Source of the DNA: an uncultured Candidatus Saccharibacteria bacterium | Lineage (GTDB): Bacteria > Patescibacteriota > Minisyncoccia > Phycocordibacterales > GWA1-40-21 | Assembly: GCA_964605355.1 (NCBI GenBank) | Contig: CAZSCE010000002.1 | Location: 1-62,659 of the forward strand | Direction of reading: 5' to 3' | Length of the DNA: 62,659 nucleotides | Part shown: positions 1-62,659 of the stretch, in pieces | Position numbering within the stretch: the first letter of the stretch is position 1 | Layout: each line of letters begins with the position of its first letter | Notes under the pieces: generated by a model | Seen by the model: the letters and a program-made list of their open reading frames with translations, nothing else | Database searches by the model: none | Told to the model about the DNA's origin: nothing | Made by a program: the position numbers and the translations under genes

Positions 1-2
1 AA

Positions 3-668
3 ATATCAGACGCCTATCCAAATTTGTTTGCACCAGCTGGTCCAGCTTTTTCTATTTGGGGTCTAATATACCTACTGCTTGGTGTATATGTGATTTATCA
101 GTTTGTTAAAAAAGAGCAAAAAACAGAAGGGGTCATTCGGAAAATCAATCCTCTTTTTATTGTTACCTCACTGGCTAATATTTCCTGGATATTTGCATGG
201 CATTATGACTATATTGGTCTTTCTGTTTGTATTATGGCAGTGTTGCTAATTCTGCTCATTAAAATTGCCGATATTCTTCGTGTAGAAAGATTCTCATCAA
301 TTGAAAAACTTTCTATTTGGGCACCATTTAGTATCTACTTTGGTTGGATCACAGTGGCGTCTATCGCAAACATCACTGTATTTTTAGTAAGCCTTGGCTG
401 GACTGGATTTGGTATTGCGGACTTTGTTTGGACAAGTATTATTTTACTTGTTGGTGCACTGATTGGAATTTTGCGGATGAATAAGGATAAAAATATTCCC
501 TATGGCCTGGTACTTGTCTGGGCATATTCATGGATACTTTTCAAACACTTGTCGGCTGGCAGTTTTAATGGACAATATTTAAGCATTATTATAACTGTAA
601 CTATATGTCTAGTAGTATTTTTGTTTTCAATAGGAAGAGTGATTTATAAAAAATATAGGACGTTGTAA
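3..668 (+). CDS. Multi-pass membrane protein, TspO/MBR-related; 5' end cut by window edge
   Basis: Frame is open back to nt 3 (ISDAYPNLFAPAGPAFSIWGLIYLLL), so TTG at 24 is probably internal. Aromatic/Trp-rich with about six hydrophobic helices. PAGxxFSIWGxIY motif recalled from TspO-like proteins. Confidence 0.5.
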   Translation: MSDAYPNLFAPAGPAFSIWGLIYLLLGVYVIYQFVKKEQKTEGVIRKINPLFIVTSLANISWIFAWHYDYIGLSVCIMAVLLILLIKIADILRVERFSSIEKLSIWAPFSIYFGWITVASIANITVFLVSLGWTGFGIADFVWTSIILLVGALIGILRMNKDKNIPYGLVLVWAYSWILFKHLSAGSFNGQYLSIIITVTICLVVFLFSIGRVIYKKYRTL

Positions 669-1160
669 TTAATTAAATTTTCTATTTATAAACAACGGAG
701 TTTGAACATTATTCTCCCGCGTATAATTTTTCATCATTCCTTTCATTGGCCCTTGGCGAGACATCACATCATTTACGCCGGTTATATCAATAACATATCC
801 GCCAATAATAATAGCTAAGATAAAACCAACTATTACTAACCATGGTTTTATTTTGTAAGAAAAATCATATTTTCGAATAAGCCAGACTCCAAGAACAAGT
901 CCTAAAATAGCTAAAACTAATGTCCACCAAGGGAAACTGGCTAATATTTGGTCAAACCTGTACTGACCCATAGGTCCGTGAGAACGTAGGGAGAATCTAA
1001 TTAGTCCAATTGAGAAAGTAGATACTACTACTGTAGAAACAAGGCCAATAAAAGTAATAATAGAACCCAGTATAAAATACCCTTTGGGTTTCATTTTAAT
1101 TTCACCCATATCTATTTTTTTCATTATTTCCTGTGTAATATTTTTTATATCTTTTGGCAT
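669..1160 (-). CDS. Small membrane protein co-transcribed with ECF sigma factor (possible anti-sigma partner)
   Basis: 163-aa ORF with three hydrophobic helices. Its start overlaps the stop of the upstream sigma gene by 16 nt (1145-1160). Confidence 0.55.
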   Translation of the reverse strand: MPKDIKNITQEIMKKIDMGEIKMKPKGYFILGSIITFIGLVSTVVVSTFSIGLIRFSLRSHGPMGQYRFDQILASFPWWTLVLAILGLVLGVWLIRKYDFSYKIKPWLVIVGFILAIIIGGYVIDITGVNDVMSRQGPMKGMMKNYTRENNVQTPLFINRKFN

Positions 1161-1693
1161 ATATTTTTCATTAATTTCTTTGCTCTACTAATCCTAACCG
1201 CTACTGTCCCCATGGGTATTCGTAGAATATCACTTATCTCTTCATAACTTTTATCTTCTAAATAATAGAGAACGAGTGGCTCTGAATATATTATAGGTAT
1301 TTTTTTTAAACAGCTTGTAATTTCTGATTTAGTCTCACTCTTTATAAAATTCTCCTCTATATCTTCATCACTCTTAAAATCTATATCATCTAATAGGGGG
1401 GTTTCACCAGGGTATTTTTTTATAAGATTCAATGCTTCATTGTGTACAATCCGGTATATCCAGCTACTAAATTTATTTTCTATACTAAAACTATTTAGGT
1501 TTACGAATGCTTTTATAAATGATGTTTGAACTATGTCCACGGCTTTATCTTCATCTTTGATCAAGCTATTGGCATAATGTAGTAATTTCTTCTGATAGCG
1601 TTCTATAATGACAGCAAAAAGATTTTTATCAGTAGTTCTGACTTGGTCTACTATTTCTTCATCTGATAATTTTACTTTTTCAGTCATGTACAT
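1145..1693 (-). CDS. RNA polymerase sigma factor, ECF (sigma-24) type
   Basis: Region 2 (FSSWIYRIVHNEALNLIKK) and region 4 HTH (SYEEISDILRIPMGTVAVRISRAKKLM) motifs. Confidence 0.85.
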   Translation of the reverse strand: MYMTEKVKLSDEEIVDQVRTTDKNLFAVIIERYQKKLLHYANSLIKDEDKAVDIVQTSFIKAFVNLNSFSIENKFSSWIYRIVHNEALNLIKKYPGETPLLDDIDFKSDEDIEENFIKSETKSEITSCLKKIPIIYSEPLVLYYLEDKSYEEISDILRIPMGTVAVRISRAKKLMKNICQKI

Positions 1694-1768
1694 ATTCTAA
1701 CAGTCTTTTGCTAATAATACATCAAACCCCGATATTACTCGGGGTGACGCATTAATTTTGACTATTAA

Positions 1769-2170
1769 TTATCTATTTACACAGTTACCTTTATTGATTC
1801 CTCTGCCGGCTCCATTTCCTTGACCCTGACCAGAACCATCTTTTAAGCCTAGACCAAGTTCAGCTCTAATTTTAGCTGCTCCTGCCTTGTCACCGTTCTC
1901 TGCTAATTCATGCGCCTGTGCAAACTTTGCAAAATTATCCTTGTTCACAACCTGAGTTACTTTACCTTTACCACTCATAAGTGCGCTCCAGGCCGTGTAA
2001 TCATTTGTCTCAAAAGCTTTCTCCATAGCGGTGTGACGTTCTGCCGTATAATTTGGACCTTTTACAGCTGGATCACCTTTATAAGCGTCTGCTGTACCTA
2101 CCATAGCTCCACTTACTCCCAAGATCAATGCTAAAGCTCCTAAACCCAACACTATATTTTTTTTGTTCAT
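1769..2170 (-). CDS. Secreted hypothetical protein
   Basis: N-terminal signal peptide (MNKKNIVLGLGALALILGVSGAMVGTADA) and Gly-rich C-terminus. No family recognised. Confidence 0.6.
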   Translation of the reverse strand: MNKKNIVLGLGALALILGVSGAMVGTADAYKGDPAVKGPNYTAERHTAMEKAFETNDYTAWSALMSGKGKVTQVVNKDNFAKFAQAHELAENGDKAGAAKIRAELGLGLKDGSGQGQGNGAGRGINKGNCVNR

Positions 2171-2287
2171 TTTATTGTTAATTATTACTATTTATTAAAC
2201 TATTACGACCTCTATACTATTAGTACAATGTGAAATGATGTTTTCTTTCATTAATTTTTTATACTAAGAATAAATTAATTACATCAT

Positions 2288-2323
2288 TTGACTTATTATT
2301 ATTTTAGTGTATTGTAAATATAG
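2288..2323 (+). promoter_or_regulatory. Sigma70-type promoter of GC-rich cassette A
   Basis: TTGACT (2288-2293), 16 nt, TATTGT (2310-2315), then 6 nt and AG (2322-2323) as likely start. Confidence 0.55.
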
Positions 2324-2364
2324 ACAGTGGGGCACGAAACAATGAAAGAAAAGGAGCGGGCGGT

Positions 2365-2613
2365 ATGAACAAAGAAGCGCGAAAGTGTTTACTTGCCAAG
2401 ATAACAAGGGACTGTTTGGTCTTGGGGCGGTCCCTTGGCTACAAGGGTAAGACTCTGGATGAGATGAAGGTGGAGAATGACCGGGCCATGGCCAAAACCA
2501 AGCGGCGGAAGAAGAACCGTAATCCCTGGCCCAAGTCCAGCTTCGTCAAGCTGACAAAACGGCAGATCGAACGGGCTGGGCTGAAGGCGGGGAAGGCCCT
2601 CCCGCGAATCTAG
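2365..2613 (+). CDS. Cassette A ORF1: 82-aa highly basic hypothetical protein
   Basis: AGGAG at 2352-2356, 8 nt before ATG. G/C-rich codons unlike flanking genes. KTKRRKKNRNPWPK basic tract. No family recognised. Confidence 0.6.
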   Translation: MNKEARKCLLAKITRDCLVLGRSLGYKGKTLDEMKVENDRAMAKTKRRKKNRNPWPKSSFVKLTKRQIERAGLKAGKALPRI

Positions 2614-2654
2614 GGTTAGTGTTCGTTAAACAATAAGTGAAAGGAGAAGTTCAT

Positions 2655-2792
2655 ATGGCAAAGGATCGTTGTAAGAGCGGAAAACAGATCAAGGACTCTG
2701 GGGGCAGTACTTATATCTGTCCCAAACTCGAGCGCTCAGTACCGGTTCGGAACGGGCGCTGCGAGGAAGGTTCCTGTTCCTGCAAACGCTGA
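2655..2792 (+). CDS. Cassette A ORF2: 45-aa Cys-rich mini-protein
   Basis: Not in the ORF track (below its length cutoff). GAAAGGAGAAGTTCAT-ATG gives an SD 8 nt upstream. Translation by hand: MAKDRCKSGKQIKDSGGSTYICPKLERSVPVRNGRCEEGSCSCKR. Stop TGA at 2790-2792, followed by the terminator. Confidence 0.5.
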   Translation: MAKDRCKSGKQIKDSGGSTYICPKLERSVPVRNGRCEEGSCSCKR

Positions 2793-2810
2793 TTCCTAAT
2801 CAGCAAATCT

Positions 2811-2842
2811 GGGCGGTCTCTATGGAGAGACCGCCTTTTTCT
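2811..2842 (+). terminator. Intrinsic terminator of cassette A
   Basis: GGCGGTCTC-TATG-GAGACCGCC perfect 9-bp stem followed by TTTTTCTTT. Confidence 0.85.
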
Positions 2843-2876
2843 TTACATTACTTGTTATAATTGGTAGATTAAATCA

Positions 2877-3575
2877 ATGAATTTTCACATAATTACACTG
2901 TTTCCAAATATTTTTGATTCATATATAAATGAGTCTATTTTAGGGCGGGCGCAAAAAGATAAAAAAATTAAGTTTAGTTTTTATAACCCGCGGGATTACG
3001 CCTGCCCGACTGAAGCTTCTGTAAGAAGAGCGAAGGCGGGTGAAGCCGACCTAAAGCCTTATTTGCGCGTGGATGATAAACCCTATGGTGGTGGTCCGGG
3101 GATGATAATTCAGGCTGAGCCAATTTTAAGGGCGGTGGACGCGGCTTTGAAAAAAATAAAAGGCAATAGAAAGAAAATAATTTTTCTAAGCCCGGCCGGG
3201 AAACAATTTGATACGGCTTATGCTAAAGCAGCGGTTAAAAAATATACAGATATAATTATTATTTGTGGGCGTTATGAAGGGATTGATTCTAGAGTGAAAA
3301 AGATATTCAAAGCTGAAGATATTTCTGTTGGTCCATTTGTGCTGACGGGCGGGGAATTACCGGCTATGATCATTACTGACTGTATTTCCAGGCAGATAAA
3401 GGGGGTGCTGGGTAATTTTGACTCTCGGGAGGAGGAGAGGGTTTCTAGCTCGGAAATGTATACTAGGCCGGAAGTGCTGACCTATAAAAGTAAAAAATAT
3501 AAGGTACCGCCCGTTCTTTTGTCCGGCGATCATGCTAAAATTGAGGAGTGGAGGAGAAATAATAAAACAAATTAA
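2877..3575 (+). CDS. trmD: tRNA (guanine37-N1)-methyltransferase
   Basis: ITLFPNIF, DDKPYGGGPGM, GRYEGIDSRV and VLTGGELPAM motifs. About 15 extra residues between RDY and VDD. Confidence 0.9.
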   Translation: MNFHIITLFPNIFDSYINESILGRAQKDKKIKFSFYNPRDYACPTEASVRRAKAGEADLKPYLRVDDKPYGGGPGMIIQAEPILRAVDAALKKIKGNRKKIIFLSPAGKQFDTAYAKAAVKKYTDIIIICGRYEGIDSRVKKIFKAEDISVGPFVLTGGELPAMIITDCISRQIKGVLGNFDSREEERVSSSEMYTRPEVLTYKSKKYKVPPVLLSGDHAKIEEWRRNNKTN

Positions 3576-3694
3576 TATTTCTTTTTCTTTGCACGATAAT
3601 AATTTTGTCGTCACAAAATTATTTCTCTACTCCCTCAATTTTCTGCTGAAAATCTCAGTCCGTAAGGCACGAAAAAGTAATATTAAGTTGTTTT

Positions 3695-4333
3695 ATGTAT
3701 AAATTTAAATATCTAATTGGCATAGATGAAGTGGGGAGGGGGCCTTTGGCCGGGCCGGTGGCGGTGTGCGCGCTGTGTATTTGCCAAAATAAAAATTTAA
3801 ATAATAAAACCAAGTTCGCAGGTGCGAACTTCAGAAATTTTAAAGATTCAAAAAAGCTTTCACATAATCAGCGGGTGGAATGGCTAGAGAAAATAAATTT
3901 GGAAAAGAAAAAAGGAAATATTTTATATAAAGTAAGTTTTGAGTCTAATAAAATTATCGATAAGAAAGGCCTGACTTTTGCTATAAAAAATGCTTTAGGA
4001 AAGTCTCTCAATTCCTTAAACCTGTCTGCGCAGGCAGGAATTAATTCTAAAGAATGTCTAGTACTTTTAGATGGGGGATTGAGGGCACCAGCAGAATATA
4101 CAAATCAAAAAACTATAACAAAAGGGGATGAAAAGGAATTGGCTATTGCGCTGGCCTCTATTGTGGCCAAGGTGACCAGGGATGACTTGATGGTAAAGCT
4201 AGCCCTAAAATACCCAGGCTATGGCCTGGAAAAGCATAAAGGTTATGGCACCAGGGATCACTATAAGGCTATAAAAAGTCAGGGTATTTCGGCTATTCAT
4301 AGAAAGAGTTTTTTAAAAGGCCATATAAAGTAA
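3695..4333 (+). CDS. rnhB: Ribonuclease HII
   Basis: IGIDEVGRGPLAGPV, DSKKLS, ASIVAKVTRD and GYG motifs. Confidence 0.9.
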   Translation: MYKFKYLIGIDEVGRGPLAGPVAVCALCICQNKNLNNKTKFAGANFRNFKDSKKLSHNQRVEWLEKINLEKKKGNILYKVSFESNKIIDKKGLTFAIKNALGKSLNSLNLSAQAGINSKECLVLLDGGLRAPAEYTNQKTITKGDEKELAIALASIVAKVTRDDLMVKLALKYPGYGLEKHKGYGTRDHYKAIKSQGISAIHRKSFLKGHIK

Positions 4334-4342
4334 ATTAACTCC

Positions 4343-4379
4343 TTGACAAGAGTATGTAATGGTGATATACTTGTTATAG
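4343..4379 (+). promoter_or_regulatory. Sigma70-type promoter of GC-rich cassette B
   Basis: TTGACA (4343-4348), 17 nt, TATACT (4366-4371), 6 nt, AG (4378-4379). Confidence 0.6.
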
Positions 4380-4451
4380 CTAGATAAGTCAAGATTTCCA
4401 GGCGGACGCCCGGACATCTGTTCAAATTAACGTTCAAGTGGAGGATGTAAG

Positions 4452-4949
4452 GTGCATAATCATTATGCTGGGGTGTTCGTGTTTGACCCGCGGGATGGGT
4501 ATGTGTTGGTTGTCTCAGATTCCAAACATGAAAAGGAGCTGAAGATGGCGGGCGGAACATCTTTTGAGGGTGAGGAACCCGAAGATACTGCCACACGCGA
4601 GGCGACGGAGGAGTTGCGGACCAAGATACTTGAAAGTATCTTGGTGCACACAGAGTCCGTGCCCAACAGAGATGGGAGTACACATATGAGGTACTTCTTT
4701 CTCGCCACCAAGATTTCCAGTGCTCTTGAAAAAGGGGCCACCTGGGAAGTGGAAGAGAAGGATCCAACTGGGCGCGTGGTTGAAAAACTGATTGCCCAAT
4801 GGGTCCCGATCCGGGTCCTAGCGAGCCGGTTGTTCTTCAAACAGCGCCCGGCTTTTGGTGCTGTTCTGGCCGAGTTGGCTAAAAATGAGCAGTTCTTTAA
4901 CAAGTATGAAGATTTGCTCAGTGCGTTTCCCGCACCAGAAGTTGTCTGA
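4452..4949 (+). CDS. Cassette B: stand-alone Nudix-family hydrolase-like protein
   Basis: GTG start with GGAGG 7 nt upstream. Near-canonical Nudix box GTSFEGEEPEDTATREATEELR (Gx5Ex7REAxEE). G/C-rich codon usage. Confidence 0.7.
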   Translation: MHNHYAGVFVFDPRDGYVLVVSDSKHEKELKMAGGTSFEGEEPEDTATREATEELRTKILESILVHTESVPNRDGSTHMRYFFLATKISSALEKGATWEVEEKDPTGRVVEKLIAQWVPIRVLASRLFFKQRPAFGAVLAELAKNEQFFNKYEDLLSAFPAPEVV

Positions 4950-4975
4950 GAGGACTGAGAGTTCGAAGTTTTTTT

Positions 4976-5008
4976 GGGACCGCCATACACCACTGGCGGT
5001 CTTTTCTA
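4976..5008 (+). terminator. Intrinsic terminator of cassette B
   Basis: GGACCGCCA-loop-TGGCGGTC followed by TTTTCT. Confidence 0.8.
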
Positions 5009-5044
5009 TTGCATTTTTTTATTAAATAGGTTAGTATAGCCCCC

Positions 5045-5275
5045 ATGGTAAATCATATGAGACATAATCGTTCCCGAGTGGGAATGACCAGATCACATCA
5101 CGCTTTGAAAGCCCAGGGTCTTTCTGTCTGCCCAGATTGTAGCGCTAAAAGAATAAATCATAAGGTTTGTACTAACTGTGGTAAATATAATGGCCGTGTG
5201 GTTCTTGATGTCCTGGCTAAAACTGTCAAAAAAGAAAAGAAACTAAAAGCTAAATCAAAAGAAGAAGGAAAGTAA
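5045..5275 (+). CDS. rpmF: 50S ribosomal protein L32
   Basis: RSHHALKAQGLSVCPDCSAKRINHKVCTNCGKYNGR matches the L32 Zn-ribbon pattern. True start may be the ATG at 5057. Confidence 0.85.
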   Translation: MVNHMRHNRSRVGMTRSHHALKAQGLSVCPDCSAKRINHKVCTNCGKYNGRVVLDVLAKTVKKEKKLKAKSKEEGK

Positions 5276-5290
5276 AACTTTCCTTTTTTC
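5267..5290 (+). terminator. Intrinsic terminator after rpmF
   Basis: GGAAAGT-AAA-ACTTTCC overlapping the stop codon, then TTTTTT. Confidence 0.6.
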
Positions 5291-5341
5291 TTTGCCTGGT
5301 GTATACTTGTGGAAGTATCTTTTTAAATAAAAGTTATTTAC

Positions 5342-6253
5342 ATGGCCAATAGACACATTGCAAGATCAATAGTTCTTCAAACACTTTTCGAACTTGATTT
5401 TCGGGATTATTCTAAATTAGAGAATCCTGAGGAAATTTTAGTGCGGAACGCTGCTGAATTTGCTAATGATGTGGTTGACCTCTTCTTTGTTAGAACTTTG
5501 CTGACCGGTGTGATGGGCAAAAAGAATGAAATTGATTTAGTTATTCAAAAAGCTGCTCCGGATTGGCCGTTAGATAAAATCTCTACTATTGATAGAAATA
5601 TTTTACGCATTGGGCTTTATGAGCTTCTCTTTGCTGATTCCAAAGAAGTGCCCGCCAAGGTGGCTATTAATGAAGCCATAGAGCTTTCTAAAAGTTATGG
5701 TGGTGAGAAAAGCAGTAAATTTGTGAATGGAGTATTAGGCTCAGTTTATAAAGAACTTGGTGAGCCGGATAAAGATGCTGTTTCCAAAAAGAAAAATAAA
5801 ACTATTATGGATATTCCGTATGAGCAAATGCCTATTGAAAAGCTGGGTGGCGCGGTGGTGTATGCTTATGATAACGGTGATTATTATTTAGCCTTGGTTC
5901 ATGACGTGTTTGGCTATTGGACATTATCAAAGGGTGGTTTAGAGGGTACTGAAAAAGAGCAGGAGGGAACCAAAAGAGAAGTAAAAGAAGAGATCGGTTT
6001 GGATGTAGAAGTGCTGGATGAGATAGGACGTAATGAATATGTGGCTAACCATCCGGAAAAAGGTAAAATCCGCAAGCAGGTTATTTATTTCCTTGCCAAA
6101 GCCCCATATAAAGATTTAATTTTAGAAAAAGATAATGGCGGTTTGGATGAAGCACGCTGGTTTAAACTAACCGAGCTTGAAGATCTGAAAACCTATGGAG
6201 ATATCCTGCCTTTTATTACCAAGGCAATAAGCTTGATTTGTGAACAAAAATAG
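5342..6253 (+). CDS. nusB: NusB antitermination factor fused to a C-terminal Nudix hydrolase domain
   Basis: N-terminal about 140 aa is NusB-like (ARSIVLQTLFELDF, DRNILRIGLYELLF, AINEAIELSKSYGGEKSSKFVNGVLG). The C-terminal half carries a perfect Nudix box, GGLEGTEKEQEGTKREVKEEIGL. Confidence 0.8.
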   Translation: MANRHIARSIVLQTLFELDFRDYSKLENPEEILVRNAAEFANDVVDLFFVRTLLTGVMGKKNEIDLVIQKAAPDWPLDKISTIDRNILRIGLYELLFADSKEVPAKVAINEAIELSKSYGGEKSSKFVNGVLGSVYKELGEPDKDAVSKKKNKTIMDIPYEQMPIEKLGGAVVYAYDNGDYYLALVHDVFGYWTLSKGGLEGTEKEQEGTKREVKEEIGLDVEVLDEIGRNEYVANHPEKGKIRKQVIYFLAKAPYKDLILEKDNGGLDEARWFKLTELEDLKTYGDILPFITKAISLICEQK

Positions 6254-6267
6254 TTAATATAGACTAT

Positions 6268-6972
6268 ATGACAAAGAAAACAGGTCCAGATTTTAGTAAA
6301 TTTGAAGAGGCCTCTGGTATTACTTTTAAGAATAAAGAGCTACTTCGTCGGGCCTTTACGCACCGCTCATTTTTAAATGAAAACCGTGGAGCAGAGTCTT
6401 CACATAATGAACGCTTGGAATTTTTAGGTGATGCTGTCTTGGAGCTGACCGTGACAGAGTATTTATTTGAAAAATATCCAGATAGTACGGAGGGTGACCT
6501 CACTGCTTACCGTGCGGCTCTGGTAAACGCTATCACCTTGTCAGAAGTGGCCCAGAAAATAAATGTAAATGATTTCCTCCTGCTTTCTAAAGGTGAGTCA
6601 AAAGATACCGGCAAGGCGCGTCAATATATTTTAGCTAATACCATGGAGGCCATAATTGGCGCTATGTATTTGGACCAAGGTTATGACGGTGCAAAATATT
6701 TTATTTCTAAAAACTTATTTCATTTGATTGATAAAATTGTGGAGGATAAAAGCTGGATTGATGCCAAGAGTAAGTTTCAGGAAAAAGCCCAGGAAAAAGA
6801 AAGCACCACGCCGGTTTACAAGAGTTTGAAAGAAGAAGGCCCGGATCATGACAAACGCTTTACTATTGGTGTGTATTTAAATGATGAACTAATTACCGAG
6901 GGTGAGGGAATGTCCAAGCAGGAGGCCGAGCAAGTAGCCGCCCGCAAAGCCCTGGAAGTAAAGGGCTGGTAA
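6268..6972 (+). CDS. rnc: Ribonuclease III
   Basis: NERLEFLGDAVLEL signature plus a C-terminal dsRBD (SKQEAEQVAARKAL). Confidence 0.9.
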   Translation: MTKKTGPDFSKFEEASGITFKNKELLRRAFTHRSFLNENRGAESSHNERLEFLGDAVLELTVTEYLFEKYPDSTEGDLTAYRAALVNAITLSEVAQKINVNDFLLLSKGESKDTGKARQYILANTMEAIIGAMYLDQGYDGAKYFISKNLFHLIDKIVEDKSWIDAKSKFQEKAQEKESTTPVYKSLKEEGPDHDKRFTIGVYLNDELITEGEGMSKQEAEQVAARKALEVKGW

Positions 6973-7018
6973 TCTATTTCTCTTGGATTTTAAACAAAAT
7001 ATTTGGTAGAATAGGGCA

Positions 7019-9271
7019 ATGTTGAAAAGTATTGAATTATGCGGTTTTAAATCTTTTGCCAAAAAGGCACAGCTTAATTTTAATACACCCATTTCTTCTA
7101 TTGTGGGGCCAAACGGTTCTGGTAAGAGTAATGTGGCCGAGGCTTTCCGGTTTGTGCTAGGTGAACAAAGTATCAAGTCATTAAGAGGGAAAAGAGTGGA
7201 AGACCTCATCTTTAATGGTGGTAAAGATGCTCCCCGGGCTAACCGCGCCTCTGCTAAAGTGGTGTTTGATAATACCCGCCGGATTTTTAATATTGATTTT
7301 GATGAAGTCTCCCTGGAGAGAGTGATTCACCGTGATTCTGTGAGTGAATATTTTATAAATGGTTCACCGGTGCGTTTGAAAGATATTATAGAGCTTTTAG
7401 CCTCTGCCCATATTGGCGCTTCCGGTCACCATATTATTTCTCAAGGTGAAGCGGATAAAATTTTGAATGCCAATATCAAGGAACGCCGAGAGATGATTGA
7501 GGATGCCCTAGGCCTAAAAATTTATCATTATAAGAAAGAGGATAGCCAGAGAAAGTTAACCAAGACAGAGGAGAATATAAAACAAGTAGAGTCCCTACGC
7601 CGGGAGATTGCGCCGCATTTAAAATTTTTAAAGAAGCAAGTAGAAAAGATTGAGAAAACTATTGAGATGCGGGATCAGTTGAAGAACTTTTATTTGGAAT
7701 ATTTTAAGCGTGAGGATGAATATATAAAATCCGAGAAAGCAAAACTGGCTGAAGAAAAAAGAGTGCCTTTGGCCGAGCTTCACCGTTTAGAAAATGAATT
7801 AAGACAAGCCAAGGAAGTATTGCAACGCTCAGAAAGTAAGGATGTAAAAAGTGATGAGATCATGTCCCTGGAGGAAAGTATCCGGGAAACCCGCCTAGCT
7901 AAAGACCTGATGATGCGGGAAATAGGGCGCCTGGAGGGTGAAATCAGTTATTTGGATAGGCAGTTTAAAAAGCATTTACAGGCCGCTAGTTCTGCTGAGG
8001 CTAAAAAGGTGGATTTGAGCGCGGTAGAAGGCCTGATTCAGAGCGTTTCGGGTGAGATTGACGCTGGGGCCAATTCTAATGATTTGTCAGTTATCAAAGC
8101 TATTTTAAATAAAATAAAAGCTGTCTTAAAAGACTTTATTGATAAAAATAAAACTAGTCAGGATGAAACTACTATAAAAGATTTAGAAAAAGAACTGGAT
8201 GATTTGCGTCAGAAAAAGGTGGAGGCGGATGTAGAGTTTTCCTTATTAAAAGATAAAGAGGCTGATTTTACGGCTAAATATAACAAAGTAAAAGATGAAA
8301 TTGAAAAGGAAAAAGATTCTAACCGTGATGCCGAAAAGGCGGTGTTTAGAATTATGGCGGAGCAAAATGAAATAAATACTAAATTAGCCGGTTTACAAAA
8401 TAGGGAAGAGAGACTGATTTTAGATGAGAATAATTTTAAACAGGAGCTGACTGAGGCTGGGGTGTTGGTGGGCCTTGATGCCGTCCGTTATAAAGAAGTG
8501 GTGGTGGAAATGACGGATCAGGGCCGGGGTGAGCAGGAGGAGCGCCGTAAAAATATTGAGAAAGTTAAAATCAGAATTGAGGATGCTGGCATAGGTTCCT
8601 CTGATGAAGTGCTTAAAGAATACCGCGAAGCCAGTGAGAGGGATGCCTTTTTAGAAAAAGAATTAACTGATTTAGGTGCTTCCTCTGTGTCACTACAGGC
8701 TTTGATCAAGGAACTAAATGATAAACTGACCACGGAATTTAAAATTGGGGTAGAAAAAATAAATACCCAATTCCAGGAATTTTTTAGCAAAATGTTTGGC
8801 GGGGGGACGGCAAAATTATCTGTGATTCGGGAAATGAGAAAGAAAAAGAGTGATACTGATATGTCCATCCTCGATGAGGAAAATATGGATGTGGAACCAG
8901 AAACTGAAGAAGGTGAAGAGGGGATTGATATTGAGGTAAATTTACCAAAGAAGAAAATAAAGGGCTTGATGATGCTATCTGGTGGAGAGCGCGCTCTGAC
9001 TTCCATTGCCTTACTCTTTGCCATGTCACAGGTAAATCCACCGCCATTTATTATTCTAGATGAGACAGATGCCGCCTTGGATGAAGCCAACTCTAAAAAG
9101 TATGGTGATATGATTGCGGAACTCTCAAAATATTCTCAGCTGATATTAGTTACTCACAACAGAGAGACCATGTCCCGCGCTGGTATTATTTATGGTGTGA
9201 CCATGGGCTTTGATGGTGTGTCCAAACTCCTCTCCATTCAGTTTGAAGAAGCCGTCCAGGTAGCAAAATAA
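7019..9271 (+). CDS. smc: SMC-family chromosome partition ATPase, short form (750 aa)
   Basis: Walker A GPNGSGKSN, signature LSGGERALTSIALLFA, Walker B FIILDETDAALD. Long heptad-rich middle without a recognisable hinge. Confidence 0.8.
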   Translation: MLKSIELCGFKSFAKKAQLNFNTPISSIVGPNGSGKSNVAEAFRFVLGEQSIKSLRGKRVEDLIFNGGKDAPRANRASAKVVFDNTRRIFNIDFDEVSLERVIHRDSVSEYFINGSPVRLKDIIELLASAHIGASGHHIISQGEADKILNANIKERREMIEDALGLKIYHYKKEDSQRKLTKTEENIKQVESLRREIAPHLKFLKKQVEKIEKTIEMRDQLKNFYLEYFKREDEYIKSEKAKLAEEKRVPLAELHRLENELRQAKEVLQRSESKDVKSDEIMSLEESIRETRLAKDLMMREIGRLEGEISYLDRQFKKHLQAASSAEAKKVDLSAVEGLIQSVSGEIDAGANSNDLSVIKAILNKIKAVLKDFIDKNKTSQDETTIKDLEKELDDLRQKKVEADVEFSLLKDKEADFTAKYNKVKDEIEKEKDSNRDAEKAVFRIMAEQNEINTKLAGLQNREERLILDENNFKQELTEAGVLVGLDAVRYKEVVVEMTDQGRGEQEERRKNIEKVKIRIEDAGIGSSDEVLKEYREASERDAFLEKELTDLGASSVSLQALIKELNDKLTTEFKIGVEKINTQFQEFFSKMFGGGTAKLSVIREMRKKKSDTDMSILDEENMDVEPETEEGEEGIDIEVNLPKKKIKGLMMLSGGERALTSIALLFAMSQVNPPPFIILDETDAALDEANSKKYGDMIAELSKYSQLILVTHNRETMSRAGIIYGVTMGFDGVSKLLSIQFEEAVQVAK

Positions 9272-9293
9272 TATAGAATAGGGCTTACTTTTT

Positions 9294-11231
9294 CTAAACC
9301 AAAATACAATCAATAGATTTCTTTTCCAAACTGGCGGAAGTAATTTTAAAATTTACAGAATCACCTAAACTAAATTTAACTTTTGTTTTCTCACCTACAA
9401 TACAATAATTTTTCTGATCCAAAACATAATAGTCACTACCCAGGTCACGAATACGGACCATGCCTTCTGCTCTAGTATTTTTTTCTTCCACATACACACC
9501 CCATTCAGTTACACCGGTAATAGTACCAGCAAAAGTTTGACCCACTTTATCCTGCATAAATTCTATCTGTTTGTATTTCTTGGAATCACGCTCAGCCTCG
9601 GCAGCGCGTATTTCTTTCTCTGTTGCATCAGCAGAAATCTTTTCATATTTAAGCCATTCGCTTCTGGGTAATTTTTCATCTTTCAAATGCTTTTCTAGGA
9701 GACGGTGAACTAATAAGTCCGGATAACGACGAATAGGGGAAGTAAAGTGGGTATAAAATTCAAAAGCTAAACCAAAGTGCCCAATATTTTTTGTAGAATA
9801 GATGGCTTTGGCCATAGAGCGCACGGCAGCGGTTTTTATCATACCTTCCTCGGCCTTACCTTCAATTTGCTTAAAAAGATTTTGTAAATCAGTGGCCTTT
9901 AAATCCTTACCTTTTTGAATGGGTAATTCATAACCCAGGGCTTTGACAAAAATACTGAGAGAGGCAATTTTCTCCTGATCCGGTAAATCATGGATGCGGT
10001 AAATAAATGGACTATCAGAATTAGTTTTTTTATAGGCTTTAAAAATAAATTCCGCCACTTCTTTGTTAGCTAAAAGCATATATTCCTCCACTAGTTTGTG
10101 GGTATCAAGGCGTTGTTTTTTATAAATACGGATTGGTTTGCCAGCCTCATCCAGTTCAAAAGCTACCTCATCCTGTTCAAAATCAATAGCACCATGAAGA
10201 GTCTTTTCATGTCTTAATTTTTTGGCTATTTGGTTTAAAGTTTCTAACTCTTTATGATATTCACCATTAATATTATTTAAACTTTCTTGTGCTAATTCAT
10301 AAGTGAATCTCTTGTTTGATTTGATAATAGTTTTACCAAACCAGCGGGAAATAATTTTACCCTGAGTGGTCATTTCAAAAACAGCAGAAAAAGTTAATTT
10401 TTCTTCATTAGGGTTTAAACTACAAATATCATTTGAGAGAACTTCTGGAAGCATTGGAATAGTACGATCTACTAAATATACGGAAAATTCTCTTTTCACC
10501 GCCTCAGCATCCAGCTGGGTTTTCTCTCTCACATAATAAGAGACATCGGCAATGTGTACGCCAATTTCAAAATTGCCATTATGTAGGGATTTGATAGAAA
10601 TAGCGTCATCAAAATCTTTGGCGTCCTTGGGATCTATAGTAAAAGTGGTAGTATTTCTAAAGTCTGTTCTTTTATTTATCTCCACTTGCGGAATAGGCTT
10701 TTCAGTTTCTTCTAACTTTTCCGCCTCGGCCTCTACCGCGTGGGGGAAATTAATTTCAAAACCTTTTTCATAGAGAATAGATTCCATCTCCGTATTATGC
10801 TCACCAGCCTTACCAAGGACTTGTAGAATTTCCCCAAGCGGACTTTTGGCATCTTTTTTCCATTCGGTAATTTTGACCAAAATTTTCTGGCCAATTTCGG
10901 CATTTTTACTGATCACATTATCTTTAGAGATGACAATGTCCGCATACATTTTTTTATCATCCGGTAATAGGAAATAAGTATTTTTTTCTTTTTGTAGAAT
11001 ACCGGTAAAAACCTTTTTCGCTCTTTTTTCCACTGAAACAACCTTCCCTGCGGGGCGTTCTTTGCCTTTTGCAGGGAGGGGAAGCACAGTGACAGTGTCA
11101 CCATTTAAAGCCGTGTTCAAATTATTATTTTGGATCTCAATATCCTCTTTTGTCTTGTCCAAAGAGCGTAAATATCCCACCCCGCGGGCGTTGACGCTTA
11201 GAATACCAGAAAGCTCTTTTTTATTTGGCAT
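9294..11231 (-). CDS. rnr: Ribonuclease R (RNB family 3'-5' exoribonuclease)
   Basis: RNB motifs (DPKDAKDFDDAISI, HFGLAFEFYTHFTSPIRRYPDLLVHR) and a C-terminal S1 domain. Confidence 0.9.
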   Translation of the reverse strand: MPNKKELSGILSVNARGVGYLRSLDKTKEDIEIQNNNLNTALNGDTVTVLPLPAKGKERPAGKVVSVEKRAKKVFTGILQKEKNTYFLLPDDKKMYADIVISKDNVISKNAEIGQKILVKITEWKKDAKSPLGEILQVLGKAGEHNTEMESILYEKGFEINFPHAVEAEAEKLEETEKPIPQVEINKRTDFRNTTTFTIDPKDAKDFDDAISIKSLHNGNFEIGVHIADVSYYVREKTQLDAEAVKREFSVYLVDRTIPMLPEVLSNDICSLNPNEEKLTFSAVFEMTTQGKIISRWFGKTIIKSNKRFTYELAQESLNNINGEYHKELETLNQIAKKLRHEKTLHGAIDFEQDEVAFELDEAGKPIRIYKKQRLDTHKLVEEYMLLANKEVAEFIFKAYKKTNSDSPFIYRIHDLPDQEKIASLSIFVKALGYELPIQKGKDLKATDLQNLFKQIEGKAEEGMIKTAAVRSMAKAIYSTKNIGHFGLAFEFYTHFTSPIRRYPDLLVHRLLEKHLKDEKLPRSEWLKYEKISADATEKEIRAAEAERDSKKYKQIEFMQDKVGQTFAGTITGVTEWGVYVEEKNTRAEGMVRIRDLGSDYYVLDQKNYCIVGEKTKVKFSLGDSVNFKITSASLEKKSIDCILV

Positions 11232-11331
11232 TTGACTATGGTAGCAGAAAACCGCCTAAAAGTATAATAAATTGCCTGTCCGACATATCGGCGGATTGAC
11301 TATTTTACCAAGATAGTATAAGATACCCCCT

Positions 11332-11757
11332 ATGTTAATGATCAGATTACAACGAGTAGGCAGAATCCACGAACCAACTTTTCGTGTTGTTTTGGTTGAT
11401 TCCAAGAGAAGCACCAAGAGCGGTCAGGCTTTAGAAGTATTGGGAAATCATGATACCAGAAAGGCCAAGAATAACAGCAATGTAAACGCTGACAGAATCA
11501 AGTATTGGATTTCTAAAGGTGCTCAGCTTTCTGACACTATGAGAAACCTTTTGATTACCAAGAAAGTTATTACCGGTAAAAAAGTAAATGCTCTTCCTAA
11601 AAAGCGCCCAATCAAGAAGGAATTAACCGAGGAGGAAAAGAAAGCCGTTACTGATGCTGAGGCCAAAGCCAAAGCTGACAAAGCCGCCGCCGAAGCTCCA
11701 AAGACTGAAGAGAAAGTAGAAACCCCAGTTGAGGCAGAAACTCCAAAGGCTGAATAA
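11332..11757 (+). CDS. rpsP: 30S ribosomal protein S16 with Ala/Lys/Glu-rich C-terminal tail
   Basis: MIRLQRVGRIHEPTFRVVLVDS. True start may be the ATG at 11338. Confidence 0.85.
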   Translation: MLMIRLQRVGRIHEPTFRVVLVDSKRSTKSGQALEVLGNHDTRKAKNNSNVNADRIKYWISKGAQLSDTMRNLLITKKVITGKKVNALPKKRPIKKELTEEEKKAVTDAEAKAKADKAAAEAPKTEEKVETPVEAETPKAE

Positions 11758-11767
11758 ATAAAATTAA

Positions 11768-11799
11768 AAAACCCCCGCCCAGTTGCGAGGGTTTTTTGT
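11768..11799 (+). terminator. Intrinsic terminator after rpsP
   Basis: AACCCCCGC-loop-GCGAGGGTT (one mismatch) followed by TTTTTGTTT. Confidence 0.65.
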
Positions 11800-11923
11800 T
11801 TATGATAATATTTAAAAAGGCTATTCAGCAATAAGGCTGAAGTAGCATGCAGTATTATTAATAATTACAGGTCGAACTACTGCCGGATGAATTAAAGATT
11901 AGTAAAGAAATAATAAAAATATA

Positions 11924-12280
11924 ATGGACGCAGATGCAATGTTCTTGGATTATGTTATCAAAGGTTTGGTAGACAATCCAAATGATGTAAAAATCAAGAG
12001 AACAGTAGATGAAATGGGCGTGTTACTTACTTTGGATGTCAATGCCGCTGATATGGGCAAGGTCATTGGAAGAATGGGGAATACCGCCAAGGCTATCAGA
12101 ACCCTTTTACGCGTTGTTGGTATGAAGAATAACTCTAGAGTTAATCTTAAGATCAGCGAGCCAGAAGGTGGTTTAAGGCCAGAAATGAGAGCCGGAGCTA
12201 CCGCTCCTGTCACCGAGAGAGCACCGGAAGTCCGTGGCTCAAAGACGGTTGATGAGGCTATGGCTGATTTGAATTTGTAA
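11924..12280 (+). CDS. KH-domain RNA-binding protein (KhpA/YlqC-like) with C-terminal extension
   Basis: GKVIGRMGNTAKAIRTLLRVVG KH core (GxxG). Sits after rpsP, as in many bacteria. Confidence 0.75.
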   Translation: MDADAMFLDYVIKGLVDNPNDVKIKRTVDEMGVLLTLDVNAADMGKVIGRMGNTAKAIRTLLRVVGMKNNSRVNLKISEPEGGLRPEMRAGATAPVTERAPEVRGSKTVDEAMADLNL

Positions 12281-12284
12281 AGAA

Positions 12285-12380
12285 CAAAAGCCAGGTAATA
12301 TTGTAATTATTCGCGCTTCACCCTTCCTGAGTACAGGTGGGTCCTACGCGACGAAAAATTCCAATATTACCTGGCTTTTG
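12285..12380. repeat. 19-bp perfect inverted repeat enclosing a 58-nt GC-rich core
   Basis: CAAAAGCCAGGTAATATTG (12285-12303) is the exact reverse complement of 12362-12380. The core contains TCGCG/CGCGA and CACC/GGTG sub-helices. Confidence 0.7.
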
Positions 12381-12387
12381 CTATACT
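12359..12387 (+). promoter_or_regulatory. Promoter giving a leaderless or near-leaderless mRNA for the 12394 gene
   Basis: TTCCAA, 17 nt, TATACT (12382-12387). ATG is only 6 nt downstream. No SD. Confidence 0.45.
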
Positions 12388-12393
12388 ATTTAA

Positions 12394-13383
12394 ATGACCG
12401 GTATTAGTTTTTTTACAGCATTTATTATAGGGCTTATAGCTTCTATCTCGTCCTGTGTAGCTGTTGTAGGCGGGCTGTTACTTTCTATGTCTGCTAATTT
12501 TTCTAAAAATGGTGACGCTGTTCGTCCACAAATATATTTTCACATTGGCCGGTTGGTTTCTTTTTTTATCTTGGGCGGCGTAGTTGGGCTTATTGGCGCT
12601 AACTTTCAACTCAGTAATACGGGGACTTTTTTAGTAGGCCTTGTTGTTTCTATTATAATGATTATTTTGGGTTTAAAACTTTTAGATATATTTCCCAGTT
12701 TTAAAAAAGCTTTACCAACATTACCAGGCATTTTTGGTGAAAAGATTCAAAATTTAAAAAACCTAAATCACACTTTGACGCCATTATTAATAGGGGTGGC
12801 CACTTTCTTTTTACCCTGTGGTTTTACCCAGTCTATGCAAATGTATACTCTGTCTACTGGTAGTTTTTGGACTGGGGCATTTACTATGCTTTCTTTTGCC
12901 TTAGGTACTTTACCGGTTTTAGCTTTATTAAGTTTTGGTTCATTAGGAATTCATAAAAAAACATGGTCAGTAATATTTTTTAAAACAGCAGGAATTGTCG
13001 TAATATTTTTTGGTTTATTTAATCTTTATCATAGTCTTAATCTTGTCGGTATAGATTTTTCATTAGCTAGATCAAAGATAGAAATTTCAGTTCCAACAAA
13101 TAATGTAAAGGTGGAGAATGGCATTCAAATTATAGAATTAATTGCAGAAGGAGGATATTCTCCTAGAAATAGCGTGGCGCAGGCTGGTGTGCCAACAGTT
13201 ATTAGATTTCAAACAAGTAACACTTTTGATTGCTCACTTTCCGTGCGCATGCCTAGTGTAAATATTAGTCAAATATTAGATCAAACTGGAATCACAGATA
13301 TAAATATTGGCACGCCGGCAATTGGTCTGTTCCGCGGCACCTGTGGTATGGGTATGTATCCTTTTGAAGTGGATTTTAGATAG
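12394..13383 (+). CDS. Integral membrane protein (DsbD/CcdA-like transmembrane domain) with C-terminal soluble beta-rich domain
   Basis: Six or more hydrophobic helices with a Cys in helix 1 (SSCVAVVGG) and a FFLPCGFT motif. The roughly 100-aa C-terminal domain ends in GTCGMGMYPFEVDF (metal-binding flavour). Confidence 0.5.
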   Translation: MTGISFFTAFIIGLIASISSCVAVVGGLLLSMSANFSKNGDAVRPQIYFHIGRLVSFFILGGVVGLIGANFQLSNTGTFLVGLVVSIIMIILGLKLLDIFPSFKKALPTLPGIFGEKIQNLKNLNHTLTPLLIGVATFFLPCGFTQSMQMYTLSTGSFWTGAFTMLSFALGTLPVLALLSFGSLGIHKKTWSVIFFKTAGIVVIFFGLFNLYHSLNLVGIDFSLARSKIEISVPTNNVKVENGIQIIELIAEGGYSPRNSVAQAGVPTVIRFQTSNTFDCSLSVRMPSVNISQILDQTGITDINIGTPAIGLFRGTCGMGMYPFEVDFR

Positions 13384-13404
13384 TTTTTAGAGTAAGATTG
13401 ATTA

Positions 13405-14553
13405 ATGAAAAAGGAAGATAGATTTGGTCTACGGACCTGGGTGGAGGTGGATAAAGGCGCTATAAGGCGTAATTATGCTGTTTTTAGGGCCCTTATACCT
13501 AAAAGGACCAAGTTACTGGCCGTGGTAAAAAGTAACGCTTATGGGCATAATTTAGTGGAATTTGCTCAAAAACTGGAGAAACTGGGGGTGGATTATTTAG
13601 CCGTGGATTCTGTGGTAGAGGGAATGGCTTTACGAAGAGAGGGTGTTAAAATACCAATTCTAGTTTTGGGCTACACCTTACCGGAGATGATAGAAAAAGC
13701 GGTGGAAAATGATTTGGAAATTACCGTTTCCAATTTTGACTATTTTGAAGTTATAAAATCCCTCGAAAAGACTCGGGACCTTCGGAAAATAAAAGTTCAT
13801 ATCAAAGTAGACACCGGTATGCACCGTCACGGTTTTCAGGAGGATGATATTAAGAATGTTATTACGGAAATAAAAAATCTGAAAGATAAAATAAAAATAG
13901 TTGGGCTTTATACGCATTTTGCCGCGGCAAAAAATCCGGCTTTTCCAAAAGACACAAAAAATCAAATTAATATTTTTGAAAAATGGCAGAAAGCTTTTGC
14001 CCGAGCCAAGCTAAAAGTTATTTGTCATGCTTGTGCCACTTCCGGAACAATTCTTTTTCCTGACGCTCATTTCAATATGGTGCGGGTGGGTATAGGGATG
14101 TATGGTATCTGGCCATCTAGAGAAACCCGGGCTTTTGTGGCTGATAAATTTAAATTATCACCAGTCTTGAGCTGGAAAACTATTGTAGCGGAAATAAATA
14201 ATATTAAAGATGGAGAAAAAATTGGCTATGATTTTACAGAAAAATTAAATGTGAATTCTAAAGTGGCTATATTACCAATTGGTTATTGGCATGGATATCC
14301 TCGCGCTCTATCAGGTATTGGCGCAGTTTTGATAAATGGTGAGCGAGCAAAAGTGCTGGGCCGGATTTGCATGGATATAATAATGGTGGATGTGACTAAA
14401 ATTAAAAATATAAAAGTGGGGGATGAGGTGACTCTGATAGGCAGTGATGGAGATGAAAATATAAGCGTGGATGATACCAGTACTCTTTTAGATGCCAGCT
14501 CCTATGAATTAGTTACTAGAATAAACCCCCTCATTAAGAGGATCTATAAGTAG
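13405..14553 (+). CDS. alr: Alanine racemase
   Basis: PLP-lysine motif AVVKSNAYGHN, VRVGIGMYG and the C-terminal GRICMD motif. Confidence 0.9.
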   Translation: MKKEDRFGLRTWVEVDKGAIRRNYAVFRALIPKRTKLLAVVKSNAYGHNLVEFAQKLEKLGVDYLAVDSVVEGMALRREGVKIPILVLGYTLPEMIEKAVENDLEITVSNFDYFEVIKSLEKTRDLRKIKVHIKVDTGMHRHGFQEDDIKNVITEIKNLKDKIKIVGLYTHFAAAKNPAFPKDTKNQINIFEKWQKAFARAKLKVICHACATSGTILFPDAHFNMVRVGIGMYGIWPSRETRAFVADKFKLSPVLSWKTIVAEINNIKDGEKIGYDFTEKLNVNSKVAILPIGYWHGYPRALSGIGAVLINGERAKVLGRICMDIIMVDVTKIKNIKVGDEVTLIGSDGDENISVDDTSTLLDASSYELVTRINPLIKRIYK

Positions 14554-14600
14554 CAAAATAGCCTTATTTTGGGCCATTATTTTGCAACTCTTTTTTGTGC

Positions 14601-14637
14601 TTGCTTTTTTATATAATGTGTGCTATAGTTGTATAAG
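14601..14637 (+). promoter_or_regulatory. Sigma70-type promoter of GC-rich cassette C
   Basis: TTGCTT (14601-14606), 17 nt, TATAGT (14624-14629), 6 nt, then AGGTCAGATCT starting at 14636. Confidence 0.6.
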
Positions 14638-14690
14638 GTCAGATCTTCACGTTGTTCAGTAGCCACGATAATGTGGCAGAGGAGAAGTAG

Positions 14691-15008
14691 ATGAATAAAT
14701 TCGTCAGAGGGGTGGACTATATCATTGATCACGCTGTCCGATGCATGCTTTTGATAGGGGTTATCAGCTTCACTGTGATGTTATGGTTTGGCGACAAACC
14801 ACAGGCATCGGTGGAGTCAGTTGCTGCATCAAGCGAGGTCTGCGAGGACGGGTTTTTGGATCAGGATACGGCGAACGAACCCCTTCCGGAGTCGGAGATG
14901 TTCGTTATCACAGGGACTGGGGAGGTGGCGGAAGTTTCATTGCCACAGCCCGACCCAAACCTCGAGGGTTTCGAGGATCCGGATACCGTAGCTTTTGAAA
15001 GCAGATAG
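14691..15008 (+). CDS. Cassette C: 105-aa membrane-anchored acidic hypothetical protein
   Basis: GGAG 6 nt upstream of ATG. One TM helix (CMLLIGVISFTVMLWF) followed by a D/E/P-rich tail. G/C-rich codons. Confidence 0.6.
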   Translation: MNKFVRGVDYIIDHAVRCMLLIGVISFTVMLWFGDKPQASVESVAASSEVCEDGFLDQDTANEPLPESEMFVITGTGEVAEVSLPQPDPNLEGFEDPDTVAFESR

Positions 15009-15108
15009 GGAGGAGGAGGCGATACAAGGCCATCATCCTAGACAAGATGCTCCTTGTCTCGGTGGTGGTGGCAGTGGTGGCCACTCTGTTGTGGTTCACC
15101 AGTTCATA

Positions 15109-15146
15109 AGGTCCCGGGTTGCAAGTTGCACCCCGGGCCTTTTTTA
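15109..15146 (+). terminator. Intrinsic terminator of cassette C
   Basis: GGTCCCGGG-loop-CCCGGGCC followed by TTTTTTATT. Confidence 0.8.
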
Positions 15147-15157
15147 TTATATTAACC

Positions 15158-15187
15158 TTGACAAATTAGGCTAAATAATGCTATTAT
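15158..15187 (+). promoter_or_regulatory. Promoter of the DEAD-box helicase gene (very short leader)
   Basis: TTGACA (15158-15163), 18 nt, TATTAT (15182-15187). ATG at 15200, no SD. Confidence 0.5.
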
Positions 15188-15199
15188 AGTTATTCAAAT

Positions 15200-16534
15200 A
15201 TGAACAAGAATTATTCAAGACAAGCGGGAACTCCTGCATTTCGTGGCGGTAATAGCGGTGGACCAAAGAAACCAGCCAGTAGTGGCTATCAGGGACATAA
15301 TCCAAGACCAATGTCTGGGGGTGGCTTTCGAGCACCTGTAAAAAGATCATTTAGTGGAGGTAGTTTCCGCGGGCCTGTTCGAAACAGTGGTAATCGAGGT
15401 AATGGCGGCGGCCGCGCTTTTGGTGCCCAAAATATTCACTTTTCAAAATTCATAAATAAAGCCGAGCCAGCATCTGAAGCTGTGGCCTATGTGCCGGAAA
15501 ATAAATTTGCTGATTTTATTATTGATTCCAGATTAAAGCAAAATATTATTACCAAAGGTTACGTTACACCTACATTAATTCAGGATAAGACTATTCCGCA
15601 AATTCTAGCCGGTAAGGACGTAGTGGGTATTGCCAATACTGGAACAGGGAAAACGGGTGCCTTTATAATTCCGCTTATTCAGAAGGTGATTTTAAATAAA
15701 TTTGAAAAGGTAATGGTGGTGGTTCCTACCAGAGAATTGGCAGTGCAGATAAATCAGGAGCTCCGCTCATTTGTTACAAATCTAGGTATTTTTTCTGCTT
15801 GTTGCGTAGGTGGAGCTTCTATTAGTGGTCAGATTGCGGAACTGCGCCGTCAGAATAATTTTATTATTGGTACACCGGGTAGATTAAAAGATTTGATAAA
15901 CAGAAGGTTTATTAATCCCGGCCAATTTAACACAATTGTTTTGGATGAAGCTGATAGAATGCTGGATATGGGATTTATTGCGGATATGAAATTTATTATG
16001 GCCAAGATGCCAACAAAGCGTCATACTTTATTCTTCTCCGCTACGATGTCAAAAGAGATAGAGGCGCTCATTAAAACTTTCTTACATGAACCAATTATTG
16101 TTTCAGTTAGAACTGGGGATACATCAAAAAATGTGGATCAGGATATTGTACGTGTTACGGGTGATAAAATGGTTACCTTGGAAAACTTATTAAAACAAAG
16201 TGAATTTTATAAAGTGCTTATTTTTGGACGCACAAAACATGGGGTAGAAAAACTATCTAAAAAACTGATTGAGAAAGGCTTTAAGGCTGATTCAATTCAT
16301 GGTAACAAGCCTCATTCCAAGCGCCAGCGTGCTCTAGGAGCTTTTAAGGATAACTCCGTGGCTATATTAGTGGCTACAGATGTGGCCGCTCGTGGTCTGG
16401 ATATCCCGGATGTTTCTCATGTTATAAACTATGATGTACCGGCTACCTATGATGATTATGTGCACCGTATTGGCAGAACTGGCCGTGGAAATAAAAAAGG
16501 TAAAGCGCTAACTTTTATAGAAGGACATAAATAA
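15200..16534 (+). CDS. DEAD-box ATP-dependent RNA helicase with N-terminal Gly/Arg-rich extension
   Basis: Q-motif region, AxTGTGKT (ANTGTGKTGAF), PTRELA, VLDEADRMLDMGF, SAT, ARGLD and HRIGRTGR motifs. Confidence 0.9.
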   Translation: MNKNYSRQAGTPAFRGGNSGGPKKPASSGYQGHNPRPMSGGGFRAPVKRSFSGGSFRGPVRNSGNRGNGGGRAFGAQNIHFSKFINKAEPASEAVAYVPENKFADFIIDSRLKQNIITKGYVTPTLIQDKTIPQILAGKDVVGIANTGTGKTGAFIIPLIQKVILNKFEKVMVVVPTRELAVQINQELRSFVTNLGIFSACCVGGASISGQIAELRRQNNFIIGTPGRLKDLINRRFINPGQFNTIVLDEADRMLDMGFIADMKFIMAKMPTKRHTLFFSATMSKEIEALIKTFLHEPIIVSVRTGDTSKNVDQDIVRVTGDKMVTLENLLKQSEFYKVLIFGRTKHGVEKLSKKLIEKGFKADSIHGNKPHSKRQRALGAFKDNSVAILVATDVAARGLDIPDVSHVINYDVPATYDDYVHRIGRTGRGNKKGKALTFIEGHK

Positions 16535-16563
16535 TTTTCAGACTATTATTATCAAATCTTTTG

Positions 16564-16580
16564 TGATATATTCACTTTAG
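16564..16580 (+). promoter_or_regulatory. Extended -10 promoter of cassette D ORF1
   Basis: TGa-TATATT (16564-16572), 6 nt, AG (16579-16580). The -35 is weak. Confidence 0.4.
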
Positions 16581-16608
16581 ATCAGAAACTTAAAACAGGG
16601 GAGGGATT

Positions 16609-16836
16609 ATGGGTGGCGTATTGGCGGATACACATGGTAAATTGGCGCAACTTTTTACTGGGACCCTTATCTCAAAAGGGGTATCAGAAGAAGGGGCGCA
16701 GAAACTGCTCAACAATCATGTAGTGGTAGAGCGGCTTATTTCGGGGCTCCTAACTGGTGACGTGGAGCTGGATCAGACAAGAATGCTTGTTATTCACGAG
16801 ACGGGGAGGATAGATTTGTCCCCACCCCGGACATGA
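16609..16836 (+). CDS. Cassette D ORF1: 75-aa hypothetical protein
   Basis: GGGGAGGG SD 3-4 nt upstream of ATG, G/C-rich codons, ends at the shared terminator. No family recognised. Confidence 0.55.
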   Translation: MGGVLADTHGKLAQLFTGTLISKGVSEEGAQKLLNNHVVVERLISGLLTGDVELDQTRMLVIHETGRIDLSPPRT

Positions 16837-16848
16837 ACCCTGTTTTTA

Positions 16849-16893
16849 AAAAAAAGAACCCCCCGGACGACTGATATCGTCCGGGGGTTTGCT
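16849..16893. terminator. Bidirectional intrinsic terminator shared by the two convergent cassette D genes
   Basis: AACCCCCCGGACGA-CTGATA-TCGTCCGGGGGTT, flanked by an A-run upstream and a T-rich tract downstream. Confidence 0.85.
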
Positions 16894-16900
16894 TGTTCTG

Positions 16901-17374
16901 TTATTTCCTCTCGTAGATTTGAAAATCCGCGACCCTTATCCCATGGTCTTGTCGCAGTCTTCTCCATAATGATTCAAAGCCTTCTCCAGTCAGACAGATG
17001 TTCTGGAAGTCTCGGCCCTGGGGATCCGTTACAGTGAAGGTTGTTCCAATTGACCACGTCCAAAAAAGTCTTACCGCTTCAGGAATGCTGTCAATTCTCT
17101 TTGGGAGGCAGACAAACTTTCTCCCATTAAGCTTTGACGTGCGAATATGGAGGCTATTCCGGAAGGGGTGATCGTTCCACCTCCCAGTGTCCTGCAGCTC
17201 CATTTCGTAGTGCAGGCCTATTGGTGCAGCTTGCTCCGGACCACTCTCGTAGAAGTCCGGATCAAGAAGGTGTTCGCTTGGCCGGTGAGATTCGTGAACC
17301 GCGCACCAGAACACATTTCTCATTATTGGTGCCTCTTTTCTCACCCGGACAGTTCTTGCTCGAAAATAGATCAT
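16901..17374 (-). CDS. Cassette D ORF2: 157-aa hypothetical protein
   Basis: AAGGAG 7 nt upstream of ATG (minus strand). G/C-rich, Trp/Arg/His-rich sequence. No family recognised. Confidence 0.6.
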   Translation of the reverse strand: MIYFRARTVRVRKEAPIMRNVFWCAVHESHRPSEHLLDPDFYESGPEQAAPIGLHYEMELQDTGRWNDHPFRNSLHIRTSKLNGRKFVCLPKRIDSIPEAVRLFWTWSIGTTFTVTDPQGRDFQNICLTGEGFESLWRRLRQDHGIRVADFQIYERK

Positions 17375-17424
17375 CTAAGTCTCCTTATGTTAAGAGGGCT
17401 AAAGTTATTCCAGCCCAAACTATT

Positions 17425-17461
17425 CTGTAGAAACTATAACAGAATAATGAGGAAAAAGCAA
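17425..17461 (-). promoter_or_regulatory. Sigma70-type promoter of cassette D ORF2
   Basis: On the minus strand: TTGCTT (17461-17456), 17 nt, TATAGT (17438-17433), 6 nt, AG. Same hexamers as the cassette C promoter. Abuts the cysS stop codon. Confidence 0.6.
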
Positions 17462-17464
17462 ATA

Positions 17465-18871
17465 TTAGGAGTTTAGGGATTTTAATTCTTGGCCCTTATC
17501 TGTATCCTTTATTTCATAACCAAGTTTTAAAATTTCATCACGGAGTTCATCAGACTTTTTCCAATCCTTATTTTTTCTAGCTTCATCACGGTCATTTAAT
17601 ATTTTTTTAACATTTTCTGGAATTGCCACATCAGCATTAGTTTTTTCAGCTGCTTTTTCAAAATCTAATCCTAAAACTTTATCAAACTCCAAAACGGTGG
17701 CTAATTTATCTTCATTTGTTAAATCAGATTTTAATAATTCCTGGACAGTGGCCAAGGCTTTTGGCATATTTAGGTCATCATTTATATCTGTCAAAAACTT
17801 ACTTTTGAATTCAGCATCCACCGCGCCAATTTCAGTTCCCAAATTAATCACTTTATTTAATAAGTTTTCATAACCATTTTTTGCAGAAATGAAGGCTTCG
17901 TCACTCCACTCCACAGGCTTGCGATAGTGAACATTTAGGGTGGCAAAACGGTAGGCAAGGGGACTAATATTTTTATTAATAAACTCCGTGTTAATGGTGA
18001 CAATATCACCGGTGCTTTTGGCCATTTTCCTGCCACCAGTCATATTTACAAAGGCGCCATGCAGCCAGAAATTAACCCAGGGTATTTTATTTGTTGCCGC
18101 TTCCGTCTGGGCTAATTCATTTGTGTGATGAAGACTAACAAAGTCCACAGCACCACAGTGAATATCAAATTGCTCACCCAAATATTTTACACTCATGGCG
18201 GAACATTCTATATGCCAGCCCGGAAAACCAACTCCCCAAGGGCTATCCCACTCCATCTCCCTTTTTGAATCCTTTGGTGAAAATTTCCATAAGGCAAAAT
18301 CAGTGGGGTTTTTCTTTTCTGGGTTAGCTTCTATTCTTGCTCCTTCTTTTAATTCATCTAATTTTTGATGTGATAATTTAGTGTAATCTGCCACTTTGGA
18401 GGTGTCAAAATAAATGCCGTCTGTAGTCTTATAGGTAAAACCTTTTTTCTCAAGAGTTTCTATCATATCTACCTGCTCTTTTATATTATCTGTGGCTTTA
18501 CAAAAAGTATTTGGGAAAATTATATTTAAATTCAACAGATCTTGTTTAAAAGCCTTGGTATAGAAATCAGCAATCTCCCAGGTAGTTTTTCCTTCTTTTT
18601 TTGATTCCTTCTCAATTTTGTCTTCACCCATGTCTCTATCACCGGTCAAGTGGCCAACATCTGTAATATTCATAACATGGTTTACCTGAAGACCATTAAT
18701 CTCTAGGGTTCTCTTTAGGATATCTTCAAAGATATATGTGCGCATATTTCCTAGATGGGGAAAGTGATACACCGTTGGTCCACAAGTATATAAACCCACC
18801 TCACCTTCTTCTATAGGCTTAAAAACTTCTTTTTTACGGGAAAGGGTATTATAAAGGTATAAATCAGCCAT
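17465..18871 (-). CDS. cysS: Cysteine--tRNA ligase
   Basis: HLGN variant of HIGH (TVYHFPHLGNMRTY) and KMAKS (KMSKS) motifs. WHIECSAM Zn site. Confidence 0.92.
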   Translation of the reverse strand: MADLYLYNTLSRKKEVFKPIEEGEVGLYTCGPTVYHFPHLGNMRTYIFEDILKRTLEINGLQVNHVMNITDVGHLTGDRDMGEDKIEKESKKEGKTTWEIADFYTKAFKQDLLNLNIIFPNTFCKATDNIKEQVDMIETLEKKGFTYKTTDGIYFDTSKVADYTKLSHQKLDELKEGARIEANPEKKNPTDFALWKFSPKDSKREMEWDSPWGVGFPGWHIECSAMSVKYLGEQFDIHCGAVDFVSLHHTNELAQTEAATNKIPWVNFWLHGAFVNMTGGRKMAKSTGDIVTINTEFINKNISPLAYRFATLNVHYRKPVEWSDEAFISAKNGYENLLNKVINLGTEIGAVDAEFKSKFLTDINDDLNMPKALATVQELLKSDLTNEDKLATVLEFDKVLGLDFEKAAEKTNADVAIPENVKKILNDRDEARKNKDWKKSDELRDEILKLGYEIKDTDKGQELKSLNS

Positions 18872-18880
18872 AATTTTATA

Positions 18881-19795
18881 TTAGAACCATTTTTTCCTTT
18901 TTGCAATCAGGTAAACAGTAATAAGGGTAACTAATTCTATACCCACAATTATAAACCAGCCGTTCTCATTACTCACTACCGGTGTATTTATGGTATTCAT
19001 TTGGAAGAAACCGGTAATAATGCCAAAAGGTAAAGCGAAGAAAGTAAAGATGGTCAGTGTCTTCATGATCTCATTTTGTTTTGTAGACAATAGCGAGTTA
19101 TTTGTTTCTCGGAGCTCTCTCAATACCTCCGTAACATTTTCTAAAATTTTGGAAATTTTATGAAATTCATTAATGATCTTGCTTAATTCCAGTGAAAAAT
19201 TTTGACCCAAAACTTTTTCCGAATTTTCTTTGAGGGTTTCCAAAATATTTCCATGCGGGGTAATAATATGATTAAAGTTAATAATTTCTCTGCCCACCCT
19301 GGATAATTCAAAAACCATCTCTCTTTCCTTACCAGCGAAAATATTTTTCTCTGCCTCGCGCAAGAGATAATTTATAGAATCAAGCTCATCAGAAAGAGAC
19401 TGATAAACGGTGGTCATCATGGCCAGGAATAAATCACCCGGGTCCACTTGTCCATCATTCTTATCTAAAATAGAATTAACTTCAAAAATCTTGGCATATT
19501 TCTCCATAGAATCAATACTTTCATAACGGTTAGTAATGATGTAATTTTTGCCAATTACAAAATCAATTTCCTGGCGGTGGCTTTTGTTATGGGTGTGCTT
19601 GAAAGCAGGGAAGTGTAAAACTAAATAAATATAGTCTTTATAGCAAACAATTTTGTCTTTAAAAGTGGGTAGTAATATATCCTGAGCCACCTCGGGACTA
19701 AGAGAATATTCCTGCATTAACTCCCTGGCGTCTTCCTTGGTTGGTGTTTCAGAATCCACCCAAGTTATTGTTTTATAATTTTGTTTTTTTAACAT
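18881..19795 (-). CDS. corA: CorA-family divalent cation transporter-like protein
   Basis: Cytoplasmic domain plus two C-terminal TM helices. The signature is FQMN rather than the canonical YGMN. Confidence 0.65.
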   Translation of the reverse strand: MLKKQNYKTITWVDSETPTKEDARELMQEYSLSPEVAQDILLPTFKDKIVCYKDYIYLVLHFPAFKHTHNKSHRQEIDFVIGKNYIITNRYESIDSMEKYAKIFEVNSILDKNDGQVDPGDLFLAMMTTVYQSLSDELDSINYLLREAEKNIFAGKEREMVFELSRVGREIINFNHIITPHGNILETLKENSEKVLGQNFSLELSKIINEFHKISKILENVTEVLRELRETNNSLLSTKQNEIMKTLTIFTFFALPFGIITGFFQMNTINTPVVSNENGWFIIVGIELVTLITVYLIAKRKKWF

Positions 19796-19861
19796 AATTT
19801 TTGATTAGCTAATATTCTATAAATTATAGCATATTCTCTTTTTCTATACTATAATAGTCAG

Positions 19862-21091
19862 ATGTTTAATTTTTTAAATAGGTGGCGGGTAGTGCTTATA
19901 TTCCTTATATTCATGATTCTTTCTTTTATCCTGGGTGTTTGGTATAGTCAAAAAAACAGTGGACTGTCGCTATTAGAAAGTCTTGATATTACAAATAATA
20001 TTGAGGCGTCTACTACTGAATCTATTGATATGAAGCCTTTTTGGCAGGTGTGGAAGCTGCTTGATGAGAAATATGTGGCCACCAAGCACGCTAGTACTAC
20101 TATTACAGCGCAAGATAGAGTTTGGGGGGCCATTCAGGGCATGACTGATAGCTTGGGTGACCCTTATACCATATTTATGCCACCAGTGGACGCCAAGGAG
20201 TTTGAGGCAAATATTAAAGGTAATTTTGAGGGGGTAGGGATGGAGATTGGAATAAAAGACGGAGTATTATCTGTAGTTTCTCCACTAAAAGGCTCACCGG
20301 CAGAAAAATCGGGAATCAAAACTGGGGACAAGATAATAACTATTGATGGCAAGCCCGCCATGGATCTCTCTACAGATAGTGCGGTAAAACTTATTCGGGG
20401 CCCAGCGGGAACCGTGGTCAAGATTACTGTTTTAAGAAATGGCGGAGCTAAACCGCTTACTTTTGAAATTACTAGAGATGTAATAAATATACCCACCATT
20501 AAGACAGAGGTGAAGGGGGATGTTTTTGTGATTAGTTTATATAATTTCTATGCTCAGTCCAGGACTCAATTTAATAGCGCCTTAAAAGAATTTATTGCCT
20601 CAAAAAAACATAAATTAATTCTTGATTTACGAGGAAATCCTGGTGGATATTTGGATGCCGCTGTGGATATGGCCAGTTGGTTTTTACCTCTAGGCAAAAC
20701 TATTGTGCGCGAAGAATTTGGTGATGATATTCCTGAAAAAGTTTACCGTAGTAAGGGGTATGATATTTTTACTGATGCACTGCAGATGATTATTTTGGTG
20801 GATGGCGGCTCTGCTTCAGCCTCTGAGATATTGGCCGGCGCTCTTCAGGAAAATAGTATTGCTAAATTAGTGGGAACAAAGACCTATGGTAAGGGTTCTG
20901 TTCAGGAGTTAGTTTCTGTGACAAAGGACACATCATTAAAAGTGACTATTGCTAAATGGCTGACACCTGGTGGCAAAAGTATTTCTGAAGGTGGACTCAC
21001 TCCTGATTATGAAGTAAAGATAACTGAGGCTGATGCTAAGGCGGAAAAAGATCCACAGATGGACAAGGCGCTTGAGTTATTGGCAAAATAG
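19862..21091 (+). CDS. Carboxy-terminal processing (S41) peptidase with PDZ domain
   Basis: N-terminal TM anchor, PDZ (GSPAEKSGIKTGDKIITIDG), RGNPGGYLD, GGSASASEILAGAL and TYGKGSVQ motifs. Confidence 0.88.
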   Translation: MFNFLNRWRVVLIFLIFMILSFILGVWYSQKNSGLSLLESLDITNNIEASTTESIDMKPFWQVWKLLDEKYVATKHASTTITAQDRVWGAIQGMTDSLGDPYTIFMPPVDAKEFEANIKGNFEGVGMEIGIKDGVLSVVSPLKGSPAEKSGIKTGDKIITIDGKPAMDLSTDSAVKLIRGPAGTVVKITVLRNGGAKPLTFEITRDVINIPTIKTEVKGDVFVISLYNFYAQSRTQFNSALKEFIASKKHKLILDLRGNPGGYLDAAVDMASWFLPLGKTIVREEFGDDIPEKVYRSKGYDIFTDALQMIILVDGGSASASEILAGALQENSIAKLVGTKTYGKGSVQELVSVTKDTSLKVTIAKWLTPGGKSISEGGLTPDYEVKITEADAKAEKDPQMDKALELLAK

Positions 21092-21130
21092 AGTTATAGT
21101 CAAATTATTAGTAGTTAGTAATAAAATATT

Positions 21131-21574
21131 ATGAAAATAATTTTACTTAAAGACGTCAAGAAGATTGGTAAAAAATATGAAGTTAAAGAGGTGGCTGATG
21201 GTCACGCCCTAAACATGCTTATTCCAAACGGTTTGGCTTTACCCGCTACCGCCGGAAATGTAAATATGATTGAGACCAGGAAAAAGGGTGATATGCTAGA
21301 AAACGCTAAATCAGAAGCGGAAATTCAAAAAGCCCTAAATGAGGTTAGGGGTCTAAATATTGAAATCAAAGGGAAAGTAAATGAAAAGGGACATTTATTT
21401 GCCGGAATTCATAAAGAAGAAATTTTAGCGGCTATTCATAAACAAAAAGGTATAAATATTCACGCTGAGCATTTACTATTAGAAAAGCCAATTAAGGAAG
21501 TTGGGGAGCACGCCATCACCGTAAAAGTGGGTGACAGGGAGGCCACTTTTAAACTTATCATCAAACCAGAATAA
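21131..21574 (+). CDS. rplI: 50S ribosomal protein L9
   Basis: MKIILLKDVKKIGKKYEVKEVADGHALNMLIPNGLA N-terminal domain. Confidence 0.9.
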   Translation: MKIILLKDVKKIGKKYEVKEVADGHALNMLIPNGLALPATAGNVNMIETRKKGDMLENAKSEAEIQKALNEVRGLNIEIKGKVNEKGHLFAGIHKEEILAAIHKQKGINIHAEHLLLEKPIKEVGEHAITVKVGDREATFKLIIKPE

Positions 21575-21575
21575 A

Positions 21576-21609
21576 TAAAAAGCCTCGATATGATTATCGA
21601 GGCTTTTTA
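21576..21609. terminator. Bidirectional terminator between rplI and rpmA
   Basis: AAAAAGCCTCGATA-loop-TATCGAGGCTTTTT. Confidence 0.85.
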
Positions 21610-21610
21610 T

Positions 21611-21883
21611 TTAGATAACTGAGACGATACCTTTTTTCTCCATTTTAGAATCAAAGGATAATTTTCTCTTGGTAGCAAATTTTACTTTACCATCTTTAAC
21701 TGCAAACACGGTATAATCTTTACCCATCTTGGTATTTCTGCCAGCTATAATACTGACGCCTTTTTGGCGGACAATAATAGAACCAACCTGTGCGGTATCA
21801 CCGTCAGCAAGCTTGATGCCAAGGAATCTTGGATTGGAATCTCTACCGTTTTTTGTTGTACCCGCGGCTTTTTTATGTGCCAT
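21611..21883 (-). CDS. rpmA: 50S ribosomal protein L27
   Basis: MAHKKAAGTTKNGRDSNPRFLGIK. Confidence 0.92.
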   Translation of the reverse strand: MAHKKAAGTTKNGRDSNPRFLGIKLADGDTAQVGSIIVRQKGVSIIAGRNTKMGKDYTVFAVKDGKVKFATKRKLSFDSKMEKKGIVSVI

Positions 21884-21934
21884 ATTGGTTTATTTATTAA
21901 CTAATAATGCTTCTATATATGTTATAATTGCCTG

Positions 21935-22381
21935 ATGAGTATAAAGGATATTCCCAAAAAAATCAAGCCCCTTTGGGATAATCATGTCCGGCCACAGCTT
22001 TCCAGGGCGAAAGAACGTTTTAACGTCAGGGAAGACGTTTTTATCGCTCTGGCCATTATTCTAATAGGCTTGGCTGGGTTTGGGCTGGGCAAGCTTTCTG
22101 CCAGGGAGCAGAGTAGGGGAGAAGTGCAAATAAAACCCGCCACTTTTATTGCTACCACCACTTCAGTTATTAATAATGTTCCACTTTCTGCTGCGGCCCT
22201 GATTGCTGGAGAAAATGCCAAAGGGATGCTGGTAGCTTCAAAAAGTGGCACTAAGTATCATTTTCCATCATGCCCTGGAGCCTCACAAATAGCGGAAAAA
22301 AATAAAATTTGGTTTAACTCTTATGCTGAAGCCCAAAAAGCTGGCTTTACCCCAGCGGCAAACTGTAAGGGTTTGGAGTAA
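21935..22381 (+). CDS. Membrane-anchored protein with C-terminal Ada-like Cys-containing small domain
   Basis: One TM helix (VFIALAIILIGLAGFGLG). C-terminal GTKYHFPSCPGASQI...AGFTPAANCKG pattern. Confidence 0.5.
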   Translation: MSIKDIPKKIKPLWDNHVRPQLSRAKERFNVREDVFIALAIILIGLAGFGLGKLSAREQSRGEVQIKPATFIATTTSVINNVPLSAAALIAGENAKGMLVASKSGTKYHFPSCPGASQIAEKNKIWFNSYAEAQKAGFTPAANCKGLE

Positions 22382-22421
22382 AAAAAGAGCCGCGATTACC
22401 CATGAGAACTGGGGTCGCGGC
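22381..22421 (-). terminator. Intrinsic terminator of the candidate ncRNA (minus strand)
   Basis: On the minus strand: GCCGCGA-loop-UCGCGGC followed by UCUUUUUU. The U tail abuts the stop codon of the convergent 21935-22381 gene. Confidence 0.8.
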
Positions 22422-22578
22422 AAGACTGGGCTTTCATTCGGAGGCCTCGTGATGCGTTTTGGGTTAGGGCGACCATGTTTCGCCATAACCAGTAATCACG
22501 ATGTTCACCTTTGATAGTGCGCAGGAGGGTCCGCCACACCCATCCAAAGGTGGAGTCAAAGAACTACTTACCAGATCT
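22382..22578 (-). ncRNA. Candidate structured non-coding RNA of about 190 nt (GC-rich patch E), family unknown
   Basis: GC-rich in an AT-rich gap. Minus-strand helices CACCUUUG/CAAAGGUG (8 bp) and UCGUGAU/AUCACGA (7 bp, enclosing GGCGA/UCGCC), plus a 3' terminator. AT-rich promoter-like sequence upstream (TTGCAA ... TAATGT/GATAAT). No SD-led ORF that stops before the terminator. Confidence 0.5.
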
Positions 22579-22640
22579 TCATTATCTACATTACTTTATT
22601 TATATTATTTTGCAAGTATTTATTATGATATAATATTCAG

Positions 22641-23231
22641 ATGATCATTGTTGATATAGAAGCCACTGGGACGGATGAAATAAAACACTCCATATTATCA
22701 CTGGGGGCTATTGATTTTGATAATCCCAGCAATCAATTTTATGAAGAGTGCCGGTCTTTTGATGGCGCACATATTATGGACGAGGCTTTGGTGGTAAATG
22801 GTTTTACCAAGGAGGAGACTCTTGATATAAACAAGCAGACTGATGAGGATCTGATAAAACACTTTATTGAATGGACAAAGACGGTCAAAGATCATACTTT
22901 TGCCGGACAAAACCCCTCATTTGATCGTGATTTTATTCTGCGGGCTACAAACCGTTACCATATTGATTCGCCATTTGCTTATAGAACTATTGATCTGCAT
23001 TCTGTTTGTTACACCCATATGATAAAGAAGGGGATTAAACCTCCAGTTATAAATGGGCGGTCGGATTTAAATTCAGATAAAATTATGCAATATGTAGGAA
23101 TTCCGGCTGAACCACACCCGCACAATGCCTTAAATGGGGCAAAAATAGCTGCCGAAGCGCTATCCAGATTACTTTTTTCTCGTAAATTACTCCCTGAGTT
23201 TGAAAAGTTTGAAATGCCAGCCAGTTTCTGA
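22641..23231 (+). CDS. DEDD-family 3'-5' exonuclease (DnaQ/epsilon-like domain)
   Basis: Exo I IIVDIEATG, Exo II GQNPSFDRDFI and Exo III HNALNGAKIAAE motifs. Confidence 0.8.
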   Translation: MIIVDIEATGTDEIKHSILSLGAIDFDNPSNQFYEECRSFDGAHIMDEALVVNGFTKEETLDINKQTDEDLIKHFIEWTKTVKDHTFAGQNPSFDRDFILRATNRYHIDSPFAYRTIDLHSVCYTHMIKKGIKPPVINGRSDLNSDKIMQYVGIPAEPHPHNALNGAKIAAEALSRLLFSRKLLPEFEKFEMPASF

Positions 23232-23339
23232 TGCCGCCCCTATTTTTTTGGCTATTTTTCACCCCTCTTGTCAAGGAAAAAACCCTTATTTTAGGCCATT
23301 TTTTATGGTTTGACTGGGGTGTTTTTGTGTGTTAAACGC

Positions 23340-23368
23340 TTGACAAGAAAATCAAAAGATGCTAGTAT
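23340..23368 (+). promoter_or_regulatory. Sigma70-type promoter upstream of the 23440 gene, bracketed by a 13-bp inverted repeat
   Basis: TTGACA (23340-23345), 17 nt, TAGTAT (23363-23368). IR arms at 23329-23341 and 23405-23417. Confidence 0.55.
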
Positions 23369-23439
23369 ATAAGAAATCAGGCGTAAGCTTGATTTTTGCT
23401 TTATAAGCGTTTAACACTAGTAAAGCTAAAAAAAAATAT

Positions 23440-23865
23440 ATGATTGAATTAACATCAGCAATTTTCTTCTTGGTCTCATCCCTGTATGGTTCTGCTAATG
23501 TAGCAGTAGCCCAGGATATTTCCGGAAGTATAAATAATCATAGCGCGGGAGGTGTTGTACAACCAATAACTCTTGAGGCTTATGTCAGAGAGTATTTTAT
23601 TGAGACTCCCATCTTAGCAGAAATTGCTAAGTGTGAATCAACCTTCAGGCAGGTAGGTGCCAATGGTCAGGCTCTTCGAGGTGAAGTAAACAAGTCTGAT
23701 GTGGGGCTGATGCAGGTCAATGAATACTACCATGGTGAGAAGGCCGAAGACCTAGGGTTTGATCTTGAAACTGTTAATGGTAACTTGGCCTATGCCAAAT
23801 ACCTTTATGACAAGGAGGGAACCAAACCGTGGAATGCTTCAAAGAAATGTTGGGGAAATAAATAA
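23440..23865 (+). CDS. Secreted lysozyme-like / lytic transglycosylase-domain protein
   Basis: Signal-anchor N-terminus. IAKCESTFRQ ... DVGLMQVNEYYH pattern (catalytic Glu in CES) typical of SLT-like folds. Confidence 0.6.
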   Translation: MIELTSAIFFLVSSLYGSANVAVAQDISGSINNHSAGGVVQPITLEAYVREYFIETPILAEIAKCESTFRQVGANGQALRGEVNKSDVGLMQVNEYYHGEKAEDLGFDLETVNGNLAYAKYLYDKEGTKPWNASKKCWGNK

Positions 23866-23874
23866 GTAAATAAC

Positions 23875-23908
23875 AAAAAAGCTTCACCGTAAAAAGTGAA
23901 GCTTTTTT
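23875..23908. terminator. Bidirectional intrinsic terminator
   Basis: AAAAAAGCTTCAC-loop-GTGAAGCTTTTTT. Confidence 0.85.
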
Positions 23909-24122
23909 GTTATGGGGAATAGAGCCCTTCCTTTGTTATGTATGTCGCACAATATATCTTCGCCCGCATATCCTATAAGGGAAAGGGCTGTTCTAAGTAG
24001 AAAGTACTCCCCTAGGGCTAAAAGAAAAAAGGCCACAAGAATAGACCAATAAGGATTAAAATAAATACATAATCAATAAAAGTAAAACAATCTAGAAATT
24101 CTGGCATAAATAATAAATATAA

Positions 24123-24401
24123 TTATTTTTTTATAATTCCAACTAATGGTGTCCAGACATAGTTAACCCATATCCCCCAGACTGCTCCGGCCGGTGCCGC
24201 CAGATAGTTATTCCAGCCATCCTTGATGAATGTCCAAATATAACCCATATTTTTCTGAAACTGTTCTGAGGTAAAGAAGGCTTTAATATCTACCCCAAAA
24301 TAACTTAGGACAGCAATAGCAACAACTATTAAAATAATCATTTTTACTAAACCCTGCTCTTTATTTTTATAGATATCTTTCATGTTTATATTATATATCA
24401 A
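24123..24401 (-). CDS. Small membrane protein, hypothetical
   Basis: 92-aa ORF with one clear TM helix (MIILIVVAIAVLSYFGV) and a Trp-rich C-terminus. Follows the M23 peptidase gene. Confidence 0.5.
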   Translation of the reverse strand: MIYNINMKDIYKNKEQGLVKMIILIVVAIAVLSYFGVDIKAFFTSEQFQKNMGYIWTFIKDGWNNYLAAPAGAVWGIWVNYVWTPLVGIIKK

Positions 24402-24413
24402 AAATATATATTA

Positions 24414-25676
24414 TTAAAGGTAAACAAGTGGGTCCAGATACGCTTTAGTATCAGCCAGAGGTATGGTATAGGTACCTTTACAAGCAATGCTTTTTAACGT
24501 TGATACTTTTACACCTTGCCCCGCATACAATCCCATATGTAGGTGTGGACCAGTGGAGTAACCGGTATTTCCGGAGTAACCCACCACATCACCGGATTTT
24601 ACTCTTTTCCCCACTACAGCTGACACTACAGACAGGTGACCATAAATACTAGCCAAGCCATTATCATACCTAATAAAGACCCATTTTCCGTATGAGGCGC
24701 CGGGGCAGACTAAATCAGTGTTACCTATAGCTTCTACCACACCAGTGCCGGCTGACATAACCCTAGTTCCGATACTAGCCCGGAAGTCAGCTCCATTATG
24801 AGTACCGCTGACATATAGGCGGCCAGAGTCCGTAGTTTTGCCAAAGTTTTGGGTAATAAAAATATTATCTAGAGGCCAAGTCAGTATACCTTTACCAGCT
24901 GGTGGAAAACTCTTTGGATCGATAATTAGCTTTAATTGTGACTCGTAAGAATTAATCTCTTGGTCCAGAGCCTGTTTTAGAGCCAATTTATCTTTTAAAA
25001 TTTTCTGATAATTCGCCTCGGTACTCTTTGTTACTACGAGCATGGTATTTTTTTCTTTTTTGGTAGATTGAAGAACCTGCTTCTTGCCGTTTAGTTCATT
25101 ATTATAATTCTCTAATTCTTTTTTCTTTTTCTCTAATTGAGATTTAGCTTGTTCAAGGCTAGCCTTAATATCTTTTACGGAAGCCACTAGATCACTAACT
25201 CTGGCCTGAACACGAATAGTGTTTTCTAGATCATCCCAGAATGATGATAAATCACTATTTGATAGCAGGACTTCCCAGACACTAGAGTCATCTGCTTCGT
25301 AAATCTGCCTTAGGGACTGCCGTATAGCCATATTCCCACGACTGATTTGGGTTTGTTTGTCAATAATTTTTTCACCAGTGTCCTTAATAGTATATTCTGT
25401 TGTACCAATATTACTTTCTACTAGTTTTACTTCGGTTGTAATCTTATTGGCGGATATATCTAGTGATTTAATAGTATTCTGCAAAGTAGTGGCCTGAGCA
25501 CCCACATCTTTTAATTGCTCTTGATACTTGGAAATCTCAGCTTCTAATTGAGCCCGGCTTCTGTTAGCTGCGTCAATTTTGGCCTGAATTTGGTCAACCG
25601 TCTCGGCCCGAGAGGAAATGTTAAAAAGAAGAGTAAGTATAATTATAATGCTAATGTAAAGGGATTTCTTTAGCAT
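24414..25676 (-). CDS. M23-family peptidoglycan endopeptidase with N-terminal coiled coil (EnvC-like architecture)
   Basis: Signal peptide and long coiled coil. HNGADFRA (HxxxD) and GPHLHMGLY (HxH) motifs. Confidence 0.85.
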   Translation of the reverse strand: MLKKSLYISIIIILTLLFNISSRAETVDQIQAKIDAANRSRAQLEAEISKYQEQLKDVGAQATTLQNTIKSLDISANKITTEVKLVESNIGTTEYTIKDTGEKIIDKQTQISRGNMAIRQSLRQIYEADDSSVWEVLLSNSDLSSFWDDLENTIRVQARVSDLVASVKDIKASLEQAKSQLEKKKKELENYNNELNGKKQVLQSTKKEKNTMLVVTKSTEANYQKILKDKLALKQALDQEINSYESQLKLIIDPKSFPPAGKGILTWPLDNIFITQNFGKTTDSGRLYVSGTHNGADFRASIGTRVMSAGTGVVEAIGNTDLVCPGASYGKWVFIRYDNGLASIYGHLSVVSAVVGKRVKSGDVVGYSGNTGYSTGPHLHMGLYAGQGVKVSTLKSIACKGTYTIPLADTKAYLDPLVYL

Positions 25677-25687
25677 AATTAATTTCT

Positions 25688-27148
25688 TTAAAGATTATTT
25701 ATGGCTTTTTGTATTCTAGTTAGGGATTCATTCTTACCTAGGATAGAAAGTAGGCAAAAAGGGTCAGGGGACTTGTCCTTACCGGACAGGGCCACGCGCA
25801 TAGGCCAGAGGACACTCCCCTTTCCCAGTTCCTCCGCCTTTGGCATGAGTAAGGTTTTTAATTTTTCTTCGGTAAAATCAGCTTCAGAAATTTTCTCAAT
25901 CATCTCAGAAATTATTTTTAAATTATTTTTAGGGATGGCAAAATCTGTATCTTTTTTCCAAATAAGCATCTCCTTTTTAGGTTCTGGTGCCAGGAAAAAG
26001 TAATCAAACTCCCCTTCTGTCACATATTTCTCCAGTTCACCATACGTATTAATTCTCTCTAAAACAATATGAGTAATTTTATTTAACAAATTCTGATCAA
26101 AAGAATATTTTTTTGAGAGTATTTCTGTAAACTTTTTCTGTAGTTCCTCAATAGGTAGTCTTTTTAAATGTTCCTTATTTAACCAAATTAATTTCTCCTC
26201 GTTAAATTGTCCACCAGCAGTTTGAATTTTTTTAATTTCAAAAGCATCAATAATTTCCTGTAAACTCATTACTTCTTTTTCACCACCTGGATTCCAACCA
26301 ATTAGCACTAGAAAGTTTAATAATGCTTGCGGTAAAACACCATCATCTTTATAGCCTAATACATCTTTTGCCCCATCACGCTTACCTAACTTCTTTTTCC
26401 CTTCTGCTCCAAGGATCGGTGGCAAAGTCACAAATTCTGGCCTTTTAATTCCCAAGGCTTCATATAAGGCAAGAAATTTTGGAGTTGAAGAAATAAACTC
26501 ATCTGCTCTAAAAATATGAGTTACACCCATATATAAGTCATCAATAATGTGGGCGAAATTATATGTTGGAAAGCCATCACTTTTCATTAAAATAAAATCA
26601 TCCAAAGCTTCAGGGCCGGCTGAAAGTTCACCACGAGCAAGATCAGTCCAAGTCATTCTTTTTGGTGCTACAATTTTTAATCTAAGAGGTTGTGCTCCAT
26701 CCCATTTTGGTGGATTTTCTGGACGATAATCTCTGTATAAGAAAGCCTTTTTTTGTTCTTCTGATTTCTTTCTCATTTCAGCCACTTGCTCTTCGGTATA
26801 CGGATCCGTATAAGCTAATCCTTTTTCATATAATTCCTGAGCATATTTTTTATAAGTATCTAATCTTTGTGATTGGATATATGGAGCATTTGGACCGCCA
26901 ATATCTGGACCTTCATCCCAATCCATCCCAATCCATTTTAATGATTTAATTATGTGTTCAATTGAACCCTCCACCTCCCTTTCCTTATCTGTGTCTTCAA
27001 TTCTAAGTATAAATGTCCCATTATTTTTTTTAGCATAAATCCAGCCAAATAAAGCAGTTCTAACACTGCCAACATGCATAAACCCAGTGGGGCTGGGGGC
27101 AAAACGGGTGACAACTTTATTTTTCTTTTTAAATAAATTAAAAAACAT
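25688..27148 (-). CDS. gltX: Glutamate--tRNA ligase
   Basis: RFAPSPTGFMHVGSVRTALF (HIGH region) and KLGKRDG (KMSKS-like). Confidence 0.92.
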   Translation of the reverse strand: MFFNLFKKKNKVVTRFAPSPTGFMHVGSVRTALFGWIYAKKNNGTFILRIEDTDKEREVEGSIEHIIKSLKWIGMDWDEGPDIGGPNAPYIQSQRLDTYKKYAQELYEKGLAYTDPYTEEQVAEMRKKSEEQKKAFLYRDYRPENPPKWDGAQPLRLKIVAPKRMTWTDLARGELSAGPEALDDFILMKSDGFPTYNFAHIIDDLYMGVTHIFRADEFISSTPKFLALYEALGIKRPEFVTLPPILGAEGKKKLGKRDGAKDVLGYKDDGVLPQALLNFLVLIGWNPGGEKEVMSLQEIIDAFEIKKIQTAGGQFNEEKLIWLNKEHLKRLPIEELQKKFTEILSKKYSFDQNLLNKITHIVLERINTYGELEKYVTEGEFDYFFLAPEPKKEMLIWKKDTDFAIPKNNLKIISEMIEKISEADFTEEKLKTLLMPKAEELGKGSVLWPMRVALSGKDKSPDPFCLLSILGKNESLTRIQKAINNL

Positions 27149-27153
27149 AATAT

Positions 27154-28281
27154 TTATTCTTCATGACTTAAAGCAATGGTAATAATCTCCCTGGCAATTT
27201 TATCTGCGGCGTCTGGTTTAGTGAAATTCTTGGCGGCGGTGGACATTCTAGTCTGTAAGTTTTTATCCTGAAGTATTCTGTCAATTTCTCCTATCAAAAC
27301 ATTGGTAGTCAAATTTGATTCCTCTATAACTGAGGCCGCACCACTTCTGGCGTAATCATAAGCATTTATCCTCTGGTGATTACCATTTGTCTCAGTAATT
27401 GGTATCACAATACTGGGTATTCCCCAACAGGCAATTTCAAATATGGTAGAACCAGCTCGGCTTATAATCAGATCAGCAGCTCCAGCAGCCATGGTTAAGT
27501 TAAGATTATCTAAATAATCAAAAATTCGGTAGCGGTTTTTATTAGGATTATTTGCTAAGATAATATCAGATGTACCAATAACCTCTGTTACGTTATTCTT
27601 TCCTGTCTGGTGGAGTATCTGGTATTTTTCAATAAGTTTTGGTAAGGAGTCTAAAATTCTCTCATTTATAAGTTTTGCTCCTAGGGAACCACCAATAATT
27701 AAAATGGTAGGAATACTTTTTTCAAGGCTAAAATATTCATGACCACCCGCTTTATCAATCATGAGCACAGATTTCCTTAAGGGGTTACCGGTATAAGCCA
27801 CTTTTCCTGTTGGAAAAAATTTAGCGGTGTCTGGATAAGAAACGGCAATTTTTGTGGCAAATTTACTTGCCCAAAGGTTTGTTTTACCGGGGACGCTGTC
27901 AGACTCGTGAATAATTACTGGAATACGGAGTAATCTAGCGGCCATAAGAACTGGGAAGCTGGCATAGGCACCTTTACTAAAAATAACATCCGGATATATT
28001 TTAAAAACCTTTTTTAGGGCAACCAGTACTCCCCAACCAGTTCTAAAAAAATCAAAGAAATTAAGAATGGAGAAATATCGCCTTATTTTACCTGCCGGTA
28101 TTTGAATAAAATTAATATTATTTTCAACCAATGATTCAGCGTCATAAGGGCTGTCTGACATAAAATAAAGCTCGGCCGAGACTAGGTTTTCCTCTTTAGC
28201 AATTTTATTTAGTGATTCAGCTACAGCAATAAGTGGATAAAAGTGACCACCTGAACCTCCTCCAGAAAATAATATTTTCAT
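27154..28281 (-). CDS. murG: Undecaprenyldiphospho-muramoylpentapeptide beta-N-acetylglucosaminyltransferase
   Basis: GGGSGGHFYPLIAVAE N-terminus. Position after ftsW and mraY. Confidence 0.88.
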   Translation of the reverse strand: MKILFSGGGSGGHFYPLIAVAESLNKIAKEENLVSAELYFMSDSPYDAESLVENNINFIQIPAGKIRRYFSILNFFDFFRTGWGVLVALKKVFKIYPDVIFSKGAYASFPVLMAARLLRIPVIIHESDSVPGKTNLWASKFATKIAVSYPDTAKFFPTGKVAYTGNPLRKSVLMIDKAGGHEYFSLEKSIPTILIIGGSLGAKLINERILDSLPKLIEKYQILHQTGKNNVTEVIGTSDIILANNPNKNRYRIFDYLDNLNLTMAAGAADLIISRAGSTIFEIACWGIPSIVIPITETNGNHQRINAYDYARSGAASVIEESNLTTNVLIGEIDRILQDKNLQTRMSTAAKNFTKPDAADKIAREIITIALSHEE

Positions 28282-28290
28282 ATATTTTAA

Positions 28291-29388
28291 TTAATTTAAT
28301 CTTCTATATTTTGAAACATTCATAATCATTCCTATTTCTGCCAAGGTAAAGAATAAGGCAGTACCACCCTGGCTAAAGAAAATGAGGGGTGATCCAGATA
28401 AAGGCAAAACACCAATCATTGAAGCAATGTTCAAAAAAGACTGGATACTGATAAGTATAACAATTCCAACCACTAAAAGTCCACTAAAAATATCCGGCGC
28501 CTGACTGCCTACTTTTAATCCCCTAGCGGTAAAAAAAACAAATAAAAGTATAATTATAACAGAGCCAATAAAGCCCAGTTCCTCAGCAGCAATGGGGAAA
28601 ATGGCGTCACCTATTGATTCAGGTAAAAATTTAAACTTTTGCACACTTTGACCCAATCCCCTGCCAAATATTTCTCCGGACCCCACGGCAATTAGTGATT
28701 GCTGGATTTGGTAACCAGAAGTCAGTGGATTATCAGCTGGATTCATAAAGGTAGTAAAGCGGGCGAGTAAATATGGCCTAGCAAAAAATAAGGCGGACAC
28801 GCTGACAAGCCCCACCACCATAATAAGAAAAATATGGCGCCATTTCCCTCCCCCAACCAAATACATGGCTAGACCAACAATTGAGATAATGACAAAAGAA
28901 TCCGTGTCTGGCTGTTTTAGTAAAATACCCCCCACAATACCCACCAATATCATAAAGGGTAATAAGCCATATTTAATTGTGCTAATCCTTTCTTTCATTC
29001 CGGAAATCCAGGCCGCAAAGTAAATAATAAAGCCAATTTTAAGAAGCTCTAGTGGCTGAAAAGATAAACTGCCAATATAGATCCAGCGAGTGGCCCCACC
29101 ATGGCTCACTCCAACTCCAGGAACAAAAACTAATAAGGCAACAGCTATAGAAAATAAAAAAATATATAAGGAATAGCGACGCCAGTATTTATAATTAATT
29201 TTAGAGGTAATATAGCAAGCAATGAGCCCCAGGAACAAACCAAAAAAAGTTTGGTTAAACATAATAGAAGTAAATTTAGCATGATCCCTAGCGTATATGC
29301 CGAGCGCAGCCGAGACAAAAATCACAAACCCCGTTATCAGCAGAGCAAAAAATGAAATCAAAAATATTTTATCTACCTTTTTTGACAT
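28291..29388 (-). CDS. ftsW: SEDS-family peptidoglycan glycosyltransferase FtsW/RodA
   Basis: Ten-helix membrane protein with SLQPLELLKI-like and SQGGTA motifs. Lies between mraY and murG. Confidence 0.85.
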   Translation of the reverse strand: MSKKVDKIFLISFFALLITGFVIFVSAALGIYARDHAKFTSIMFNQTFFGLFLGLIACYITSKINYKYWRRYSLYIFLFSIAVALLVFVPGVGVSHGGATRWIYIGSLSFQPLELLKIGFIIYFAAWISGMKERISTIKYGLLPFMILVGIVGGILLKQPDTDSFVIISIVGLAMYLVGGGKWRHIFLIMVVGLVSVSALFFARPYLLARFTTFMNPADNPLTSGYQIQQSLIAVGSGEIFGRGLGQSVQKFKFLPESIGDAIFPIAAEELGFIGSVIIILLFVFFTARGLKVGSQAPDIFSGLLVVGIVILISIQSFLNIASMIGVLPLSGSPLIFFSQGGTALFFTLAEIGMIMNVSKYRRLN

Positions 29389-30441
29389 TTATTTTGATCC
29401 AATGAGGGCGATGATGATTCCGATGCTGGCAAAGATGATGCCGGCAACCCAGTAACGCATGACTACTTTGGTGGCGGGCCAGCCGAGGGCTTGGAAGTGG
29501 TGATGAAGTGGGGCCACAATAAATACTTTCTTGCCATTTCTGAATTTCTTTGACAGGAGCTGAATGATACTAGAGCCGGATGAAGCTACAAGTGGGAAAG
29601 CAATAATAGGTAAAATAAGAACTTGTTTAGTGAGGAAAGCTACTACTACCAGAGTGATAGTAAGCGCCATAGTACCAGTTTCTGACATATAAAAACGAGC
29701 GGGTGGAATATTGAACCAGAGAAAGGCTAAAATACCTCCTACGAGCACAAAGCAAAAAGCGGCCAAATCAAACTGGCTTTGAGCGGCGGCAATAATACCG
29801 TAAGCACTAAAAATTATACCGAAAACCCCACCGGATAGTCCGTCCAGCCCATCTATCACACCGCCGGAATAAGTACCAAGCATCACAAGAATAAAAAATA
29901 AAATAAATAAGAAACCAGCATCCCAAATGCCAATAAAAGGAATAATTATATCCGTCATCTCTAATTTTGTATAAAACCACCAGGCCCCAATCAGAGAAAT
30001 AATGAAAACAGCCAATAATCTTTTTTTAGAAGAAAGCCCACCAGCCTTTTGATCATAATTTTCCGTCACGCTCATATAATCATCCACTAGGCCTACTAAG
30101 GCACCAATGATTAAAGTAAAAATAGGTAACCAGGTTTGATTACGGCTAAAGAAATTTAATTTCTCAAAAATCTCTCCATCAAATATAGAGGCCAACCAAA
30201 ATAAAGTAATTGTAATAAGAGCACTGGCCCAAATTACCACACCGCCCATTCTTGGTGTCTTTTTCTCTTCATCATTATGTAAACTTTGAGTAATGGTGGC
30301 TATTCCCCCATCTGTGGCCACGGCGACACTTTTTTTCTTCCACATCTTATTTTTATATAGAAAATTACTAAGAATTGGGGTGATGAGTATTCCGATGATA
30401 AAGGCCACGGTAGTAGGAATAAATATTTTTACAATATCCAT
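29389..30441 (-). CDS. mraY: Phospho-N-acetylmuramoyl-pentapeptide transferase
   Basis: KKTPRMGGV, VGLVDDY, IDGLDGL and APLHHHF motifs. Confidence 0.92.
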   Translation of the reverse strand: MDIVKIFIPTTVAFIIGILITPILSNFLYKNKMWKKKSVAVATDGGIATITQSLHNDEEKKTPRMGGVVIWASALITITLFWLASIFDGEIFEKLNFFSRNQTWLPIFTLIIGALVGLVDDYMSVTENYDQKAGGLSSKKRLLAVFIISLIGAWWFYTKLEMTDIIIPFIGIWDAGFLFILFFILVMLGTYSGGVIDGLDGLSGGVFGIIFSAYGIIAAAQSQFDLAAFCFVLVGGILAFLWFNIPPARFYMSETGTMALTITLVVVAFLTKQVLILPIIAFPLVASSGSSIIQLLSKKFRNGKKVFIVAPLHHHFQALGWPATKVVMRYWVAGIIFASIGIIIALIGSK

Positions 30442-30445
30442 AAAT

Positions 30446-31402
30446 TTAATTTTCTATATTATTAATAATTGATAAAGTGTCAGCAAAATTATCCGCAGAG
30501 CCCATCACCACATTTATAACATCAATACCATCAATTATCTCTATTACTAAGGATAAATTTTTCAAAGCAATATCAGTACTACCAGTTTTTCCACCAATTA
30601 TTTTGTATTTAAAATTTGGGTCAGTGAGTAATTTATTAGTGCTTAACACTAACTTGCAGTAATTATTAATATCACAGAAGTTATATTCTGGTTTGGCAGT
30701 TAGTTTGAATATTTCTGGATGCTTATCCTTAATATAAATTAATAACTTTGCAAAATCAGAAACAGTGGAAATGTTAATTTCTGAACTTGGTGTTTTAGGA
30801 TCTAGACCGGTGACATTAAAATACTTCGTCTGAGTCATCCCCAGCTCTACTGCCTTATTGTTCATTTCAGTCACAAAATTATCTGTCCCTAGGGCACCAG
30901 AAAGTAACCGGGCAGAATCATTGTCAGAGGAAATAAGGGCATTTGCCAATAACTCCTTTACGGTATAAATCTTGTCTGTTTCTAATACAAAAACACTTTC
31001 TTCCTGACCAATATAGTCTAGCGTGGCTTTTATAGGTGTCTCTGGGCTCATATTTTCCAAAGTAATTACTGCAAGCATGAGTTTGGTCATACTAGCAATA
31101 GGCAAGGTGAGATCCGGATATTTACTGGCTAATATTTTAGTCCGGCCGTCGTCAGTAACCGCTATGGTTAAATATGATCTGCTGGTCACCTCTGATAATG
31201 TGGAGGTGCTAAAATGTAGATTATTAAAATTATCTGTTATTATTTTTTCTCTTAAAATTTGGCCAACTTTTTCCTGTAATATTTCTGTTTTTCTTTTATT
31301 ATCCAGGCTAATTGAATATAATATTGACCCAACAATGGCAAATAAAATAAGCACAGTTAGTAAGGCAAATATTTTTTGTTTTGTGCTATTCTGTGGCGTC
31401 AT
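30446..31402 (-). CDS. Serine-type D-Ala-D-Ala carboxypeptidase (S11, low-MW PBP)
   Basis: SxxK (ASMTKLM), SxN (SSDND) and KTG (GGKTGST) motifs. N-terminal TM anchor. Confidence 0.85.
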   Translation of the reverse strand: MTPQNSTKQKIFALLTVLILFAIVGSILYSISLDNKRKTEILQEKVGQILREKIITDNFNNLHFSTSTLSEVTSRSYLTIAVTDDGRTKILASKYPDLTLPIASMTKLMLAVITLENMSPETPIKATLDYIGQEESVFVLETDKIYTVKELLANALISSDNDSARLLSGALGTDNFVTEMNNKAVELGMTQTKYFNVTGLDPKTPSSEINISTVSDFAKLLIYIKDKHPEIFKLTAKPEYNFCDINNYCKLVLSTNKLLTDPNFKYKIIGGKTGSTDIALKNLSLVIEIIDGIDVINVVMGSADNFADTLSIINNIEN

Positions 31403-32003
31403 TTATTAATTCTTCAGGTGGTGTTACGGAGGCACTAGCTGTTAAATTCTCCTCAAATTCAGTTTTTACTTTTTCATATTCAGGTAAATCCTCTATTTTT
31501 GATACTCCTAAAAATTGCAAAAGCTCAAAAGTCGGCCTGTATAGAAAACTCCTCCTGTCTTTCTCATTTTCAATTCTTTCCACTAATCCTCTGATCTGTA
31601 AATTACGTAGAATAAAATTTGATTGCACCCCACGAATATAATCTATCTCCGCCCTTGAAATAGGCCCCTTGTAAGCAATAATAGAAATAGTCTCTAGCCC
31701 AGCGCGGCCTAAATCCCGCACCAATTCTTCTTTGGTTAGGCGTTCAATTATATGAGAAAGTTTAGCTGCCGTGCCAAGCATCACCTCATCATCCCCGCCC
31801 AAATGATCGGAATCATTTATTCGGGCAGGCTTATAAATTAATTGCACTCCCCGATCTTTAATTTTATCTTTTAAAATTTCTAGGCCGGCTAAAATTTCTT
31901 CTTCTTTTTTACCTAAACTAGCCGCCAATTTCTTGATTGACTGTGGTTCCCCTTTCCAGAAAAGAATGGCTTCTATTTGATTGTCTATTGATAATTCTTC
32001 CAT
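31386..32003 (-). CDS. scpB: Segregation and condensation protein B
   Basis: IEAILFWKGEPQSIKKLA start region and RGLVERI winged-helix repeats. I chose the ATG at 32003, just after the scpA stop, rather than the track start at 32081. Confidence 0.8.
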   Translation of the reverse strand: MEELSIDNQIEAILFWKGEPQSIKKLAASLGKKEEEILAGLEILKDKIKDRGVQLIYKPARINDSDHLGGDDEVMLGTAAKLSHIIERLTKEELVRDLGRAGLETISIIAYKGPISRAEIDYIRGVQSNFILRNLQIRGLVERIENEKDRRSFLYRPTFELLQFLGVSKIEDLPEYEKVKTEFEENLTASASVTPPEELINDATE

Positions 32004-32007
32004 GTTT

Positions 32008-32745
32008 TTAATTATAATGTGGTAAACCGGTGGTTTGGGTCTCCATTTCAATGTCATCAAACTCACTATTTTGACGAACATTAACTATCCCCTGTTTTAC
32101 CAGTTCGAGCATTGCGAGAAAGCTTATTATAACATTAACTCGCTCTTCTTTTCCAACTTTTGCAAACTCACGGAAGCTTAGTTTGATGCTACTCTGAATC
32201 CTTTTTGTCAAATCACCAATCATTTCCTCTAAACTGATTACTTTTTTCACTACCGCTTTAGGAATATTTTCCGCAGCTTTTGGTAAGGCTTTAATAACTG
32301 ACAAAATAGCAGTCAGGAAATTCTCCTTTGTCATGGTCTGATCTGGGGAAAATACTGGCATCATTTTTCTTTGCTCAGCGGGGAAAATAATCTCCTTACC
32401 AAATTTACTTTTAATATGAACACTTAATTCTTTTATGCGCTGATATATTTTTAACCTTCTTTCCAGGTCATTTACATCATGCTGTTCCTCCTCAGACAAA
32501 TTCAGATTAGGTAATAAAGATTTTGACTTGATTAAAAGCAAAGTAGAGGCAATAACCAGAAAATCAGCACTTTGAGCAATGGGAAACTGCTCCTGATTTT
32601 GTAAATAGGCAATATAATCATCAGCCACCTTGGCCAAGGAAATATCACTAATAAAAAGTTTCCTTTTTTCAATCAGGTTTAACAGCAAGTCCAACGGACC
32701 CTCAAACACCTCCGTTTTAATTTTAAATGCATCTTCTGACATCAC
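32008..32745 (-). CDS. scpA: Segregation and condensation protein A (kleisin)
   Basis: FEGPLDLLLNLIEKRKLFISDISLAKVADDY N-terminus and C-terminal FLAMLELVKQG. Confidence 0.88.
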   Translation of the reverse strand: MMSEDAFKIKTEVFEGPLDLLLNLIEKRKLFISDISLAKVADDYIAYLQNQEQFPIAQSADFLVIASTLLLIKSKSLLPNLNLSEEEQHDVNDLERRLKIYQRIKELSVHIKSKFGKEIIFPAEQRKMMPVFSPDQTMTKENFLTAILSVIKALPKAAENIPKAVVKKVISLEEMIGDLTKRIQSSIKLSFREFAKVGKEERVNVIISFLAMLELVKQGIVNVRQNSEFDDIEMETQTTGLPHYN

Positions 32746-32765
32746 GTTATTATAGCATTTATATT

Positions 32766-34118
32766 TTAATATTCACTTTCGGTCCCTTCTAGGCGTTCAT
32801 CAATTCTGTTCATATCTCGGGGAAAGATAACAGCCTGACGAATATTGGGTAAATTTAGAAATTGTAAGACAATTCTTTCTGCTCCTAAAGCAAAACCGCC
32901 TTCCGGTGGTACACCATATTTGAAAGCTTGAAGGAACATAGAAATTGTTTTTGGATCAAGTTCCCATTCCTTCACGTGCTTCTCTAATTGTTCAAAATTA
33001 TTAATACGTCGTCCACCACTGGAAAGTTCACGGCCACGACAAACCAGGTCCAAACCTTCGTTAAATTCTGGTTCTTCTGGATTAGGATAAACATAAAATG
33101 GTTTCTTCTTGGTGGGGTAACCGTAAACGAACACAAAGTCAGATCCAGTTTCCTTTTTTACTATTTCACAAATTTCTACCTCATCTTGTGATGACAGGTC
33201 CTTATCCTGTCTATTATCACGACCGTAAACTTGAAAAATTTTCTGTTGCGCTTCACGTAATGACATGGTGGGTGTCTTCTCAATCATTATTGGTAATTCC
33301 GTACCAAGAACTTTTAATTGTTCAGAATTTTTTGCTTTTACTTGTTCTAAAATGTATCTAATTGTCTTCTCTTCCATATCTTTTACATCGGTCCAGGAAT
33401 CAATAAATGCCATTTCCGCATCTAGAGAAATGATTTCAGTTAAATGACGAGTGGTGGCACTGGGTTCAGCGCGAAATATTTTATTTACGGAGAAACATCT
33501 TTCAAAGGCACTCATTACAATTTGTTTGTAAAGCTGTGGTGATTGGGTCAAGTAAGCACTTTTTCCAAAATAGCCAATCTTAAAAACCTCGGCACCACCT
33601 TCAGCCGTGGCTGGCACAATACAGGGTGCTTGAAATTCAAAGAAGTTTTCAGACTTCATTATTTCCCGGAAGCTATCAATAACGGTTTCTAGGATCCTGA
33701 AAACAGCTTGGATTTTAGGATGACGAAGGGTGAGGGCGCGGTTATCAAGCTCCGTAATTAGATCAAGATTAAAACCATCAACAGACATATCAAAAGGTAA
33801 TGGTGCGGCTTCAGCCAAAATATTTATTTTTAATATCTCAAGCTCAATATTACCATTTAGAATCCCCTCCTTCTTATTCTTTTCTGGGCGTTCGTTCACT
33901 TTTCCGGCTACTTCCACCACAAATTCTTGGCGTAATTTCTTGCCTTGCTCTAGGGCTTCTGTTTGATTTGATAAAATAACACCCTGAATAACACCGGTCA
34001 TGTCACGGAAATCTAGAAAAATCATTTTTCCCTGGTCACGGCGAATATTCACCCAGCCTTTGATCAACACTTCCTCCCCCACCTTTGTCCCTAATTCTTT
34101 TATATATGTTCTTTGCAT
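32766..34118 (-). CDS. aspS: Aspartate--tRNA ligase, short archaeal/type-2 form (Asp versus Asn specificity not fully resolved)
   Basis: Class IIb motifs: FRAEPSATTRHLTE, LSSGGRRINN and GVPPEGGFALGAERIV. N-terminal OB fold. 450 aa. Confidence 0.8.
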   Translation of the reverse strand: MQRTYIKELGTKVGEEVLIKGWVNIRRDQGKMIFLDFRDMTGVIQGVILSNQTEALEQGKKLRQEFVVEVAGKVNERPEKNKKEGILNGNIELEILKINILAEAAPLPFDMSVDGFNLDLITELDNRALTLRHPKIQAVFRILETVIDSFREIMKSENFFEFQAPCIVPATAEGGAEVFKIGYFGKSAYLTQSPQLYKQIVMSAFERCFSVNKIFRAEPSATTRHLTEIISLDAEMAFIDSWTDVKDMEEKTIRYILEQVKAKNSEQLKVLGTELPIMIEKTPTMSLREAQQKIFQVYGRDNRQDKDLSSQDEVEICEIVKKETGSDFVFVYGYPTKKKPFYVYPNPEEPEFNEGLDLVCRGRELSSGGRRINNFEQLEKHVKEWELDPKTISMFLQAFKYGVPPEGGFALGAERIVLQFLNLPNIRQAVIFPRDMNRIDERLEGTESEY

Positions 34119-34184
34119 ATTATTTTTTTACCCGCCTAAGTTTTTATTTTATAAAAATTTTGGTGGGTTAATTAAGCTGATAAA

Positions 34185-34424
34185 TTATTCTTCTTTTATA
34201 AACTCAAACCTTGGTACTTGTTTCCCATCAACCGTGACTATTTCTTCAAACATTGCTAATGGCCGGACCCAATATTGTGATTTGTCATTTTTGTAAAGTG
34301 CTTCGTAGACCACCAGGTCATCTAATGTCTCTGAATGCTTGGCCACAAAATGCACCTTGTATAAATTTCCTGTTTTTGAATGTTTATATATTCCTATTTT
34401 CATTTTGTTAAAAGAAATAGTCAA
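34185..34424 (-). CDS. DUF1653-family small protein
   Basis: YKHSKTGNLYKV...HSETLDDLVVYEALY...WVRPLAMF matches the DUF1653 pattern as I recall it. Start may be the second ATG (MKIGIYKH). Confidence 0.7.
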   Translation of the reverse strand: MTISFNKMKIGIYKHSKTGNLYKVHFVAKHSETLDDLVVYEALYKNDKSQYWVRPLAMFEEIVTVDGKQVPRFEFIKEE

Positions 34425-34477
34425 AAATTTTGCTCACCTACGGTTATCAAAATCTTTCGACATGATTTCTGTTTTGG

Positions 34478-34655
34478 GCAGAAATCAAATCGCCCTCGCA
34501 AAAAATCAAATTTTGATTTCTTGCGAGGGCGAACGAGTTCGCGGTACCACCTCACTTTTAACTCATTTATGGGGTTCTACTAACTTTCGCTTTCTTCCCC
34601 AAGCTCCACCGCGTCATACGGCTTCCTTGCTTATGGTGCTATTTTACAACATTCA
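34478..34655 (-). promoter_or_regulatory. T-box leader (tRNA-sensing transcription attenuator) upstream of DUF1653-aspS
   Basis: On the minus strand: the exact T-box core GGUGGUACCGCG (reverse complement of 34540-34553 region), an AGCGA (AGVGA-like) element upstream, and an alternative terminator CGCCCUCGCAA-loop-UUGCGAGGGCG followed by a U-rich tract (34478-34531). Confidence 0.8.
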
Positions 34656-34670
34656 CTATTTTTTACTATA

Positions 34671-34707
34671 TTGACAAAACCTATTTTTTAGACTATTGTT
34701 TACACAG
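34671..34707 (+). promoter_or_regulatory. Sigma70-type promoter of GC-rich cassette F
   Basis: TTGACA (34671-34676), 17 nt, TATTGT (34694-34699), 6 nt, then AGGTCAGATCT starting at 34706. Confidence 0.65.
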
Positions 34708-34744
34708 GTCAGATCTATAAACAAGCTAAAATAAGGAGTGGGAC

Positions 34745-35335
34745 ATGGGAATCAATCGTAAGTTTTTTCAGGAAAAGATGCTGGAAAAGAATGTTATCTT
34801 TATCAGTGGAGAAATTGTTGGTGATATGGTGGCGTATGTCAGAGATAGTATTGGTGAACTGATCTGTCGAGGTTCACCTGACGTGTATCTAGTAATCTGC
34901 AGCAGTGGTGGGAGCGTTCGTGCTGGTTTAGATATATATGACATTCTCAATCTGTATTCTGGAAAAAAGACTGCGTTAGTTTCAAATTATGCCAAGTCAA
35001 TGGCCGCAGTAATTTTACAGGTTTGTGAACACCGCATGGCCACCCTGCACACCAGGATTATGATTCATCATATTGGCTCTGATGATGTGAGTCTGGACAC
35101 CTTGCGTGATAAGGACAGACTTACAAAGTTCATTGACGGTATGGAGCGCAACCAGGAACACCTGTATCGGATTCTGTCAGAGAGAACAGGTAAGGATGGG
35201 GCCACTATTCGTGACGAGTGTGCCAAGGAAAGAGAGATGAGCGCAGATGAGGCAAAATCGTTTGGTTTGATTGACGAAATCTGGACCAAACACTTTCCTT
35301 GGGAGGTAGCTGCGACCTTAGATGCGAAGAAATGA
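34745..35335 (+). CDS. Cassette F: ClpP-like (S14 family) serine peptidase
   Basis: AAGGAG 6 nt upstream. VIFISGEI, CSSGGSVRAGLDIYD, AKSMAAV (Ser) and RIMIHH (His) follow the ClpP fold pattern. G/C-rich codons. Confidence 0.7.
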   Translation: MGINRKFFQEKMLEKNVIFISGEIVGDMVAYVRDSIGELICRGSPDVYLVICSSGGSVRAGLDIYDILNLYSGKKTALVSNYAKSMAAVILQVCEHRMATLHTRIMIHHIGSDDVSLDTLRDKDRLTKFIDGMERNQEHLYRILSERTGKDGATIRDECAKEREMSADEAKSFGLIDEIWTKHFPWEVAATLDAKK

Positions 35336-35349
35336 GGAGGTGAACACAA

Positions 35350-35385
35350 AAGGGCCGGTGGAGAAATCCACCGGCCCGTTTTTTA
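35350..35385. terminator. Intrinsic terminator of cassette F (probably also serves the convergent trpS)
   Basis: GGGCCGGTGGA-GAAA-TCCACCGGCCC followed by GTTTTTT. A-rich on the other side. Confidence 0.85.
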
Positions 35386-35410
35386 TATTCTATATTCCAA
35401 ATTCAATATT

Positions 35411-36397
35411 CTAATATATTTCCACCCCCACCGCCTTCCGAATTTCCGCCATCTTCTTTTCTGCTCGATGTGACGCTCTTTGGCCCCCAGTTTTCAGGAT
35501 ATCAAAAACAGTGTCTAAATCATTGGCTAGCATCTCCCGGCGCTCTCTCATAGGCTTTATAAAGGCTTCCAAGACCTGAATTAGGCCCTCTTTGGCCTCT
35601 TTATAGCCCATCCCCCCATTTGTATATCGGGCAGCCAAAGCTTCCTTTTCCGCCTTATTTAGGAAGAGTTTATGGATATTAAAGATATGGTTAGTCTCCG
35701 GATCTTTGGCCTCATCCACTCCCTTGGAATCTGTAGGAATACTCATCACAGCTTTCTTAATTTCTTCACTGGTAGCAAAAAGCGGAATCACATTGCCTCG
35801 GCTTTTACTCATCTTTTTCCCATCAGTTCCGGGCACAGTTTCTACTTCTTTAAGAATAAGCGGTTCCGGTAATTTAAAAATTCCTGTTCCAAAAGTATTA
35901 TCAAATTTCTGTGCCGTATCCCGGGCATACTCCACATGCTGTTTCTGATCCTGACCCACTGGCACTACATCAGCATCCTGCAATAAAATATCCGCTGCCA
36001 TCAAAAGTGGATAATCAAAAATACCAACATTAATTTCTTTGTTCTTAGCCTCAGCATCTTTATAAGCATGTGCGCGCATTAAATATGGCATGGTGGTAAT
36101 GCAATTAAAAATCCAATTTAATTCGTGCACCTGGGGCACATCACTTTGTTTAAATAAAACTACTTTTTTAGGATCCAAACCAATGGCTAAATAATCCAAA
36201 GCTACATCTATGATGCCTTGTGCTAATTGAGCTTTATCCTGAACCGTGGTCATGGCATGATAATCAGCAATAAAAATATAGCACTCATAATCATTTTGCA
36301 TTTCCACAAACTGCTTCATGGCGCCAAAATAATTACCAATATGCACCCGCCCGGTAGGCTTGACCCCGCTCAACAAAATCTTTTTTTGGTTTGACAT
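35411..36397 (-). CDS. trpS: Tryptophan--tRNA ligase
   Basis: GVKPTGRVHIGNYFGA (HIGH) and KMSKSRGN motifs. Confidence 0.92.
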   Translation of the reverse strand: MSNQKKILLSGVKPTGRVHIGNYFGAMKQFVEMQNDYECYIFIADYHAMTTVQDKAQLAQGIIDVALDYLAIGLDPKKVVLFKQSDVPQVHELNWIFNCITTMPYLMRAHAYKDAEAKNKEINVGIFDYPLLMAADILLQDADVVPVGQDQKQHVEYARDTAQKFDNTFGTGIFKLPEPLILKEVETVPGTDGKKMSKSRGNVIPLFATSEEIKKAVMSIPTDSKGVDEAKDPETNHIFNIHKLFLNKAEKEALAARYTNGGMGYKEAKEGLIQVLEAFIKPMRERREMLANDLDTVFDILKTGGQRASHRAEKKMAEIRKAVGVEIY

Positions 36398-36444
36398 TTC
36401 ACTATAATATCAGAATACAACCGCCTCGTCTATCAGAATAGCCA

Positions 36445-36466
36445 CTCCGCCTTAACCAAAGCGGAG
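36445..36466. repeat. 9-4-9 GC-rich palindrome, copy 3 of a small family
   Basis: CTCCGCCTT-AACC-AAAGCGGAG (8 of 9 arm positions pair), between dnaJ and trpS. Confidence 0.6.
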
Positions 36467-36488
36467 ATTGATGGTTTTTCAAAAGGGG

Positions 36489-37376
36489 CTAGATGCCCTC
36501 TTTTCTCAAGTCTTCTATTGCGTTTCGAGCATCTCGGGAAAGTCTAGATGGCATTTTTACTTTTATTACTACCAGGAGGTCACCGCGGCGGCGGTCACCA
36601 ATAGGCACGCCTTTTTCCCGAACACGTAATATTTCTCCAGAATTAATTCCTTCAGGAATTCGGAGTTCAATATCTCCGTCCAGGGTTCTTAGTGGATATT
36701 TTATACCCAATATGGCATCCGTGAGCTTGATATTTATTTCCGTCACAATATTTTTACCTTCTTTTTTATAAAGCGGATCTCTTTTAACAGAAATATTTAT
36801 ATACAAGTCCCCCGCCACACCCCCACTCATGGGCTCACCAGCACCAGTTAGGCGCACTGTCTCCCCATGGTTTATATCAGCGGGAATTTTTACCTTTATT
36901 TTTTCTGGCTTTGAGGCGTGATTTCTGGTCAAGCTAAATTCTTTTTCCACCCCAAACACAGATTCCGCAAAAGAAATTTCTAAATCCACGGCAATATCCT
37001 TTCCCTTTCTTACCCGCTGTCTGCGGCCACCACCGAAAAATTCACCAAATAAATCATTCAGGTCAAACTCAAAATTTCCTCCATTCCCACCCTGGTTAAA
37101 TTGAGAGAAATCAAATCCACCAAAACCTTGGCCACCACTAAACCCGCCATAATTACCTCCCGGGGTAGAATCAGCCGAACCATAAGTGTCATATCTCTGC
37201 CTCTTAGCATCATCACCAAGCACACTATAAGCTTCACTTACTTCTTTAAATTTGGCTTCATTACCACCACCTTTATCCGGGTGGTATTGATGAGCCAGTT
37301 TTCTAAAGGCGCTTTTCACTTCATCTTTTGACGCGCCCTTACTTATTCCTAATGTTTGGTAATAATCTTTTGGCAT
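36489..37376 (-). CDS. dnaJ: DnaJ-family co-chaperone lacking the Cys-rich zinc-finger domain (CbpA-like)
   Basis: J domain with HPD (YHPDKGG), G/F-rich linker and C-terminal substrate-binding domains. No CxxCxGxG repeats. Confidence 0.85.
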   Translation of the reverse strand: MPKDYYQTLGISKGASKDEVKSAFRKLAHQYHPDKGGGNEAKFKEVSEAYSVLGDDAKRQRYDTYGSADSTPGGNYGGFSGGQGFGGFDFSQFNQGGNGGNFEFDLNDLFGEFFGGGRRQRVRKGKDIAVDLEISFAESVFGVEKEFSLTRNHASKPEKIKVKIPADINHGETVRLTGAGEPMSGGVAGDLYINISVKRDPLYKKEGKNIVTEINIKLTDAILGIKYPLRTLDGDIELRIPEGINSGEILRVREKGVPIGDRRRGDLLVVIKVKMPSRLSRDARNAIEDLRKEGI

Positions 37377-39280
37377 TATTTGGTCTCCTTATATTCAGCG
37401 TCTTTTATATTATCATCTTTTTTCTCAGCGCCCTCGGCGCCTGGCGCGGCTTGCTCAGTTTTTGGGGCTTCAGCTTGCTGGGCCTTCATCATAGCTTCAC
37501 CTATCTTCTGCATCTCACCGGACAAAGCTTCTGACGCTTTTTTCATGGCTTCAATGTCAGTCCCCTCTTTTGCTTTTTTAAGATCTGCAATTTTATCTTC
37601 CACACCTTTTACTATTTCTGGTGTTACTTTTGCCCCGTTATCCTTGATGGCTTTCTCGGCTGTATAAATCATTTGCTCCGCCATGTTTTTAATTTCAATT
37701 TCTTCTTTTTTCTTTTTATCTTCTGCTTCATGGGCAGTAGCATCAGCGGTCATTTTAGCAATTTCTTCTTTGGTTAAGCCAGAACGAGCTTCAATTCTGA
37801 TGCTCTGCTCCTTACCGGTGCTTTTATCTTTTGCTTTGACAGACAAAATACCGTTAGCATCCACATCAAATGATACTTCAATTTGTGGCATACCGCGTGG
37901 CGCTGGTGGAATACCATCCAGGATAAATCTACCCAAGCTTTTGTTATCATGAGCCAGGGTTCTCTCTCCTTGCACAATATGAATTTCTACGGATGTCTGA
38001 CTATCAGCGGCGGTAGAAAATGTCTGACTCTTCGTAGTAGGAATAGTAGTATTTTTTTCTACCAATTTTGTAGACACGCCACCCATGGTTTCAATACCCA
38101 GAGAAAGTGGAATAACATCAAGCAAAAGAATATCTTTTACATCACCCCGGAGAATTCCGCCTTGAACAGCAGCACCTAGCGCCACTACTTCATCCGGATT
38201 CACAGACAAGTTTGGCTCCTTGCCGAATATTTCTTTCACCGCTTTTATAATAGCCGGCATTCTGGTCTGGCCTCCCACCATCACCACTTCATCTATCTCA
38301 GTTACTTTAAATGGTGAAGCGGCAATAGCTCTCTTGGTGATTTCTATAGAACGGTCAATAAATTCTTTACACAAGTTTTCCAAAGTAGCACGAGAAAGTT
38401 TTATCAGTAAATGTCTAGGGCCATTAGCATCAGAAGTAATAAACGGAATATTTATTTCTGTTTCCATGGCGGTAGAAAGTTCTATTTTAGCTTTCTCAGA
38501 GGCTTCATCTAAACGCTGTAAGGCCAAAGGATCTTTAGAGACATCAATACCGCTTTCTTTTTTAAATTCCGCCGCCACCCAATCAATAATTTTACGGTCA
38601 ATATCACGGCCTCCAAGGTGTGAGTCACCATCCGTGGATTTTACTTCCACGATATCGGCACCCACTTCCAAGATAGAAATATCAAAGGTACCACCTCCAA
38701 AATCATACACCGCTATCTTTTCATCCTTCTTCTTGTTAAAACCGTAAGCCAAGGCGGCGGCGGTAGGCTCGTTTATGATTCTGAGCACATTTAGCCCAGC
38801 AATAGTTCCGGCATCTTTGGTGGCCTGGCGCTGTGAGTCATTGAAATAAGCCGGCACGGTGATCACCGCGTCAGTTATTTTCTCACCTAACTTTGCTTCC
38901 ACATCATTTTTCAATTTCTGAATAATCATGGCTGAAATTTCCTCTGGTTTGTAGCTGTGGTTATCCATCTTGATAGAGACACCACCAGTGGCGGCTTTCT
39001 CAATATCAAATGACACTCCGGCTTTATCTTTTTGCACGCCAGCGTCATCATAGCTGTGACCCATAAAACGCTTTACTTGAAAGACGGTATTTTTGGGGTT
39101 TGTTACTGCTTGCCTTCTGGCCAGCTGACCCACCAAGCGCTCACCGGTTTTGCTGGTGGACACAATGGATGGAGTGGTTCTAGAACCCTCCACGTTTTCT
39201 ATGATTTTTGGTTTGTCACCTTCCATAACAGCCGCAGCTGAGAAAGTGGTTCCCAAGTCTATACCAATTATTTTTGACAT
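37376..39280 (-). CDS. dnaK: Chaperone DnaK (Hsp70)
   Basis: [12 protein letters not shown] start, DLGGGTFD and VGGQTRMP motifs. I trimmed the track start (39361) to the conserved ATG at 39280. Stop overlaps the dnaJ ATG (TAATG). Confidence 0.92.
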
Positions 39281-39346
39281 ATTATTTTTTAAATTAATTA
39301 AATAAAATAGTAAAAAACTCCACCACCTCCCCTCGCCGACTCGGTA

Positions 39347-39368
39347 CTCCTCCTTAATCAAGGAGGAG
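39347..39368. repeat. 9-4-9 GC-rich palindrome, copy 1
   Basis: CTCCTCCTT-AATC-AAGGAGGAG, perfect arms. Confidence 0.7.
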
Positions 39369-39417
39369 AAAGGGGATCTACCATTTAACCACAGTGATTA
39401 AATTAGGAGTTCCCTTT

Positions 39418-39439
39418 CCCCGCCTTAGTCAAGGCGGGG
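39418..39439. repeat. 9-4-9 GC-rich palindrome, copy 2
   Basis: CCCCGCCTT-AGTC-AAGGCGGGG, perfect arms. Confidence 0.7.
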
Positions 39440-39467
39440 TGGTGAGTCTGCGAACCGGGGCGGTTGA

Positions 39468-39767
39468 TTAAAAACTAGGAGCGCGAGTTGGCTGACTAAT
39501 AACAAAAGCAAAATCACGAGTAAAGTTTGAAACTAAATCTGAAAATATAGAAACAACTGGGATGAATTCAACCGGGCTTTTGACAGCGGGTAAACATAAA
39601 ACCGCTTCTTTTTCTGGGGTAATATCCGAGAGAATTTTTCCAGAGACGGCGCGGGCTACTATTTGACCATTTCTCTCCACCAATTCAAAAACCACCAGTG
39701 CCCATTCCCCATTTGGTAATTTGACAGCCTTTTCTATGTATTTAGGTCTTGTTTGAATGGCTAACAT
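39468..39767 (-). CDS. Hypothetical 99-aa protein between grpE and dnaK
   Basis: ORF MLAIQTRPKYIEKAVKLPNGEW... The track start at 39785 lies inside the -10 box, so I use the ATG at 39767. No family recognised. Confidence 0.45.
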   Translation of the reverse strand: MLAIQTRPKYIEKAVKLPNGEWALVVFELVERNGQIVARAVSGKILSDITPEKEAVLCLPAVKSPVEFIPVVSIFSDLVSNFTRDFAFVISQPTRAPSF

Positions 39768-39800
39768 ACGCCTATTATAGCACAAATTTCAATTTGTCAA
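39765..39800 (-). promoter_or_regulatory. Extended -10 promoter giving a leaderless transcript
   Basis: On the minus strand: TTGACA (39800-39795), 15 nt, TGc-TATAAT (39779-39774). ATG is 6 nt downstream. Confidence 0.5.
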
Positions 39801-39854
39801 AATATAATTTTATTTTTTAAACTTCGGCCGAAATTTGCTAATTTCTGCACGAAT

Positions 39855-40454
39855 TTAAACGCTTTTAAATTCGCCAACCACTACCTTGGGGGCAATGATT
39901 ATTTTGCCATTCATGATATAGCCTTTCTTATTAATTACTTTTATTAGGCCGTCTTCAGATTCTTTTTCCACTGGCGTCACCTCCTCAGCGATATGTAAAT
40001 TAACATCAAACTTATCCCCCACTTTTGGTATAAATTCTTTTAGGCCGTGCTCATCTAGAATTTTTACAAATTGGGAATGAATATATTCCACACCCACCCG
40101 CCAGTTTTCCGGCACAGAATTCCACTGCTCTTTGTTCATAAAAGCCATATCAAAGCTCTCAAGAACTGTCAGCATTTCTTCCAGTAAATTTTCATTAGCA
40201 AATTTTACATACTCCTTCTTTTCTTCATCAGAGCGCTTTTTGTAATTCACAAAATCAGCTCGCTCTCTCTGCCAGCCGTTCATGTATTCATCTTTTTCCT
40301 CCTGAAGTTTTTTTATCTTTTCCTTTAGTTTAGCTATCTTCTCTTTGGGATCAGACATATTATCACTATCAATAGAGGCGTCATAAACCACCTCAGAGAC
40401 CTCCTCATCAGGATTTACATCCGTCTTTTTTGCATCATCATTATCATTTGTCAT
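39855..40454 (-). CDS. grpE: Nucleotide exchange factor GrpE
   Basis: Acidic N-terminus, coiled coil (KIAKLKEKIKKLQEEKDEY), RERADFVNYKKR motif and C-terminal beta domain. Confidence 0.88.
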   Translation of the reverse strand: MTNDNDDAKKTDVNPDEEVSEVVYDASIDSDNMSDPKEKIAKLKEKIKKLQEEKDEYMNGWQRERADFVNYKKRSDEEKKEYVKFANENLLEEMLTVLESFDMAFMNKEQWNSVPENWRVGVEYIHSQFVKILDEHGLKEFIPKVGDKFDVNLHIAEEVTPVEKESEDGLIKVINKKGYIMNGKIIIAPKVVVGEFKSV

Positions 40455-40491
40455 AGGGGTTGATTATAGCAAAAAAACATTTTTTATTAAC

Positions 40492-40528
40492 TTGACTTTT
40501 TAGTAATATTTGCGTATGATTTTAAAAG
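40492..40528 (+). promoter_or_regulatory. Sigma70-type promoter of GC-rich cassette G
   Basis: TTGACT (40492-40497), 17 nt, TATGAT (40515-40520), 6 nt, AG (40527-40528). Confidence 0.6.
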
Positions 40529-40597
40529 ATTTGTTAACCGTCCTTAGTTGAACTAAGCTCAATAGAGCATTTGGTGCGGTGTTGAAAGGAATAAAGT

Positions 40598-40981
40598 ATG
40601 AGCAAGAAAGTGGAAATGAAGCCTTTGGTAAAGTTTATTGGTGTATCTACAAGCACGCCTGCTTTGGATCACTATCAACTGACCATAGCAGCTGAGAAGG
40701 TGTTTCGTGAAGAGGGTTTTCTCGACTCTGAACACACTGATTGCGGTATTCTAACGGCTTACTCACTCGGGTTCTTAGTTTGTAGGAATCTGCATGTAGA
40801 CATCAAACTCTACAAGCCTGAGGTTGATATGGGTCGGCGGCTCAAGTTTCTCGCAAAGGTGGTTACTGAGGTACGGAAGGTACTTGATGAAATGTATCCT
40901 TCTGTCAATGGCGTTCATGTACAGGGGTCAATTACAACAGCGGCGCAGGAGCTGAATACTTACCCCAAAAAAGGAGAATGA
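40598..40981 (+). CDS. Cassette G ORF1: 127-aa hypothetical protein
   Basis: AAAGGA 7 nt upstream of ATG. G/C-richer codons than flanks. No family recognised. Confidence 0.6.
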   Translation: MSKKVEMKPLVKFIGVSTSTPALDHYQLTIAAEKVFREEGFLDSEHTDCGILTAYSLGFLVCRNLHVDIKLYKPEVDMGRRLKFLAKVVTEVRKVLDEMYPSVNGVHVQGSITTAAQELNTYPKKGE

Positions 40982-40982
40982 A

Positions 40983-41369
40983 ATGATTAAGGTGCAAATC
41001 ATGCCGGGTATATTTTTTTCTCTCGAGGAAAAAACACCTGGGAGAATATGTCTTATCCGGTGGTGGTATGTAAAGTGTTACTTTGGCTGTGGAGCCAGCA
41101 TCACTGGGGAGTTTCTCTCTTCCTCAACGGATGTTATTGGTGACATTCACCAAACTCTGAAGACACGAAGTTGGAAGGAAAGGATATCGGATCGTGTTTG
41201 GGGTTGTCCCGAATGTGCCAAGCAGAATCGTTTCTGCAAGAAGATGACCCCAAAGGTCAGGAAACAAATGGAAGGAAGGCAAAAAAACGGATGGACAGCG
41301 ATGGTCTACGGCTCAGGACAATTGTTGCCTGCGGCTACTGTTGGTTTGCCTAGTCGGAGGGTAAAGTAG
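40983..41369 (+). CDS. Cassette G ORF2: 128-aa Cys/Trp-rich protein with CPEC zinc-ribbon-like motif
   Basis: AAAGGAG lies inside the end of ORF1, and the ATG is 1 nt after the ORF1 stop (coupled). CYFGCG and WGCPECAKQNRFC motifs with a basic tail. Confidence 0.6.
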   Translation: MIKVQIMPGIFFSLEEKTPGRICLIRWWYVKCYFGCGASITGEFLSSSTDVIGDIHQTLKTRSWKERISDRVWGCPECAKQNRFCKKMTPKVRKQMEGRQKNGWTAMVYGSGQLLPAATVGLPSRRVK

Positions 41370-41391
41370 ACACAACCACAGCTCAGTTAGC

Positions 41392-41430
41392 AAAAAGTCC
41401 GGACATTCGCAGATGTTCCGGACTTTTCTT
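41392..41430. terminator. Intrinsic terminator of cassette G (also faces the convergent rpsI)
   Basis: AAAAGTCCGGACAT-loop-ATGTTCCGGACTTTT (one bulge), then CTT. Confidence 0.8.
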
Positions 41431-41452
41431 ATATATAATTTTTGAAATAGGA

Positions 41453-41854
41453 TTAACGCTTTGACCACTGTGGCGCCTTGCGGGCTTTTTTGAGACCGAA
41501 TTTGCGGCGTTCCTTGGCTCGTGGATCTCTCTTTAGGTAACCAGCTTTCTTTAAATCTTTTCTTAAAGTCTGATCAAAGGTAATTAAACCGCGGGCAATA
41601 GCATGACGGATAGCTTCGGCTTGGGCATTTACCCCTCCACCTTTTACCATAATAGTAATAGCAAACTTTTGGTCAATCTTGGCTTCAGCCATAGCATTCA
41701 TCACAATATCTCTCTGCTCAGCCACTTTGAAATAATCCTCAACAGATTTATCATTTACAGAATATGAAGATTTAGCACTAGGGGTAATTCTGGCGCGGGC
41801 AATAGCAGTTTTTCTTCGGCCAACAGTCTCAATGTATTTTTGTGTTTCTGACAT
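41453..41854 (-). CDS. rpsI: 30S ribosomal protein S9
   Basis: GRRKTAIARARI and the C-terminal KARKAPQWSKR. Confidence 0.92.
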   Translation of the reverse strand: MSETQKYIETVGRRKTAIARARITPSAKSSYSVNDKSVEDYFKVAEQRDIVMNAMAEAKIDQKFAITIMVKGGGVNAQAEAIRHAIARGLITFDQTLRKDLKKAGYLKRDPRAKERRKFGLKKARKAPQWSKR

Positions 41855-41855
41855 A

Positions 41856-42206
41856 TTATTCTTTAATTATTAAATTCTTTAACAATTGAACTTTTAGTTT
41901 GTTATGATGAATCATACCGGCAATAGCAATTTTCAAAACATCAGCATAACCTTTTTTGGTGGCTACTTCCTCCAAAGTTCTAGTTTTCAAACCACCTGGG
42001 AAACCAGAATAGTTTGTATAAATAGTAGTGCGGGCCTTTTTTTCAGAAATATTCATCTTTGAAGCGTTTACAACTTCTACCTTTACATCAGCCACCTGAT
42101 TCTTTTGAAAATCAACTCCAGATTTACCAATTAAAATAGCGGCAATGTCTGAAGCAACACGTCCCAATTTCTTTCCACTAACATCTATTGTAAAATTTTT
42201 TGTCAT
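41856..42206 (-). CDS. rplM: 50S ribosomal protein L13 (short, 116 aa)
   Basis: GKKLGRVASDIAAILIGK and YTNYSGFPGGLK motifs. Confidence 0.88.
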   Translation of the reverse strand: MTKNFTIDVSGKKLGRVASDIAAILIGKSGVDFQKNQVADVKVEVVNASKMNISEKKARTTIYTNYSGFPGGLKTRTLEEVATKKGYADVLKIAIAGMIHHNKLKVQLLKNLIIKE

Positions 42207-42220
42207 ATTATTTTTCAGTA

Positions 42221-42568
42221 TTATACAAATTCAATTTGCGCAATCTTGGCACCATCATTCTTCCTGTCAGCCAATTTGGTAATTCTTAAGTATCCACCGT
42301 TTCTATCCTTATATTTTGGCGCAATAGTATCCACTAATTTTGAAACGCTAGCGGGCCCAACTTTTGCAGATACAAATCTCTTGGCGGCCAAATCACCTAC
42401 TTTGGCTCTGGTCACCAGCCTTTCTACTATTGGTTTTAATACCTTAGCCTTGGTCTCAGTGGTCTTGATCTTGCCATCACGAATCAAAGAAACAGCCATT
42501 GTCTTTAACAGGGCATTTCTGACATTTCTCTCTCTTCCTAATTGTTTTGTTTTCTGACTGTGTCTCAT
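42221..42568 (-). CDS. rplQ: 50S ribosomal protein L17
   Basis: MRHSQKTKQLGRERNVRNALLKTMAVSLI ... GGYLRI. Confidence 0.92.
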   Translation of the reverse strand: MRHSQKTKQLGRERNVRNALLKTMAVSLIRDGKIKTTETKAKVLKPIVERLVTRAKVGDLAAKRFVSAKVGPASVSKLVDTIAPKYKDRNGGYLRITKLADRKNDGAKIAQIEFV

Positions 42569-42586
42569 TGTTTTATCGGTTAATAA

Positions 42587-43543
42587 TTATTTAAGGGTAA
42601 TACCATAATTTGACAGCACTTTCTTGATCTCCTGAATACCTTTTGAACCAAGACCTTCTATATCATCTAAATCAGCCTCTTTCTTTCTGGCCAAACCACC
42701 AACAGTTCTGATATTACCATTTGAAAGTGCATTTATGGTTCTAGCAGAAAGATCCAGGGTTTCAATTCTGGTTTTTAGGAATTCCGCGTCAGACTCTTTT
42801 GATTCATCAGCAACTTCCTCTTTAGCTTCTTTAATTACAACTTCTGGTTCTTTGAAACCAACAATTGCTTTTAACTGACCAATCATAATCAAGATAGATT
42901 CTTCCAAAGCCTCGTTTGGAGTAATGGTTCCGTCTGTCTCAATAAAGATTTTTAATTTATTAAAATCTGTTCTATCACCCACGCGCATATTTTCCACCTC
43001 ATAGTTTACTCGGCGAATAGGGCTGAAAATAGCATCCAAGGCAATGTGACCAATTTCGGTTCTATCTTTCTGTAATACTTCTTTTGGTACATAACCTAAA
43101 CCTTTTTCTATTTTCATTTCAATAGAAAGTTCAGCTGATTTACTACCTAAAGTAGCAATATAAAGTTCTGGATTCAAAACTTCTACCTGACCGGGAACTT
43201 CAATATCAGCGGCAGTGACCTCTTTAGCACCTTTAACTTTGAGCTCAATGGTTTGAGGCTCGTCAGTTAGCATCTTAATTCTGACTTTTTTAAGGTTAAG
43301 AATAAGGGCAATAACATCTTCCTTGACGCCAACAACAGAGGAGAATTCATGATCTACGCCAGCCACCTTAATAGAAGTAATAGCTACACCAGACAAAGAG
43401 GAAAGGATAATCCTTCTCAAGGAGTTACCCAAAGTATGACCATAACCAGGATAAAGACCGTCAATTTCATAGGTCCCAGAGAATCCCTCTTCCGAGACAA
43501 TACGTGGCTTGGAAGGAAGTAATACTTGTTTGTTTTCTGACAT
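42587..43543 (-). CDS. rpoA: DNA-directed RNA polymerase subunit alpha
   Basis: GYGHTLGNSLRRILLSS-type motif (GHTLGNSLRRIILSSL) and C-terminal domain LDLSARTINAL. Confidence 0.92.
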   Translation of the reverse strand: MSENKQVLLPSKPRIVSEEGFSGTYEIDGLYPGYGHTLGNSLRRIILSSLSGVAITSIKVAGVDHEFSSVVGVKEDVIALILNLKKVRIKMLTDEPQTIELKVKGAKEVTAADIEVPGQVEVLNPELYIATLGSKSAELSIEMKIEKGLGYVPKEVLQKDRTEIGHIALDAIFSPIRRVNYEVENMRVGDRTDFNKLKIFIETDGTITPNEALEESILIMIGQLKAIVGFKEPEVVIKEAKEEVADESKESDAEFLKTRIETLDLSARTINALSNGNIRTVGGLARKKEADLDDIEGLGSKGIQEIKKVLSNYGITLK

Positions 43544-43612
43544 AGGCTTACTTTTTTATTAATTATTAAAAATGAATAAATATTATAAACTATTTTTACA
43601 AAATATGCAAGT

Positions 43613-44218
43613 TTAGCGGCTATAGAAGTTCAACACAGCGGCGGGATCAAAGTTTACTTCAAGAGCGGTTAGTTTTGGGGCGCCTTGAACCTTGCACTCT
43701 TTTTTGGTGATATCAAAAGCTAACCAGGAAGGATAATTATGAGTTTTTAATTTTTCATCAATATTAGCAAAGATTCCCTTTTTAGCACTGCTCTCTCTGA
43801 TAGAAATTTTGTCATTAATAGAAACAGCATATGAAGGAATGGTAATTTTCAAACCATTTACCAAAATATGACCGTGAGAAACAATTTGTCTAGAAGCCTG
43901 TCTGGTAGAAGCTAAACCTAGGCGGTAAACAACGTTATCTAATCTGGATTCAAGGATAGAAATCAATTTTTCTGGAGAGTTGGCACCGGCCTTATCCAAA
44001 ATACTCTTTACATATTTAGCAAACATTCTTTCATTTACACCATAGGTAACTTTTGCTCTCTGCTTTTCTAGCATTTGCAAACCAAAATCACTCTTTGGAC
44101 GAGGTCTTTTCTCAACCTTCCTCTGAGCTTCCTTATTAGCAAATTTCTGGGTTTGTGTTTTATCAAAAACGTTTGCTCCCAGTCTCCTAGCTGTTTTGTA
44201 TTTTGGTCTGTTTATCAT
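43613..44218 (-). CDS. rpsD: 30S ribosomal protein S4
   Basis: PKYKTARRLGANVF N-terminus and an S4 RNA-binding domain (LDNVVYRLGLASTRQASRQIVSHGHILVNG). Confidence 0.92.
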   Translation of the reverse strand: MINRPKYKTARRLGANVFDKTQTQKFANKEAQRKVEKRPRPKSDFGLQMLEKQRAKVTYGVNERMFAKYVKSILDKAGANSPEKLISILESRLDNVVYRLGLASTRQASRQIVSHGHILVNGLKITIPSYAVSINDKISIRESSAKKGIFANIDEKLKTHNYPSWLAFDITKKECKVQGAPKLTALEVNFDPAAVLNFYSR

Positions 44219-44228
44219 TATTTTAAAA

Positions 44229-44666
44229 TTATACTCTACGTGGTTTCTTTGGTTTTGGACCGTTGTGTGGAACCGGGGTCACATCCTTGATGGCATTAAT
44301 AGTAAAGCCTTTGGTAATAAAACCACGGATAGCTGATTCTCTACCGGAACCCACGCCTTTTACCACCACAGAAATCTCTTTCAAACCCATATCAAAGGCT
44401 TTTTGACCAAGCATTTCTCCAATTTTAGCCGCTGCAAATGGTGTACCTTTTTTTGCCCCTCTAAAGCCTAGAGAACCGCTGGATGACCACATAAGCACGT
44501 TACCACTATCATCTGTCAGGGAGACCTTTGTGTTATTGAAAGTGGATTCGACATACAAAATACCAGAACTAATTTTCTTTTTACTTAAAATTTTAGCCTC
44601 CACTTTTGCTTCAGTGGCAGCAACTTTCTTATCTTCTTCTGTTTTAGCTATTTTTACTTTTCCCAT
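44229..44666 (-). CDS. rpsK: 30S ribosomal protein S11
   Basis: STFNNTKVSLTDDSGNVLMWSSSGSLGFRGAKKGTPFAA. Confidence 0.92.
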   Translation of the reverse strand: MGKVKIAKTEEDKKVAATEAKVEAKILSKKKISSGILYVESTFNNTKVSLTDDSGNVLMWSSSGSLGFRGAKKGTPFAAAKIGEMLGQKAFDMGLKEISVVVKGVGSGRESAIRGFITKGFTINAIKDVTPVPHNGPKPKKPRRV

Positions 44667-44677
44667 TATATTAATTA

Positions 44678-45058
44678 TTATTTCTTGTCAGCGGCTTTTC
44701 TACCGGTACCCATGGTCTTTCTAGTGTTTCCTCTTAAGGTGCGGGAGTTAGTCTTTGTTCTCTGGCCTCGGGATGGAAGCTTCTTGGCGTGTCTGGTACC
44801 GCGGTAAGACTTGATATCTTTTAGCCTCTTGATGTTTCCAGAAACCTCTCTTTTTAAATCACCTTCAATTTTATTAGACTCTATAATTTTTCTGATAGTA
44901 TTTTCCTCTTCAGCATTAATTTCTGTTGGTTTTTTCTCACCGCTAACTTTTGCTTTCTTTAAAATAGATTTAGACAAAGATAAACCTATACCGTAAAGAA
45001 CGGTAAGGCCAACTTTCAATCTTTTATTGTCTGGTATGGTGATTCCTGAAATACGCAT
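44678..45058 (-). CDS. rpsM: 30S ribosomal protein S13
   Basis: MRISGITIPDNKRLKVGLTVLYGIG. Confidence 0.92.
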   Translation of the reverse strand: MRISGITIPDNKRLKVGLTVLYGIGLSLSKSILKKAKVSGEKKPTEINAEEENTIRKIIESNKIEGDLKREVSGNIKRLKDIKSYRGTRHAKKLPSRGQRTKTNSRTLRGNTRKTMGTGRKAADKK

Positions 45059-45113
45059 AAATTAAAATTAATCTTGGGCAATATAGCACAAGTAGACTTA
45101 TAATGCAAGGGTT

Positions 45114-45230
45114 TTAGCCTTGTCTCTGTTTGTGGCGGGCATTAGCGGTACAAATAACCATTACTCGGCTCTTGCGACGAACAATTTTACAGATGGGACA
45201 GATTTTTTTGACTGATGCTTTTACTTTCAT
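45114..45230 (-). CDS. rpmJ: 50S ribosomal protein L36
   Basis: Not in the ORF track (38 codons). Hand translation of the minus strand gives [38 protein letters not shown]. Confidence 0.9.
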
Positions 45231-45242
45231 TTTATTCTTTGA

Positions 45243-45461
45243 TTATGATCTTTTAATTATTTTACCCTTACCGCCATATTCATCAACCTCGTAAGAAACC
45301 CTGTCACCAATCAGCACCCTGATCCGGTGCAGCCTCATTTTTCCAGAAAGAAAACATAATACATCAGTTTCCTCCCCCGCCGGCTTAACTTTGAAAAGAG
45401 TATTGGGAAAAGCCTCGGTCACCACACCCTCTTTTACTTGTTTATTTTTATTATTGGCCAT
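45243..45461 (-). CDS. infA: Translation initiation factor IF-1
   Basis: EGVVTEAFPNTLFKV...SGKMRLHRIRVLIGDRV S1-like fold pattern. Confidence 0.92.
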   Translation of the reverse strand: MANNKNKQVKEGVVTEAFPNTLFKVKPAGEETDVLCFLSGKMRLHRIRVLIGDRVSYEVDEYGGKGKIIKRS

Positions 45462-45500
45462 TTGAAAAGTACGGTGGGATTATAGCAAAAACACCCCCCT

Positions 45501-46829
45501 TTAGTCAAGCTCCTGGAGCTTTATTTTATTTATACTATCAGGAAAATACCTAGTCCAGACTGGTTTAAAAATCACCTGAATACCCGTTATTGAATCTTTA
45601 TACTTTTGCAATACGCCATTCATGTCTGCTTCTTTCTTACCTAACAAATCCCTCTTAAAATCATCAGCACTATATACCCATTTAATAATGCCATCACCTG
45701 TAATTTTTATATCTAAAGTGTTATTCTTCCATAAACCAGTACTATCCTTGGCCAAAAAAGTAACCACTAAATTATCAGAAGGAATAAATTCTACCGGTAA
45801 ACCATCAAAATCAGTTAATTTCCTACCCGCTAAATATTTTGCTAATTTTTGATTATTAAAGACTATGGCATTAATTGTGGCCTCAATATTAATTTCAGCT
45901 TTGTCTGTGTCTACTGCAGTATCAGGTAAATTTGAATAATCAATTGAGTAAGCATTACTAAAAATAATAAAATTGTCCGGTTTGATGGCGTATAATTCTT
46001 TTATAAGTTGTTCTTTTAATTTTTCCTTAATTATTACTTCTGTAGCTGTCCTTAAATCAGAGGCAATAATTCTTTGTTTACCAATAAGACCACCAGAAAT
46101 ATCATTTTTTAAGCGAGCATAAAAACTATTATAGCGCGGATCACCCTTAAATCCTGGAATTTTGAAATCACCAGTTAAGTCAGAAAGTTTCATATTATAG
46201 GCATCCCCAGCCTGATCAGCAAAAACAGTAGCCTCTATTCTACCCGGAATGATTTGACCACCAGTTTTTGTGGTTCCTGGTACAACTACAGAACTACTAA
46301 TTCGGTAAACCTTACCATTATTAGCCTCAAAACGAGTATTGTTTATTAATCTCTGTGGCGCCGTACTATAGTTATTGTAAATAATAATCTTACCGGAGGC
46401 CTTTTGGGTCACTTCTTTTTCTTCCGTAGCGTTTACAGTTTCGCCAAGCGACTGTTTAATATTTAATAATTCATATTGTAAATCACTTATTCCTGATGTT
46501 GTTGATTTTGCGGTATAAGTATCACTAATAAAAGTAATTTTAGCCGTTCTGGGGGTTATAATCACAGTGGCAGATGAAAAAATCATAGAAAGGCCAAAAA
46601 CTAAAGCTAGTATACAAATACCGGCCACTGTCCAAATAGCAAATTTTGGGTTCATGGGCTTTCTCTGCCAACTTGGGCTTTGACGCTTAACTGGTAAATG
46701 AAAGTCTCTTCTTTTTTCTTCATCAATCTCATTTTCTGTTTCAATTTTTTTCTTCATTTCCTTGGTAATAGGAATTTGCCGAATAGATTTTTTTGAAGAA
46801 ATAATGTCACTTATTATTTTTTTACTCAT
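45501..46829 (-). CDS. Bitopic membrane protein with large extracytoplasmic domain, hypothetical
   Basis: Roughly 60-aa basic cytoplasmic N-terminus, one TM helix (FAIWTVAGICILALVFGLSMIF) and a roughly 360-aa beta-rich ectodomain. Start is 3 nt after the upstream gene's stop. Confidence 0.55.
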   Translation of the reverse strand: MSKKIISDIISSKKSIRQIPITKEMKKKIETENEIDEEKRRDFHLPVKRQSPSWQRKPMNPKFAIWTVAGICILALVFGLSMIFSSATVIITPRTAKITFISDTYTAKSTTSGISDLQYELLNIKQSLGETVNATEEKEVTQKASGKIIIYNNYSTAPQRLINNTRFEANNGKVYRISSSVVVPGTTKTGGQIIPGRIEATVFADQAGDAYNMKLSDLTGDFKIPGFKGDPRYNSFYARLKNDISGGLIGKQRIIASDLRTATEVIIKEKLKEQLIKELYAIKPDNFIIFSNAYSIDYSNLPDTAVDTDKAEINIEATINAIVFNNQKLAKYLAGRKLTDFDGLPVEFIPSDNLVVTFLAKDSTGLWKNNTLDIKITGDGIIKWVYSADDFKRDLLGKKEADMNGVLQKYKDSITGIQVIFKPVWTRYFPDSINKIKLQELD

Positions 46830-46831
46830 AT

Positions 46832-47944
46832 TTATATTTTATATAGATTATCCAAAAACATTAATTCTAATTTATAAATTATATCATCAGTCTTTAAATT
46901 TGTTTTTACTTTTTTATTCTCAACTAAAGTAACCTTAAAATCATGCTTTTCTAATTTACCTTTTAAAAAACAGCTGAGATCTGAATTAGTAATTAAAAAT
47001 AAGTCTTCCGGTACATAAATTTTTTCCTTGAAACTATCCAGTATTTCAAAAATCTTGATCAGCCAGTTCCTAGCGGCGTTATCCATAGCTACAGACAGTT
47101 TTAGGGCGGCCAATTCATCATTACTACCGGCACAGTTCAAATTAATCATAGAATCAGCTACTGGTTTGGTCACTTTTAAAATGAGGGATAAGTCTCTTAT
47201 AAAATCATTCCGGCCAAGGGGTAAAGAAGCACTACTGATCATAATATTATCTTTAACAATACCAATATCAGTTATTTCTTCACTAACATCCAAATAAATG
47301 AAATCAGGCTTTTGAGGGAATAAATTTCTAATATTAGTTAGTAATGAAAGCGCTAATGAGTGACACCAAATATTTTTTACATGAAAAGTTTTAGAAACAG
47401 CTTGGTCTACAACCTGTAAAATCTCTCCCGGAACAGCGGTAAAAAATACAGCAATTTCTAAATCTTTGGTGACCTTATTTAAATAATTATTTATAACATA
47501 ACCATTAATTTTGACCTGAATAATTTTCTTTTCAATAATTTTACCAGCCTGACTTATTTCTGTTTGATATTTCTTCTCTTGCTCATCAATTACCCGGTTA
47601 ATATATTCATGAGTAATTTTAATAGATTTTGACTCTTTAATTTTAATTACTTTTGTTTGAGAAATACTCCAGGGAGAAGAAAACATATAAAAAGCTCTAT
47701 CTACTATCTTCCCTTCTATCTTTATTTTACCAGCCAAAGTGGTCAAAGCCTTCTCCATATATTCCAAGTGCTTTGAAACATCAATTTTCTCTTGATAAGT
47801 AAAAATTTCTTTCTCATAGTGAATAATATCCACACCGGATTCCTCAGTGAATTTAATCAGACCACCAGAAACAGAACCACTGCCAATATTAAAAACAAGC
47901 GAAAAGTTTTCTTTATTTCTTTTTAAAAAAGAAAAGAACGACAT
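46832..47944 (-). CDS. Divergent actin-fold (ASKHA) ATPase, FtsA/PilM-like
   Basis: Phosphate-1-like FNIGSGSVSGGLI and phosphate-2-like IYLDVSEEITDIGIV. Size and layout are like PilM/FtsA. Confidence 0.45.
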   Translation of the reverse strand: MSFFSFLKRNKENFSLVFNIGSGSVSGGLIKFTEESGVDIIHYEKEIFTYQEKIDVSKHLEYMEKALTTLAGKIKIEGKIVDRAFYMFSSPWSISQTKVIKIKESKSIKITHEYINRVIDEQEKKYQTEISQAGKIIEKKIIQVKINGYVINNYLNKVTKDLEIAVFFTAVPGEILQVVDQAVSKTFHVKNIWCHSLALSLLTNIRNLFPQKPDFIYLDVSEEITDIGIVKDNIMISSASLPLGRNDFIRDLSLILKVTKPVADSMINLNCAGSNDELAALKLSVAMDNAARNWLIKIFEILDSFKEKIYVPEDLFLITNSDLSCFLKGKLEKHDFKVTLVENKKVKTNLKTDDIIYKLELMFLDNLYKI

Positions 47945-47996
47945 ACCTATTATTATACGCCATTAAATATTTGTCTGCAATAGAAAATTTGCTACT

Positions 47997-49838
47997 TTAT
48001 TCTAATACTGCCTTTATTCTTCTTATACCAGCAGAGACGGCCTCTTCTTTTATGATTTTAAAATGAGCAAGTTCAGAAGTATTTGAAACATGGGGACCAC
48101 CACAGATTTCTTTACTGTAGTGATCAGCGTCAGTACCAACGGTGTAAACCTTTACCACGGCATCATATTTATCCGTAAAAACACCTTGAGCTCCGCTTTC
48201 TTTGGCCTCAGTTACACTCATTTCCTGACAAGTGACCGGTAATTTGAGGGCAATCACGCCATTTACATAGTCTTCCACCTTCTTTTTTTGCTCGTCAGTC
48301 ATTTTTTCTGGATGAGCAAAGTCAAAACGTAAACGTTCAGCGGTAATATTACTTCCCTTTTGTGATACATGATTTCCTAATACCGCTCGTAATGCAGAAT
48401 TTAAAATGTGGGTAGCGGTATGATATTTAATCTCCTTCTCACCAGTTCCACCTAGGCCTCCTTTAAATTTCTGTTCAGAGCCAGCACGAGACAGGGCCTG
48501 ATGAGACTCAAGATCTTTTCTAAACTTATCCTCATCAACGGTCATCCCTTTTTCCTTAGCTAATTCCTTGGTAAGTTCAAAAGGGAAACCATAGCTTGTG
48601 AATAAAACAAAAGGATCAACCCCTTTTTCAAATTCCTTCATACCCGCTTCTAAAGTTTTTCTAAATTTTAACTCTTCTTTATAAATTTCAGATTTAATTA
48701 AATCTCTTTTATTATATGTTTCTGGATAAGCTTCTTTGTAATAATCAAAAATTGAATCAGTCAGGTCAGCAAAATTATTTTCTTTGATACCTAGGATATC
48801 AGCGTGTCTAACGGCACGGCGCAATAATCGGCGTACAAAATAACCCTGGTCAGTATTTGAAGGTATAGCTCCATCACCAATAAGAAACACTGACGCCCTA
48901 AGGTGGTCAGTAATAACACGATATGAGGCAGTATATTTAGAATCGCTATATTTTGTTGCTGAAATTTCCTCAAGCTTATTAATTAGATTTGTAAAAATAT
49001 CAATTTTAAAAATATCATTTGTATTCTGTACTGCCATAGAGATACGCTCCAATCCACCACCAAAATCAATATTTTTTTTAGGCAGAGGCTCAAATATATT
49101 ATTACCCACCTTTTTAAATTCCATAAATACCGAGTTCCCAATTTCAAGATATCGTCCGCAGTCACAGTTTGGATGACAAAATTTACCATATTTGGGATTA
49201 TGTTCAATCAAATCAAACTCATAAAATATCTCAGAGTCAGCACCACCGGGCTCACCTATAGGCATTTTATCTGGAGCTCCACCTCTTGACCACCAATTTT
49301 TATCACTATATGAGAATATTCTGCCGTCCTGCATACCCAAATTAGCACCATTCTCCTCAGAATCCAGAATTATATTTTTTGCCTCAATTTCCTCTTTTTT
49401 AAATAATTCCTGCCAAATTGTTACGGCCTTGGTATCAGATAAAAGATTATTTTCCTTATTGCCAGAAAAAACAGTAATATAAAGTTTATTGGGGTCTATA
49501 TTTAATTCTTTAGTTAAAAATTCAAAAATCCAAGGTATTTGTTCATCCTTAAAATAATCACCAAATGACCAATTACCTAGCATCTCAAAAAAGGTGGTGT
49601 GGCGATTATCTCCAACCTCCTCAATATCTCCTGTTCTAAATGATTTTTGAGAATCAGTTATTCTTTTACCTAATGGGTGTGTTGTTCCCAGTAAATATGG
49701 CAGCATTGGCTGCATTCCAGAACCAGTAAAAAGGGTGGTTGGGTCATTTTCCGGTAATAATGAAGCGGAAGGGATTATTTTATGTCCCCTCTTCTCAAAG
49801 AATTTTAAATATCGTTCCCGGATCTCGCTTGATTGCAT
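47997..49838 (-). CDS. alaS: Alanine--tRNA ligase, short form (613 aa; catalytic plus editing core, no C-Ala domain)
   Basis: IRERYLKFFEKRGHKIIPSASL, FTGSGMQP, HTATHIL and CGGPHV editing-site motifs. Confidence 0.88.
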   Translation of the reverse strand: MQSSEIRERYLKFFEKRGHKIIPSASLLPENDPTTLFTGSGMQPMLPYLLGTTHPLGKRITDSQKSFRTGDIEEVGDNRHTTFFEMLGNWSFGDYFKDEQIPWIFEFLTKELNIDPNKLYITVFSGNKENNLLSDTKAVTIWQELFKKEEIEAKNIILDSEENGANLGMQDGRIFSYSDKNWWSRGGAPDKMPIGEPGGADSEIFYEFDLIEHNPKYGKFCHPNCDCGRYLEIGNSVFMEFKKVGNNIFEPLPKKNIDFGGGLERISMAVQNTNDIFKIDIFTNLINKLEEISATKYSDSKYTASYRVITDHLRASVFLIGDGAIPSNTDQGYFVRRLLRRAVRHADILGIKENNFADLTDSIFDYYKEAYPETYNKRDLIKSEIYKEELKFRKTLEAGMKEFEKGVDPFVLFTSYGFPFELTKELAKEKGMTVDEDKFRKDLESHQALSRAGSEQKFKGGLGGTGEKEIKYHTATHILNSALRAVLGNHVSQKGSNITAERLRFDFAHPEKMTDEQKKKVEDYVNGVIALKLPVTCQEMSVTEAKESGAQGVFTDKYDAVVKVYTVGTDADHYSKEICGGPHVSNTSELAHFKIIKEEAVSAGIRRIKAVLE

Positions 49839-49876
49839 AATAGTAAGAGTATAGCAGATTTAAGGAAATATTAAAA

Positions 49877-50692
49877 TTAACCAAATAAGGTGTCTTTTTT
49901 GCTGACGGGATTCTTAGTTTTCTCCTCTTTTGCTAGTTTTTGTAAACTTTCCCCGGCGGATTTACGATAGGAACAATAATCACAATCCGGATTTGGTAAT
50001 GGGGCGTTTGGTTGATCTAAACATTCTTTCATACCAAAAATTTCCTTCTCAATCCACTCAGTTTTCCCGGTGTATGGAATAATGGTAATATCAAAATCTA
50101 ATTTACCGTCAAAGGCTTCCCTATCCGTTTTGCCATTTACATAAACAAAATATCCAGTATCCGATACTTTGTAATTATTTTGTTTGAACAGCCATTGATA
50201 TATCTCCATCTGTCTCTTGTATTGAATCTTCCAGGCCTCATCCAGGGTAATTTCCTCATCTTTACTGGTGGCTTTATAATCAACCACAATTAATTCACCT
50301 TTAGGATTTACCCAGATATCATCCACGCCACCCCGTAAAATAATATTGGTTGGTTTATGTAAATATGATATACCGCGTTTAAGAGCATCACGCCACTCCT
50401 CCATTTTGGGATCATCAAGTGGTACAGCGTCAATCTCATAAGCTTTCATTAAAGGATGGGCGGTGCCTTTGGCCCTATGAATATCAAATTCCTTTTTCAT
50501 TAAAAAATCCACCGCATTGTTCAGGGTCAAAGGAAAAGAGGCCGGCCTACCCACACCACATTTCTGATCTAAATAAAAACAACGCTCACAATTCATAAAC
50601 AGGTCCAGTTTTGAGCGGGATAAACGGTGAGGTTCACTTGCACTACTGTCATATAGCCCTCTGGTTCTTTTGGAATTATAGTACTGGCTCAT
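49877..50692 (-). CDS. PD-(D/E)XK nuclease, Cas4/RecB-like with Cys cluster
   Basis: CERCFY near the N-terminus, GGVDD, VVDYK (D/ExK), QMEIYQ (QxxxY) and C-terminal CDYC. Confidence 0.65.
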   Translation of the reverse strand: MSQYYNSKRTRGLYDSSASEPHRLSRSKLDLFMNCERCFYLDQKCGVGRPASFPLTLNNAVDFLMKKEFDIHRAKGTAHPLMKAYEIDAVPLDDPKMEEWRDALKRGISYLHKPTNIILRGGVDDIWVNPKGELIVVDYKATSKDEEITLDEAWKIQYKRQMEIYQWLFKQNNYKVSDTGYFVYVNGKTDREAFDGKLDFDITIIPYTGKTEWIEKEIFGMKECLDQPNAPLPNPDCDYCSYRKSAGESLQKLAKEEKTKNPVSKKDTLFG

Positions 50693-51605
50693 CTTTTTTT
50701 ATATTATTGTGGCTATTTTTTTCGGCTAATTGTTGAATTCTCACTAACTCTTCTGGACCAACACATTCCTTACATAGGTCATACACCTCCTTTACTACAG
50801 ACTGAGCTTTTTTATCATCAAAACCATAGCTCTTTAGCAGACTATAATCACCAAGCTGTTTTGAAAGGACAATCCTATTTGCTAAAAACATTTTCTTTTC
50901 CGTTAGACTGATAGTGGTCAAAACAGTGATAGGCACCATATTTAATTTCTCAATCAAATGATGTAAATTATTTTCTGAAGGATAATTCCAGCCAATCATA
51001 TTTAAATGAGCACACTCACCGTATTGGATAGCGGTAGAGGAAAAGTTTGTATTCGTTATTAATATTCCTTTGGTCATCTTCCTTTCCTTGCCACCATATT
51101 TATAGATGCCGTTTTGTAAATCCTCAAATCTGGCCTTGATATATAAAGCCACCTTTAGATCAGAATGAGTACCAAAATCTGTATGAAATTTTGCCTCTAT
51201 CATAATCAATTCCTTATCATTATAGGCCACCACATCTATTTCATGTGGTACACAGGTACCTATAGCAATCTGATCTGTAACCGCTTCATAACCCTGAGCT
51301 TTAAATATCTCTGCCACATAATCCTCAAAAGGAAAACCAGACGGACCAAGCTCGGCAATGGCTCTCTTGATAGAATAGCGAAGCGCTACTGGGCGCTGAC
51401 CTTTTCTCAGTAAACCAAAAGCCTGTCTATATATTTCTTTGGTGGTGTGACCGTCTTTTAAATCAGCTTCAACTTTCTTAACTATGCTATCAGCCAAGGT
51501 TTGATCAGTGCCAATTTTTCTAAGAGATGACAAAAGCTTTTCCCGGTTAAAAGGCTCTCTCGTTCCATCAGCTTTTATAATATAAATTCCTGGCTCCGGT
51601 GACAT
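50676..51605 (-). CDS. ATP-cone domain fused to an Mrr-like restriction-endonuclease domain
   Basis: ATP-cone pattern IYIIKADGTREPFNREKLLSSLRK...TTKEIYRQAF. Nuclease core FEDYVAEIFKAQGYEA...EIDVVAY...MIEAKF. I use the ATG at 51605 (MSPEPG). The 3' end overlaps the next gene by 17 nt. Confidence 0.6.
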   Translation of the reverse strand: MSPEPGIYIIKADGTREPFNREKLLSSLRKIGTDQTLADSIVKKVEADLKDGHTTKEIYRQAFGLLRKGQRPVALRYSIKRAIAELGPSGFPFEDYVAEIFKAQGYEAVTDQIAIGTCVPHEIDVVAYNDKELIMIEAKFHTDFGTHSDLKVALYIKARFEDLQNGIYKYGGKERKMTKGILITNTNFSSTAIQYGECAHLNMIGWNYPSENNLHHLIEKLNMVPITVLTTISLTEKKMFLANRIVLSKQLGDYSLLKSYGFDDKKAQSVVKEVYDLCKECVGPEELVRIQQLAEKNSHNNIKKDEPVL

Positions 51606-51622
51606 AATAAACATTATATCAT

Positions 51623-52741
51623 TTACAAAATAATTCCACCACCCAGACACACATTTCTATCATAAATTACAATGGATTGACCGGCGGCTGGTGAACTTGG
51701 AGCATCTTTAAATATAATTTTACAATTACCGCCCTTTAACAATTCAATTTTGCAGGAATCAAGAGCGCCTCGGTAACGAATTCTAGCTTGATAATTTTTA
51801 GAAATATCTGGCGCCTGGTTTGATATCCAGTTCACATTACTTAATTCAAACTCTTTTTTGTTCAAACCTTCACTTATACTCAATTTATCAGAAATTGTAA
51901 TAGTATTTTTTTTAATATCCTTACTTATCACAAATCGCCTATTATTTTCTGGGGAATTTTTTATTATAACAAAACCATGACGCTGGCCAATGGTGTAAAG
52001 CTCGGCCCCTTCATGTGTACCTATAATCTCTCCTTTTTCATTTAAAACTTTTCCTGGTTTTGTTTTAATAAAGTTTTTCAAAAAGTCACCCATTTCCACC
52101 TTTCCAATAAAACACAAACCTTGACTATCTTTTTTTGTGGCCGTTTCTAAATCAAACTTTTTAGCTAATTTTCTGACTTCTGTTTTCTCTAAATCCCCCA
52201 CTGGAAATAAAGTTTTGGTTAATTGCTTTTGAGTTAATGTCCACAAAAAATAACTTTGATCTTTATTCTTATCTATTCCAGCCAAAAGGCAGAATTCGGA
52301 ATTTGGAATTTGGAATTTAGTTTTTTTTCTATATTCAATATTCAACATTCTAGATTCTACTTTAGCATAATGACCGGTAGCTACATAATCTGCCCCTTTT
52401 TTCATAGCCCAATCAAAGAAACCGCCAAACTTTACGTATTTATTACACATCACATCCGGATTTGGCGTCCTACCCGCCTTATATTCATTAATCATATAAT
52501 CCACCACCTCCTTTTTGTACTGCTTTTCTAGATCAAGGGTGTAAAAAGGTATATTTAATTTGGCACAAACCCGCATAGCATCCAGCCGGTCTTCCTTCCA
52601 GGTACAGCCGCCAGTCAGTTCCATATCAGGCTGCCAAACCTTGATAAATACCCCATACACATCAAGGCCGGCCTTTTTTAACAAGGCAGCACTAACTGAG
52701 GAATCCACACCGCCTGATAACCCCACAAATACCTTTTTCAT
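51623..52741 (-). CDS. mnmA: tRNA 2-thiouridine(34) synthase
   Basis: MKKVFVGLSGGVDSSV PP-loop start. The track's 40-codon N-terminal extension (to 52861) was rejected. Confidence 0.9.
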   Translation of the reverse strand: MKKVFVGLSGGVDSSVSAALLKKAGLDVYGVFIKVWQPDMELTGGCTWKEDRLDAMRVCAKLNIPFYTLDLEKQYKKEVVDYMINEYKAGRTPNPDVMCNKYVKFGGFFDWAMKKGADYVATGHYAKVESRMLNIEYRKKTKFQIPNSEFCLLAGIDKNKDQSYFLWTLTQKQLTKTLFPVGDLEKTEVRKLAKKFDLETATKKDSQGLCFIGKVEMGDFLKNFIKTKPGKVLNEKGEIIGTHEGAELYTIGQRHGFVIIKNSPENNRRFVISKDIKKNTITISDKLSISEGLNKKEFELSNVNWISNQAPDISKNYQARIRYRGALDSCKIELLKGGNCKIIFKDAPSSPAAGQSIVIYDRNVCLGGGIIL

Positions 52742-52777
52742 TGAAATTTTATACCATATATGGTAATATAATACCAG
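52741..52777 (+). promoter_or_regulatory. Extended -10 promoter of GC-rich cassette H, overlapping the mnmA start codon
   Basis: TTGAAA (52741-52746), 17 nt, TGg-TAATAT (52761-52769), 6 nt, AG (52776-52777). Confidence 0.55.
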
Positions 52778-52802
52778 AAAGAACAAACAAAGGAGGTGTT
52801 TT

Positions 52803-53012
52803 GTGGCCAAAATTTCTGCAAAGAATGGCCGAACGTATCTCCTCTGCCGTAAATGTCGCAAAAGGAGGTCCTTACCAAAAGTTGTGACCTCACCACCTGG
52901 CTTTTATCCGGTGAAGGAAGTGGAAGAGCAAGCAAGAAAGATTAGATGGATTGCTTCCCTTTTACAACCTGATCTGGATATCTGCGGTAGGTGCAGACGA
53001 ACAGAGGAGTAA
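52803..53012 (+). CDS. Cassette H: 69-aa basic zinc-ribbon-like mini-protein
   Basis: AGGAGG 6 nt upstream of GTG. Two CxxC pairs (CRKC, CGRC). G/C-rich codons. Confidence 0.6.
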   Translation: MAKISAKNGRTYLLCRKCRKRRSLPKVVTSPPGFYPVKEVEEQARKIRWIASLLQPDLDICGRCRRTEE

Positions 53013-53042
53013 GAGCGAGTCCCGTGACTCGCTCTTTTCTTT
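53011..53042 (+). terminator. Intrinsic terminator of cassette H
   Basis: AGAGCGAGTC-CCGT-GACTCGCTCT followed by TTTCTTTT. Abuts the mltG stop codon. Confidence 0.85.
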
Positions 53043-53986
53043 TACATAAATAGTTCCTTATTTTTTAAGTGCTCAGAATAAGTTTTTGCGTAATACATAT
53101 TTCCATTCTTGTCAGTTAAGAAGAATAGATAGTCTGTTTTTATGGGAGTGATTGTTGCCCGAATAGAATCCAAACCAGGATTACAGATAGGAGTAGGCGG
53201 CAAACCTTTATATAAATAACTATTGTAAGGTGAATTAATTTTTAAATCCGCCATGGTTAGGGTGGCAGTAGTTTTACCATTAATATATTTAAATGACGAA
53301 TCAACTTGTAAGGGCATTCCCAAATCAAGTCTCTTCCACAAAATTCCAGCTACGGTTCTTCTAGTTTCCTCTGTTCGCGCCTCCTCCTCAATAATAGAAG
53401 CCATTTTTATAATATCTGATTCTGTTTTATTAAATTTTGAAAGATCATCATCAAGTGCTTGAATTTTTTTATGATAATTACCTATCAACGCATTTACAAT
53501 TTCCACTGGTGATGCATTTGGTAAAAAAAGATATGTATCCGGAAATAAATACCCCTCATCCTTTTGAGCCAAACTTACAAAGGTGGTAGTGCTAACCTTA
53601 GGAAAATTTTCTGATACTAATTTAGATATTTCATACACATTATAACCTTCCGGAATAGTAATCTTTACCGGCACTAAACCAAAATTTCCAGTAGAAAACC
53701 TTTTGGCTAATGTGATTACATTTTCTAGCCGGTTCAAATTATAGTCTCCTGCCATAATTCCCCTGGTGCCGCCATATAACACAGCTACCACTTTAAAAAT
53801 ATAAGGTGATTTTATAATATTATTATTTACAAGATCTGTTGTTAATACATTTAAACCCGTGCCCTCCTTAATGTTGTAAATAGTATTAAGAGGATAATCA
53901 GAGGGTGTTTTTATAGTTTGAAAAAAAATAGTAAAAAATATAATAATTACTATTATAATAGCCGTAATAGTGAATTTCCACTTCAT
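53042..53986 (-). CDS. mltG: Endolytic murein transglycosylase MltG (YceG-like)
   Basis: N-terminal TM anchor. ASIIEEEA, LQVDSS and SPYNSYLYKGLPPTPICNPG motifs. Confidence 0.88.
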   Translation of the reverse strand: MKWKFTITAIIIVIIIFFTIFFQTIKTPSDYPLNTIYNIKEGTGLNVLTTDLVNNNIIKSPYIFKVVAVLYGGTRGIMAGDYNLNRLENVITLAKRFSTGNFGLVPVKITIPEGYNVYEISKLVSENFPKVSTTTFVSLAQKDEGYLFPDTYLFLPNASPVEIVNALIGNYHKKIQALDDDLSKFNKTESDIIKMASIIEEEARTEETRRTVAGILWKRLDLGMPLQVDSSFKYINGKTTATLTMADLKINSPYNSYLYKGLPPTPICNPGLDSIRATITPIKTDYLFFLTDKNGNMYYAKTYSEHLKNKELFM

Positions 53987-53988
53987 AA

Positions 53989-55269
53989 TTAATTCTTAAT
54001 TGGTAAATTGGCCGGTGGCTCAGATTTTTTAGAAGCAATTTTTGTCAGAGTAGGTGTAGCAGAAACATTACCTGGGAAGTGAAATATAGTGGCCAGTTCT
54101 TCTGTATTCAAAATAAAAGGATCCTGTTTATAATGCTGATACGGTGGATAAAAGAATGAACGTAAGCGGTAAGCATTATACATTTCAACTGTTTTCTTTT
54201 CCTTTTTTCTCGCAATAATCGGTTTTAAAAAAGGAAACAGGGTGGCCCAATCCTTAAAATTATCTGAGACATCAGTCCAGATCTTCATTTTCAAGCCATT
54301 TAGGGTATTTGAGTTATATTGACGCATGGCACCGATATAGCCAGAAATATATGCGGGATTAAACACCTCCTTTTCAGCTAAGTAAAAACCCCGAATCATG
54401 GTATAAAAGGCCATTTTACCGTAACTACGCTCAATGGCATTTATGGTCTCTATTTGCCCTTTTGTTGGGTTAGGAAAACCTGGAAATTCTCCCCCGCGAT
54501 CAACAGTTGCTTCCTCTCTAATTTTTTTAATTTCTTCTTCAGCGGCCTCCTTCCAATTAGGCTTTTCATGTAACCGGTGTTCCTTTAAACCTTCCGGGGC
54601 ATGCATTTTAACCAAAATTTGCATCCAGATTTGCTGACCTTTAGTGGCTGAGCCTAAATATTCTAACACCGCGGTCATCGGATCTATTCTATACTCATCC
54701 TTTTGATCCTTATCCATGGCGTAATCAACGTAGGTTTTAATAGGGTAAACATCATCTTTCATTAATTTAAACTGCAAACCCCAAATAATATGCTTTAAGG
54801 GGTTATAATTAAACTGACGAACGTAATCTTTCTCAGGTGGCACCTCGTATATTTCCACTGTAGGATATTGAGCATAAATTTGTGCTTCAAGGATTTTCTT
54901 AAATTTTGGTTCTGATGACCAAATATAAAAATGAATCTGGCCTTCAATAGAAGCTAACTCAAGTGAAAACCAACCACGAACCTTACCGTCAATATAAGCC
55001 TCAGTATATGTAGCAGCTCCGCTGGCTTGCATGGCTCCAAATATAATTTCCATGGCTAATGGAGATTTAACAATGTCCTTGGGAATTTTAATTTCAAATA
55101 AAAAAGACTTTAACTTTGAAATATATTTTAGCTGAATAGAACGAACATACAATAAAACAGCAATATAAATTAGGATAAATGGAAGAACGATGGGGGAAAT
55201 CACAAACAATATCTTATAAATAAGAGGTAATATTTCCGTATTGAATTTTATAAGAAGCTCGAGGAACAT
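53989..55269 (-). CDS. Membrane-anchored hypothetical protein (426 aa)
   Basis: N-terminal hydrophobic hairpin and a large soluble domain. No family recognised. Confidence 0.55.
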   Translation of the reverse strand: MFLELLIKFNTEILPLIYKILFVISPIVLPFILIYIAVLLYVRSIQLKYISKLKSFLFEIKIPKDIVKSPLAMEIIFGAMQASGAATYTEAYIDGKVRGWFSLELASIEGQIHFYIWSSEPKFKKILEAQIYAQYPTVEIYEVPPEKDYVRQFNYNPLKHIIWGLQFKLMKDDVYPIKTYVDYAMDKDQKDEYRIDPMTAVLEYLGSATKGQQIWMQILVKMHAPEGLKEHRLHEKPNWKEAAEEEIKKIREEATVDRGGEFPGFPNPTKGQIETINAIERSYGKMAFYTMIRGFYLAEKEVFNPAYISGYIGAMRQYNSNTLNGLKMKIWTDVSDNFKDWATLFPFLKPIIARKKEKKTVEMYNAYRLRSFFYPPYQHYKQDPFILNTEELATIFHFPGNVSATPTLTKIASKKSEPPANLPIKN

Positions 55270-55302
55270 GTGATATATTTTATCACACTCTTACTTTCTT
55301 GC

Positions 55303-55332
55303 CAAACAAAAAACCCCTTTCGGGGCCAGTTT
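55303..55332 (-). terminator. Probable intrinsic terminator after the 55341 gene
   Basis: On the minus strand: CCCC-GAAA-GGGG followed by UUUUUUGUUU, extended by A/U pairs. Confidence 0.5.
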
Positions 55333-55340
55333 GTTTTGTA

Positions 55341-56375
55341 TTATTTTACAATCTCGTATTTTCCCTCTTTGTTCTTCTTAAAGTATTTTGGATTTTGGAG
55401 GTTGATGACAATGGTATTTTCCTTTACATATCTCTCTTTTAACACCTTGGCTATAACATCAGCCTTGGTCAGTGGACCATTCTTTTCAATGATTTTCTTG
55501 ATCACATCCTTGACTACACCACTCATATAACCCCATTCAGAAAGGGCATATAATCCCCTACCAACAAGGACAAAACGAGGGTCTTTGATTAATTCATTAT
55601 GGGTAGTAGCTACGTGGGCCTTGATTTTAAAGACGTCAGTAATAATTTTAGCTACTTCTCTGAAGTGGATTGGGGAACCGTGCCTTCTGATAATCAAATA
55701 AGCATAGTCACGCATACCTTTAGTGCTAATATTTGAAGACTCTGTTTTGCCCCACTCACCCAAGGTATTTTTACCAATTTTCTTAGAAAGAGATAACCAA
55801 CGTTTAGCAATTTCCTCATTTTTAAATTTCTCAGACACATCTTCTAGGTGATCCAAAAAAGACTTGATGATATCCGGTTCTGAAAGTAAGTCCTCACTTT
55901 TCAATGTGGCATATAACTTTCTCAAGGCCTCGTGAACTTTTTCAGATAAATTTGAGTCAATTAACCAACGGTGTTTAAAATCATCATCTTCCTTTATTTT
56001 GGTAAAGGGATGACCAACAACCAATAGAAAGTTAACATGACTTTGGATTGAAGCATCAGAAGAAACAAAATCTAATAGATCCTGCTCAACCACTATTCCG
56101 CCCAAGGAGTGTATAACTTTTTCTATTTCATCAAAAACAGGTTTAGCATCAAAATATTGCTTGGATTTCCTAATTATAGCCAGGGCGTGGTTCTCAATTT
56201 GTCTGACACGCTCACGAGTAATACCATAGGTTTTGCCAATAGCATCTAGGGTCATAGGCTCGGCATCCTTGCCTAAACCGTATCTCTTGGTCATTACATC
56301 ACGTGATCTCTCACCCAATGCGGCAATTAGTCCCTTGCTGGCCTGTTTTGGTTTAAAATTTATAATTGTTGACAT
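55341..56375 (-). CDS. Sigma-70 region-4-like HTH protein with C-terminal HARE-HTH domain
   Basis: N-terminus MTLDAIGKTYGITRERVRQIENHALAIIRK equals a sigma region 4.2 HTH. C-terminus DYAYLIIRRHGSPIHFREVAKII...LVGRGLYALSEWGY matches the HARE-HTH pattern. Confidence 0.65.
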   Translation of the reverse strand: MSTIINFKPKQASKGLIAALGERSRDVMTKRYGLGKDAEPMTLDAIGKTYGITRERVRQIENHALAIIRKSKQYFDAKPVFDEIEKVIHSLGGIVVEQDLLDFVSSDASIQSHVNFLLVVGHPFTKIKEDDDFKHRWLIDSNLSEKVHEALRKLYATLKSEDLLSEPDIIKSFLDHLEDVSEKFKNEEIAKRWLSLSKKIGKNTLGEWGKTESSNISTKGMRDYAYLIIRRHGSPIHFREVAKIITDVFKIKAHVATTHNELIKDPRFVLVGRGLYALSEWGYMSGVVKDVIKKIIEKNGPLTKADVIAKVLKERYVKENTIVINLQNPKYFKKNKEGKYEIVK

Positions 56376-56419
56376 AAATGTTAATTACCTGTTTTGACTA
56401 ATAATAATGTCTTGGGCCT

Positions 56420-56448
56420 AGTATAGCACCCTTCTTATTTTAAGTCAA
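56420..56448 (-). promoter_or_regulatory. Backbone sigma70-type promoter for the 55341-56375 gene
   Basis: On the minus strand: TTGACT (56448-56443), 17 nt, TATACT (56425-56420). Confidence 0.5.
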
Positions 56449-56451
56449 ACC

Positions 56452-59346
56452 CTAAAGAGTATTGATGATTAGTATTTTTCCCTTAACAAACATTTTACTT
56501 TTTATAGTTTTTCCATCAGTCCATTTCCTGACCTCTGGTAGAGCCAGGGCAATTTCTTCCACTTTTTTCTGGTCTACTCCGGCTGGGGCTTTAAAGTTTG
56601 CTCTTGGTTTTCCATCAATCTGAACCACCACAGTTATTTCCTCGGAAGCAATTTTACTCTCATCAAACTCCGGCCATTTCTCTAGATGAATAGATTTCTT
56701 ATTACCAATGTTTGCCCAAATTTCTTCTGTTATGTGTGGAGCAAAAGGAGCCAGTAATTTAAGGATAATTTCATAATCTGCCTTAGTTAACTCTGACTTT
56801 TCTGCCAAATTAATCAGAATCATAAAAGCGGAAATGGCCGTGTTGAAATTAAAATTCAAAATGTCATCTGTAACTTTCTTTACAGTCTTATTAAGCAAGA
56901 TTTCAAAATTTTCTTTATCAACCTCCCTCAATCCCCCCTTATCCAATGGGGGAAGGTGAGAAGAAATTTTATCCTGCAATTTCCAAACTTTATCCAAAAA
57001 TCTTCTGGATCCCACCATATTATCTGTACTCCAAGCAATTTCCTGGTCAAAAGGTCCCATAAACATTTCGTAAACACGTAAAGTATCTGCCCCCACATTT
57101 TTAACTACATCATCCGGATTTACTACATTACCCCAACGCTTGCTCATCTTGCGTCCGTCAGAACCCAGGATCATACCAAGGCTACGGAGCTTCATAAATG
57201 GTTCCTGATTACTAACCACGCCAATATCAAATAAAAACTTATGCCAAAAACGGGCGTAAATAAGGTGCCTGGTATTATGCTCACCACCACCAACGTATAA
57301 ATCTACCGGTGACCAATACTTTTCCTTTTTCTTATCTACTAATGCTTTCTTGTTTTTTGGATCAATATATCGCAAATAATACCAGGAAGAACCAGCCCAT
57401 TGAGGCATGGTGTTTGTTTCTCTTTTACCCTTACCGCCACATTTAGGGCACTTTACATTTACCCATTTAGTAATTGCCGCCAAAGGTGATTCACCCGTCC
57501 CGGTTGGCTCATAAAACTTCACCTTTGGTAACATTACTGGTAAATCCTTTTCTGGTACACCCACCACCCCGCACTTATCACAGTGAATAAGCGGAATGGG
57601 CTCGCCCCAATAACGCTGTCTAGAAAATACCCAATCTTTTAATTTATAAGTAACCTTTTGTACACCATCAGCCGCATCAGTAATCTTCACCTTTGCCTCC
57701 TCACTATCCATACCATCAAACTCCCCAGAATTAATTAAAATTCCATTACCAATAAAACAATCGGATTCAGATTTATATACCTGCCACATATGTTTAAAGG
57801 CTTCAAGATTAATCCAGCTCTCCATTTTGTCAGCCTCAATCCAGACGGCCTTATGATTTTTTGTATCTTCTTCAGAAACCGCAACCTGCTCGTCATCGAT
57901 TAATTCAAAAAACATTCCTTGCCCTATGCCATATCTATTTTCATCCTTATGGGCGGCAAAAAAATGATTATGCTGTTCACCCCCTAAATTTTTTATGAAT
58001 TTAACATTAATATAACCAGTTTCTTCACGGATCTCTCTTATTGCTGCATCCTTAAAGTCCTCACCTTCATCAAGGCCGCCAATTATCCCGGAATGCCAGC
58101 CGAACTTCTCCCAATCTAAGCACAAGAACTTATTTGTCTTCTTATTCAAGACTAATGCATAAGCAGTAATCCTTTTGACAGTTTTTTTATCAGCACGAAC
58201 TTTATCAGAATCATTTTCAGGTTTTGTAAAATAGGGAGCAATAACCTGCTTGATTGGTAAATTATATTTCTTGGCAAAAGCAAAATCACGCTCATCATGT
58301 GCCGGGACGGCCATCACAGCACCAGTACCATAATTATTTAAAACATAATCCGCAATATAAACTGGCAAGATTTCCTTGGTTAGTGGATGTTTAATTTCTA
58401 CTCCCTCAAGTTTGATTCCTGTTTTTTCTTTATTCTCTGCAGTGCGCTCTATTTCTGTCTTTGCCTTTATGGTCTCACGATATTTTTCTACCTCACTCCA
58501 ATTTTTAATCTGTGATTTTAATATATCTACCAATTTATTTTCCGGTGCTAACACCACATAAGTCACACCCATAAAAGTATCTGCCCGAGTAGTGAAAACG
58601 CGAATTTTCTCCTCAGAATTTTTTATATTAAACCATAATTCCGAACCTTCAGAACGGCCAATCCAGTTTCTCTGGACTTCTTTTACATTTTCCGGCCAAT
58701 CACTTAGTGTATCCAGATCATTTAATAAACGATCAGCGTATTTAGTAATAGCAATCACCCACTGGCGTAAGGGTTTCTTTTCAACCAAGGTGCCACAGCG
58801 TTCACAGTTTGGTCCATCTAAATCTTCATTAGCTAAACCAGTTTTACATGATGGACACCAATTAATAGGCTCATTACTTTCATAAGTAAGACCCTTTTTA
58901 AACATCTGTAAAAAACACCACTGCGTCCATTTATAGTAATTTGGATCCGTAGTATTTACTTCTCGTGACCAGTCATAGTTAAAACCTAAAATACTTGTTT
59001 GCTCCTTATAAATTTTTACATTTTTTACCGTCTGATCAATAGGGTTTGTTTTATTCTTAATAGCATAATTTTCAGCTGGTAAACCAAAAGCGTCCCAGCC
59101 CATAGGGTGAAGCACATTAAAACCATGCATTTTTTTATACCTAGAATAGACATCGGTAGCTACAAAGCCTCTAGGGTGCCCTACATGCAAACCCGCACCA
59201 GAAGGATACGGAAACATATCCAGAATATAAAACTTTTTACCTTTAGTGGTATCTTTTGTTTTATTTATTCCCTTTTTTTCCCAAACCTTCCGCCACTTTG
59301 GCTCAATTTTTAAATGATTATAATCAGCAATTTTTTTATTTTTCAT
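56452..59346 (-). CDS. leuS: Leucine--tRNA ligase carrying an inserted Nudix domain
   Basis: HVGHPRG (HIGH), CP1 editing motifs FTTRADTFMGVTY and GTGAVMAVPAHDERD, and KMSKR (KMSKS). A roughly 160-aa insert (aa 372-530) carries the Nudix box GGLDEGEDFKDAAIREIREETGY. Confidence 0.9.
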   Translation of the reverse strand: MKNKKIADYNHLKIEPKWRKVWEKKGINKTKDTTKGKKFYILDMFPYPSGAGLHVGHPRGFVATDVYSRYKKMHGFNVLHPMGWDAFGLPAENYAIKNKTNPIDQTVKNVKIYKEQTSILGFNYDWSREVNTTDPNYYKWTQWCFLQMFKKGLTYESNEPINWCPSCKTGLANEDLDGPNCERCGTLVEKKPLRQWVIAITKYADRLLNDLDTLSDWPENVKEVQRNWIGRSEGSELWFNIKNSEEKIRVFTTRADTFMGVTYVVLAPENKLVDILKSQIKNWSEVEKYRETIKAKTEIERTAENKEKTGIKLEGVEIKHPLTKEILPVYIADYVLNNYGTGAVMAVPAHDERDFAFAKKYNLPIKQVIAPYFTKPENDSDKVRADKKTVKRITAYALVLNKKTNKFLCLDWEKFGWHSGIIGGLDEGEDFKDAAIREIREETGYINVKFIKNLGGEQHNHFFAAHKDENRYGIGQGMFFELIDDEQVAVSEEDTKNHKAVWIEADKMESWINLEAFKHMWQVYKSESDCFIGNGILINSGEFDGMDSEEAKVKITDAADGVQKVTYKLKDWVFSRQRYWGEPIPLIHCDKCGVVGVPEKDLPVMLPKVKFYEPTGTGESPLAAITKWVNVKCPKCGGKGKRETNTMPQWAGSSWYYLRYIDPKNKKALVDKKKEKYWSPVDLYVGGGEHNTRHLIYARFWHKFLFDIGVVSNQEPFMKLRSLGMILGSDGRKMSKRWGNVVNPDDVVKNVGADTLRVYEMFMGPFDQEIAWSTDNMVGSRRFLDKVWKLQDKISSHLPPLDKGGLREVDKENFEILLNKTVKKVTDDILNFNFNTAISAFMILINLAEKSELTKADYEIILKLLAPFAPHITEEIWANIGNKKSIHLEKWPEFDESKIASEEITVVVQIDGKPRANFKAPAGVDQKKVEEIALALPEVRKWTDGKTIKSKMFVKGKILIINTL

Positions 59347-59362
59347 ACTTCTATCTTACATT

Positions 59363-59395
59363 AAAAAACGCCACCAAGCAAAGGCGGCGTTTCTT
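59363..59395 (-). terminator. Intrinsic terminator after the 59411 gene
   Basis: On the minus strand: AACGCCGCC-loop-GGTGGCGTT followed by TTTTT. Confidence 0.75.
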
Positions 59396-59410
59396 ATAAC
59401 ATAACCTAAT

Positions 59411-60337
59411 CTATACGCCGGGCATGACATTTATCGGTACATTTTCCTCACCGGCCGTCCTTTCAAAACACGCTCGGCCCACACCGTGATTCCAGATGTC
59501 TGGATTAGAAATATAAACAAGACTCAAGTAACCTTCCAAAGAAAACGTGGCACAAATTTTATATGTATTTAGTGAGGAAATATTGTATTCGTAATCCATC
59601 TTTGTCTCAGGATCCTTAATACTGGAAACATAGTAAGTGGTCCCCTGCGTCAAAATATTGAGGCTTGAGGGGAGTATATTATTTGCACGGTAATAATCTG
59701 TCACGGCGTATTGAATACTTGATAAATCATTGACCCTTTGCTGATCAAATCTGATACTTCTCTGTTTTGCTGGTGAGCCAATAGCCATTACTCCAGTAAT
59801 AATTACACCCAGGATTACTAAACAAACAACATAGGCAATATATTTTCTTTTTGGTGTTGGTAAGGTGACATCCCGGCGAAGTTCATATAAGTAAAAACGA
59901 AAGATAGAAAAGGCCACAATAAACATAACCAAAACCTTTAATAAAAACCTTAAAGTTAAATCATCTCCGCCAATAAATCTGTAAACTAGGGTGGAAAGAT
60001 CTACGGCAATAGCTAAGCCGGTTATAAAAAGAGTTAGAAAAAAGAACCAGCGTCTGACCCATAAATCTTTCTTTTCGGGATTAAGAGCTACCGCCTTGGT
60101 ACTAATCCTAGACAAGTAAATATAGGCGGGAAAAAAGATAATAAGCGCCGCCAGCCCAACTCGAATACTATCAGCAGAAAAATCCATACCATTATATGCG
60201 GTGATATCAGGTAACCATTTATTTATTAAATCAAAGGCCACACTGACAAAACTAAATGTGCTAACATATAATCCAATAATTATGCCAAAATAAATAAAAA
60301 AATCTGCGGCCGTTGTTCTTGATTTTGATGGATCCAT
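59411..60337 (-). CDS. DUF5671-like multi-pass membrane protein with C-terminal pilin-like globular domain
   Basis: N-terminal helices (AADFFIYFGIIIGLYV...). C-terminal RFDQQRVNDLSSIQYAVTDYYRANNILPSSL resembles the conserved segment of type IV pilin/pseudopilin domains. Confidence 0.55.
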   Translation of the reverse strand: MDPSKSRTTAADFFIYFGIIIGLYVSTFSFVSVAFDLINKWLPDITAYNGMDFSADSIRVGLAALIIFFPAYIYLSRISTKAVALNPEKKDLWVRRWFFFLTLFITGLAIAVDLSTLVYRFIGGDDLTLRFLLKVLVMFIVAFSIFRFYLYELRRDVTLPTPKRKYIAYVVCLVILGVIITGVMAIGSPAKQRSIRFDQQRVNDLSSIQYAVTDYYRANNILPSSLNILTQGTTYYVSSIKDPETKMDYEYNISSLNTYKICATFSLEGYLSLVYISNPDIWNHGVGRACFERTAGEENVPINVMPGV

Positions 60338-60357
60338 ATATAATTTTGCGAAATTAT

Positions 60358-60385
60358 GTCGCGCAATCGTCCATTAAAGCGCGAC
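60358..60385. other. GC-rich hairpin in an AT-rich intergenic gap
   Basis: GTCGCGC, a 14-nt loop, GCGCGAC. No adjacent U-run. Lies between ychF and the 60337 gene start. Confidence 0.3.
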
Positions 60386-60413
60386 GCTCGAAATAAATCT
60401 AATAAGACCTTAA

Positions 60414-61511
60414 TTATATCTTAAATTCTATAGTATCACCATCTTTGACAATATATTCTTTACCCTCAGTTTTTACCCAACCTTTTTCCCGAGCAGTGCC
60501 ATATGAGCCGGCCTCTATCAGTTTTTGCCAAGGAATAACCTCGGCTCGCACAAATTTTTCCTTAAAATCAGCATGAATAGCAGTTCCAGCCTCTGGCGCG
60601 GTTGCACCCCTTTTTATAGTCCAGGCCCTAGTTTCGTCTTCTCCAGTGGTTAGATACGTCATAAGCCCTAAAAGGTCATATCCAGCCTTAATTAGGTCAT
60701 TTATACCATCATCTTTGACCCCTAGACCCTCACGCATCTCCTGTTTATCTGCCCCCTCCATTTCCTTCAGCTCATTCTCAATCCCGGCGTCCACAATCAC
60801 ATATTTAGAATTTGTCTCCTTAAAAAAACTTAAAAGATTAGTATAACGCTCATCCTTTATTTCATCTAGATTTTTTCCGCCAGATTTTTTATTCAACACA
60901 TATAAAATTGGCTTCATGGTTAAAAGGCAAAGTTTTTTAGCTTCTACAATTTCAAATTCATCCAGGCTAGCTACCTGAGCTAATTTCCCCGCTTCTAAAC
61001 AATCTTTTATTTTAGTCAAAGCCGAATTTTCTATCACCGCCACCTTGCTACCTTTTTTTATTTCACTAACTAGGCTCTGCAGACGCTTAGAAACACTTTG
61101 CATATCAGCTAAAATTAATTCTAGATTAATGGTTTCAATATCTGACAGTGGTTCCACTTTATTAGCCACGTGAATAATATTATCATCTTCAAAAACTCTA
61201 ATCACTTCAGCGATGGCGTCCGTCTCCCTAATATTTGTTAAAAATTTATTACCCAGGCCTTCACCAGCAGAAGCCCCTTTTACCAAACCAGCAATATCCA
61301 CAAATTCTACCGCGGCCGGAATAGTTTTAGCAGAATTAGAGAAACGGCTCAACGCGTTAAGCCGTTCATCCGGCACCGCCACCACCCCTACAGACGGATC
61401 AATGGTACAAAATGGGTAATTCTCACACGGCACCGCTTTTTTGGTCAGCGCGTTAAATAAGGTGCTTTTCCCCACGTTTGGTAGCCCCACAATTCCGATT
61501 GATAATGACAT
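60414..61511 (-). CDS. ychF: Ribosome-binding ATPase YchF
   Basis: GIVGLPNVGKSTLFNALT P-loop, DIAGLVKGAS and a C-terminal TGS/YchF domain (WTIKRGATAPEAGTAIHADF). Confidence 0.92.
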   Translation of the reverse strand: MSLSIGIVGLPNVGKSTLFNALTKKAVPCENYPFCTIDPSVGVVAVPDERLNALSRFSNSAKTIPAAVEFVDIAGLVKGASAGEGLGNKFLTNIRETDAIAEVIRVFEDDNIIHVANKVEPLSDIETINLELILADMQSVSKRLQSLVSEIKKGSKVAVIENSALTKIKDCLEAGKLAQVASLDEFEIVEAKKLCLLTMKPILYVLNKKSGGKNLDEIKDERYTNLLSFFKETNSKYVIVDAGIENELKEMEGADKQEMREGLGVKDDGINDLIKAGYDLLGLMTYLTTGEDETRAWTIKRGATAPEAGTAIHADFKEKFVRAEVIPWQKLIEAGSYGTAREKGWVKTEGKEYIVKDGDTIEFKI

Positions 61512-61638
61512 CCGCTGATTCTAGCAGATTTTGATATTTATTAACAGAGATTAAGCTTATTTTAAAAGCTTATTTACAAAATAGAATTGGCGTGCTAAAA
61601 GCGGACCGGTATGAGAGAGTGTTGAAACTATCTAATAT

Positions 61639-62646
61639 TTATTTTTTTGGTATAGATTTTTTGGGCAGTTTCTTGTTTTTAATTTCCAAATAAAAATTTA
61701 AAGTAACGGACCAAAAGATAAACATAGTTAAGGAAATAATAGCTAAAACAGTAATAATACTTCTGTTGGTAATGTGTAACCCGCTAATATTTAATGTATT
61801 AGGATTCATAACTTCTACATATGAAATATCAGATGAAGTGCTCATTATTCCATCAGATAAAATACTTCTAGCCCAAATTTTGTAATATCCGGAAATCACT
61901 GGGTTTCTATAAGTAAAATCAAAGCTACCGGAAGATTTGGTTTTTATTTGAGTAATTTCTGGATTACTTTTACCCTTCTGTATATATAAAAGTATCAGGC
62001 CGTTAGAAACACCATTACCATTAAAAATTAACTCTTCACCCTCCACCAGCTGATCAGGTAGATTTACAATAACCGGTATCTGAAAAAAATCCATTTGGAC
62101 CTCCTTAGTGGAGGTAGCAATAATTTTTGTTTCAATAATTGGCTTTTCCACAACTGGTGCGGCCTTATCAATTTTAATAATGGAATCAAATTTATTATTA
62201 AGAACGTTTGTGCCAATACCATCATTAGCTAGAACAGAAGCATTCATAACCGCTAATTTTACCTGGCCCACGGCTTTTGCTTTAAAAGTAATTCTTAATA
62301 TTGGACCGGTCACACCATTCCAACCTGGGGAATAAATACCCCCAGAAAAGTGGATATTACCGTTTATATTTGAATAACTGGGCTCCTCTGGCCAAATGGT
62401 AAAAATAGAATTAGAAAAACCAATACCCTGAACTGAAAGTAAATTATTATCAAAAGTAATATCTGCAGTAGCGGCGTTTATGGCAATACCCTGTGAGTCT
62501 GCATCAACTAAAACAGAAAATGTATCCCCCACCCGCACATCTTTACTTTCTGGGGCAATAAAAATAGTAGCGGCATTTGAGCAAAATGGTAAAGCCAGAG
62601 TGATCAAGGTGGATATTACAAATATTTTAATATTTTGAGATCTCAT
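61639..62646 (-). CDS. Cell-surface protein with cohesin-like N-terminal domain and C-terminal TM anchor
   Basis: Signal peptide. ATIFIAPESKDVRVGDTFSVLVDADSQGIAINAATADITFDNNLL resembles cohesin-type beta-sandwich domains common in CPR. C-terminal hydrophobic helix plus a KKLPKKSIPKK tail. Confidence 0.55.
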   Translation of the reverse strand: MRSQNIKIFVISTLITLALPFCSNAATIFIAPESKDVRVGDTFSVLVDADSQGIAINAATADITFDNNLLSVQGIGFSNSIFTIWPEEPSYSNINGNIHFSGGIYSPGWNGVTGPILRITFKAKAVGQVKLAVMNASVLANDGIGTNVLNNKFDSIIKIDKAAPVVEKPIIETKIIATSTKEVQMDFFQIPVIVNLPDQLVEGEELIFNGNGVSNGLILLYIQKGKSNPEITQIKTKSSGSFDFTYRNPVISGYYKIWARSILSDGIMSTSSDISYVEVMNPNTLNISGLHITNRSIITVLAIISLTMFIFWSVTLNFYLEIKNKKLPKKSIPKK

Positions 62647-62659
62647 ATTAGCTTGTCTT

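Follow-up and report, generated by a model that had tools for sequence, protein, structure and literature searches.

Moron-like, Shine–Dalgarno-led gene cassettes as probable accessory islets between core genes of a Paceibacteria chromosome

Results

GC-rich patches and their genes

The window analysed here is 62,659 nt of chromosomal DNA from an uncultured member of the Paceibacteria (candidate phyla radiation) with a small, AT-rich genome. Eight GC-rich patches, A to H, lie in gaps between its housekeeping genes (Table 1), and seven of them share one layout, namely a sigma-70 promoter (read from the sequence or scanned), a leader of ~30–90 nt, a canonical Shine–Dalgarno sequence (SD), one or two ORFs and an intrinsic terminator. 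An SD precedes all 10 cassette ORFs, with anti-SD duplex energies of -5.6 to -12.9 kcal/mol, and a GC-stem/T-run terminator follows every unit, being bidirectional for D and F. The original prediction had assigned a promoter, SD and terminator of its own to every patch except E; this assignment stands for 7 of the 8 patches, although the promoter of D1 is only a weak match. The placing of F, G and H on the plus strand among minus-strand genes is also borne out; as a correction, D2 is encoded on the minus strand. Unit H is divergent from mnmA, the true start of which lies at ~52741 on the minus strand.

Table 1. Features of the GC-rich patches. z, GC3 z-score against 61 backbone genes; SD, anti-SD duplex energy (kcal/mol).
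Feature	Position	Strand	Description	GC3	z	SD
Unit A	2288..2836	+	promoter TTGACT-16-TATTGT 2288-2315; leader ~45 nt; terminator 2811-2836
ORF A1	2365-2613	+	82 aa, basic	0.73	8.5	-8.3
ORF A2	2656-2793	+	46 aa, Cys-rich	0.48	3.1	-8.7
Unit B	4343..5003	+	promoter TTGACA-17-TATACT 4343-4371; leader ~80 nt; terminator 4976-5003
ORF B	4452-4949	+	GTG start, 165 aa; Pfam NUDIX, E 1.7e-10	0.57		-9.3
Unit C	14601..15139	+	promoter TTGCTT-17-TATAGT 14601-14629; leader; terminator 15110-15139
ORF C	14691-15008	+	105 aa, one hydrophobic segment, acidic tail	0.59	5.5	-9.1
Possible mini-ORF of unit C	15047-15109	+	20 aa, hydrophobic; in GC-rich 3' part of the unit
Unit D1	16522..16887	+	weak promoter match 16522-16549; bidirectional terminator 16860-16887, common with D2
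ORF D1	16609-16836	+	75 aa	0.49		-11.7
Unit D2	16860..17461	-	promoter TTGCTT-17-TATAGT 17461-17433; terminator 16887-16860, common with D1
ORF D2	17374-16901	-	157 aa	0.52		-9.3
Patch E	22382..22600	+	GC-rich, directly 3' of stop of Ada-Zn-like gene (21935-22381); no promoter
Unit F	34671..35377	+	promoter TTGACA-17-TATTGT 34671-34699; leader; bidirectional terminator 35352-35377, common with convergent trpS
ORF F	34745-35335	+	ClpP-like S14 peptidase, 196 aa; Pfam CLP_protease, E 6.7e-27	0.45		
Unit G	40492..41423	+	promoter TTGACT-17-TATGAT 40492-40520; leader ~70 nt; terminator 41397-41423; antisense between grpE and rpsI
ORF G1	40598-40981	+	127 aa, bicistron with G2	0.45	2.6	-5.6
ORF G2	40983-41369	+	128 aa, CxxC	0.49	3.3	-8.7
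Unit H	52741..53036	+	promoter-like TTGAAA-17-TAATAT 52741-52769; terminator 53011-53036
ORF H	52803-53012	+	GTG start, 69 aa, CxxC...CxxC Zn ribbon	0.43		-12.9

The cargo proposed earlier, a Nudix protein in B and a Clp protease in F, is upheld by Pfam. The product of ORF F scores below every NCBIfam cut-off; it aligns with ClpP over its full length and keeps the catalytic Ser and His motifs. The family of D2 is uncharacterised; it includes 112 further clusters at 50% identity and has conserved His, Glu and Cys residues. D2 has no Pfam or PDB match, and for GC-shifted protein composition it ranks near the 93rd percentile of this family. A1 and A2 match nothing in Pfam, PHROGs, NCBIfam or PADLOC. 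Patch E, exempted from the unit layout by the original prediction, indeed lacks both a promoter and a convincing ORF. It begins with a hairpin, followed by GGAGG and a 20-aa ORF (22452-22514), and its folding is more stable than that of shuffled sequences on both strands (z = -3.3 and -3.5); a search of Rfam gave no match even at E <= 10.

The composition jump that had been noted by eye at all eight patches is confirmed by calculation, and 2 earlier hand counts proved exact (0.600 G+C at 4561-4620 and 0.200 at 3901-3960). Outside the patches, the G+C content of the window is 0.372. The contrast is strong for A to D (0.499, 0.494, 0.504 and 0.464), which exceed every backbone window of equal length, moderate for E, F and G (0.489, 0.435 and 0.442; top 0.6%, 1.3% and 0.5% of such windows) and weak for H (0.430), which is marginal at the top 8.8%. 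GC3 separates cassettes from backbone more cleanly than total G+C: for the 10 cassette ORFs z ranges from 2.1 to 8.5 against 61 backbone genes (0.331±0.048, range 0.24–0.43). All three codon positions, and the untranslated parts as well, show elevated G+C, from transcription start to terminator, and the GARP/FYMINK values of the cassette proteins are 0.255/0.248 versus 0.207/0.332 for the backbone.

Two modes of translation start

The backbone genes are without SD beyond background frequency, and many of them are leaderless, so that two modes of translation start coexist. A strong SD precedes 3.0% of backbone ORFs, the level found in shifted control windows, and 41.8% of GC3-high ORFs, where it occurs at -20..-4 only. 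Conversely, of 2079 backbone ORFs, 12.7% have a -10 hexamer that ends exactly 6 nt 5' of the start codon, the background being ~1.3%; among 81 cassette ORFs, such a hexamer lies within 0–11 nt of the start in a single case, and in none at 6 nt. TTGAC(A/T) is found upstream of 52 of 80 cassette ORFs, compared with 12.6% of backbone ORFs. Given a leaderless and SD-free backbone, the SD is a sharper discriminator of the cassettes than composition, a point that the original prediction did not contain.

The combination of high G+C and an SD recurs across the clade. Over 171 other loci from related Paceibacteria, the larger the GC3 excess, the more often ORFs are SD-led, the share growing steadily from 3% to 54% (odds ratio 12.7, P 6.5e-31), and GC3-poor outliers carry SDs at background level. 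The clade-wide extent of the pattern had likewise gone unremarked.

Gain, loss and conservation at the same gaps

Comparison with related genomes shows that cargo at a given gap has been gained, lost or replaced, and for several gaps the outcome is the one that the original prediction had anticipated. Gap C, between alr and the DEAD-box helicase gene, measures only ~30–110 bp in eight loci (L164, L168, L169, L170, L171, L173, L174 and L175). Units F and G are missing from the close relative L085, in which rpsI and grpE are 61 bp apart, and gap H is empty in four loci (L258, L259 and L269/270). Other gaps hold different cargo. Upstream of trmD, at gap A, L251 carries other SD-led GC-rich units encoding a 139-aa protein and a 52-aa Zn ribbon; gap D, from the helicase gene to cysS, ranges from ~20 bp to 3 kb among relatives, with three consecutive SD-led ORFs (GC3 0.54–0.77) in L167. 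Gap E is occupied by a stretch of similar length and little sequence similarity in L170 and L171, by an SD-led MutT-like unit in L178, and is empty in L172.

At the same time, B, F and D2 hold the same position in several species with the SD kept, and H probably does so as well. The Nudix gene occupies its position in at least 7 other species, with the order RNase HII, Nudix, L32 in L001/L081, L002, L248, L249/250, L251, L252 and one further contig. ClpP-like homologues adjoin trpS in seven genomes (L244, L084, L091, L096, L113, L108 and L119) and are placed among housekeeping genes in many Patescibacteria. These conserved positions contradict the view that all units are recent acquisitions. 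In the D gap, L168 has a D2 orthologue (44% identity) with its own promoter, an AAGGAGG SD and a terminator, and in gap H, L257 has a 58-aa SD-led Zn-ribbon gene matching H in position and orientation, though tblastn detected no homology between the two. Both of these genes, together with the ClpP-like gene of L246, are SD-led but not GC-rich. Since AT-rich orthologous units are nevertheless SD-led, the SD and the G+C content are separable.

Alternatively, the units might not be foreign DNA but a native regulatory class. Paceibacteria would then translate nearly all genes without an SD, leaderless or from AU-rich starts, and retain a few leadered, SD-dependent genes under separate control, for example through anti-SD accessibility, while selection on mRNA stability, structure or slow decoding would maintain the high G+C. 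Consistent with this, a well-spaced SD is present in all 7 Nudix orthologues whose DNA was read and in most ClpP-like homologues, as well as in both D2 orthologues and both Zn-ribbon genes, although the leaders have diverged beyond alignment. The restriction of SDs to GC-rich rather than GC-poor outliers, and a compositional shift spanning the whole transcript including its untranslated parts, also fit. However, in close relatives the gaps lack a unit or contain cargo of another kind, which indicates that most units are dispensable and form no conserved regulon, and the cargo has no common function. Moreover, the GC3 offset is far from uniform: for Nudix it varies from +0.11 to +0.30 between genomes with the same backbone (L248 versus L249), and the ClpP-like genes span -0.09 to +0.39. 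Nor do the ClpP-like identities track those of TrpRS. We regard a native class as unlikely.

Divergence of the cassette genes

Divergence is far greater among the cassette proteins than among the core proteins on either side. In genome pairs with TrpRS 82–86% identical, the ClpP-like proteins are 36–64% identical, and their identity does not track that of TrpRS (Spearman rho 0.22), so that for F, the one case with enough resolution, divergence is out of step with the flanks. At fourfold sites, agreement between Nudix genes averages ~0.29 (range 0.17–0.47), most pairs lying at the random level (0.25–0.30 expected), and for the flanking trmD and rnhB agreement is mostly 0.35–0.50 (~0.27 expected); the core phylogeny around these two genes is star-like. 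Beside gap D, genomes that are otherwise close carry cysS of two allele classes, one ~47% and the other ~73% identical to that of the window.

In all 7 species, the GC3 of Nudix follows that of the backbone and exceeds it consistently, by +0.11 to +0.30. The constant sign of this offset, despite near-random synonymous matches in most pairs, again fits a native class, and it fits a force specific to the gene, for example selection or biased gene conversion, at least as well as repeated re-import. GC-biased gene conversion could in principle account for composition more generally, G+C being a by-product of frequent homologous recombination and the cassettes being sites in the pangenome where such recombination is concentrated. 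The turnover of alleles at F and its incongruence, synonymous divergence at B deeper than in its flanks, the two cysS classes, and G+C raised at all codon positions and in untranslated parts would be expected from such a process. Yet, to our knowledge, the reported effects of biased gene conversion in bacteria are much smaller and less sharp than a GC3 excess of +0.2 to +0.4 within 0.3–0.9 kb, with sharp edges at promoter and terminator. It also leaves the SD and leader architecture unexplained, as well as the existence of AT-rich orthologous units, and we consider it improbable.

Phage, mobility and assembly

Pfam and PHROGs scans covered the 10 cassette ORFs and 20 less obvious backbone ORFs; the other backbone genes were identified from translations and synteny and read as housekeeping. 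Within the 30 ORFs scanned, no integrase, transposase, phage structural or repressor gene was found, in agreement with the original prediction. The only matches to phage families are generic Nudix (B) and ClpP-fold (F) ones. Nor were repeats common to the units found.

These results bear on the analogy drawn originally with phage morons. Autonomous promoter–gene–terminator units of odd composition between housekeeping genes are indeed what is observed; a link to phages was not recovered in PHROGs or IMG/VR. Were the units true morons, or the decayed remnants of a prophage or satellite that has lost its phage genes, their layout and atypical G+C would be the defining look, and the matches of the ClpP-like protein to PHROGs head-maturation protease families (best E 1.7e-23) and of the Nudix protein to phage Nudix families would be natural. 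However, cellular ClpP gives the ClpP-like protein an equally good score, and its homologues reside among housekeeping genes. In IMG/VR scans, neither F and D2 nor the Nudix family had a close relative (best match to F 26% identical). The distribution of the eight units, scattered across 50 kb with a core-gene gap for each and with the remaining genes reading as housekeeping, also speaks against a remnant. A phage origin is very improbable.

Short foreign-looking inserts in a metagenome-assembled contig are also a classic sign of chimerism, which arises when GC-richer reads are joined to AT-rich sequence. Contigs of other samples and assemblers, however, reproduce at 99.8–100% identity the left junction of D and the two junctions each of C (in L255) and G (in L253 and L254); contigs from JGI 3300045131 and Logan SRR12261226 span alr-C-helicase-D1 and grpE-G-rpsI. 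The chimera objection fails for these junctions. In addition, the units start and stop at functional signals, and the architecture is repeated in dozens of independent genomes, leaving an assembly or binning artefact a negligible probability.

Discussion

Seven units are moron-like in architecture; they are best read as chromosomal accessory islets and not as phage. The observation originally made is confirmed and its interpretation is partly supported: unrelated cargo and the absence of common repeats speak against a distributed accessory system, and no sign of an undescribed mode of gene acquisition was found. On balance, we favour the explanation that the units are small islets of the accessory genome, set between core operons and drawn from a horizontally exchanged gene pool, which would be GC-richer and SD-using. 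Named homologues of the Nudix and ClpP-like cargo are all patescibacterial, no donor was found, and no GC-rich Paceibacteria carrying this cargo natively were seen.

Under the islet explanation, DNA may enter by uptake and then integrate either through illegitimate recombination or through homologous recombination in the conserved genes on both sides. Such entry fits the absence of integrases and repeats, the sole observation from which we infer a recombinational mechanism. Presumably, an insert would persist only if it arrived with, or later acquired, a promoter, an SD and a terminator, because a leadered mRNA would be unable to use the leaderless route of the host, and because read-through into essential, often antisense neighbours would be harmful. 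Some gaps, namely those of Nudix after RNase HII, the ClpP-like gene by trpS, D2 and the Zn ribbon at mnmA, may be long-lived replacement sites, at which divergent alleles of one family succeed one another.

Phage morons are promoter–gene–terminator units located between phage genes, as in lambdoid phages and HK97/HK022. The units described here share with them their own promoter and terminator, a composition unlike that of the flanks, insertion between conserved genes, presence or absence at a fixed position among relatives and, often, antisense insulation. In contrast, they reside in a bacterial chromosome in which no phage genes or viral relatives of the cargo were found, several are conserved across species, and they start from an SD next to leaderless host genes. 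Streamlined aquatic bacteria harbor flexible genomic islets and replacement flexible genomic islands between conserved core genes, with no need for mobility genes since exchange proceeds through flanking homology. A core-flanked spot, unrelated cargo or very divergent alleles of one family in related genomes, atypical composition and no need for mobility genes are common to both, but the present units are far smaller (0.3–0.9 kb, 1–2 genes), GC-richer rather than poorer than the genome, and equipped with a complete promoter, SD and terminator. Integron gene cassettes are likewise small one-gene units adding accessory functions; here, there are no attC-like repeats and no array, no integrase was found in the ORFs scanned, and each unit has its own promoter.

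With respect to translation, Bacteroidota, as studied in Flavobacterium johnsoniae, make little use of SDs genome-wide and have a few SD-led, specially regulated genes. The nearly SD-free genome and the small gene set with a strong canonical SD are alike, although the SD-led genes are here variable and accessory, not part of a ribosomal or regulatory core. Within Patescibacteria, horizontal transfer of single genes and islands has been described, mostly within the phylum and with competence among the routes (PMC12455944). Our units come from the same phylum and resemble those many individually transferred genes; the unit architecture, the contrast between SD-led and leaderless genes and recurrent gap hot spots do not appear in the parts of that account considered here. 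Finally, in the leaderless group C genomes of GeneMarkS-2, a Pribnow box lies 6–8 nt 5' of the start codons of operon-first genes, and a minority of atypical genes with deviant, usually lower, G+C is read as horizontally transferred (PMC6028130). Both the Pribnow box near the start and the deviant minority are seen here, but while the other genes of group C normally have SDs, in the Paceibacteria studied here SDs are concentrated in the GC-rich atypical genes.

Composition and layout of the GC-rich units

The window, a complete metagenome contig of 62.7 kb with 38.0% G+C, carries trmD, rnhB, rpmF, a nusB-like gene, rnc, smc, rnr, rpsP, alr, a DEAD-box helicase gene, cysS, corA, rplI, rpmA, gltX, cell-wall synthesis genes, scpAB, aspS, trpS, dnaKJ-grpE, a ribosomal protein/rpoA block, mnmA, yceG, and others, as identified from translations, Pfam, and Pfam labels in orthologous neighbourhoods. 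The nearest genomes in the species-representative collection are those of uncultured Paceibacteria/Parcubacteria, with core proteins 60-92% identical.

The original prediction placed eight GC-rich patches between these genes, and the patches are real: their G+C is 0.43-0.50, compared with 0.372 in the remaining window, and two hand counts of G+C that had accompanied the prediction (0.600 and 0.200) are exact. Patches A, B, C, and D exceed every backbone window of equal length, E, F, and G fall within the top 0.5-1.3%, and H only within the top 8.8%. G+C at third codon positions (GC3) separates the classes better, being 0.331±0.048 (maximum 0.43) in 61 backbone genes and 0.43-0.73 in the ten ORFs of units A-D and F-H, hereafter cassette ORFs (z = 2.1-8.5 against the backbone). 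The rise affects all three codon positions as well as the untranslated parts of the units, and the cassette proteins are richer in Gly, Ala, Arg, and Pro and poorer in Phe, Tyr, Met, Ile, Asn, and Lys than those of the backbone. Promoters, Shine-Dalgarno (SD) sites, and terminators were found where they had been predicted; 7 of the 8 patches combine their own promoter, one or more ORFs, and a terminator (the promoter match of D1 is weak), the exception being E, which had been correctly described as having no promoter and has no convincing ORF. The window's best sigma-70 matches and strongest terminators lie largely on the units. Cassette-type ORFs are about four times as dense here (11.2 per 100 kb) as on average (2.65).

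Positions of the units and of other features in the window and in related loci
Sequence	Feature	Position	Strand	Remark
Window	Sigma factor and overlapping gene	669-1693	-	
Window	Unit A	2288-2836		ORFs A1, A2
Window	Unit B	4343-5003		Nudix
Window	Nudix leader motif	4374-4395		equivalents in L251, L252, L001, L002, L248
Window	Large hairpin	12285-12380		
Window	Unit C	14601-15139		
Window	Unit C ORF	14691-15008		
Window	Mini-ORF in 3' part of unit C	15047-15109		
Window	D1	16522-16887	+	
Window	D2	16860-17461	-	
Window	Patch E	22382-22600		patch only
Window	ORF in patch E	22452-22514		
Window	TGATATAAT-N6-ATG	22641		-10 box beside start
Window	Cumulative GC skew peak	~23.7-24.1 kb		
Window	Weak T-box leader match and adjacent hairpin	34490-34636	-	
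Window	Terminator-like hairpin	34532-34490		
Window	Unit F	34671-35377		ClpP-like
Window	Unit G	40492-41423		ORFs G1, G2
Window	Unit H	52741-53036		Zn ribbon
L081	Two Nudix-type units	5929-7204		one contig with L001
L167	Gap between helicase gene and cysS	11170-12929		
L249	Nudix leader motif	7905-7925		

Two ways of starting translation

The cassettes and the backbone differ in how translation starts, a contrast that was not part of the original prediction. Pairing of the 17 nt upstream of the start with the anti-SD reaches -5.6 to -12.9 kcal/mol in all ten cassette ORFs, whereas nearly all of the ~60 backbone genes do not reach about -3 (dnaJ, at -9.3, is the chief exception). In many operon-first backbone genes, an extended -10 box ends 6 nt before the ATG, which is the mark of leaderless mRNAs.

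The same division runs through the clade. We analysed 171 related loci (2.87 Mb, 3,011 ORFs) with a neutral first-ATG start rule, in place of a rule choosing the best SD among all in-frame starts, which inflated SD calls in long ORFs. Among ORFs of backbone composition, 3.0% have a strong SD at -20..-4, compared with 2.4-4.9% in upstream-shifted control windows; the core thus makes no detectable use of SD sites. For GC3-high ORFs, the figures are 41.8% and 1.5-5%, respectively. Conversely, 12.7% of 2,079 backbone ORFs have a -10 hexamer whose end lies exactly 6 nt ahead of the start, about tenfold over the background of ~1.3%, whereas only 1 of 81 cassette-type ORFs has such a hexamer within 0-11 nt of the start and none (0/81) at 6 nt. 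TTGAC(A/T) occurs 20-140 nt upstream of 65% of cassette-type but 12.6% of backbone ORFs. With the window excluded, SD and GC3 excess are strongly associated across the 171 loci (odds ratio 12.7, P 6.5e-31), and the dependence is graded: at a GC3 excess of at most +0.05, 3% of the ORFs are SD-led, followed by 10%, 21%, 37%, 34%, and 54% as the excess grows, whereas among GC-poor outlier ORFs the fraction stays at 3-4%.

In its -10 spacing, with a peak at 6 nt, the backbone matches GeneMarkS-2 group C-like leaderless organisation (about 6-8 nt), and it shares with the SD-independent translation of Bacteroidota a genome-wide SD frequency at background level. No 16S rRNA gene is present in the window or in the related loci examined. 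Conservation of SD sites across orthologues argues that a ribosome serving a leaderless, SD-free core can still use them. That only GC-rich atypical genes carry an SD may reflect either SD-using donors or structured GC-rich mRNAs barred from an AU-dependent, SD-free route.

Relation to phage morons, integrons, and genomic islands

The units had been likened to phage morons, and part of the likeness stands: they share with morons the autonomous promoter-ORF-terminator layout, a distinct composition, and presence or absence at one position. They differ in location, being flanked not by phage genes but by housekeeping genes (trmD, rnhB, alr, the DEAD-box helicase gene, cysS, trpS, grpE, rpsI, mnmA, and a yceG-like gene). 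No phage structural gene was found in the ORFs scanned with Pfam and PHROGs, and the prediction that no integrase, transposase, or phage gene would be visible held for all ORFs scanned. A tRNA target and a shared repeat were likewise not found. A phage origin was pursued further and rejected: matches in PHROGs were limited to generic Nudix and ClpP-fold ones, searches of PADLOC and NCBIfam contributed nothing further, and IMG/VR scans with F, D2, and the Nudix alignment turned up no close relatives. With the wrong context and negative viral searches, the moron explanation fails.

Integron cassettes are defined by attC, an integrase, and attI; here, no repeat family links the units, so that shared recombination sites are rejected, and no integrase occurs in the scanned ORFs. 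Classical genomic islands (tRNA site, direct repeats, integrase, at least 10 kb) are likewise different, the units being 0.3-0.9 kb long and free of flanking repeats. Upstream of the cassette ORFs, k-mer enrichment recovers the -35 element alone, and a GGTCAGATCT motif after the -10 boxes of C and F occurs at chance level.

Structured RNA genes, to which GC islands in AT-rich genomes are usually due, were ruled out with ARAGORN, which found no tRNA or tmRNA gene in the window, and with Rfam, which gave no match in the window at gathering thresholds and none inside the patches at E <= 10. Patch E, the sole patch left for that reading, is a possible RNA element.

Assembly chimerism, which the original prediction had named as a risk, is excluded for both junctions of C and of G and for the left junction of D, which contigs from other samples reproduce at 99.8-100% identity; for the units at large it is implausible, since the architecture recurs in many independent genomes.

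Cargo of the units

Nothing points to a common pathway among the cargo proteins. B is a Nudix protein (Pfam 41.5 bits, cut-off 21.1) with a near-canonical Nudix box, G-TSFEG-E-EPEDTAT-RE-A-T-EE-L against GX5EX7REUXEEXGU, in which the final Gly is replaced by Arg. F is a divergent S14 peptidase that matches the Clp protease domain over its full length (Pfam 95 bits, cut-off 20.2). Alignment with ClpP structures in the PDB shows that the catalytic Ser (SM) and His (MIH) motifs are kept and that the third triad position appears to be Glu. On every NCBIfam model, for cellular ClpP and phage head proteases alike, F scores at most 85 bits (cut-offs 120-475). Three mini-proteins (A2, G2, and H) are Cys-rich or of the Zn-ribbon type, and the C protein contains one hydrophobic segment. 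For A1, D1, D2, and G1, Pfam, PHROGs, NCBIfam, and PADLOC assigned no function. Sequence and profile searches of the PDB gave nothing usable, nor did a search of Pfam with the D2 family alignment; a word search found no close homologue of D2, and single-sequence AlphaFold models were too poor for structure searches (pLDDT 36.5 for D2 and 57.9 for G1). The D2 family is uncharacterised and comprises 112 other clusters at 50% identity, with members mostly of AT-type amino-acid composition, among which D2 is a GC-shifted outlier.

The deposited annotation of the unit C ORF apparently gives 98 aa, and the SD-supported start gives 105 aa; start-site models may mis-call the SD-led class in a leaderless genome. 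More generally, a gene finder that assumes a single start-site model will probably misplace the starts of one class or the other. Two short ORFs lie inside the patches: a 20-aa hydrophobic mini-ORF downstream of a GGAGGAGGAGG run in unit C, and a 20-aa ORF behind GGAGG in patch E.

Fixed positions, variable content

Several units keep their position across species. The Nudix gene lies between rnhB and rpmF in L001/L081, L002, L248, L249 and L250 (two near-identical strains), L251, L252, and one further contig. Every copy has a TTGACA promoter that directly follows the rnhB stop, then an ~80-100-nt leader, an SD, and a terminator. B is conserved within its sub-clade, and the more distant L003 has nothing in this gap; a genome scan with the Nudix family alignment found one locus only. 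RNAalifold detected no consensus pairs in the leaders of the Nudix orthologues. At their 5' ends, the leaders of seven species have a short motif in common, roughly (A)GATAAGTTCGG; the remaining leader has diverged. In L081, two tandem SD-led, GC-rich Nudix-type units follow rnhB, each with a TTGACA promoter; the second shares 26% identity with B.

The ClpP-like gene adjoins trpS in seven relatives, convergently as in the window in L244, L084, L091, L096, and L113 and upstream of it in L108 and L119; all seven genes are SD-led, with a GC3 excess of +0.09 to +0.39. In L168, the same gap holds an orthologue of D2 (44% identical) that has its own promoter, an SD reading AAGGAGG, a terminator, and AT-rich codons. 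At the position and in the orientation of H, L257 carries an SD-led, AT-rich gene for a 58-aa CxxC...CxxC protein, whose homology to H is by position and motif only. The constant feature is therefore the unit architecture, while the size of the GC excess varies.

Synteny comparison, which had been proposed as a check, showed that gaps C, D, F, G, and H (the intergenic spots where these units sit) are occupied in some genomes and empty in others. Gap C, from alr to the helicase gene, measures ~30-110 bp in eight relatives, so that unit C is a lineage-specific insertion. Gap D, from the helicase gene to cysS, varies in length between ~20 bp and 3 kb: four relatives have nothing there, six have ~0.5 kb of assorted small ORFs, and L165 has an SD-led DAHP-synthase-like gene plus others. 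In L167, the gap contains three consecutive SD-led ORFs (GC3 0.54, 0.70, and 0.77), a small cassette stack at the same hot spot as unit D. L085, a close relative with RpoA 92%, DnaK 90%, and AspS 90% identical, lacks both F and G, the gaps being 149 and 61 bp. L258, L259, and L269/270 have no insert between yceG and mnmA (gap H). In the gap upstream of trmD, where unit A sits in the window, L251 has other SD-led GC-rich units, encoding a 139-aa membrane protein and a 52-aa Zn ribbon. At the gap of E, L172 has no insert and L178 has a MutT-like unit led by an SD. As in replacement flexible genomic islets, gaps D, A, and H and the ClpP-like F show varied cargo or divergent alleles at a core-flanked locus.

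Divergence and proposed allele replacement

GC3 of the Nudix gene tracks the backbone of each genome with an offset of +0.11 to +0.30. In most pairs, fourfold sites of conserved Nudix codons match about as often as expected at random (0.25-0.30; observed mean ~0.29, range 0.17-0.47), compared with mostly 0.35-0.50 (~0.27 expected) in the flanking trmD and rnhB. With matching so near random, the GC excess is unlikely to be left over from an ancestral import; it is either kept up actively or brought in again repeatedly, and the divergence of the cassette is deeper than that of its flanks. The trmD/rnhB core distances, by which Nudix congruence would be gauged, are star-like. GC-biased gene conversion could add to the GC excess but gives no account of the unit architecture.

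For the ClpP-like gene, genome pairs with TrpRS 82-86% identical have proteins that are 64%, 37%, 39%, 36%, and 43% identical, values of 48-49% occur in some pairs that are further apart, and the overall correlation with TrpRS is low (rho 0.22). The gene does not descend vertically in a clock-like manner, an incongruence that we read as allele replacement at a fixed locus. Beside gap D, cysS falls into two classes in L164-L178, ~47% or ~73% identical to that of the window, and its neighbour corA is 68-83% identical; two classes among otherwise close genomes indicate that segments were exchanged around gap D. Together with the lack of mobility genes, the cysS classes are only indirect signs of a possible exchange by homologous recombination via flanking core genes. 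Other synthetases also form two deep classes among close genomes (GltX 50-57% or 82%; AspS 34% or 85-90%), which suggests that foreign copies have taken the place of core genes at fixed positions.

A native SD-dependent regulatory class would account for the conserved SD sites and the constant-sign GC offset, but it leaves the empty gaps, the unrelated cargo, and the incongruence unexplained, and we consider it improbable. A two-tier translation system in Paceibacteria, with a core translated SD-free, from leaderless mRNAs or AU-rich starts, and dispersed, separately controlled leadered, SD-led, GC-rich units whose SD and composition are kept by selection rather than as transfer relics, seems to us similarly doubtful; if true, it would make the SD a switchable signal in a lineage of the candidate phyla radiation. 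The bS21-dependent control in Flavobacteria is a comparable case.

The best reading is that the units are accessory islets gained, lost, and replaced at recurrent intergenic gaps. A gene inserted between leaderless core operons would be expressed only with its own promoter and, being leadered, an SD, and it would be tolerated only if its terminator blocked read-through into essential neighbours (the neighbours of D2, F, G, and H are antisense); the self-contained layout would be the outcome of which inserts survive. Within the islet reading, the donors, the mode of integration, and what sustains the GC excess are inferred. All named homologues of F and B are patescibacterial, and single genes are reported to move horizontally in Patescibacteria, chiefly between members of the phylum and plausibly by competence (PMC12455944).

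Streamlined symbionts with no visible mobile elements still turn over their accessory genes in steps of a single small unit, and they do so at gaps between essential operons that are used repeatedly. A leader with a canonical SD in an otherwise SD-free genome, usually with raised GC3, offers a sequence-only marker of the flexible gene set of Paceibacteria, which is probably the seat of host interaction and defence functions, most cargo being uncharacterised. Genes of atypical composition, leaderless genomes, morons, flexible islets, and gene transfer in Patescibacteria are each already known. In the literature searched, we found no description of an SD-free, largely leaderless core combined with accessory promoter-leader-SD-terminator units, of a graded link between SD and GC3 excess over a whole bacterial class, or of fixed micro-loci with divergent allele replacement.

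Other features in the window

Upstream of the DUF1653-aspS operon lie a weak match to a T-box leader (28 bits and E 0.024, under the gathering threshold) and, beside it, a terminator-like hairpin with a 20-bp stem; the match may be a divergent T-box controlling this aminoacyl-tRNA synthetase operon. At the cumulative GC skew peak, gene orientation flips from mostly plus to almost all minus, which would fit a replication terminus or origin, or just a purine bias of coding strands. Between the KH-domain and DsbD-like genes is a large hairpin with 29-nt arms, 93% complementary, and a 38-nt loop. Finally, ~0.6 kb upstream of unit A, an ECF-type sigma factor gene (Sigma70_r2/r4) is followed by an overlapping gene for a 163-aa protein, which from its position we guess to be an anti-sigma factor.

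Follow-up and report, generated by a model that had tools for sequence, protein, structure and literature searches.

The leuS gene in the window (the whole 62,659-nt stretch of DNA analysed here) raises the question of why a leucyl-tRNA synthetase (LeuRS) should carry a Nudix hydrolase domain within its CP1 editing domain, and what that domain might do there. Aminoacyl-tRNA synthetases (aaRSs) are among the best-studied enzymes and the CP1 domain of LeuRS is a drug target, and we are not aware of any solved or described LeuRS in which CP1 harbours a nested enzyme domain. A Nudix domain inside the CP1 of an otherwise complete LeuRS had been proposed in an earlier note made from the sequence, and this proposal held. 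The gene was found to be organised as follows.

56452..59346, minus strand: leuS, complete bacterial-type LeuRS with insert, a single ORF of 964 aa
59176..59187, minus strand: HIGH motif (HVGH, aa 54-57) of the synthetic site, from a motif scan
58237..58671, minus strand: part of the CP1 editing domain N-terminal to the insert, aa ~226-370, from Pfam tRNA-synt_1_2
58576-58593, minus strand: threonine-rich TTRADT of CP1, aa 252-257, from a motif scan
aa 340, minus strand: GTGAVM, a CP1 editing motif, from a motif scan
58285-58302, minus strand: AHDERD, CP1 editing motif (AHDxRD type, with the universally conserved Asp), aa 349-354
57763..58236, minus strand: nested Nudix hydrolase domain, subtype A, aa 371-528 (~158 aa), from alignments, Pfam and AF2
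58012..58080, minus strand: Nudix box GGLDEGEDFKDAAIREIREETGY, aa 423-445, a strict match to GX5EX7REUXEEXGU
57934..57948, minus strand: subfamily signature K467-x-x-N470-R471, within the loop that follows the Nudix box, from conservation
57622..57762, minus strand: part of CP1 C-terminal to the insert, aa 529-~575, leading back to the catalytic core, from the Thermus alignment
57136..57150, minus strand: KMSKS-type loop, KMSKR, aa 733-737, from a motif scan

The host protein bore out its description as otherwise complete, with the HIGH, KMSK and CP1 motifs intact and the whole LeuRS scoring as an equivalog of NCBIfam TIGR00396 (leuS_bact; 999.7 bits against a cut-off of 548.4). Pfam identified tRNA-synt_1, the editing domain tRNA-synt_1_2 (aa 226-379, E 1.3e-64), Anticodon_1 and NUDIX (PF00293), and the HIGH motif was kept in 119/119 homologues. 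The LeuRS of T. thermophilus and E. coli were the top PDB sequence matches (E 2.5e-212), and an AF2 model of the full protein (pLDDT 88.9, pTM 0.79) returned LeuRS structures alone in Foldseek (TM 0.77-0.82). With the bacterial enzymes (T. thermophilus 1H3N/2BYT, E. coli 4AQ7) the window protein shares the class Ia core, the HIGH/KMSKS and CP1 motifs and the anticodon-binding and C-terminal domains; it differs from Thermus LeuRS in having the ~158-aa Nudix domain at a 16-aa hairpin and in missing the leucine-specific domain that precedes the KMSKS loop (Thermus aa 580-637). The window LeuRS thus looks, from its sequence, to be a working enzyme, with the synthetic, editing, anticodon-binding and C-terminal parts all intact.

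When aligned with T. thermophilus LeuRS, residues 8-370 of the window protein corresponded to Tth 3-363 and residues 534-728 to Tth 380-579, so that 163 window residues face 16 in the Thermus enzyme (pairwise alignment). The earlier note had given 30-35 residues for the usual gap, which is too many given the 16 of Thermus, but the large insertion that it described is real and its coordinates, 57757-58233, were correct, the gene lying on the minus strand and the plus-strand translation being full of stops. The boundaries at aa 371-528 were set by comparison with an insert-free sister LeuRS (L089), which reads ...KEVIS-GGNISEK-AYTGDGILINS where the window LeuRS reads ...KQVIA-[PYFT...KSESD]-CFIGNGILINS; in an insert-free sister this site spans 7-12 aa. 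The insert leaves CP1 from a beta-hairpin whose strands were placed at aa 369-374 and 535-537 in the model, and as modelled it is a complete Nudix-fold domain nested at the tip of that hairpin, in a loop on the surface of CP1.

The identity of the insert was established by several lines of evidence. The Pfam NUDIX match covered aa 392-508 (E 1.7e-10, 41.4 bits against a gathering threshold of 21.1), the canonical Nudix box noted earlier at nt 58012-58080 proved to be a strict match to GX5EX7REUXEEXGU, and the insert domain alone was modelled by AF2 with a pLDDT of 94.1. Foldseek with this model gave a probability of 1.00 and TM scores of 0.65-0.80 to solved Nudix hydrolases, with their alpha/beta/alpha fold; a close match was the A. 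aeolicus Ap4A hydrolase (3i7u, TMt 0.80, rmsd 2.8), and further neighbours included the T. thermophilus Ap6A hydrolase Ndx1, the C. elegans and human Ap4A hydrolases, M. smegmatis MutT1, NudI and NudB. The segment is not a LeuRS-specific domain lacking a Nudix fold, as it both matches Pfam NUDIX and superposes, as an AF2 model, on solved Nudix hydrolases.

Across 193 LeuRS domains at site 370, the catalytic glutamates were nearly invariant (E438 99%, E441 97%, E442 100%), as were other residues of the box (G423 98%, E429 88%, R437 92%), with G424 conserved within the same 92-98% range as G423 and R437. The subfamily has a signature of its own, comprising R392, W412, W417, K467-x-x-N470-R471, H498 and W502, in which K467 (95%), N470 (95%) and R471 (93%) were invariant or nearly so in two subfamily alignments. 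Between the window LeuRS and L009, pN was 0.148 for the insert and 0.151 for the host, with pS of ~0.76. These data show that the catalytic residues of the insert are intact and that purifying selection acts on them as it does on the host protein. The LeuRS therefore has a third, autonomous active site, that of a predicted Mg2+-dependent pyrophosphohydrolase.

An artefactual origin, by a frameshift or misassembly fusing a Nudix gene into leuS, is scarcely credible. The ORF is continuous, both junctions are conserved across many independent assemblies, the AF2 pLDDT is 90-94 across both junctions, and independent NCBI, JGI, ENA and Logan assemblies all contain the same LeuRS-Nudix architecture, at 59-80% identity. 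Nothing was found in favour of an artefact; one related scaffold, L001, contains an N-gap and shifts of frame, yet these lie upstream of the junction. An intein was also rejected, as the junctions (...VIA/PYF... and ...SESD/CFIGNG...) are without the Cys/Ser and His-Asn-Cys/Ser/Thr termini of inteins and the Nudix fold accounts for the entire insert. The insert showed neither a homing-endonuclease nor a transposase signal, its protein junctions had no flanking repeats, and its GC of 0.37 did not deviate from the 0.36 and 0.39 of the flanks.

The window LeuRS is one of a large, Patescibacteria-wide set carrying one to three Nudix domains of a single subfamily; hundreds of related synthetases carry the same module, and no record of the exact window LeuRS was present in the contig index. 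The subfamily is mostly LeuRS-borne (108/148 best representative clusters), and of 149 full-length LeuRS, 99 had one such domain, 17 had two and 11 had three. The nested domains occupy two LeuRS loops and fall into subtypes A, B and C, with the same subtypes at both loops, and the nested subfamily is retained across Paceibacteria and Gracilibacteria. In a few subgroups (for example P0168 and P0177) the box is degraded, REUxEE being replaced by MEISEE or AEIFEE. Other enzymatic domains were seen as well: at other loops, some Nudix-bearing LeuRS also carry Ham1p_like/ITPase (P0010, E 1e-59), HAD_2 or Ser_hydrolase (alpha/beta-hydrolase) inserts. IleRS was observed to carry His_Phos_1. The LeuRS of the earlier note is thus a single member of a large and labile phenomenon of multi-domain insertion.

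The lability of the insert was apparent when host and insert identities were compared. In one pair of LeuRS (P0259 and P0244) the hosts are 88% identical and the 100-aa flanks 87%, with inserts of 28% identity, and over 7260 pairs host and insert identity were barely correlated (Spearman 0.23). A single ancient insertion followed by vertical descent was rejected because of these discordant identities. Mapped onto a host tree of 149 leaves, the insert was gained or lost at least 16 times and its subtype switched about 62 times; within subtype A, insert and host co-diverge. The Nudix cassette has thus been repeatedly lost, gained or swapped. Close relatives lack the insert, and no subfamily copy was present within 2-8 kb of the insert-free leuS in L089, L090 and L091. 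The insert is therefore dispensable for LeuRS function, since there are close relatives without it and with no copy within 8 kb. The proposition that an insert-free leuS always has a free copy adjacent was discarded, as it holds in 1/3 of the insert-free lineages examined (L095 and L096).

The subfamily is also linked to other aaRS genes. ProRS with the same Nudix subfamily nested within it were found (P0047 and P0271-P0274), and aaRS genes adjoin 4/6 of the free-standing subfamily members examined. One of these (P0080) precedes an insert-free leuS by 2 nt and shares the synteny of the window; another (P0029) is separated by 2 nt from a downstream leuS that has the insert too; a third (P0041) follows argS after 13 nt and is itself followed by ileS; and a fourth (P0042) lies upstream of a ProRS-Nudix gene. 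A further free-standing member (P0022) follows Fpg/MutM after 4 nt, an arrangement seen on three contigs. A search of metagenome contigs with P0080 found no relatives.

Two other Nudix modules are encoded in the window, and the earlier count of three in 62 kb, two with RNA-handling fusion partners, was correct.

5342-6253: NusB + NUDIX fusion, its Nudix domain confirmed
4452-4949: free-standing Nudix ORF, its Nudix domain confirmed

A shared origin of the three modules was rejected: on the subfamily HMM the LeuRS insert scored 199 bits and the NusB-Nudix domain and free-standing ORF scored 26 and 16 bits respectively, from which it follows that the three are not close relatives.

Homology did not assign a substrate to the insert. 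The NCBIfam RppH/ApnA (PRK00714-type) models scored 20-25 bits over the Nudix box alone, against cut-offs of 116-118, and the insert reached no NCBIfam sequence model of a characterised Nudix family. Matches in PDB profile searches were generic and specificities among Foldseek neighbours were mixed: the insert is 22% identical or less to PDB Nudix proteins, and its neighbours cover Ap4A, Ap6A, 8-oxo-dGTP, NTP, ADPR and DHNTP specificities. MutT fared no better than the other specificities (1mut E 1.2e-3 by profile search; MutT1 TM ~0.6), and the sole support for a MutT-type context within the subfamily is the free-standing member beside Fpg. Substrate specificity in Nudix enzymes is usually set by the X-loop, which follows the Nudix box; in ApnA hydrolases a Tyr of this loop stacks on the adenine of the substrate (PMC5389931). 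In this family an aromatic residue lies 17 aa downstream of the box (position 462 is F in 60% and Y in 35%), and the window insert has F462 and F463, not the canonical Tyr, so that an equivalence in position to that Tyr is tentative.

The reading that we favour, tentatively and at a little under an even chance, is that the nested Nudix domain is an autonomous, active pyrophosphohydrolase and a partner of aaRSs that probably clears by-products of the Ap4A type or other nucleoside polyphosphates. The Nudix module would be a functional partner of the synthetase, not part of leucine proofreading, and would most likely hydrolyse Ap4A, Ap3A and Ap4N, with a close nucleoside-polyphosphate substrate also possible. 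Synthetases make such ApnN by reaction of the aminoacyl-adenylate with ATP or another NTP, and hydrolysis would yield AMP and NTP or NDP, released where the ApnN is made. Whether by nesting or as a translationally coupled separate gene, one hydrolase per synthetase would thereby be assured in little-regulated genomes. Most Ap3-5N comes from aaRSs, which transfer the adenylate to acceptor nucleotides (review PMC7705103). Of the possible targets named in the earlier note (Ap4A, adenylates and RNA 5' ends), Ap4A is plausible as an aaRS-linked substrate because of the genomic association with several aaRS genes. A point against this is that ArgRS, encoded next to one free copy, is not known to make Ap4A. 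Hydrolysis of the aminoacyl-adenylate itself by a Nudix enzyme is chemically unlikely.

A rather unlikely, though possible, alternative is that the insert is a house-cleaning passenger, an active MutT/NTP-pyrophosphatase-type sanitiser chemically unrelated to aminoacylation, for which LeuRS would be a permissive carrier: LeuRS is essential and constitutively expressed, its loops are tolerant, and genes and promoters would be saved in streamlined genomes. The nesting of Ham1p_like/ITPase (P0010), HAD_2 and Ser_hydrolase in the same LeuRS proteins is consistent with this, as are IleRS with His_Phos_1, P0022 beside Fpg/MutM on three contigs, the NusB-Nudix fusion and the other Nudix ORF in the same window, the existence of insert-free sister LeuRS, and structural neighbours that include MutT1, NudI and NudB. 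A passenger would, however, leave unexplained the concentration of the subfamily in LeuRS (108/148 best clusters), its recurrence in ProRS and the free copies beside leuS, proS and argS, and fusion alternating with adjacent genes is a classical mark of functional partnership. A selfish or neutral exchangeable cassette, spreading via leuS recombination or neighbouring Nudix genes through the tolerance of the loop and without benefit to LeuRS, is improbable. It would fit the weak correlation of host and insert identity (Spearman 0.23), the 28% identity of the P0259/P0244 inserts within 88% identical hosts, the changes on the 149-leaf host tree (at least 16 in presence/absence and about 62 in subtype) and the occurrence of the same subtypes at two different loops. 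Against it stand the nearly invariant catalytic residues, a pN for the insert equal to that of the host, the lack of intein termini, homing-endonuclease/transposase signal, flanking repeats or GC deviation, and retention in Paceibacteria and Gracilibacteria, which argues for a benefit.

A non-catalytic role is more doubtful still. Here the insert would be a tRNA- or protein-binding surface, or a nucleotide sensor, modulating the movement of CP1 between aminoacylation and editing conformations. The insert does sit in the mobile CP1 domain, the boxes of a few subgroups (P0168, P0177) are degraded, and small CP1 insertions in other LeuRS affect tRNA binding, which we counted in favour of such a role; the conservation of E438/E441/E442 at 97-100% and of G423/G424/R437 at 92-98% over 193 domains is, in contrast, typical of active Nudix hydrolases. 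The favoured reading, of an active hydrolase partnering aaRSs, may be part of a broader one that we regard as speculative and hold with low confidence: that aaRSs in ultra-small symbionts (Patescibacteria and, for ProRS, probably DPANN) are platforms for exchangeable hydrolase cassettes (Nudix in one to three copies, Ham1, HAD, alpha/beta-hydrolase and His-phosphatase), integrated with aminoacylation. On such a platform the nested Nudix domain would break down, in cis, Ap4N or other by-products that derive from the adenylate. Alternatively, it would link the activity of the synthetase to the level of nucleotides or alarmones. In either case it would be maintained by cassette swaps between leuS alleles and adjacent free-standing genes.

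Known systems offer partial likenesses. With free-standing Nudix enzymes (3I7U, Ndx1 1VC8, E. faecalis 2AZW and MutT1) the insert shares the fold, the box and the presence of an aromatic residue in the downstream loop; it differs in being 22% identical or less, in its own signature and in being nested in another enzyme. In NadM-Nudix, an NMN adenylyltransferase is fused to an ADP-ribose pyrophosphatase (PMC7824862), and here too an enzyme of the HIGH-motif nucleotidyltransferase superfamily forms an adenylylated product and the Nudix domain acts on a related nucleotide. NadM-Nudix differs in being an end-to-end fusion of another Nudix subfamily to another host enzyme, and its model PRK05379 was a weak NCBIfam match to the window LeuRS. 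The NCBIfam exception model NF040702 (IleRS with an N-acetyltransferase) is likewise an aaRS with a second, unrelated enzymatic domain; the window-type domain differs in being nested in CP1, present in up to three copies and exchangeable. NCBIfam r20 held no curated model for LeuRS with Nudix, full-text literature searches found no paper describing the combination, and the main review of the Nudix clan makes no mention of tRNA or synthetases (PMC5389931).

The LeuRS-Nudix architecture is common in a major bacterial radiation and evolutionarily dynamic. The link between alarmones and synthetases has long been discussed and, to our knowledge, has never been seen as a physical fusion; if the Nudix domain acts on synthetase by-products, Ap4A-type alarmone turnover would be tied to its source. 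Were aaRSs indeed platforms for exchangeable hydrolases, nucleotide quality control or signalling would have a level, linked to translation, that has so far gone unrecognised. Even if the domain were only a passenger, this would still be a striking natural case of an essential enzyme in which domains are nested repeatedly and exchangeably, and such a case is useful to protein engineering and to understanding the streamlining of CPR/DPANN genomes.

The window's leuS was found to be one uninterrupted open reading frame in a stretch of conserved synteny (53989-61511, minus strand; YchF, DUF5671, leuS, Sigma70_r4/HARE-HTH, DUF8128-like), with a Nudix domain nested in it:

60414-61511, minus strand: YchF
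59411-60337, minus strand: DUF5671 membrane protein
56452-59346, minus strand: leuS, 964 aa
57763-58236, minus strand: nested Nudix insert, aa 371-528
58012-58080, minus strand: Nudix box within leuS, strict match GGLDEGEDFKDAAIREIREETGY
55341-56375, minus strand: Sigma70_r4/HARE-HTH protein
53989-55269, minus strand: DUF8128-like protein

The earlier note had placed both the insert and its Nudix box correctly; the ORF is on the minus strand, and plus-strand translation of the note's insert coordinates gave many stops, so that reading must have used the reverse strand. Pfam assigned three LeuRS domains and a NUDIX domain (PF00293, aa 392-508; E 1.7e-10, 41.4 bits against a cut-off of 21.1), placing the insert in the Nudix superfamily, and the host scored as a bacterial LeuRS with 999.7 bits against the NCBIfam equivalog (cut-off 548.4). 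The motifs HVGH (aa 54), TTRADT (252), GTGAVM (340), AHDERD (349) and KMSK (733) were all found, bearing out the claim of an otherwise complete enzyme. Alignment to T. thermophilus LeuRS paired window residues 8-370 with Thermus 3-363 and 534-728 with 380-579, so that 163 residues stand in place of a 16-residue hairpin loop within CP1; the length that the note gave for the ordinary loop (30-35 residues) was too high, immaterially. Comparison of the junction in L089, an insert-free sister enzyme about 80% identical (KEVIS-GGNISEK-AYTGDGILINS), with that of the window (KQVIA-[PYFT...KSESD]-CFIGNGILINS) bounded the insert at aa 371-528. The leucine-specific domain (Thermus 580-637) was missing from the window enzyme, which seems to be a trait of the whole clade, as insert-free sisters are only ~800-830 aa long. 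A five-residue linker, GSDGR, lies ahead of KMSKR (57136-57165, minus strand; LeuRS aa ~728-737).

AlphaFold2, with 78 homologues, modelled the full-length protein at pLDDT 88.9 and pTM 0.79, with blocks across the insert and both junctions at pLDDT 90-96. The host part matched LeuRS structures only, and in the model the insert leaves it from between strand aa 369-374 and strand aa 535-537, as nested domains classically do. Modelled alone (pLDDT 94.1), the insert superposed, at probability 1.00 and with no identity above 22%, on Nudix hydrolases of solved structure, namely E. faecalis 2AZW (TMt 0.78), A. aeolicus Ap4A hydrolase 3I7U (TMt 0.80, rmsd 2.8 Å), NudI, AtNUDT7, T. thermophilus Ap6A hydrolase Ndx1, M. 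smegmatis MutT1 and the C. elegans and human Ap4A hydrolases; with the Pfam match, this disposes of a LeuRS-specific segment of non-Nudix fold. Assembly error was excluded, as the ORF is uninterrupted and the same architecture was seen again, at 59-80% identity, in NCBI, JGI, ENA and Logan assemblies. Intein-type termini were sought at the insert ends and none were found; the GC content of the insert was 0.37 against 0.36 and 0.39 in the flanks (38% for the window). At the related locus L001 (957-1499, plus strand) the LeuRS frame stops directly after the Nudix domain (…QYMWKD, then stop), 7 nt from the contig end and downstream of an N-gap with frame changes, which could be a contig-end error or a truly split leuS.

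Three Nudix modules lie in the window, two of them fused to RNA-handling proteins, as previously counted; besides the LeuRS insert, the region concerned holds:

3695-4333: RNase HII
4452-4949, plus strand: free-standing Nudix ORF, 165 aa, Pfam 41.5 bits, relaxed box GTSFEGEEPEDTATREATEE, overlapping mechanical minus-strand ORFs
5342-6253, plus strand: NusB (aa 6-137) with C-terminal Nudix (aa 183-283)
6268-6972, plus strand: RNase III, directly downstream of NusB-Nudix

Against the HMM of the LeuRS-insert subfamily NusB-Nudix scored 26 bits, as only distant kin, and the free-standing ORF was rejected as a member at 16 bits. ARAGORN found no tRNA or tmRNA genes across the 62.7-kb window (1-62659).

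The LeuRS-Nudix of the window belongs to a widespread phenomenon. Searched exhaustively by HMMER with only the insert as query, 1.84 billion representatives yielded 369 clusters at E ≤ 1e-3 (191 at E ≤ 1e-10), the best 148 of which comprised 108 LeuRS or LeuRS fragments, 28 small proteins (≤210 aa) and 12 others. The nearest LeuRS homologues carry the name Candidatus Paceibacterota, and full-length matches in GTDB genomes were confined to Patescibacteria MAGs, including Gracilibacteria-type genomes needing code 25, in which loci L024 and L025 have the Nudix at exactly the window's host position. Insertion hot spots in 149 full-length LeuRS mapped to host HMM positions ~209 (29 proteins), 235 (7), 371, the window's site (125), 434 (10) and ~480 (12), with no Nudix domain in 22 proteins, one in 99, two in 17 and three in 11. 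Other nested domains were Ser_hydrolase (alpha/beta fold), HAD_2 and, in the 1330-aa LeuRS P0010, a Ham1p_like/ITPase (RdgB-like; aa ~972-1180, Pfam E 1e-59). P0010 also carries (aa ~622-760) a possibly ASCH-like module of ~135 aa that Pfam does not recognise (LNFY..DVW...G.KT.ETRALNPEEK..FGD.KVGD) and that recurs in P0188, P0206, P0013 and P0027; another LeuRS, P0205, extends to 1558 aa.

The cassette is labile and can be exchanged. The insert is absent from some 21-25 LeuRS closely related to the window's (75-81% identical across the host part), which are intermixed with insert-bearing ones on the host tree; this requires at least 16 presence/absence changes, a count to be read as an order of magnitude on a rough NJ tree. 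Of the three main Nudix subtypes, A, the window's (40 domains), occurred at site 370 only, and B (56) and C (75) at both loops; in triple-Nudix LeuRS the first loop holds C and B as a tandem pair, the second an A-like domain. Identity of host and insert was nearly uncorrelated (Spearman 0.23, 7260 pairs), with inserts 29-80% identical to the window's in hosts ~80% identical to it, and between P0259 and P0244 the host was 88% identical, the 100 residues either side 87% and the insert 28%. In subtype A, divergence of host and insert goes in step (0.77/0.75, 0.61/0.54, 0.51/0.53). The history is thus one of vertical descent, interrupted by loss and replacement of the cassette.

The link between this subfamily and aminoacyl-tRNA synthetase genes is not confined to LeuRS. 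A small archaeal-type ProRS family (P0047, P0271-P0274; loci L092, L093, L094) has the same Nudix nested between its anticodon-binding and C-terminal domains, and as the closest relatives without the insert, at 78-80% identity, bear the names Nanoarchaeota or Woesearchaeota, its hosts are probably DPANN archaea, which suggests that the association recurs there. Truly free-standing members (160-185 aa) also exist, and genomic context was examined for six: P0080 precedes by 2 nt a leuS without the insert, within the window's synteny (YchF - DUF5671 - ... - Nudix - leuS), and P0029 precedes by 2 nt a leuS that does bear it; P0041 follows argS by 13 nt and precedes an ileS with a His_Phos_1 insert; P0042 is upstream of a ProRS-Nudix; P0022 adjoins Fpg/MutM and P0066 another Nudix gene. 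The window's gene order was also found in L089, L091, L095 and the JGI contig of P0029, and in some genomes the slot directly upstream of leuS holds a free-standing Nudix gene. When a fusion alternates with a neighbouring gene in translational coupling, this is the classical mark of a functional partnership; at two further insert-free leuS loci no subfamily copy was found within 2-8 kb, so the partnership is facultative. At locus L005 (6094-9648, plus strand) a 1184-aa IleRS has His_Phos_1 nested at aa 523-675 (E 1.4e-30), and its 10-kb surroundings hold ArgRS, four Nudix genes, thymidylate kinase, a zeta-toxin-like kinase and dUTPase.

LeuRS-Nudix is thus real and widespread, and undescribed in the literature and databases searched: full-text searches brought up no account of a Nudix domain in LeuRS or in any other aaRS, the words "tRNA" and "synthetase" are both absent from the Nudix clan review (PMC5389931), and the database label is simply leucine--tRNA ligase. 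The nearest precedents are the end-to-end fusion NadM-Nudix and an aaRS with an accessory enzyme domain, IleRS with GNAT, which is curated in NCBIfam; unlike LeuRS-Nudix, neither is nested, multi-copy and exchangeable in CP1.

Across 193 site-370 Nudix domains, conservation was high at G423 and G424 (98% each), E429 (88%; Q 7%), R437 (92%), E438 (99%), E441 (97%), E442 (100%) and G444 (95%), and the subfamily has its own signature (R392, W412, W417, K467-x-x-N470-R471, H498, W502); such conservation of the catalytic residues speaks against a purely structural role. When the window was compared with L009, a locus of the same subtype, insert and host showed non-synonymous divergence of 0.148 and 0.151 respectively, with synonymous sites saturated (about 0.76), and such purifying selection, equal on both, likewise disfavours a purely selfish cassette. 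Selection acts on the nested domain as an enzyme, and the LeuRS editing and synthetic motifs are kept in nearly all homologues. In P0168, P0177 and relatives (Nudix cluster 2) the site-370 box is partly degraded (E429 to Q, R437 to M/A; for example GGIEQGQTPKEAALMEISEEAAL) with E438, E441 and E442 retained, and these domains may have a changed activity or none.

Ap3-5N compounds have one of their principal sinks in Nudix enzymes, and the sole chemistry common to LeuRS, ProRS, ArgRS and IleRS is that of ATP and adenylates. The synthetases are the principal makers of Ap3-5N, ATP or another NTP attacking the aminoacyl-adenylate (PMC7705103); several ApnA hydrolases are among the insert's structural neighbours, and the subfamily has an aromatic residue, more often Phe than Tyr, at the putative downstream X-loop position, where ApnA hydrolases have a stacking Tyr (PMC5389931). 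These points favour hydrolysis of Ap4A-type compounds, proposed tentatively, as the insert scored 20-25 bits against ApnA/RppH models with cut-offs of 116-118. Hydrolysis of misactivated aminoacyl-adenylates is unlikely, since these are acyl-phosphate anhydrides and not diphosphates. The main rival, a generic house-cleaning passenger, fits the co-nested Ham1, HAD and alpha/beta-hydrolase domains, the MutM neighbour of a free-standing member and the dispensability of the insert, and we consider it somewhat less likely. The window LeuRS is shown to retain intact synthetic and editing sites beside a predicted third, autonomous Nudix active site, which, on the Ap4A-type reading that we cautiously prefer, would hydrolyse adenylylated nucleotides of this kind, or a closely related nucleoside polyphosphate, where they are synthesised.
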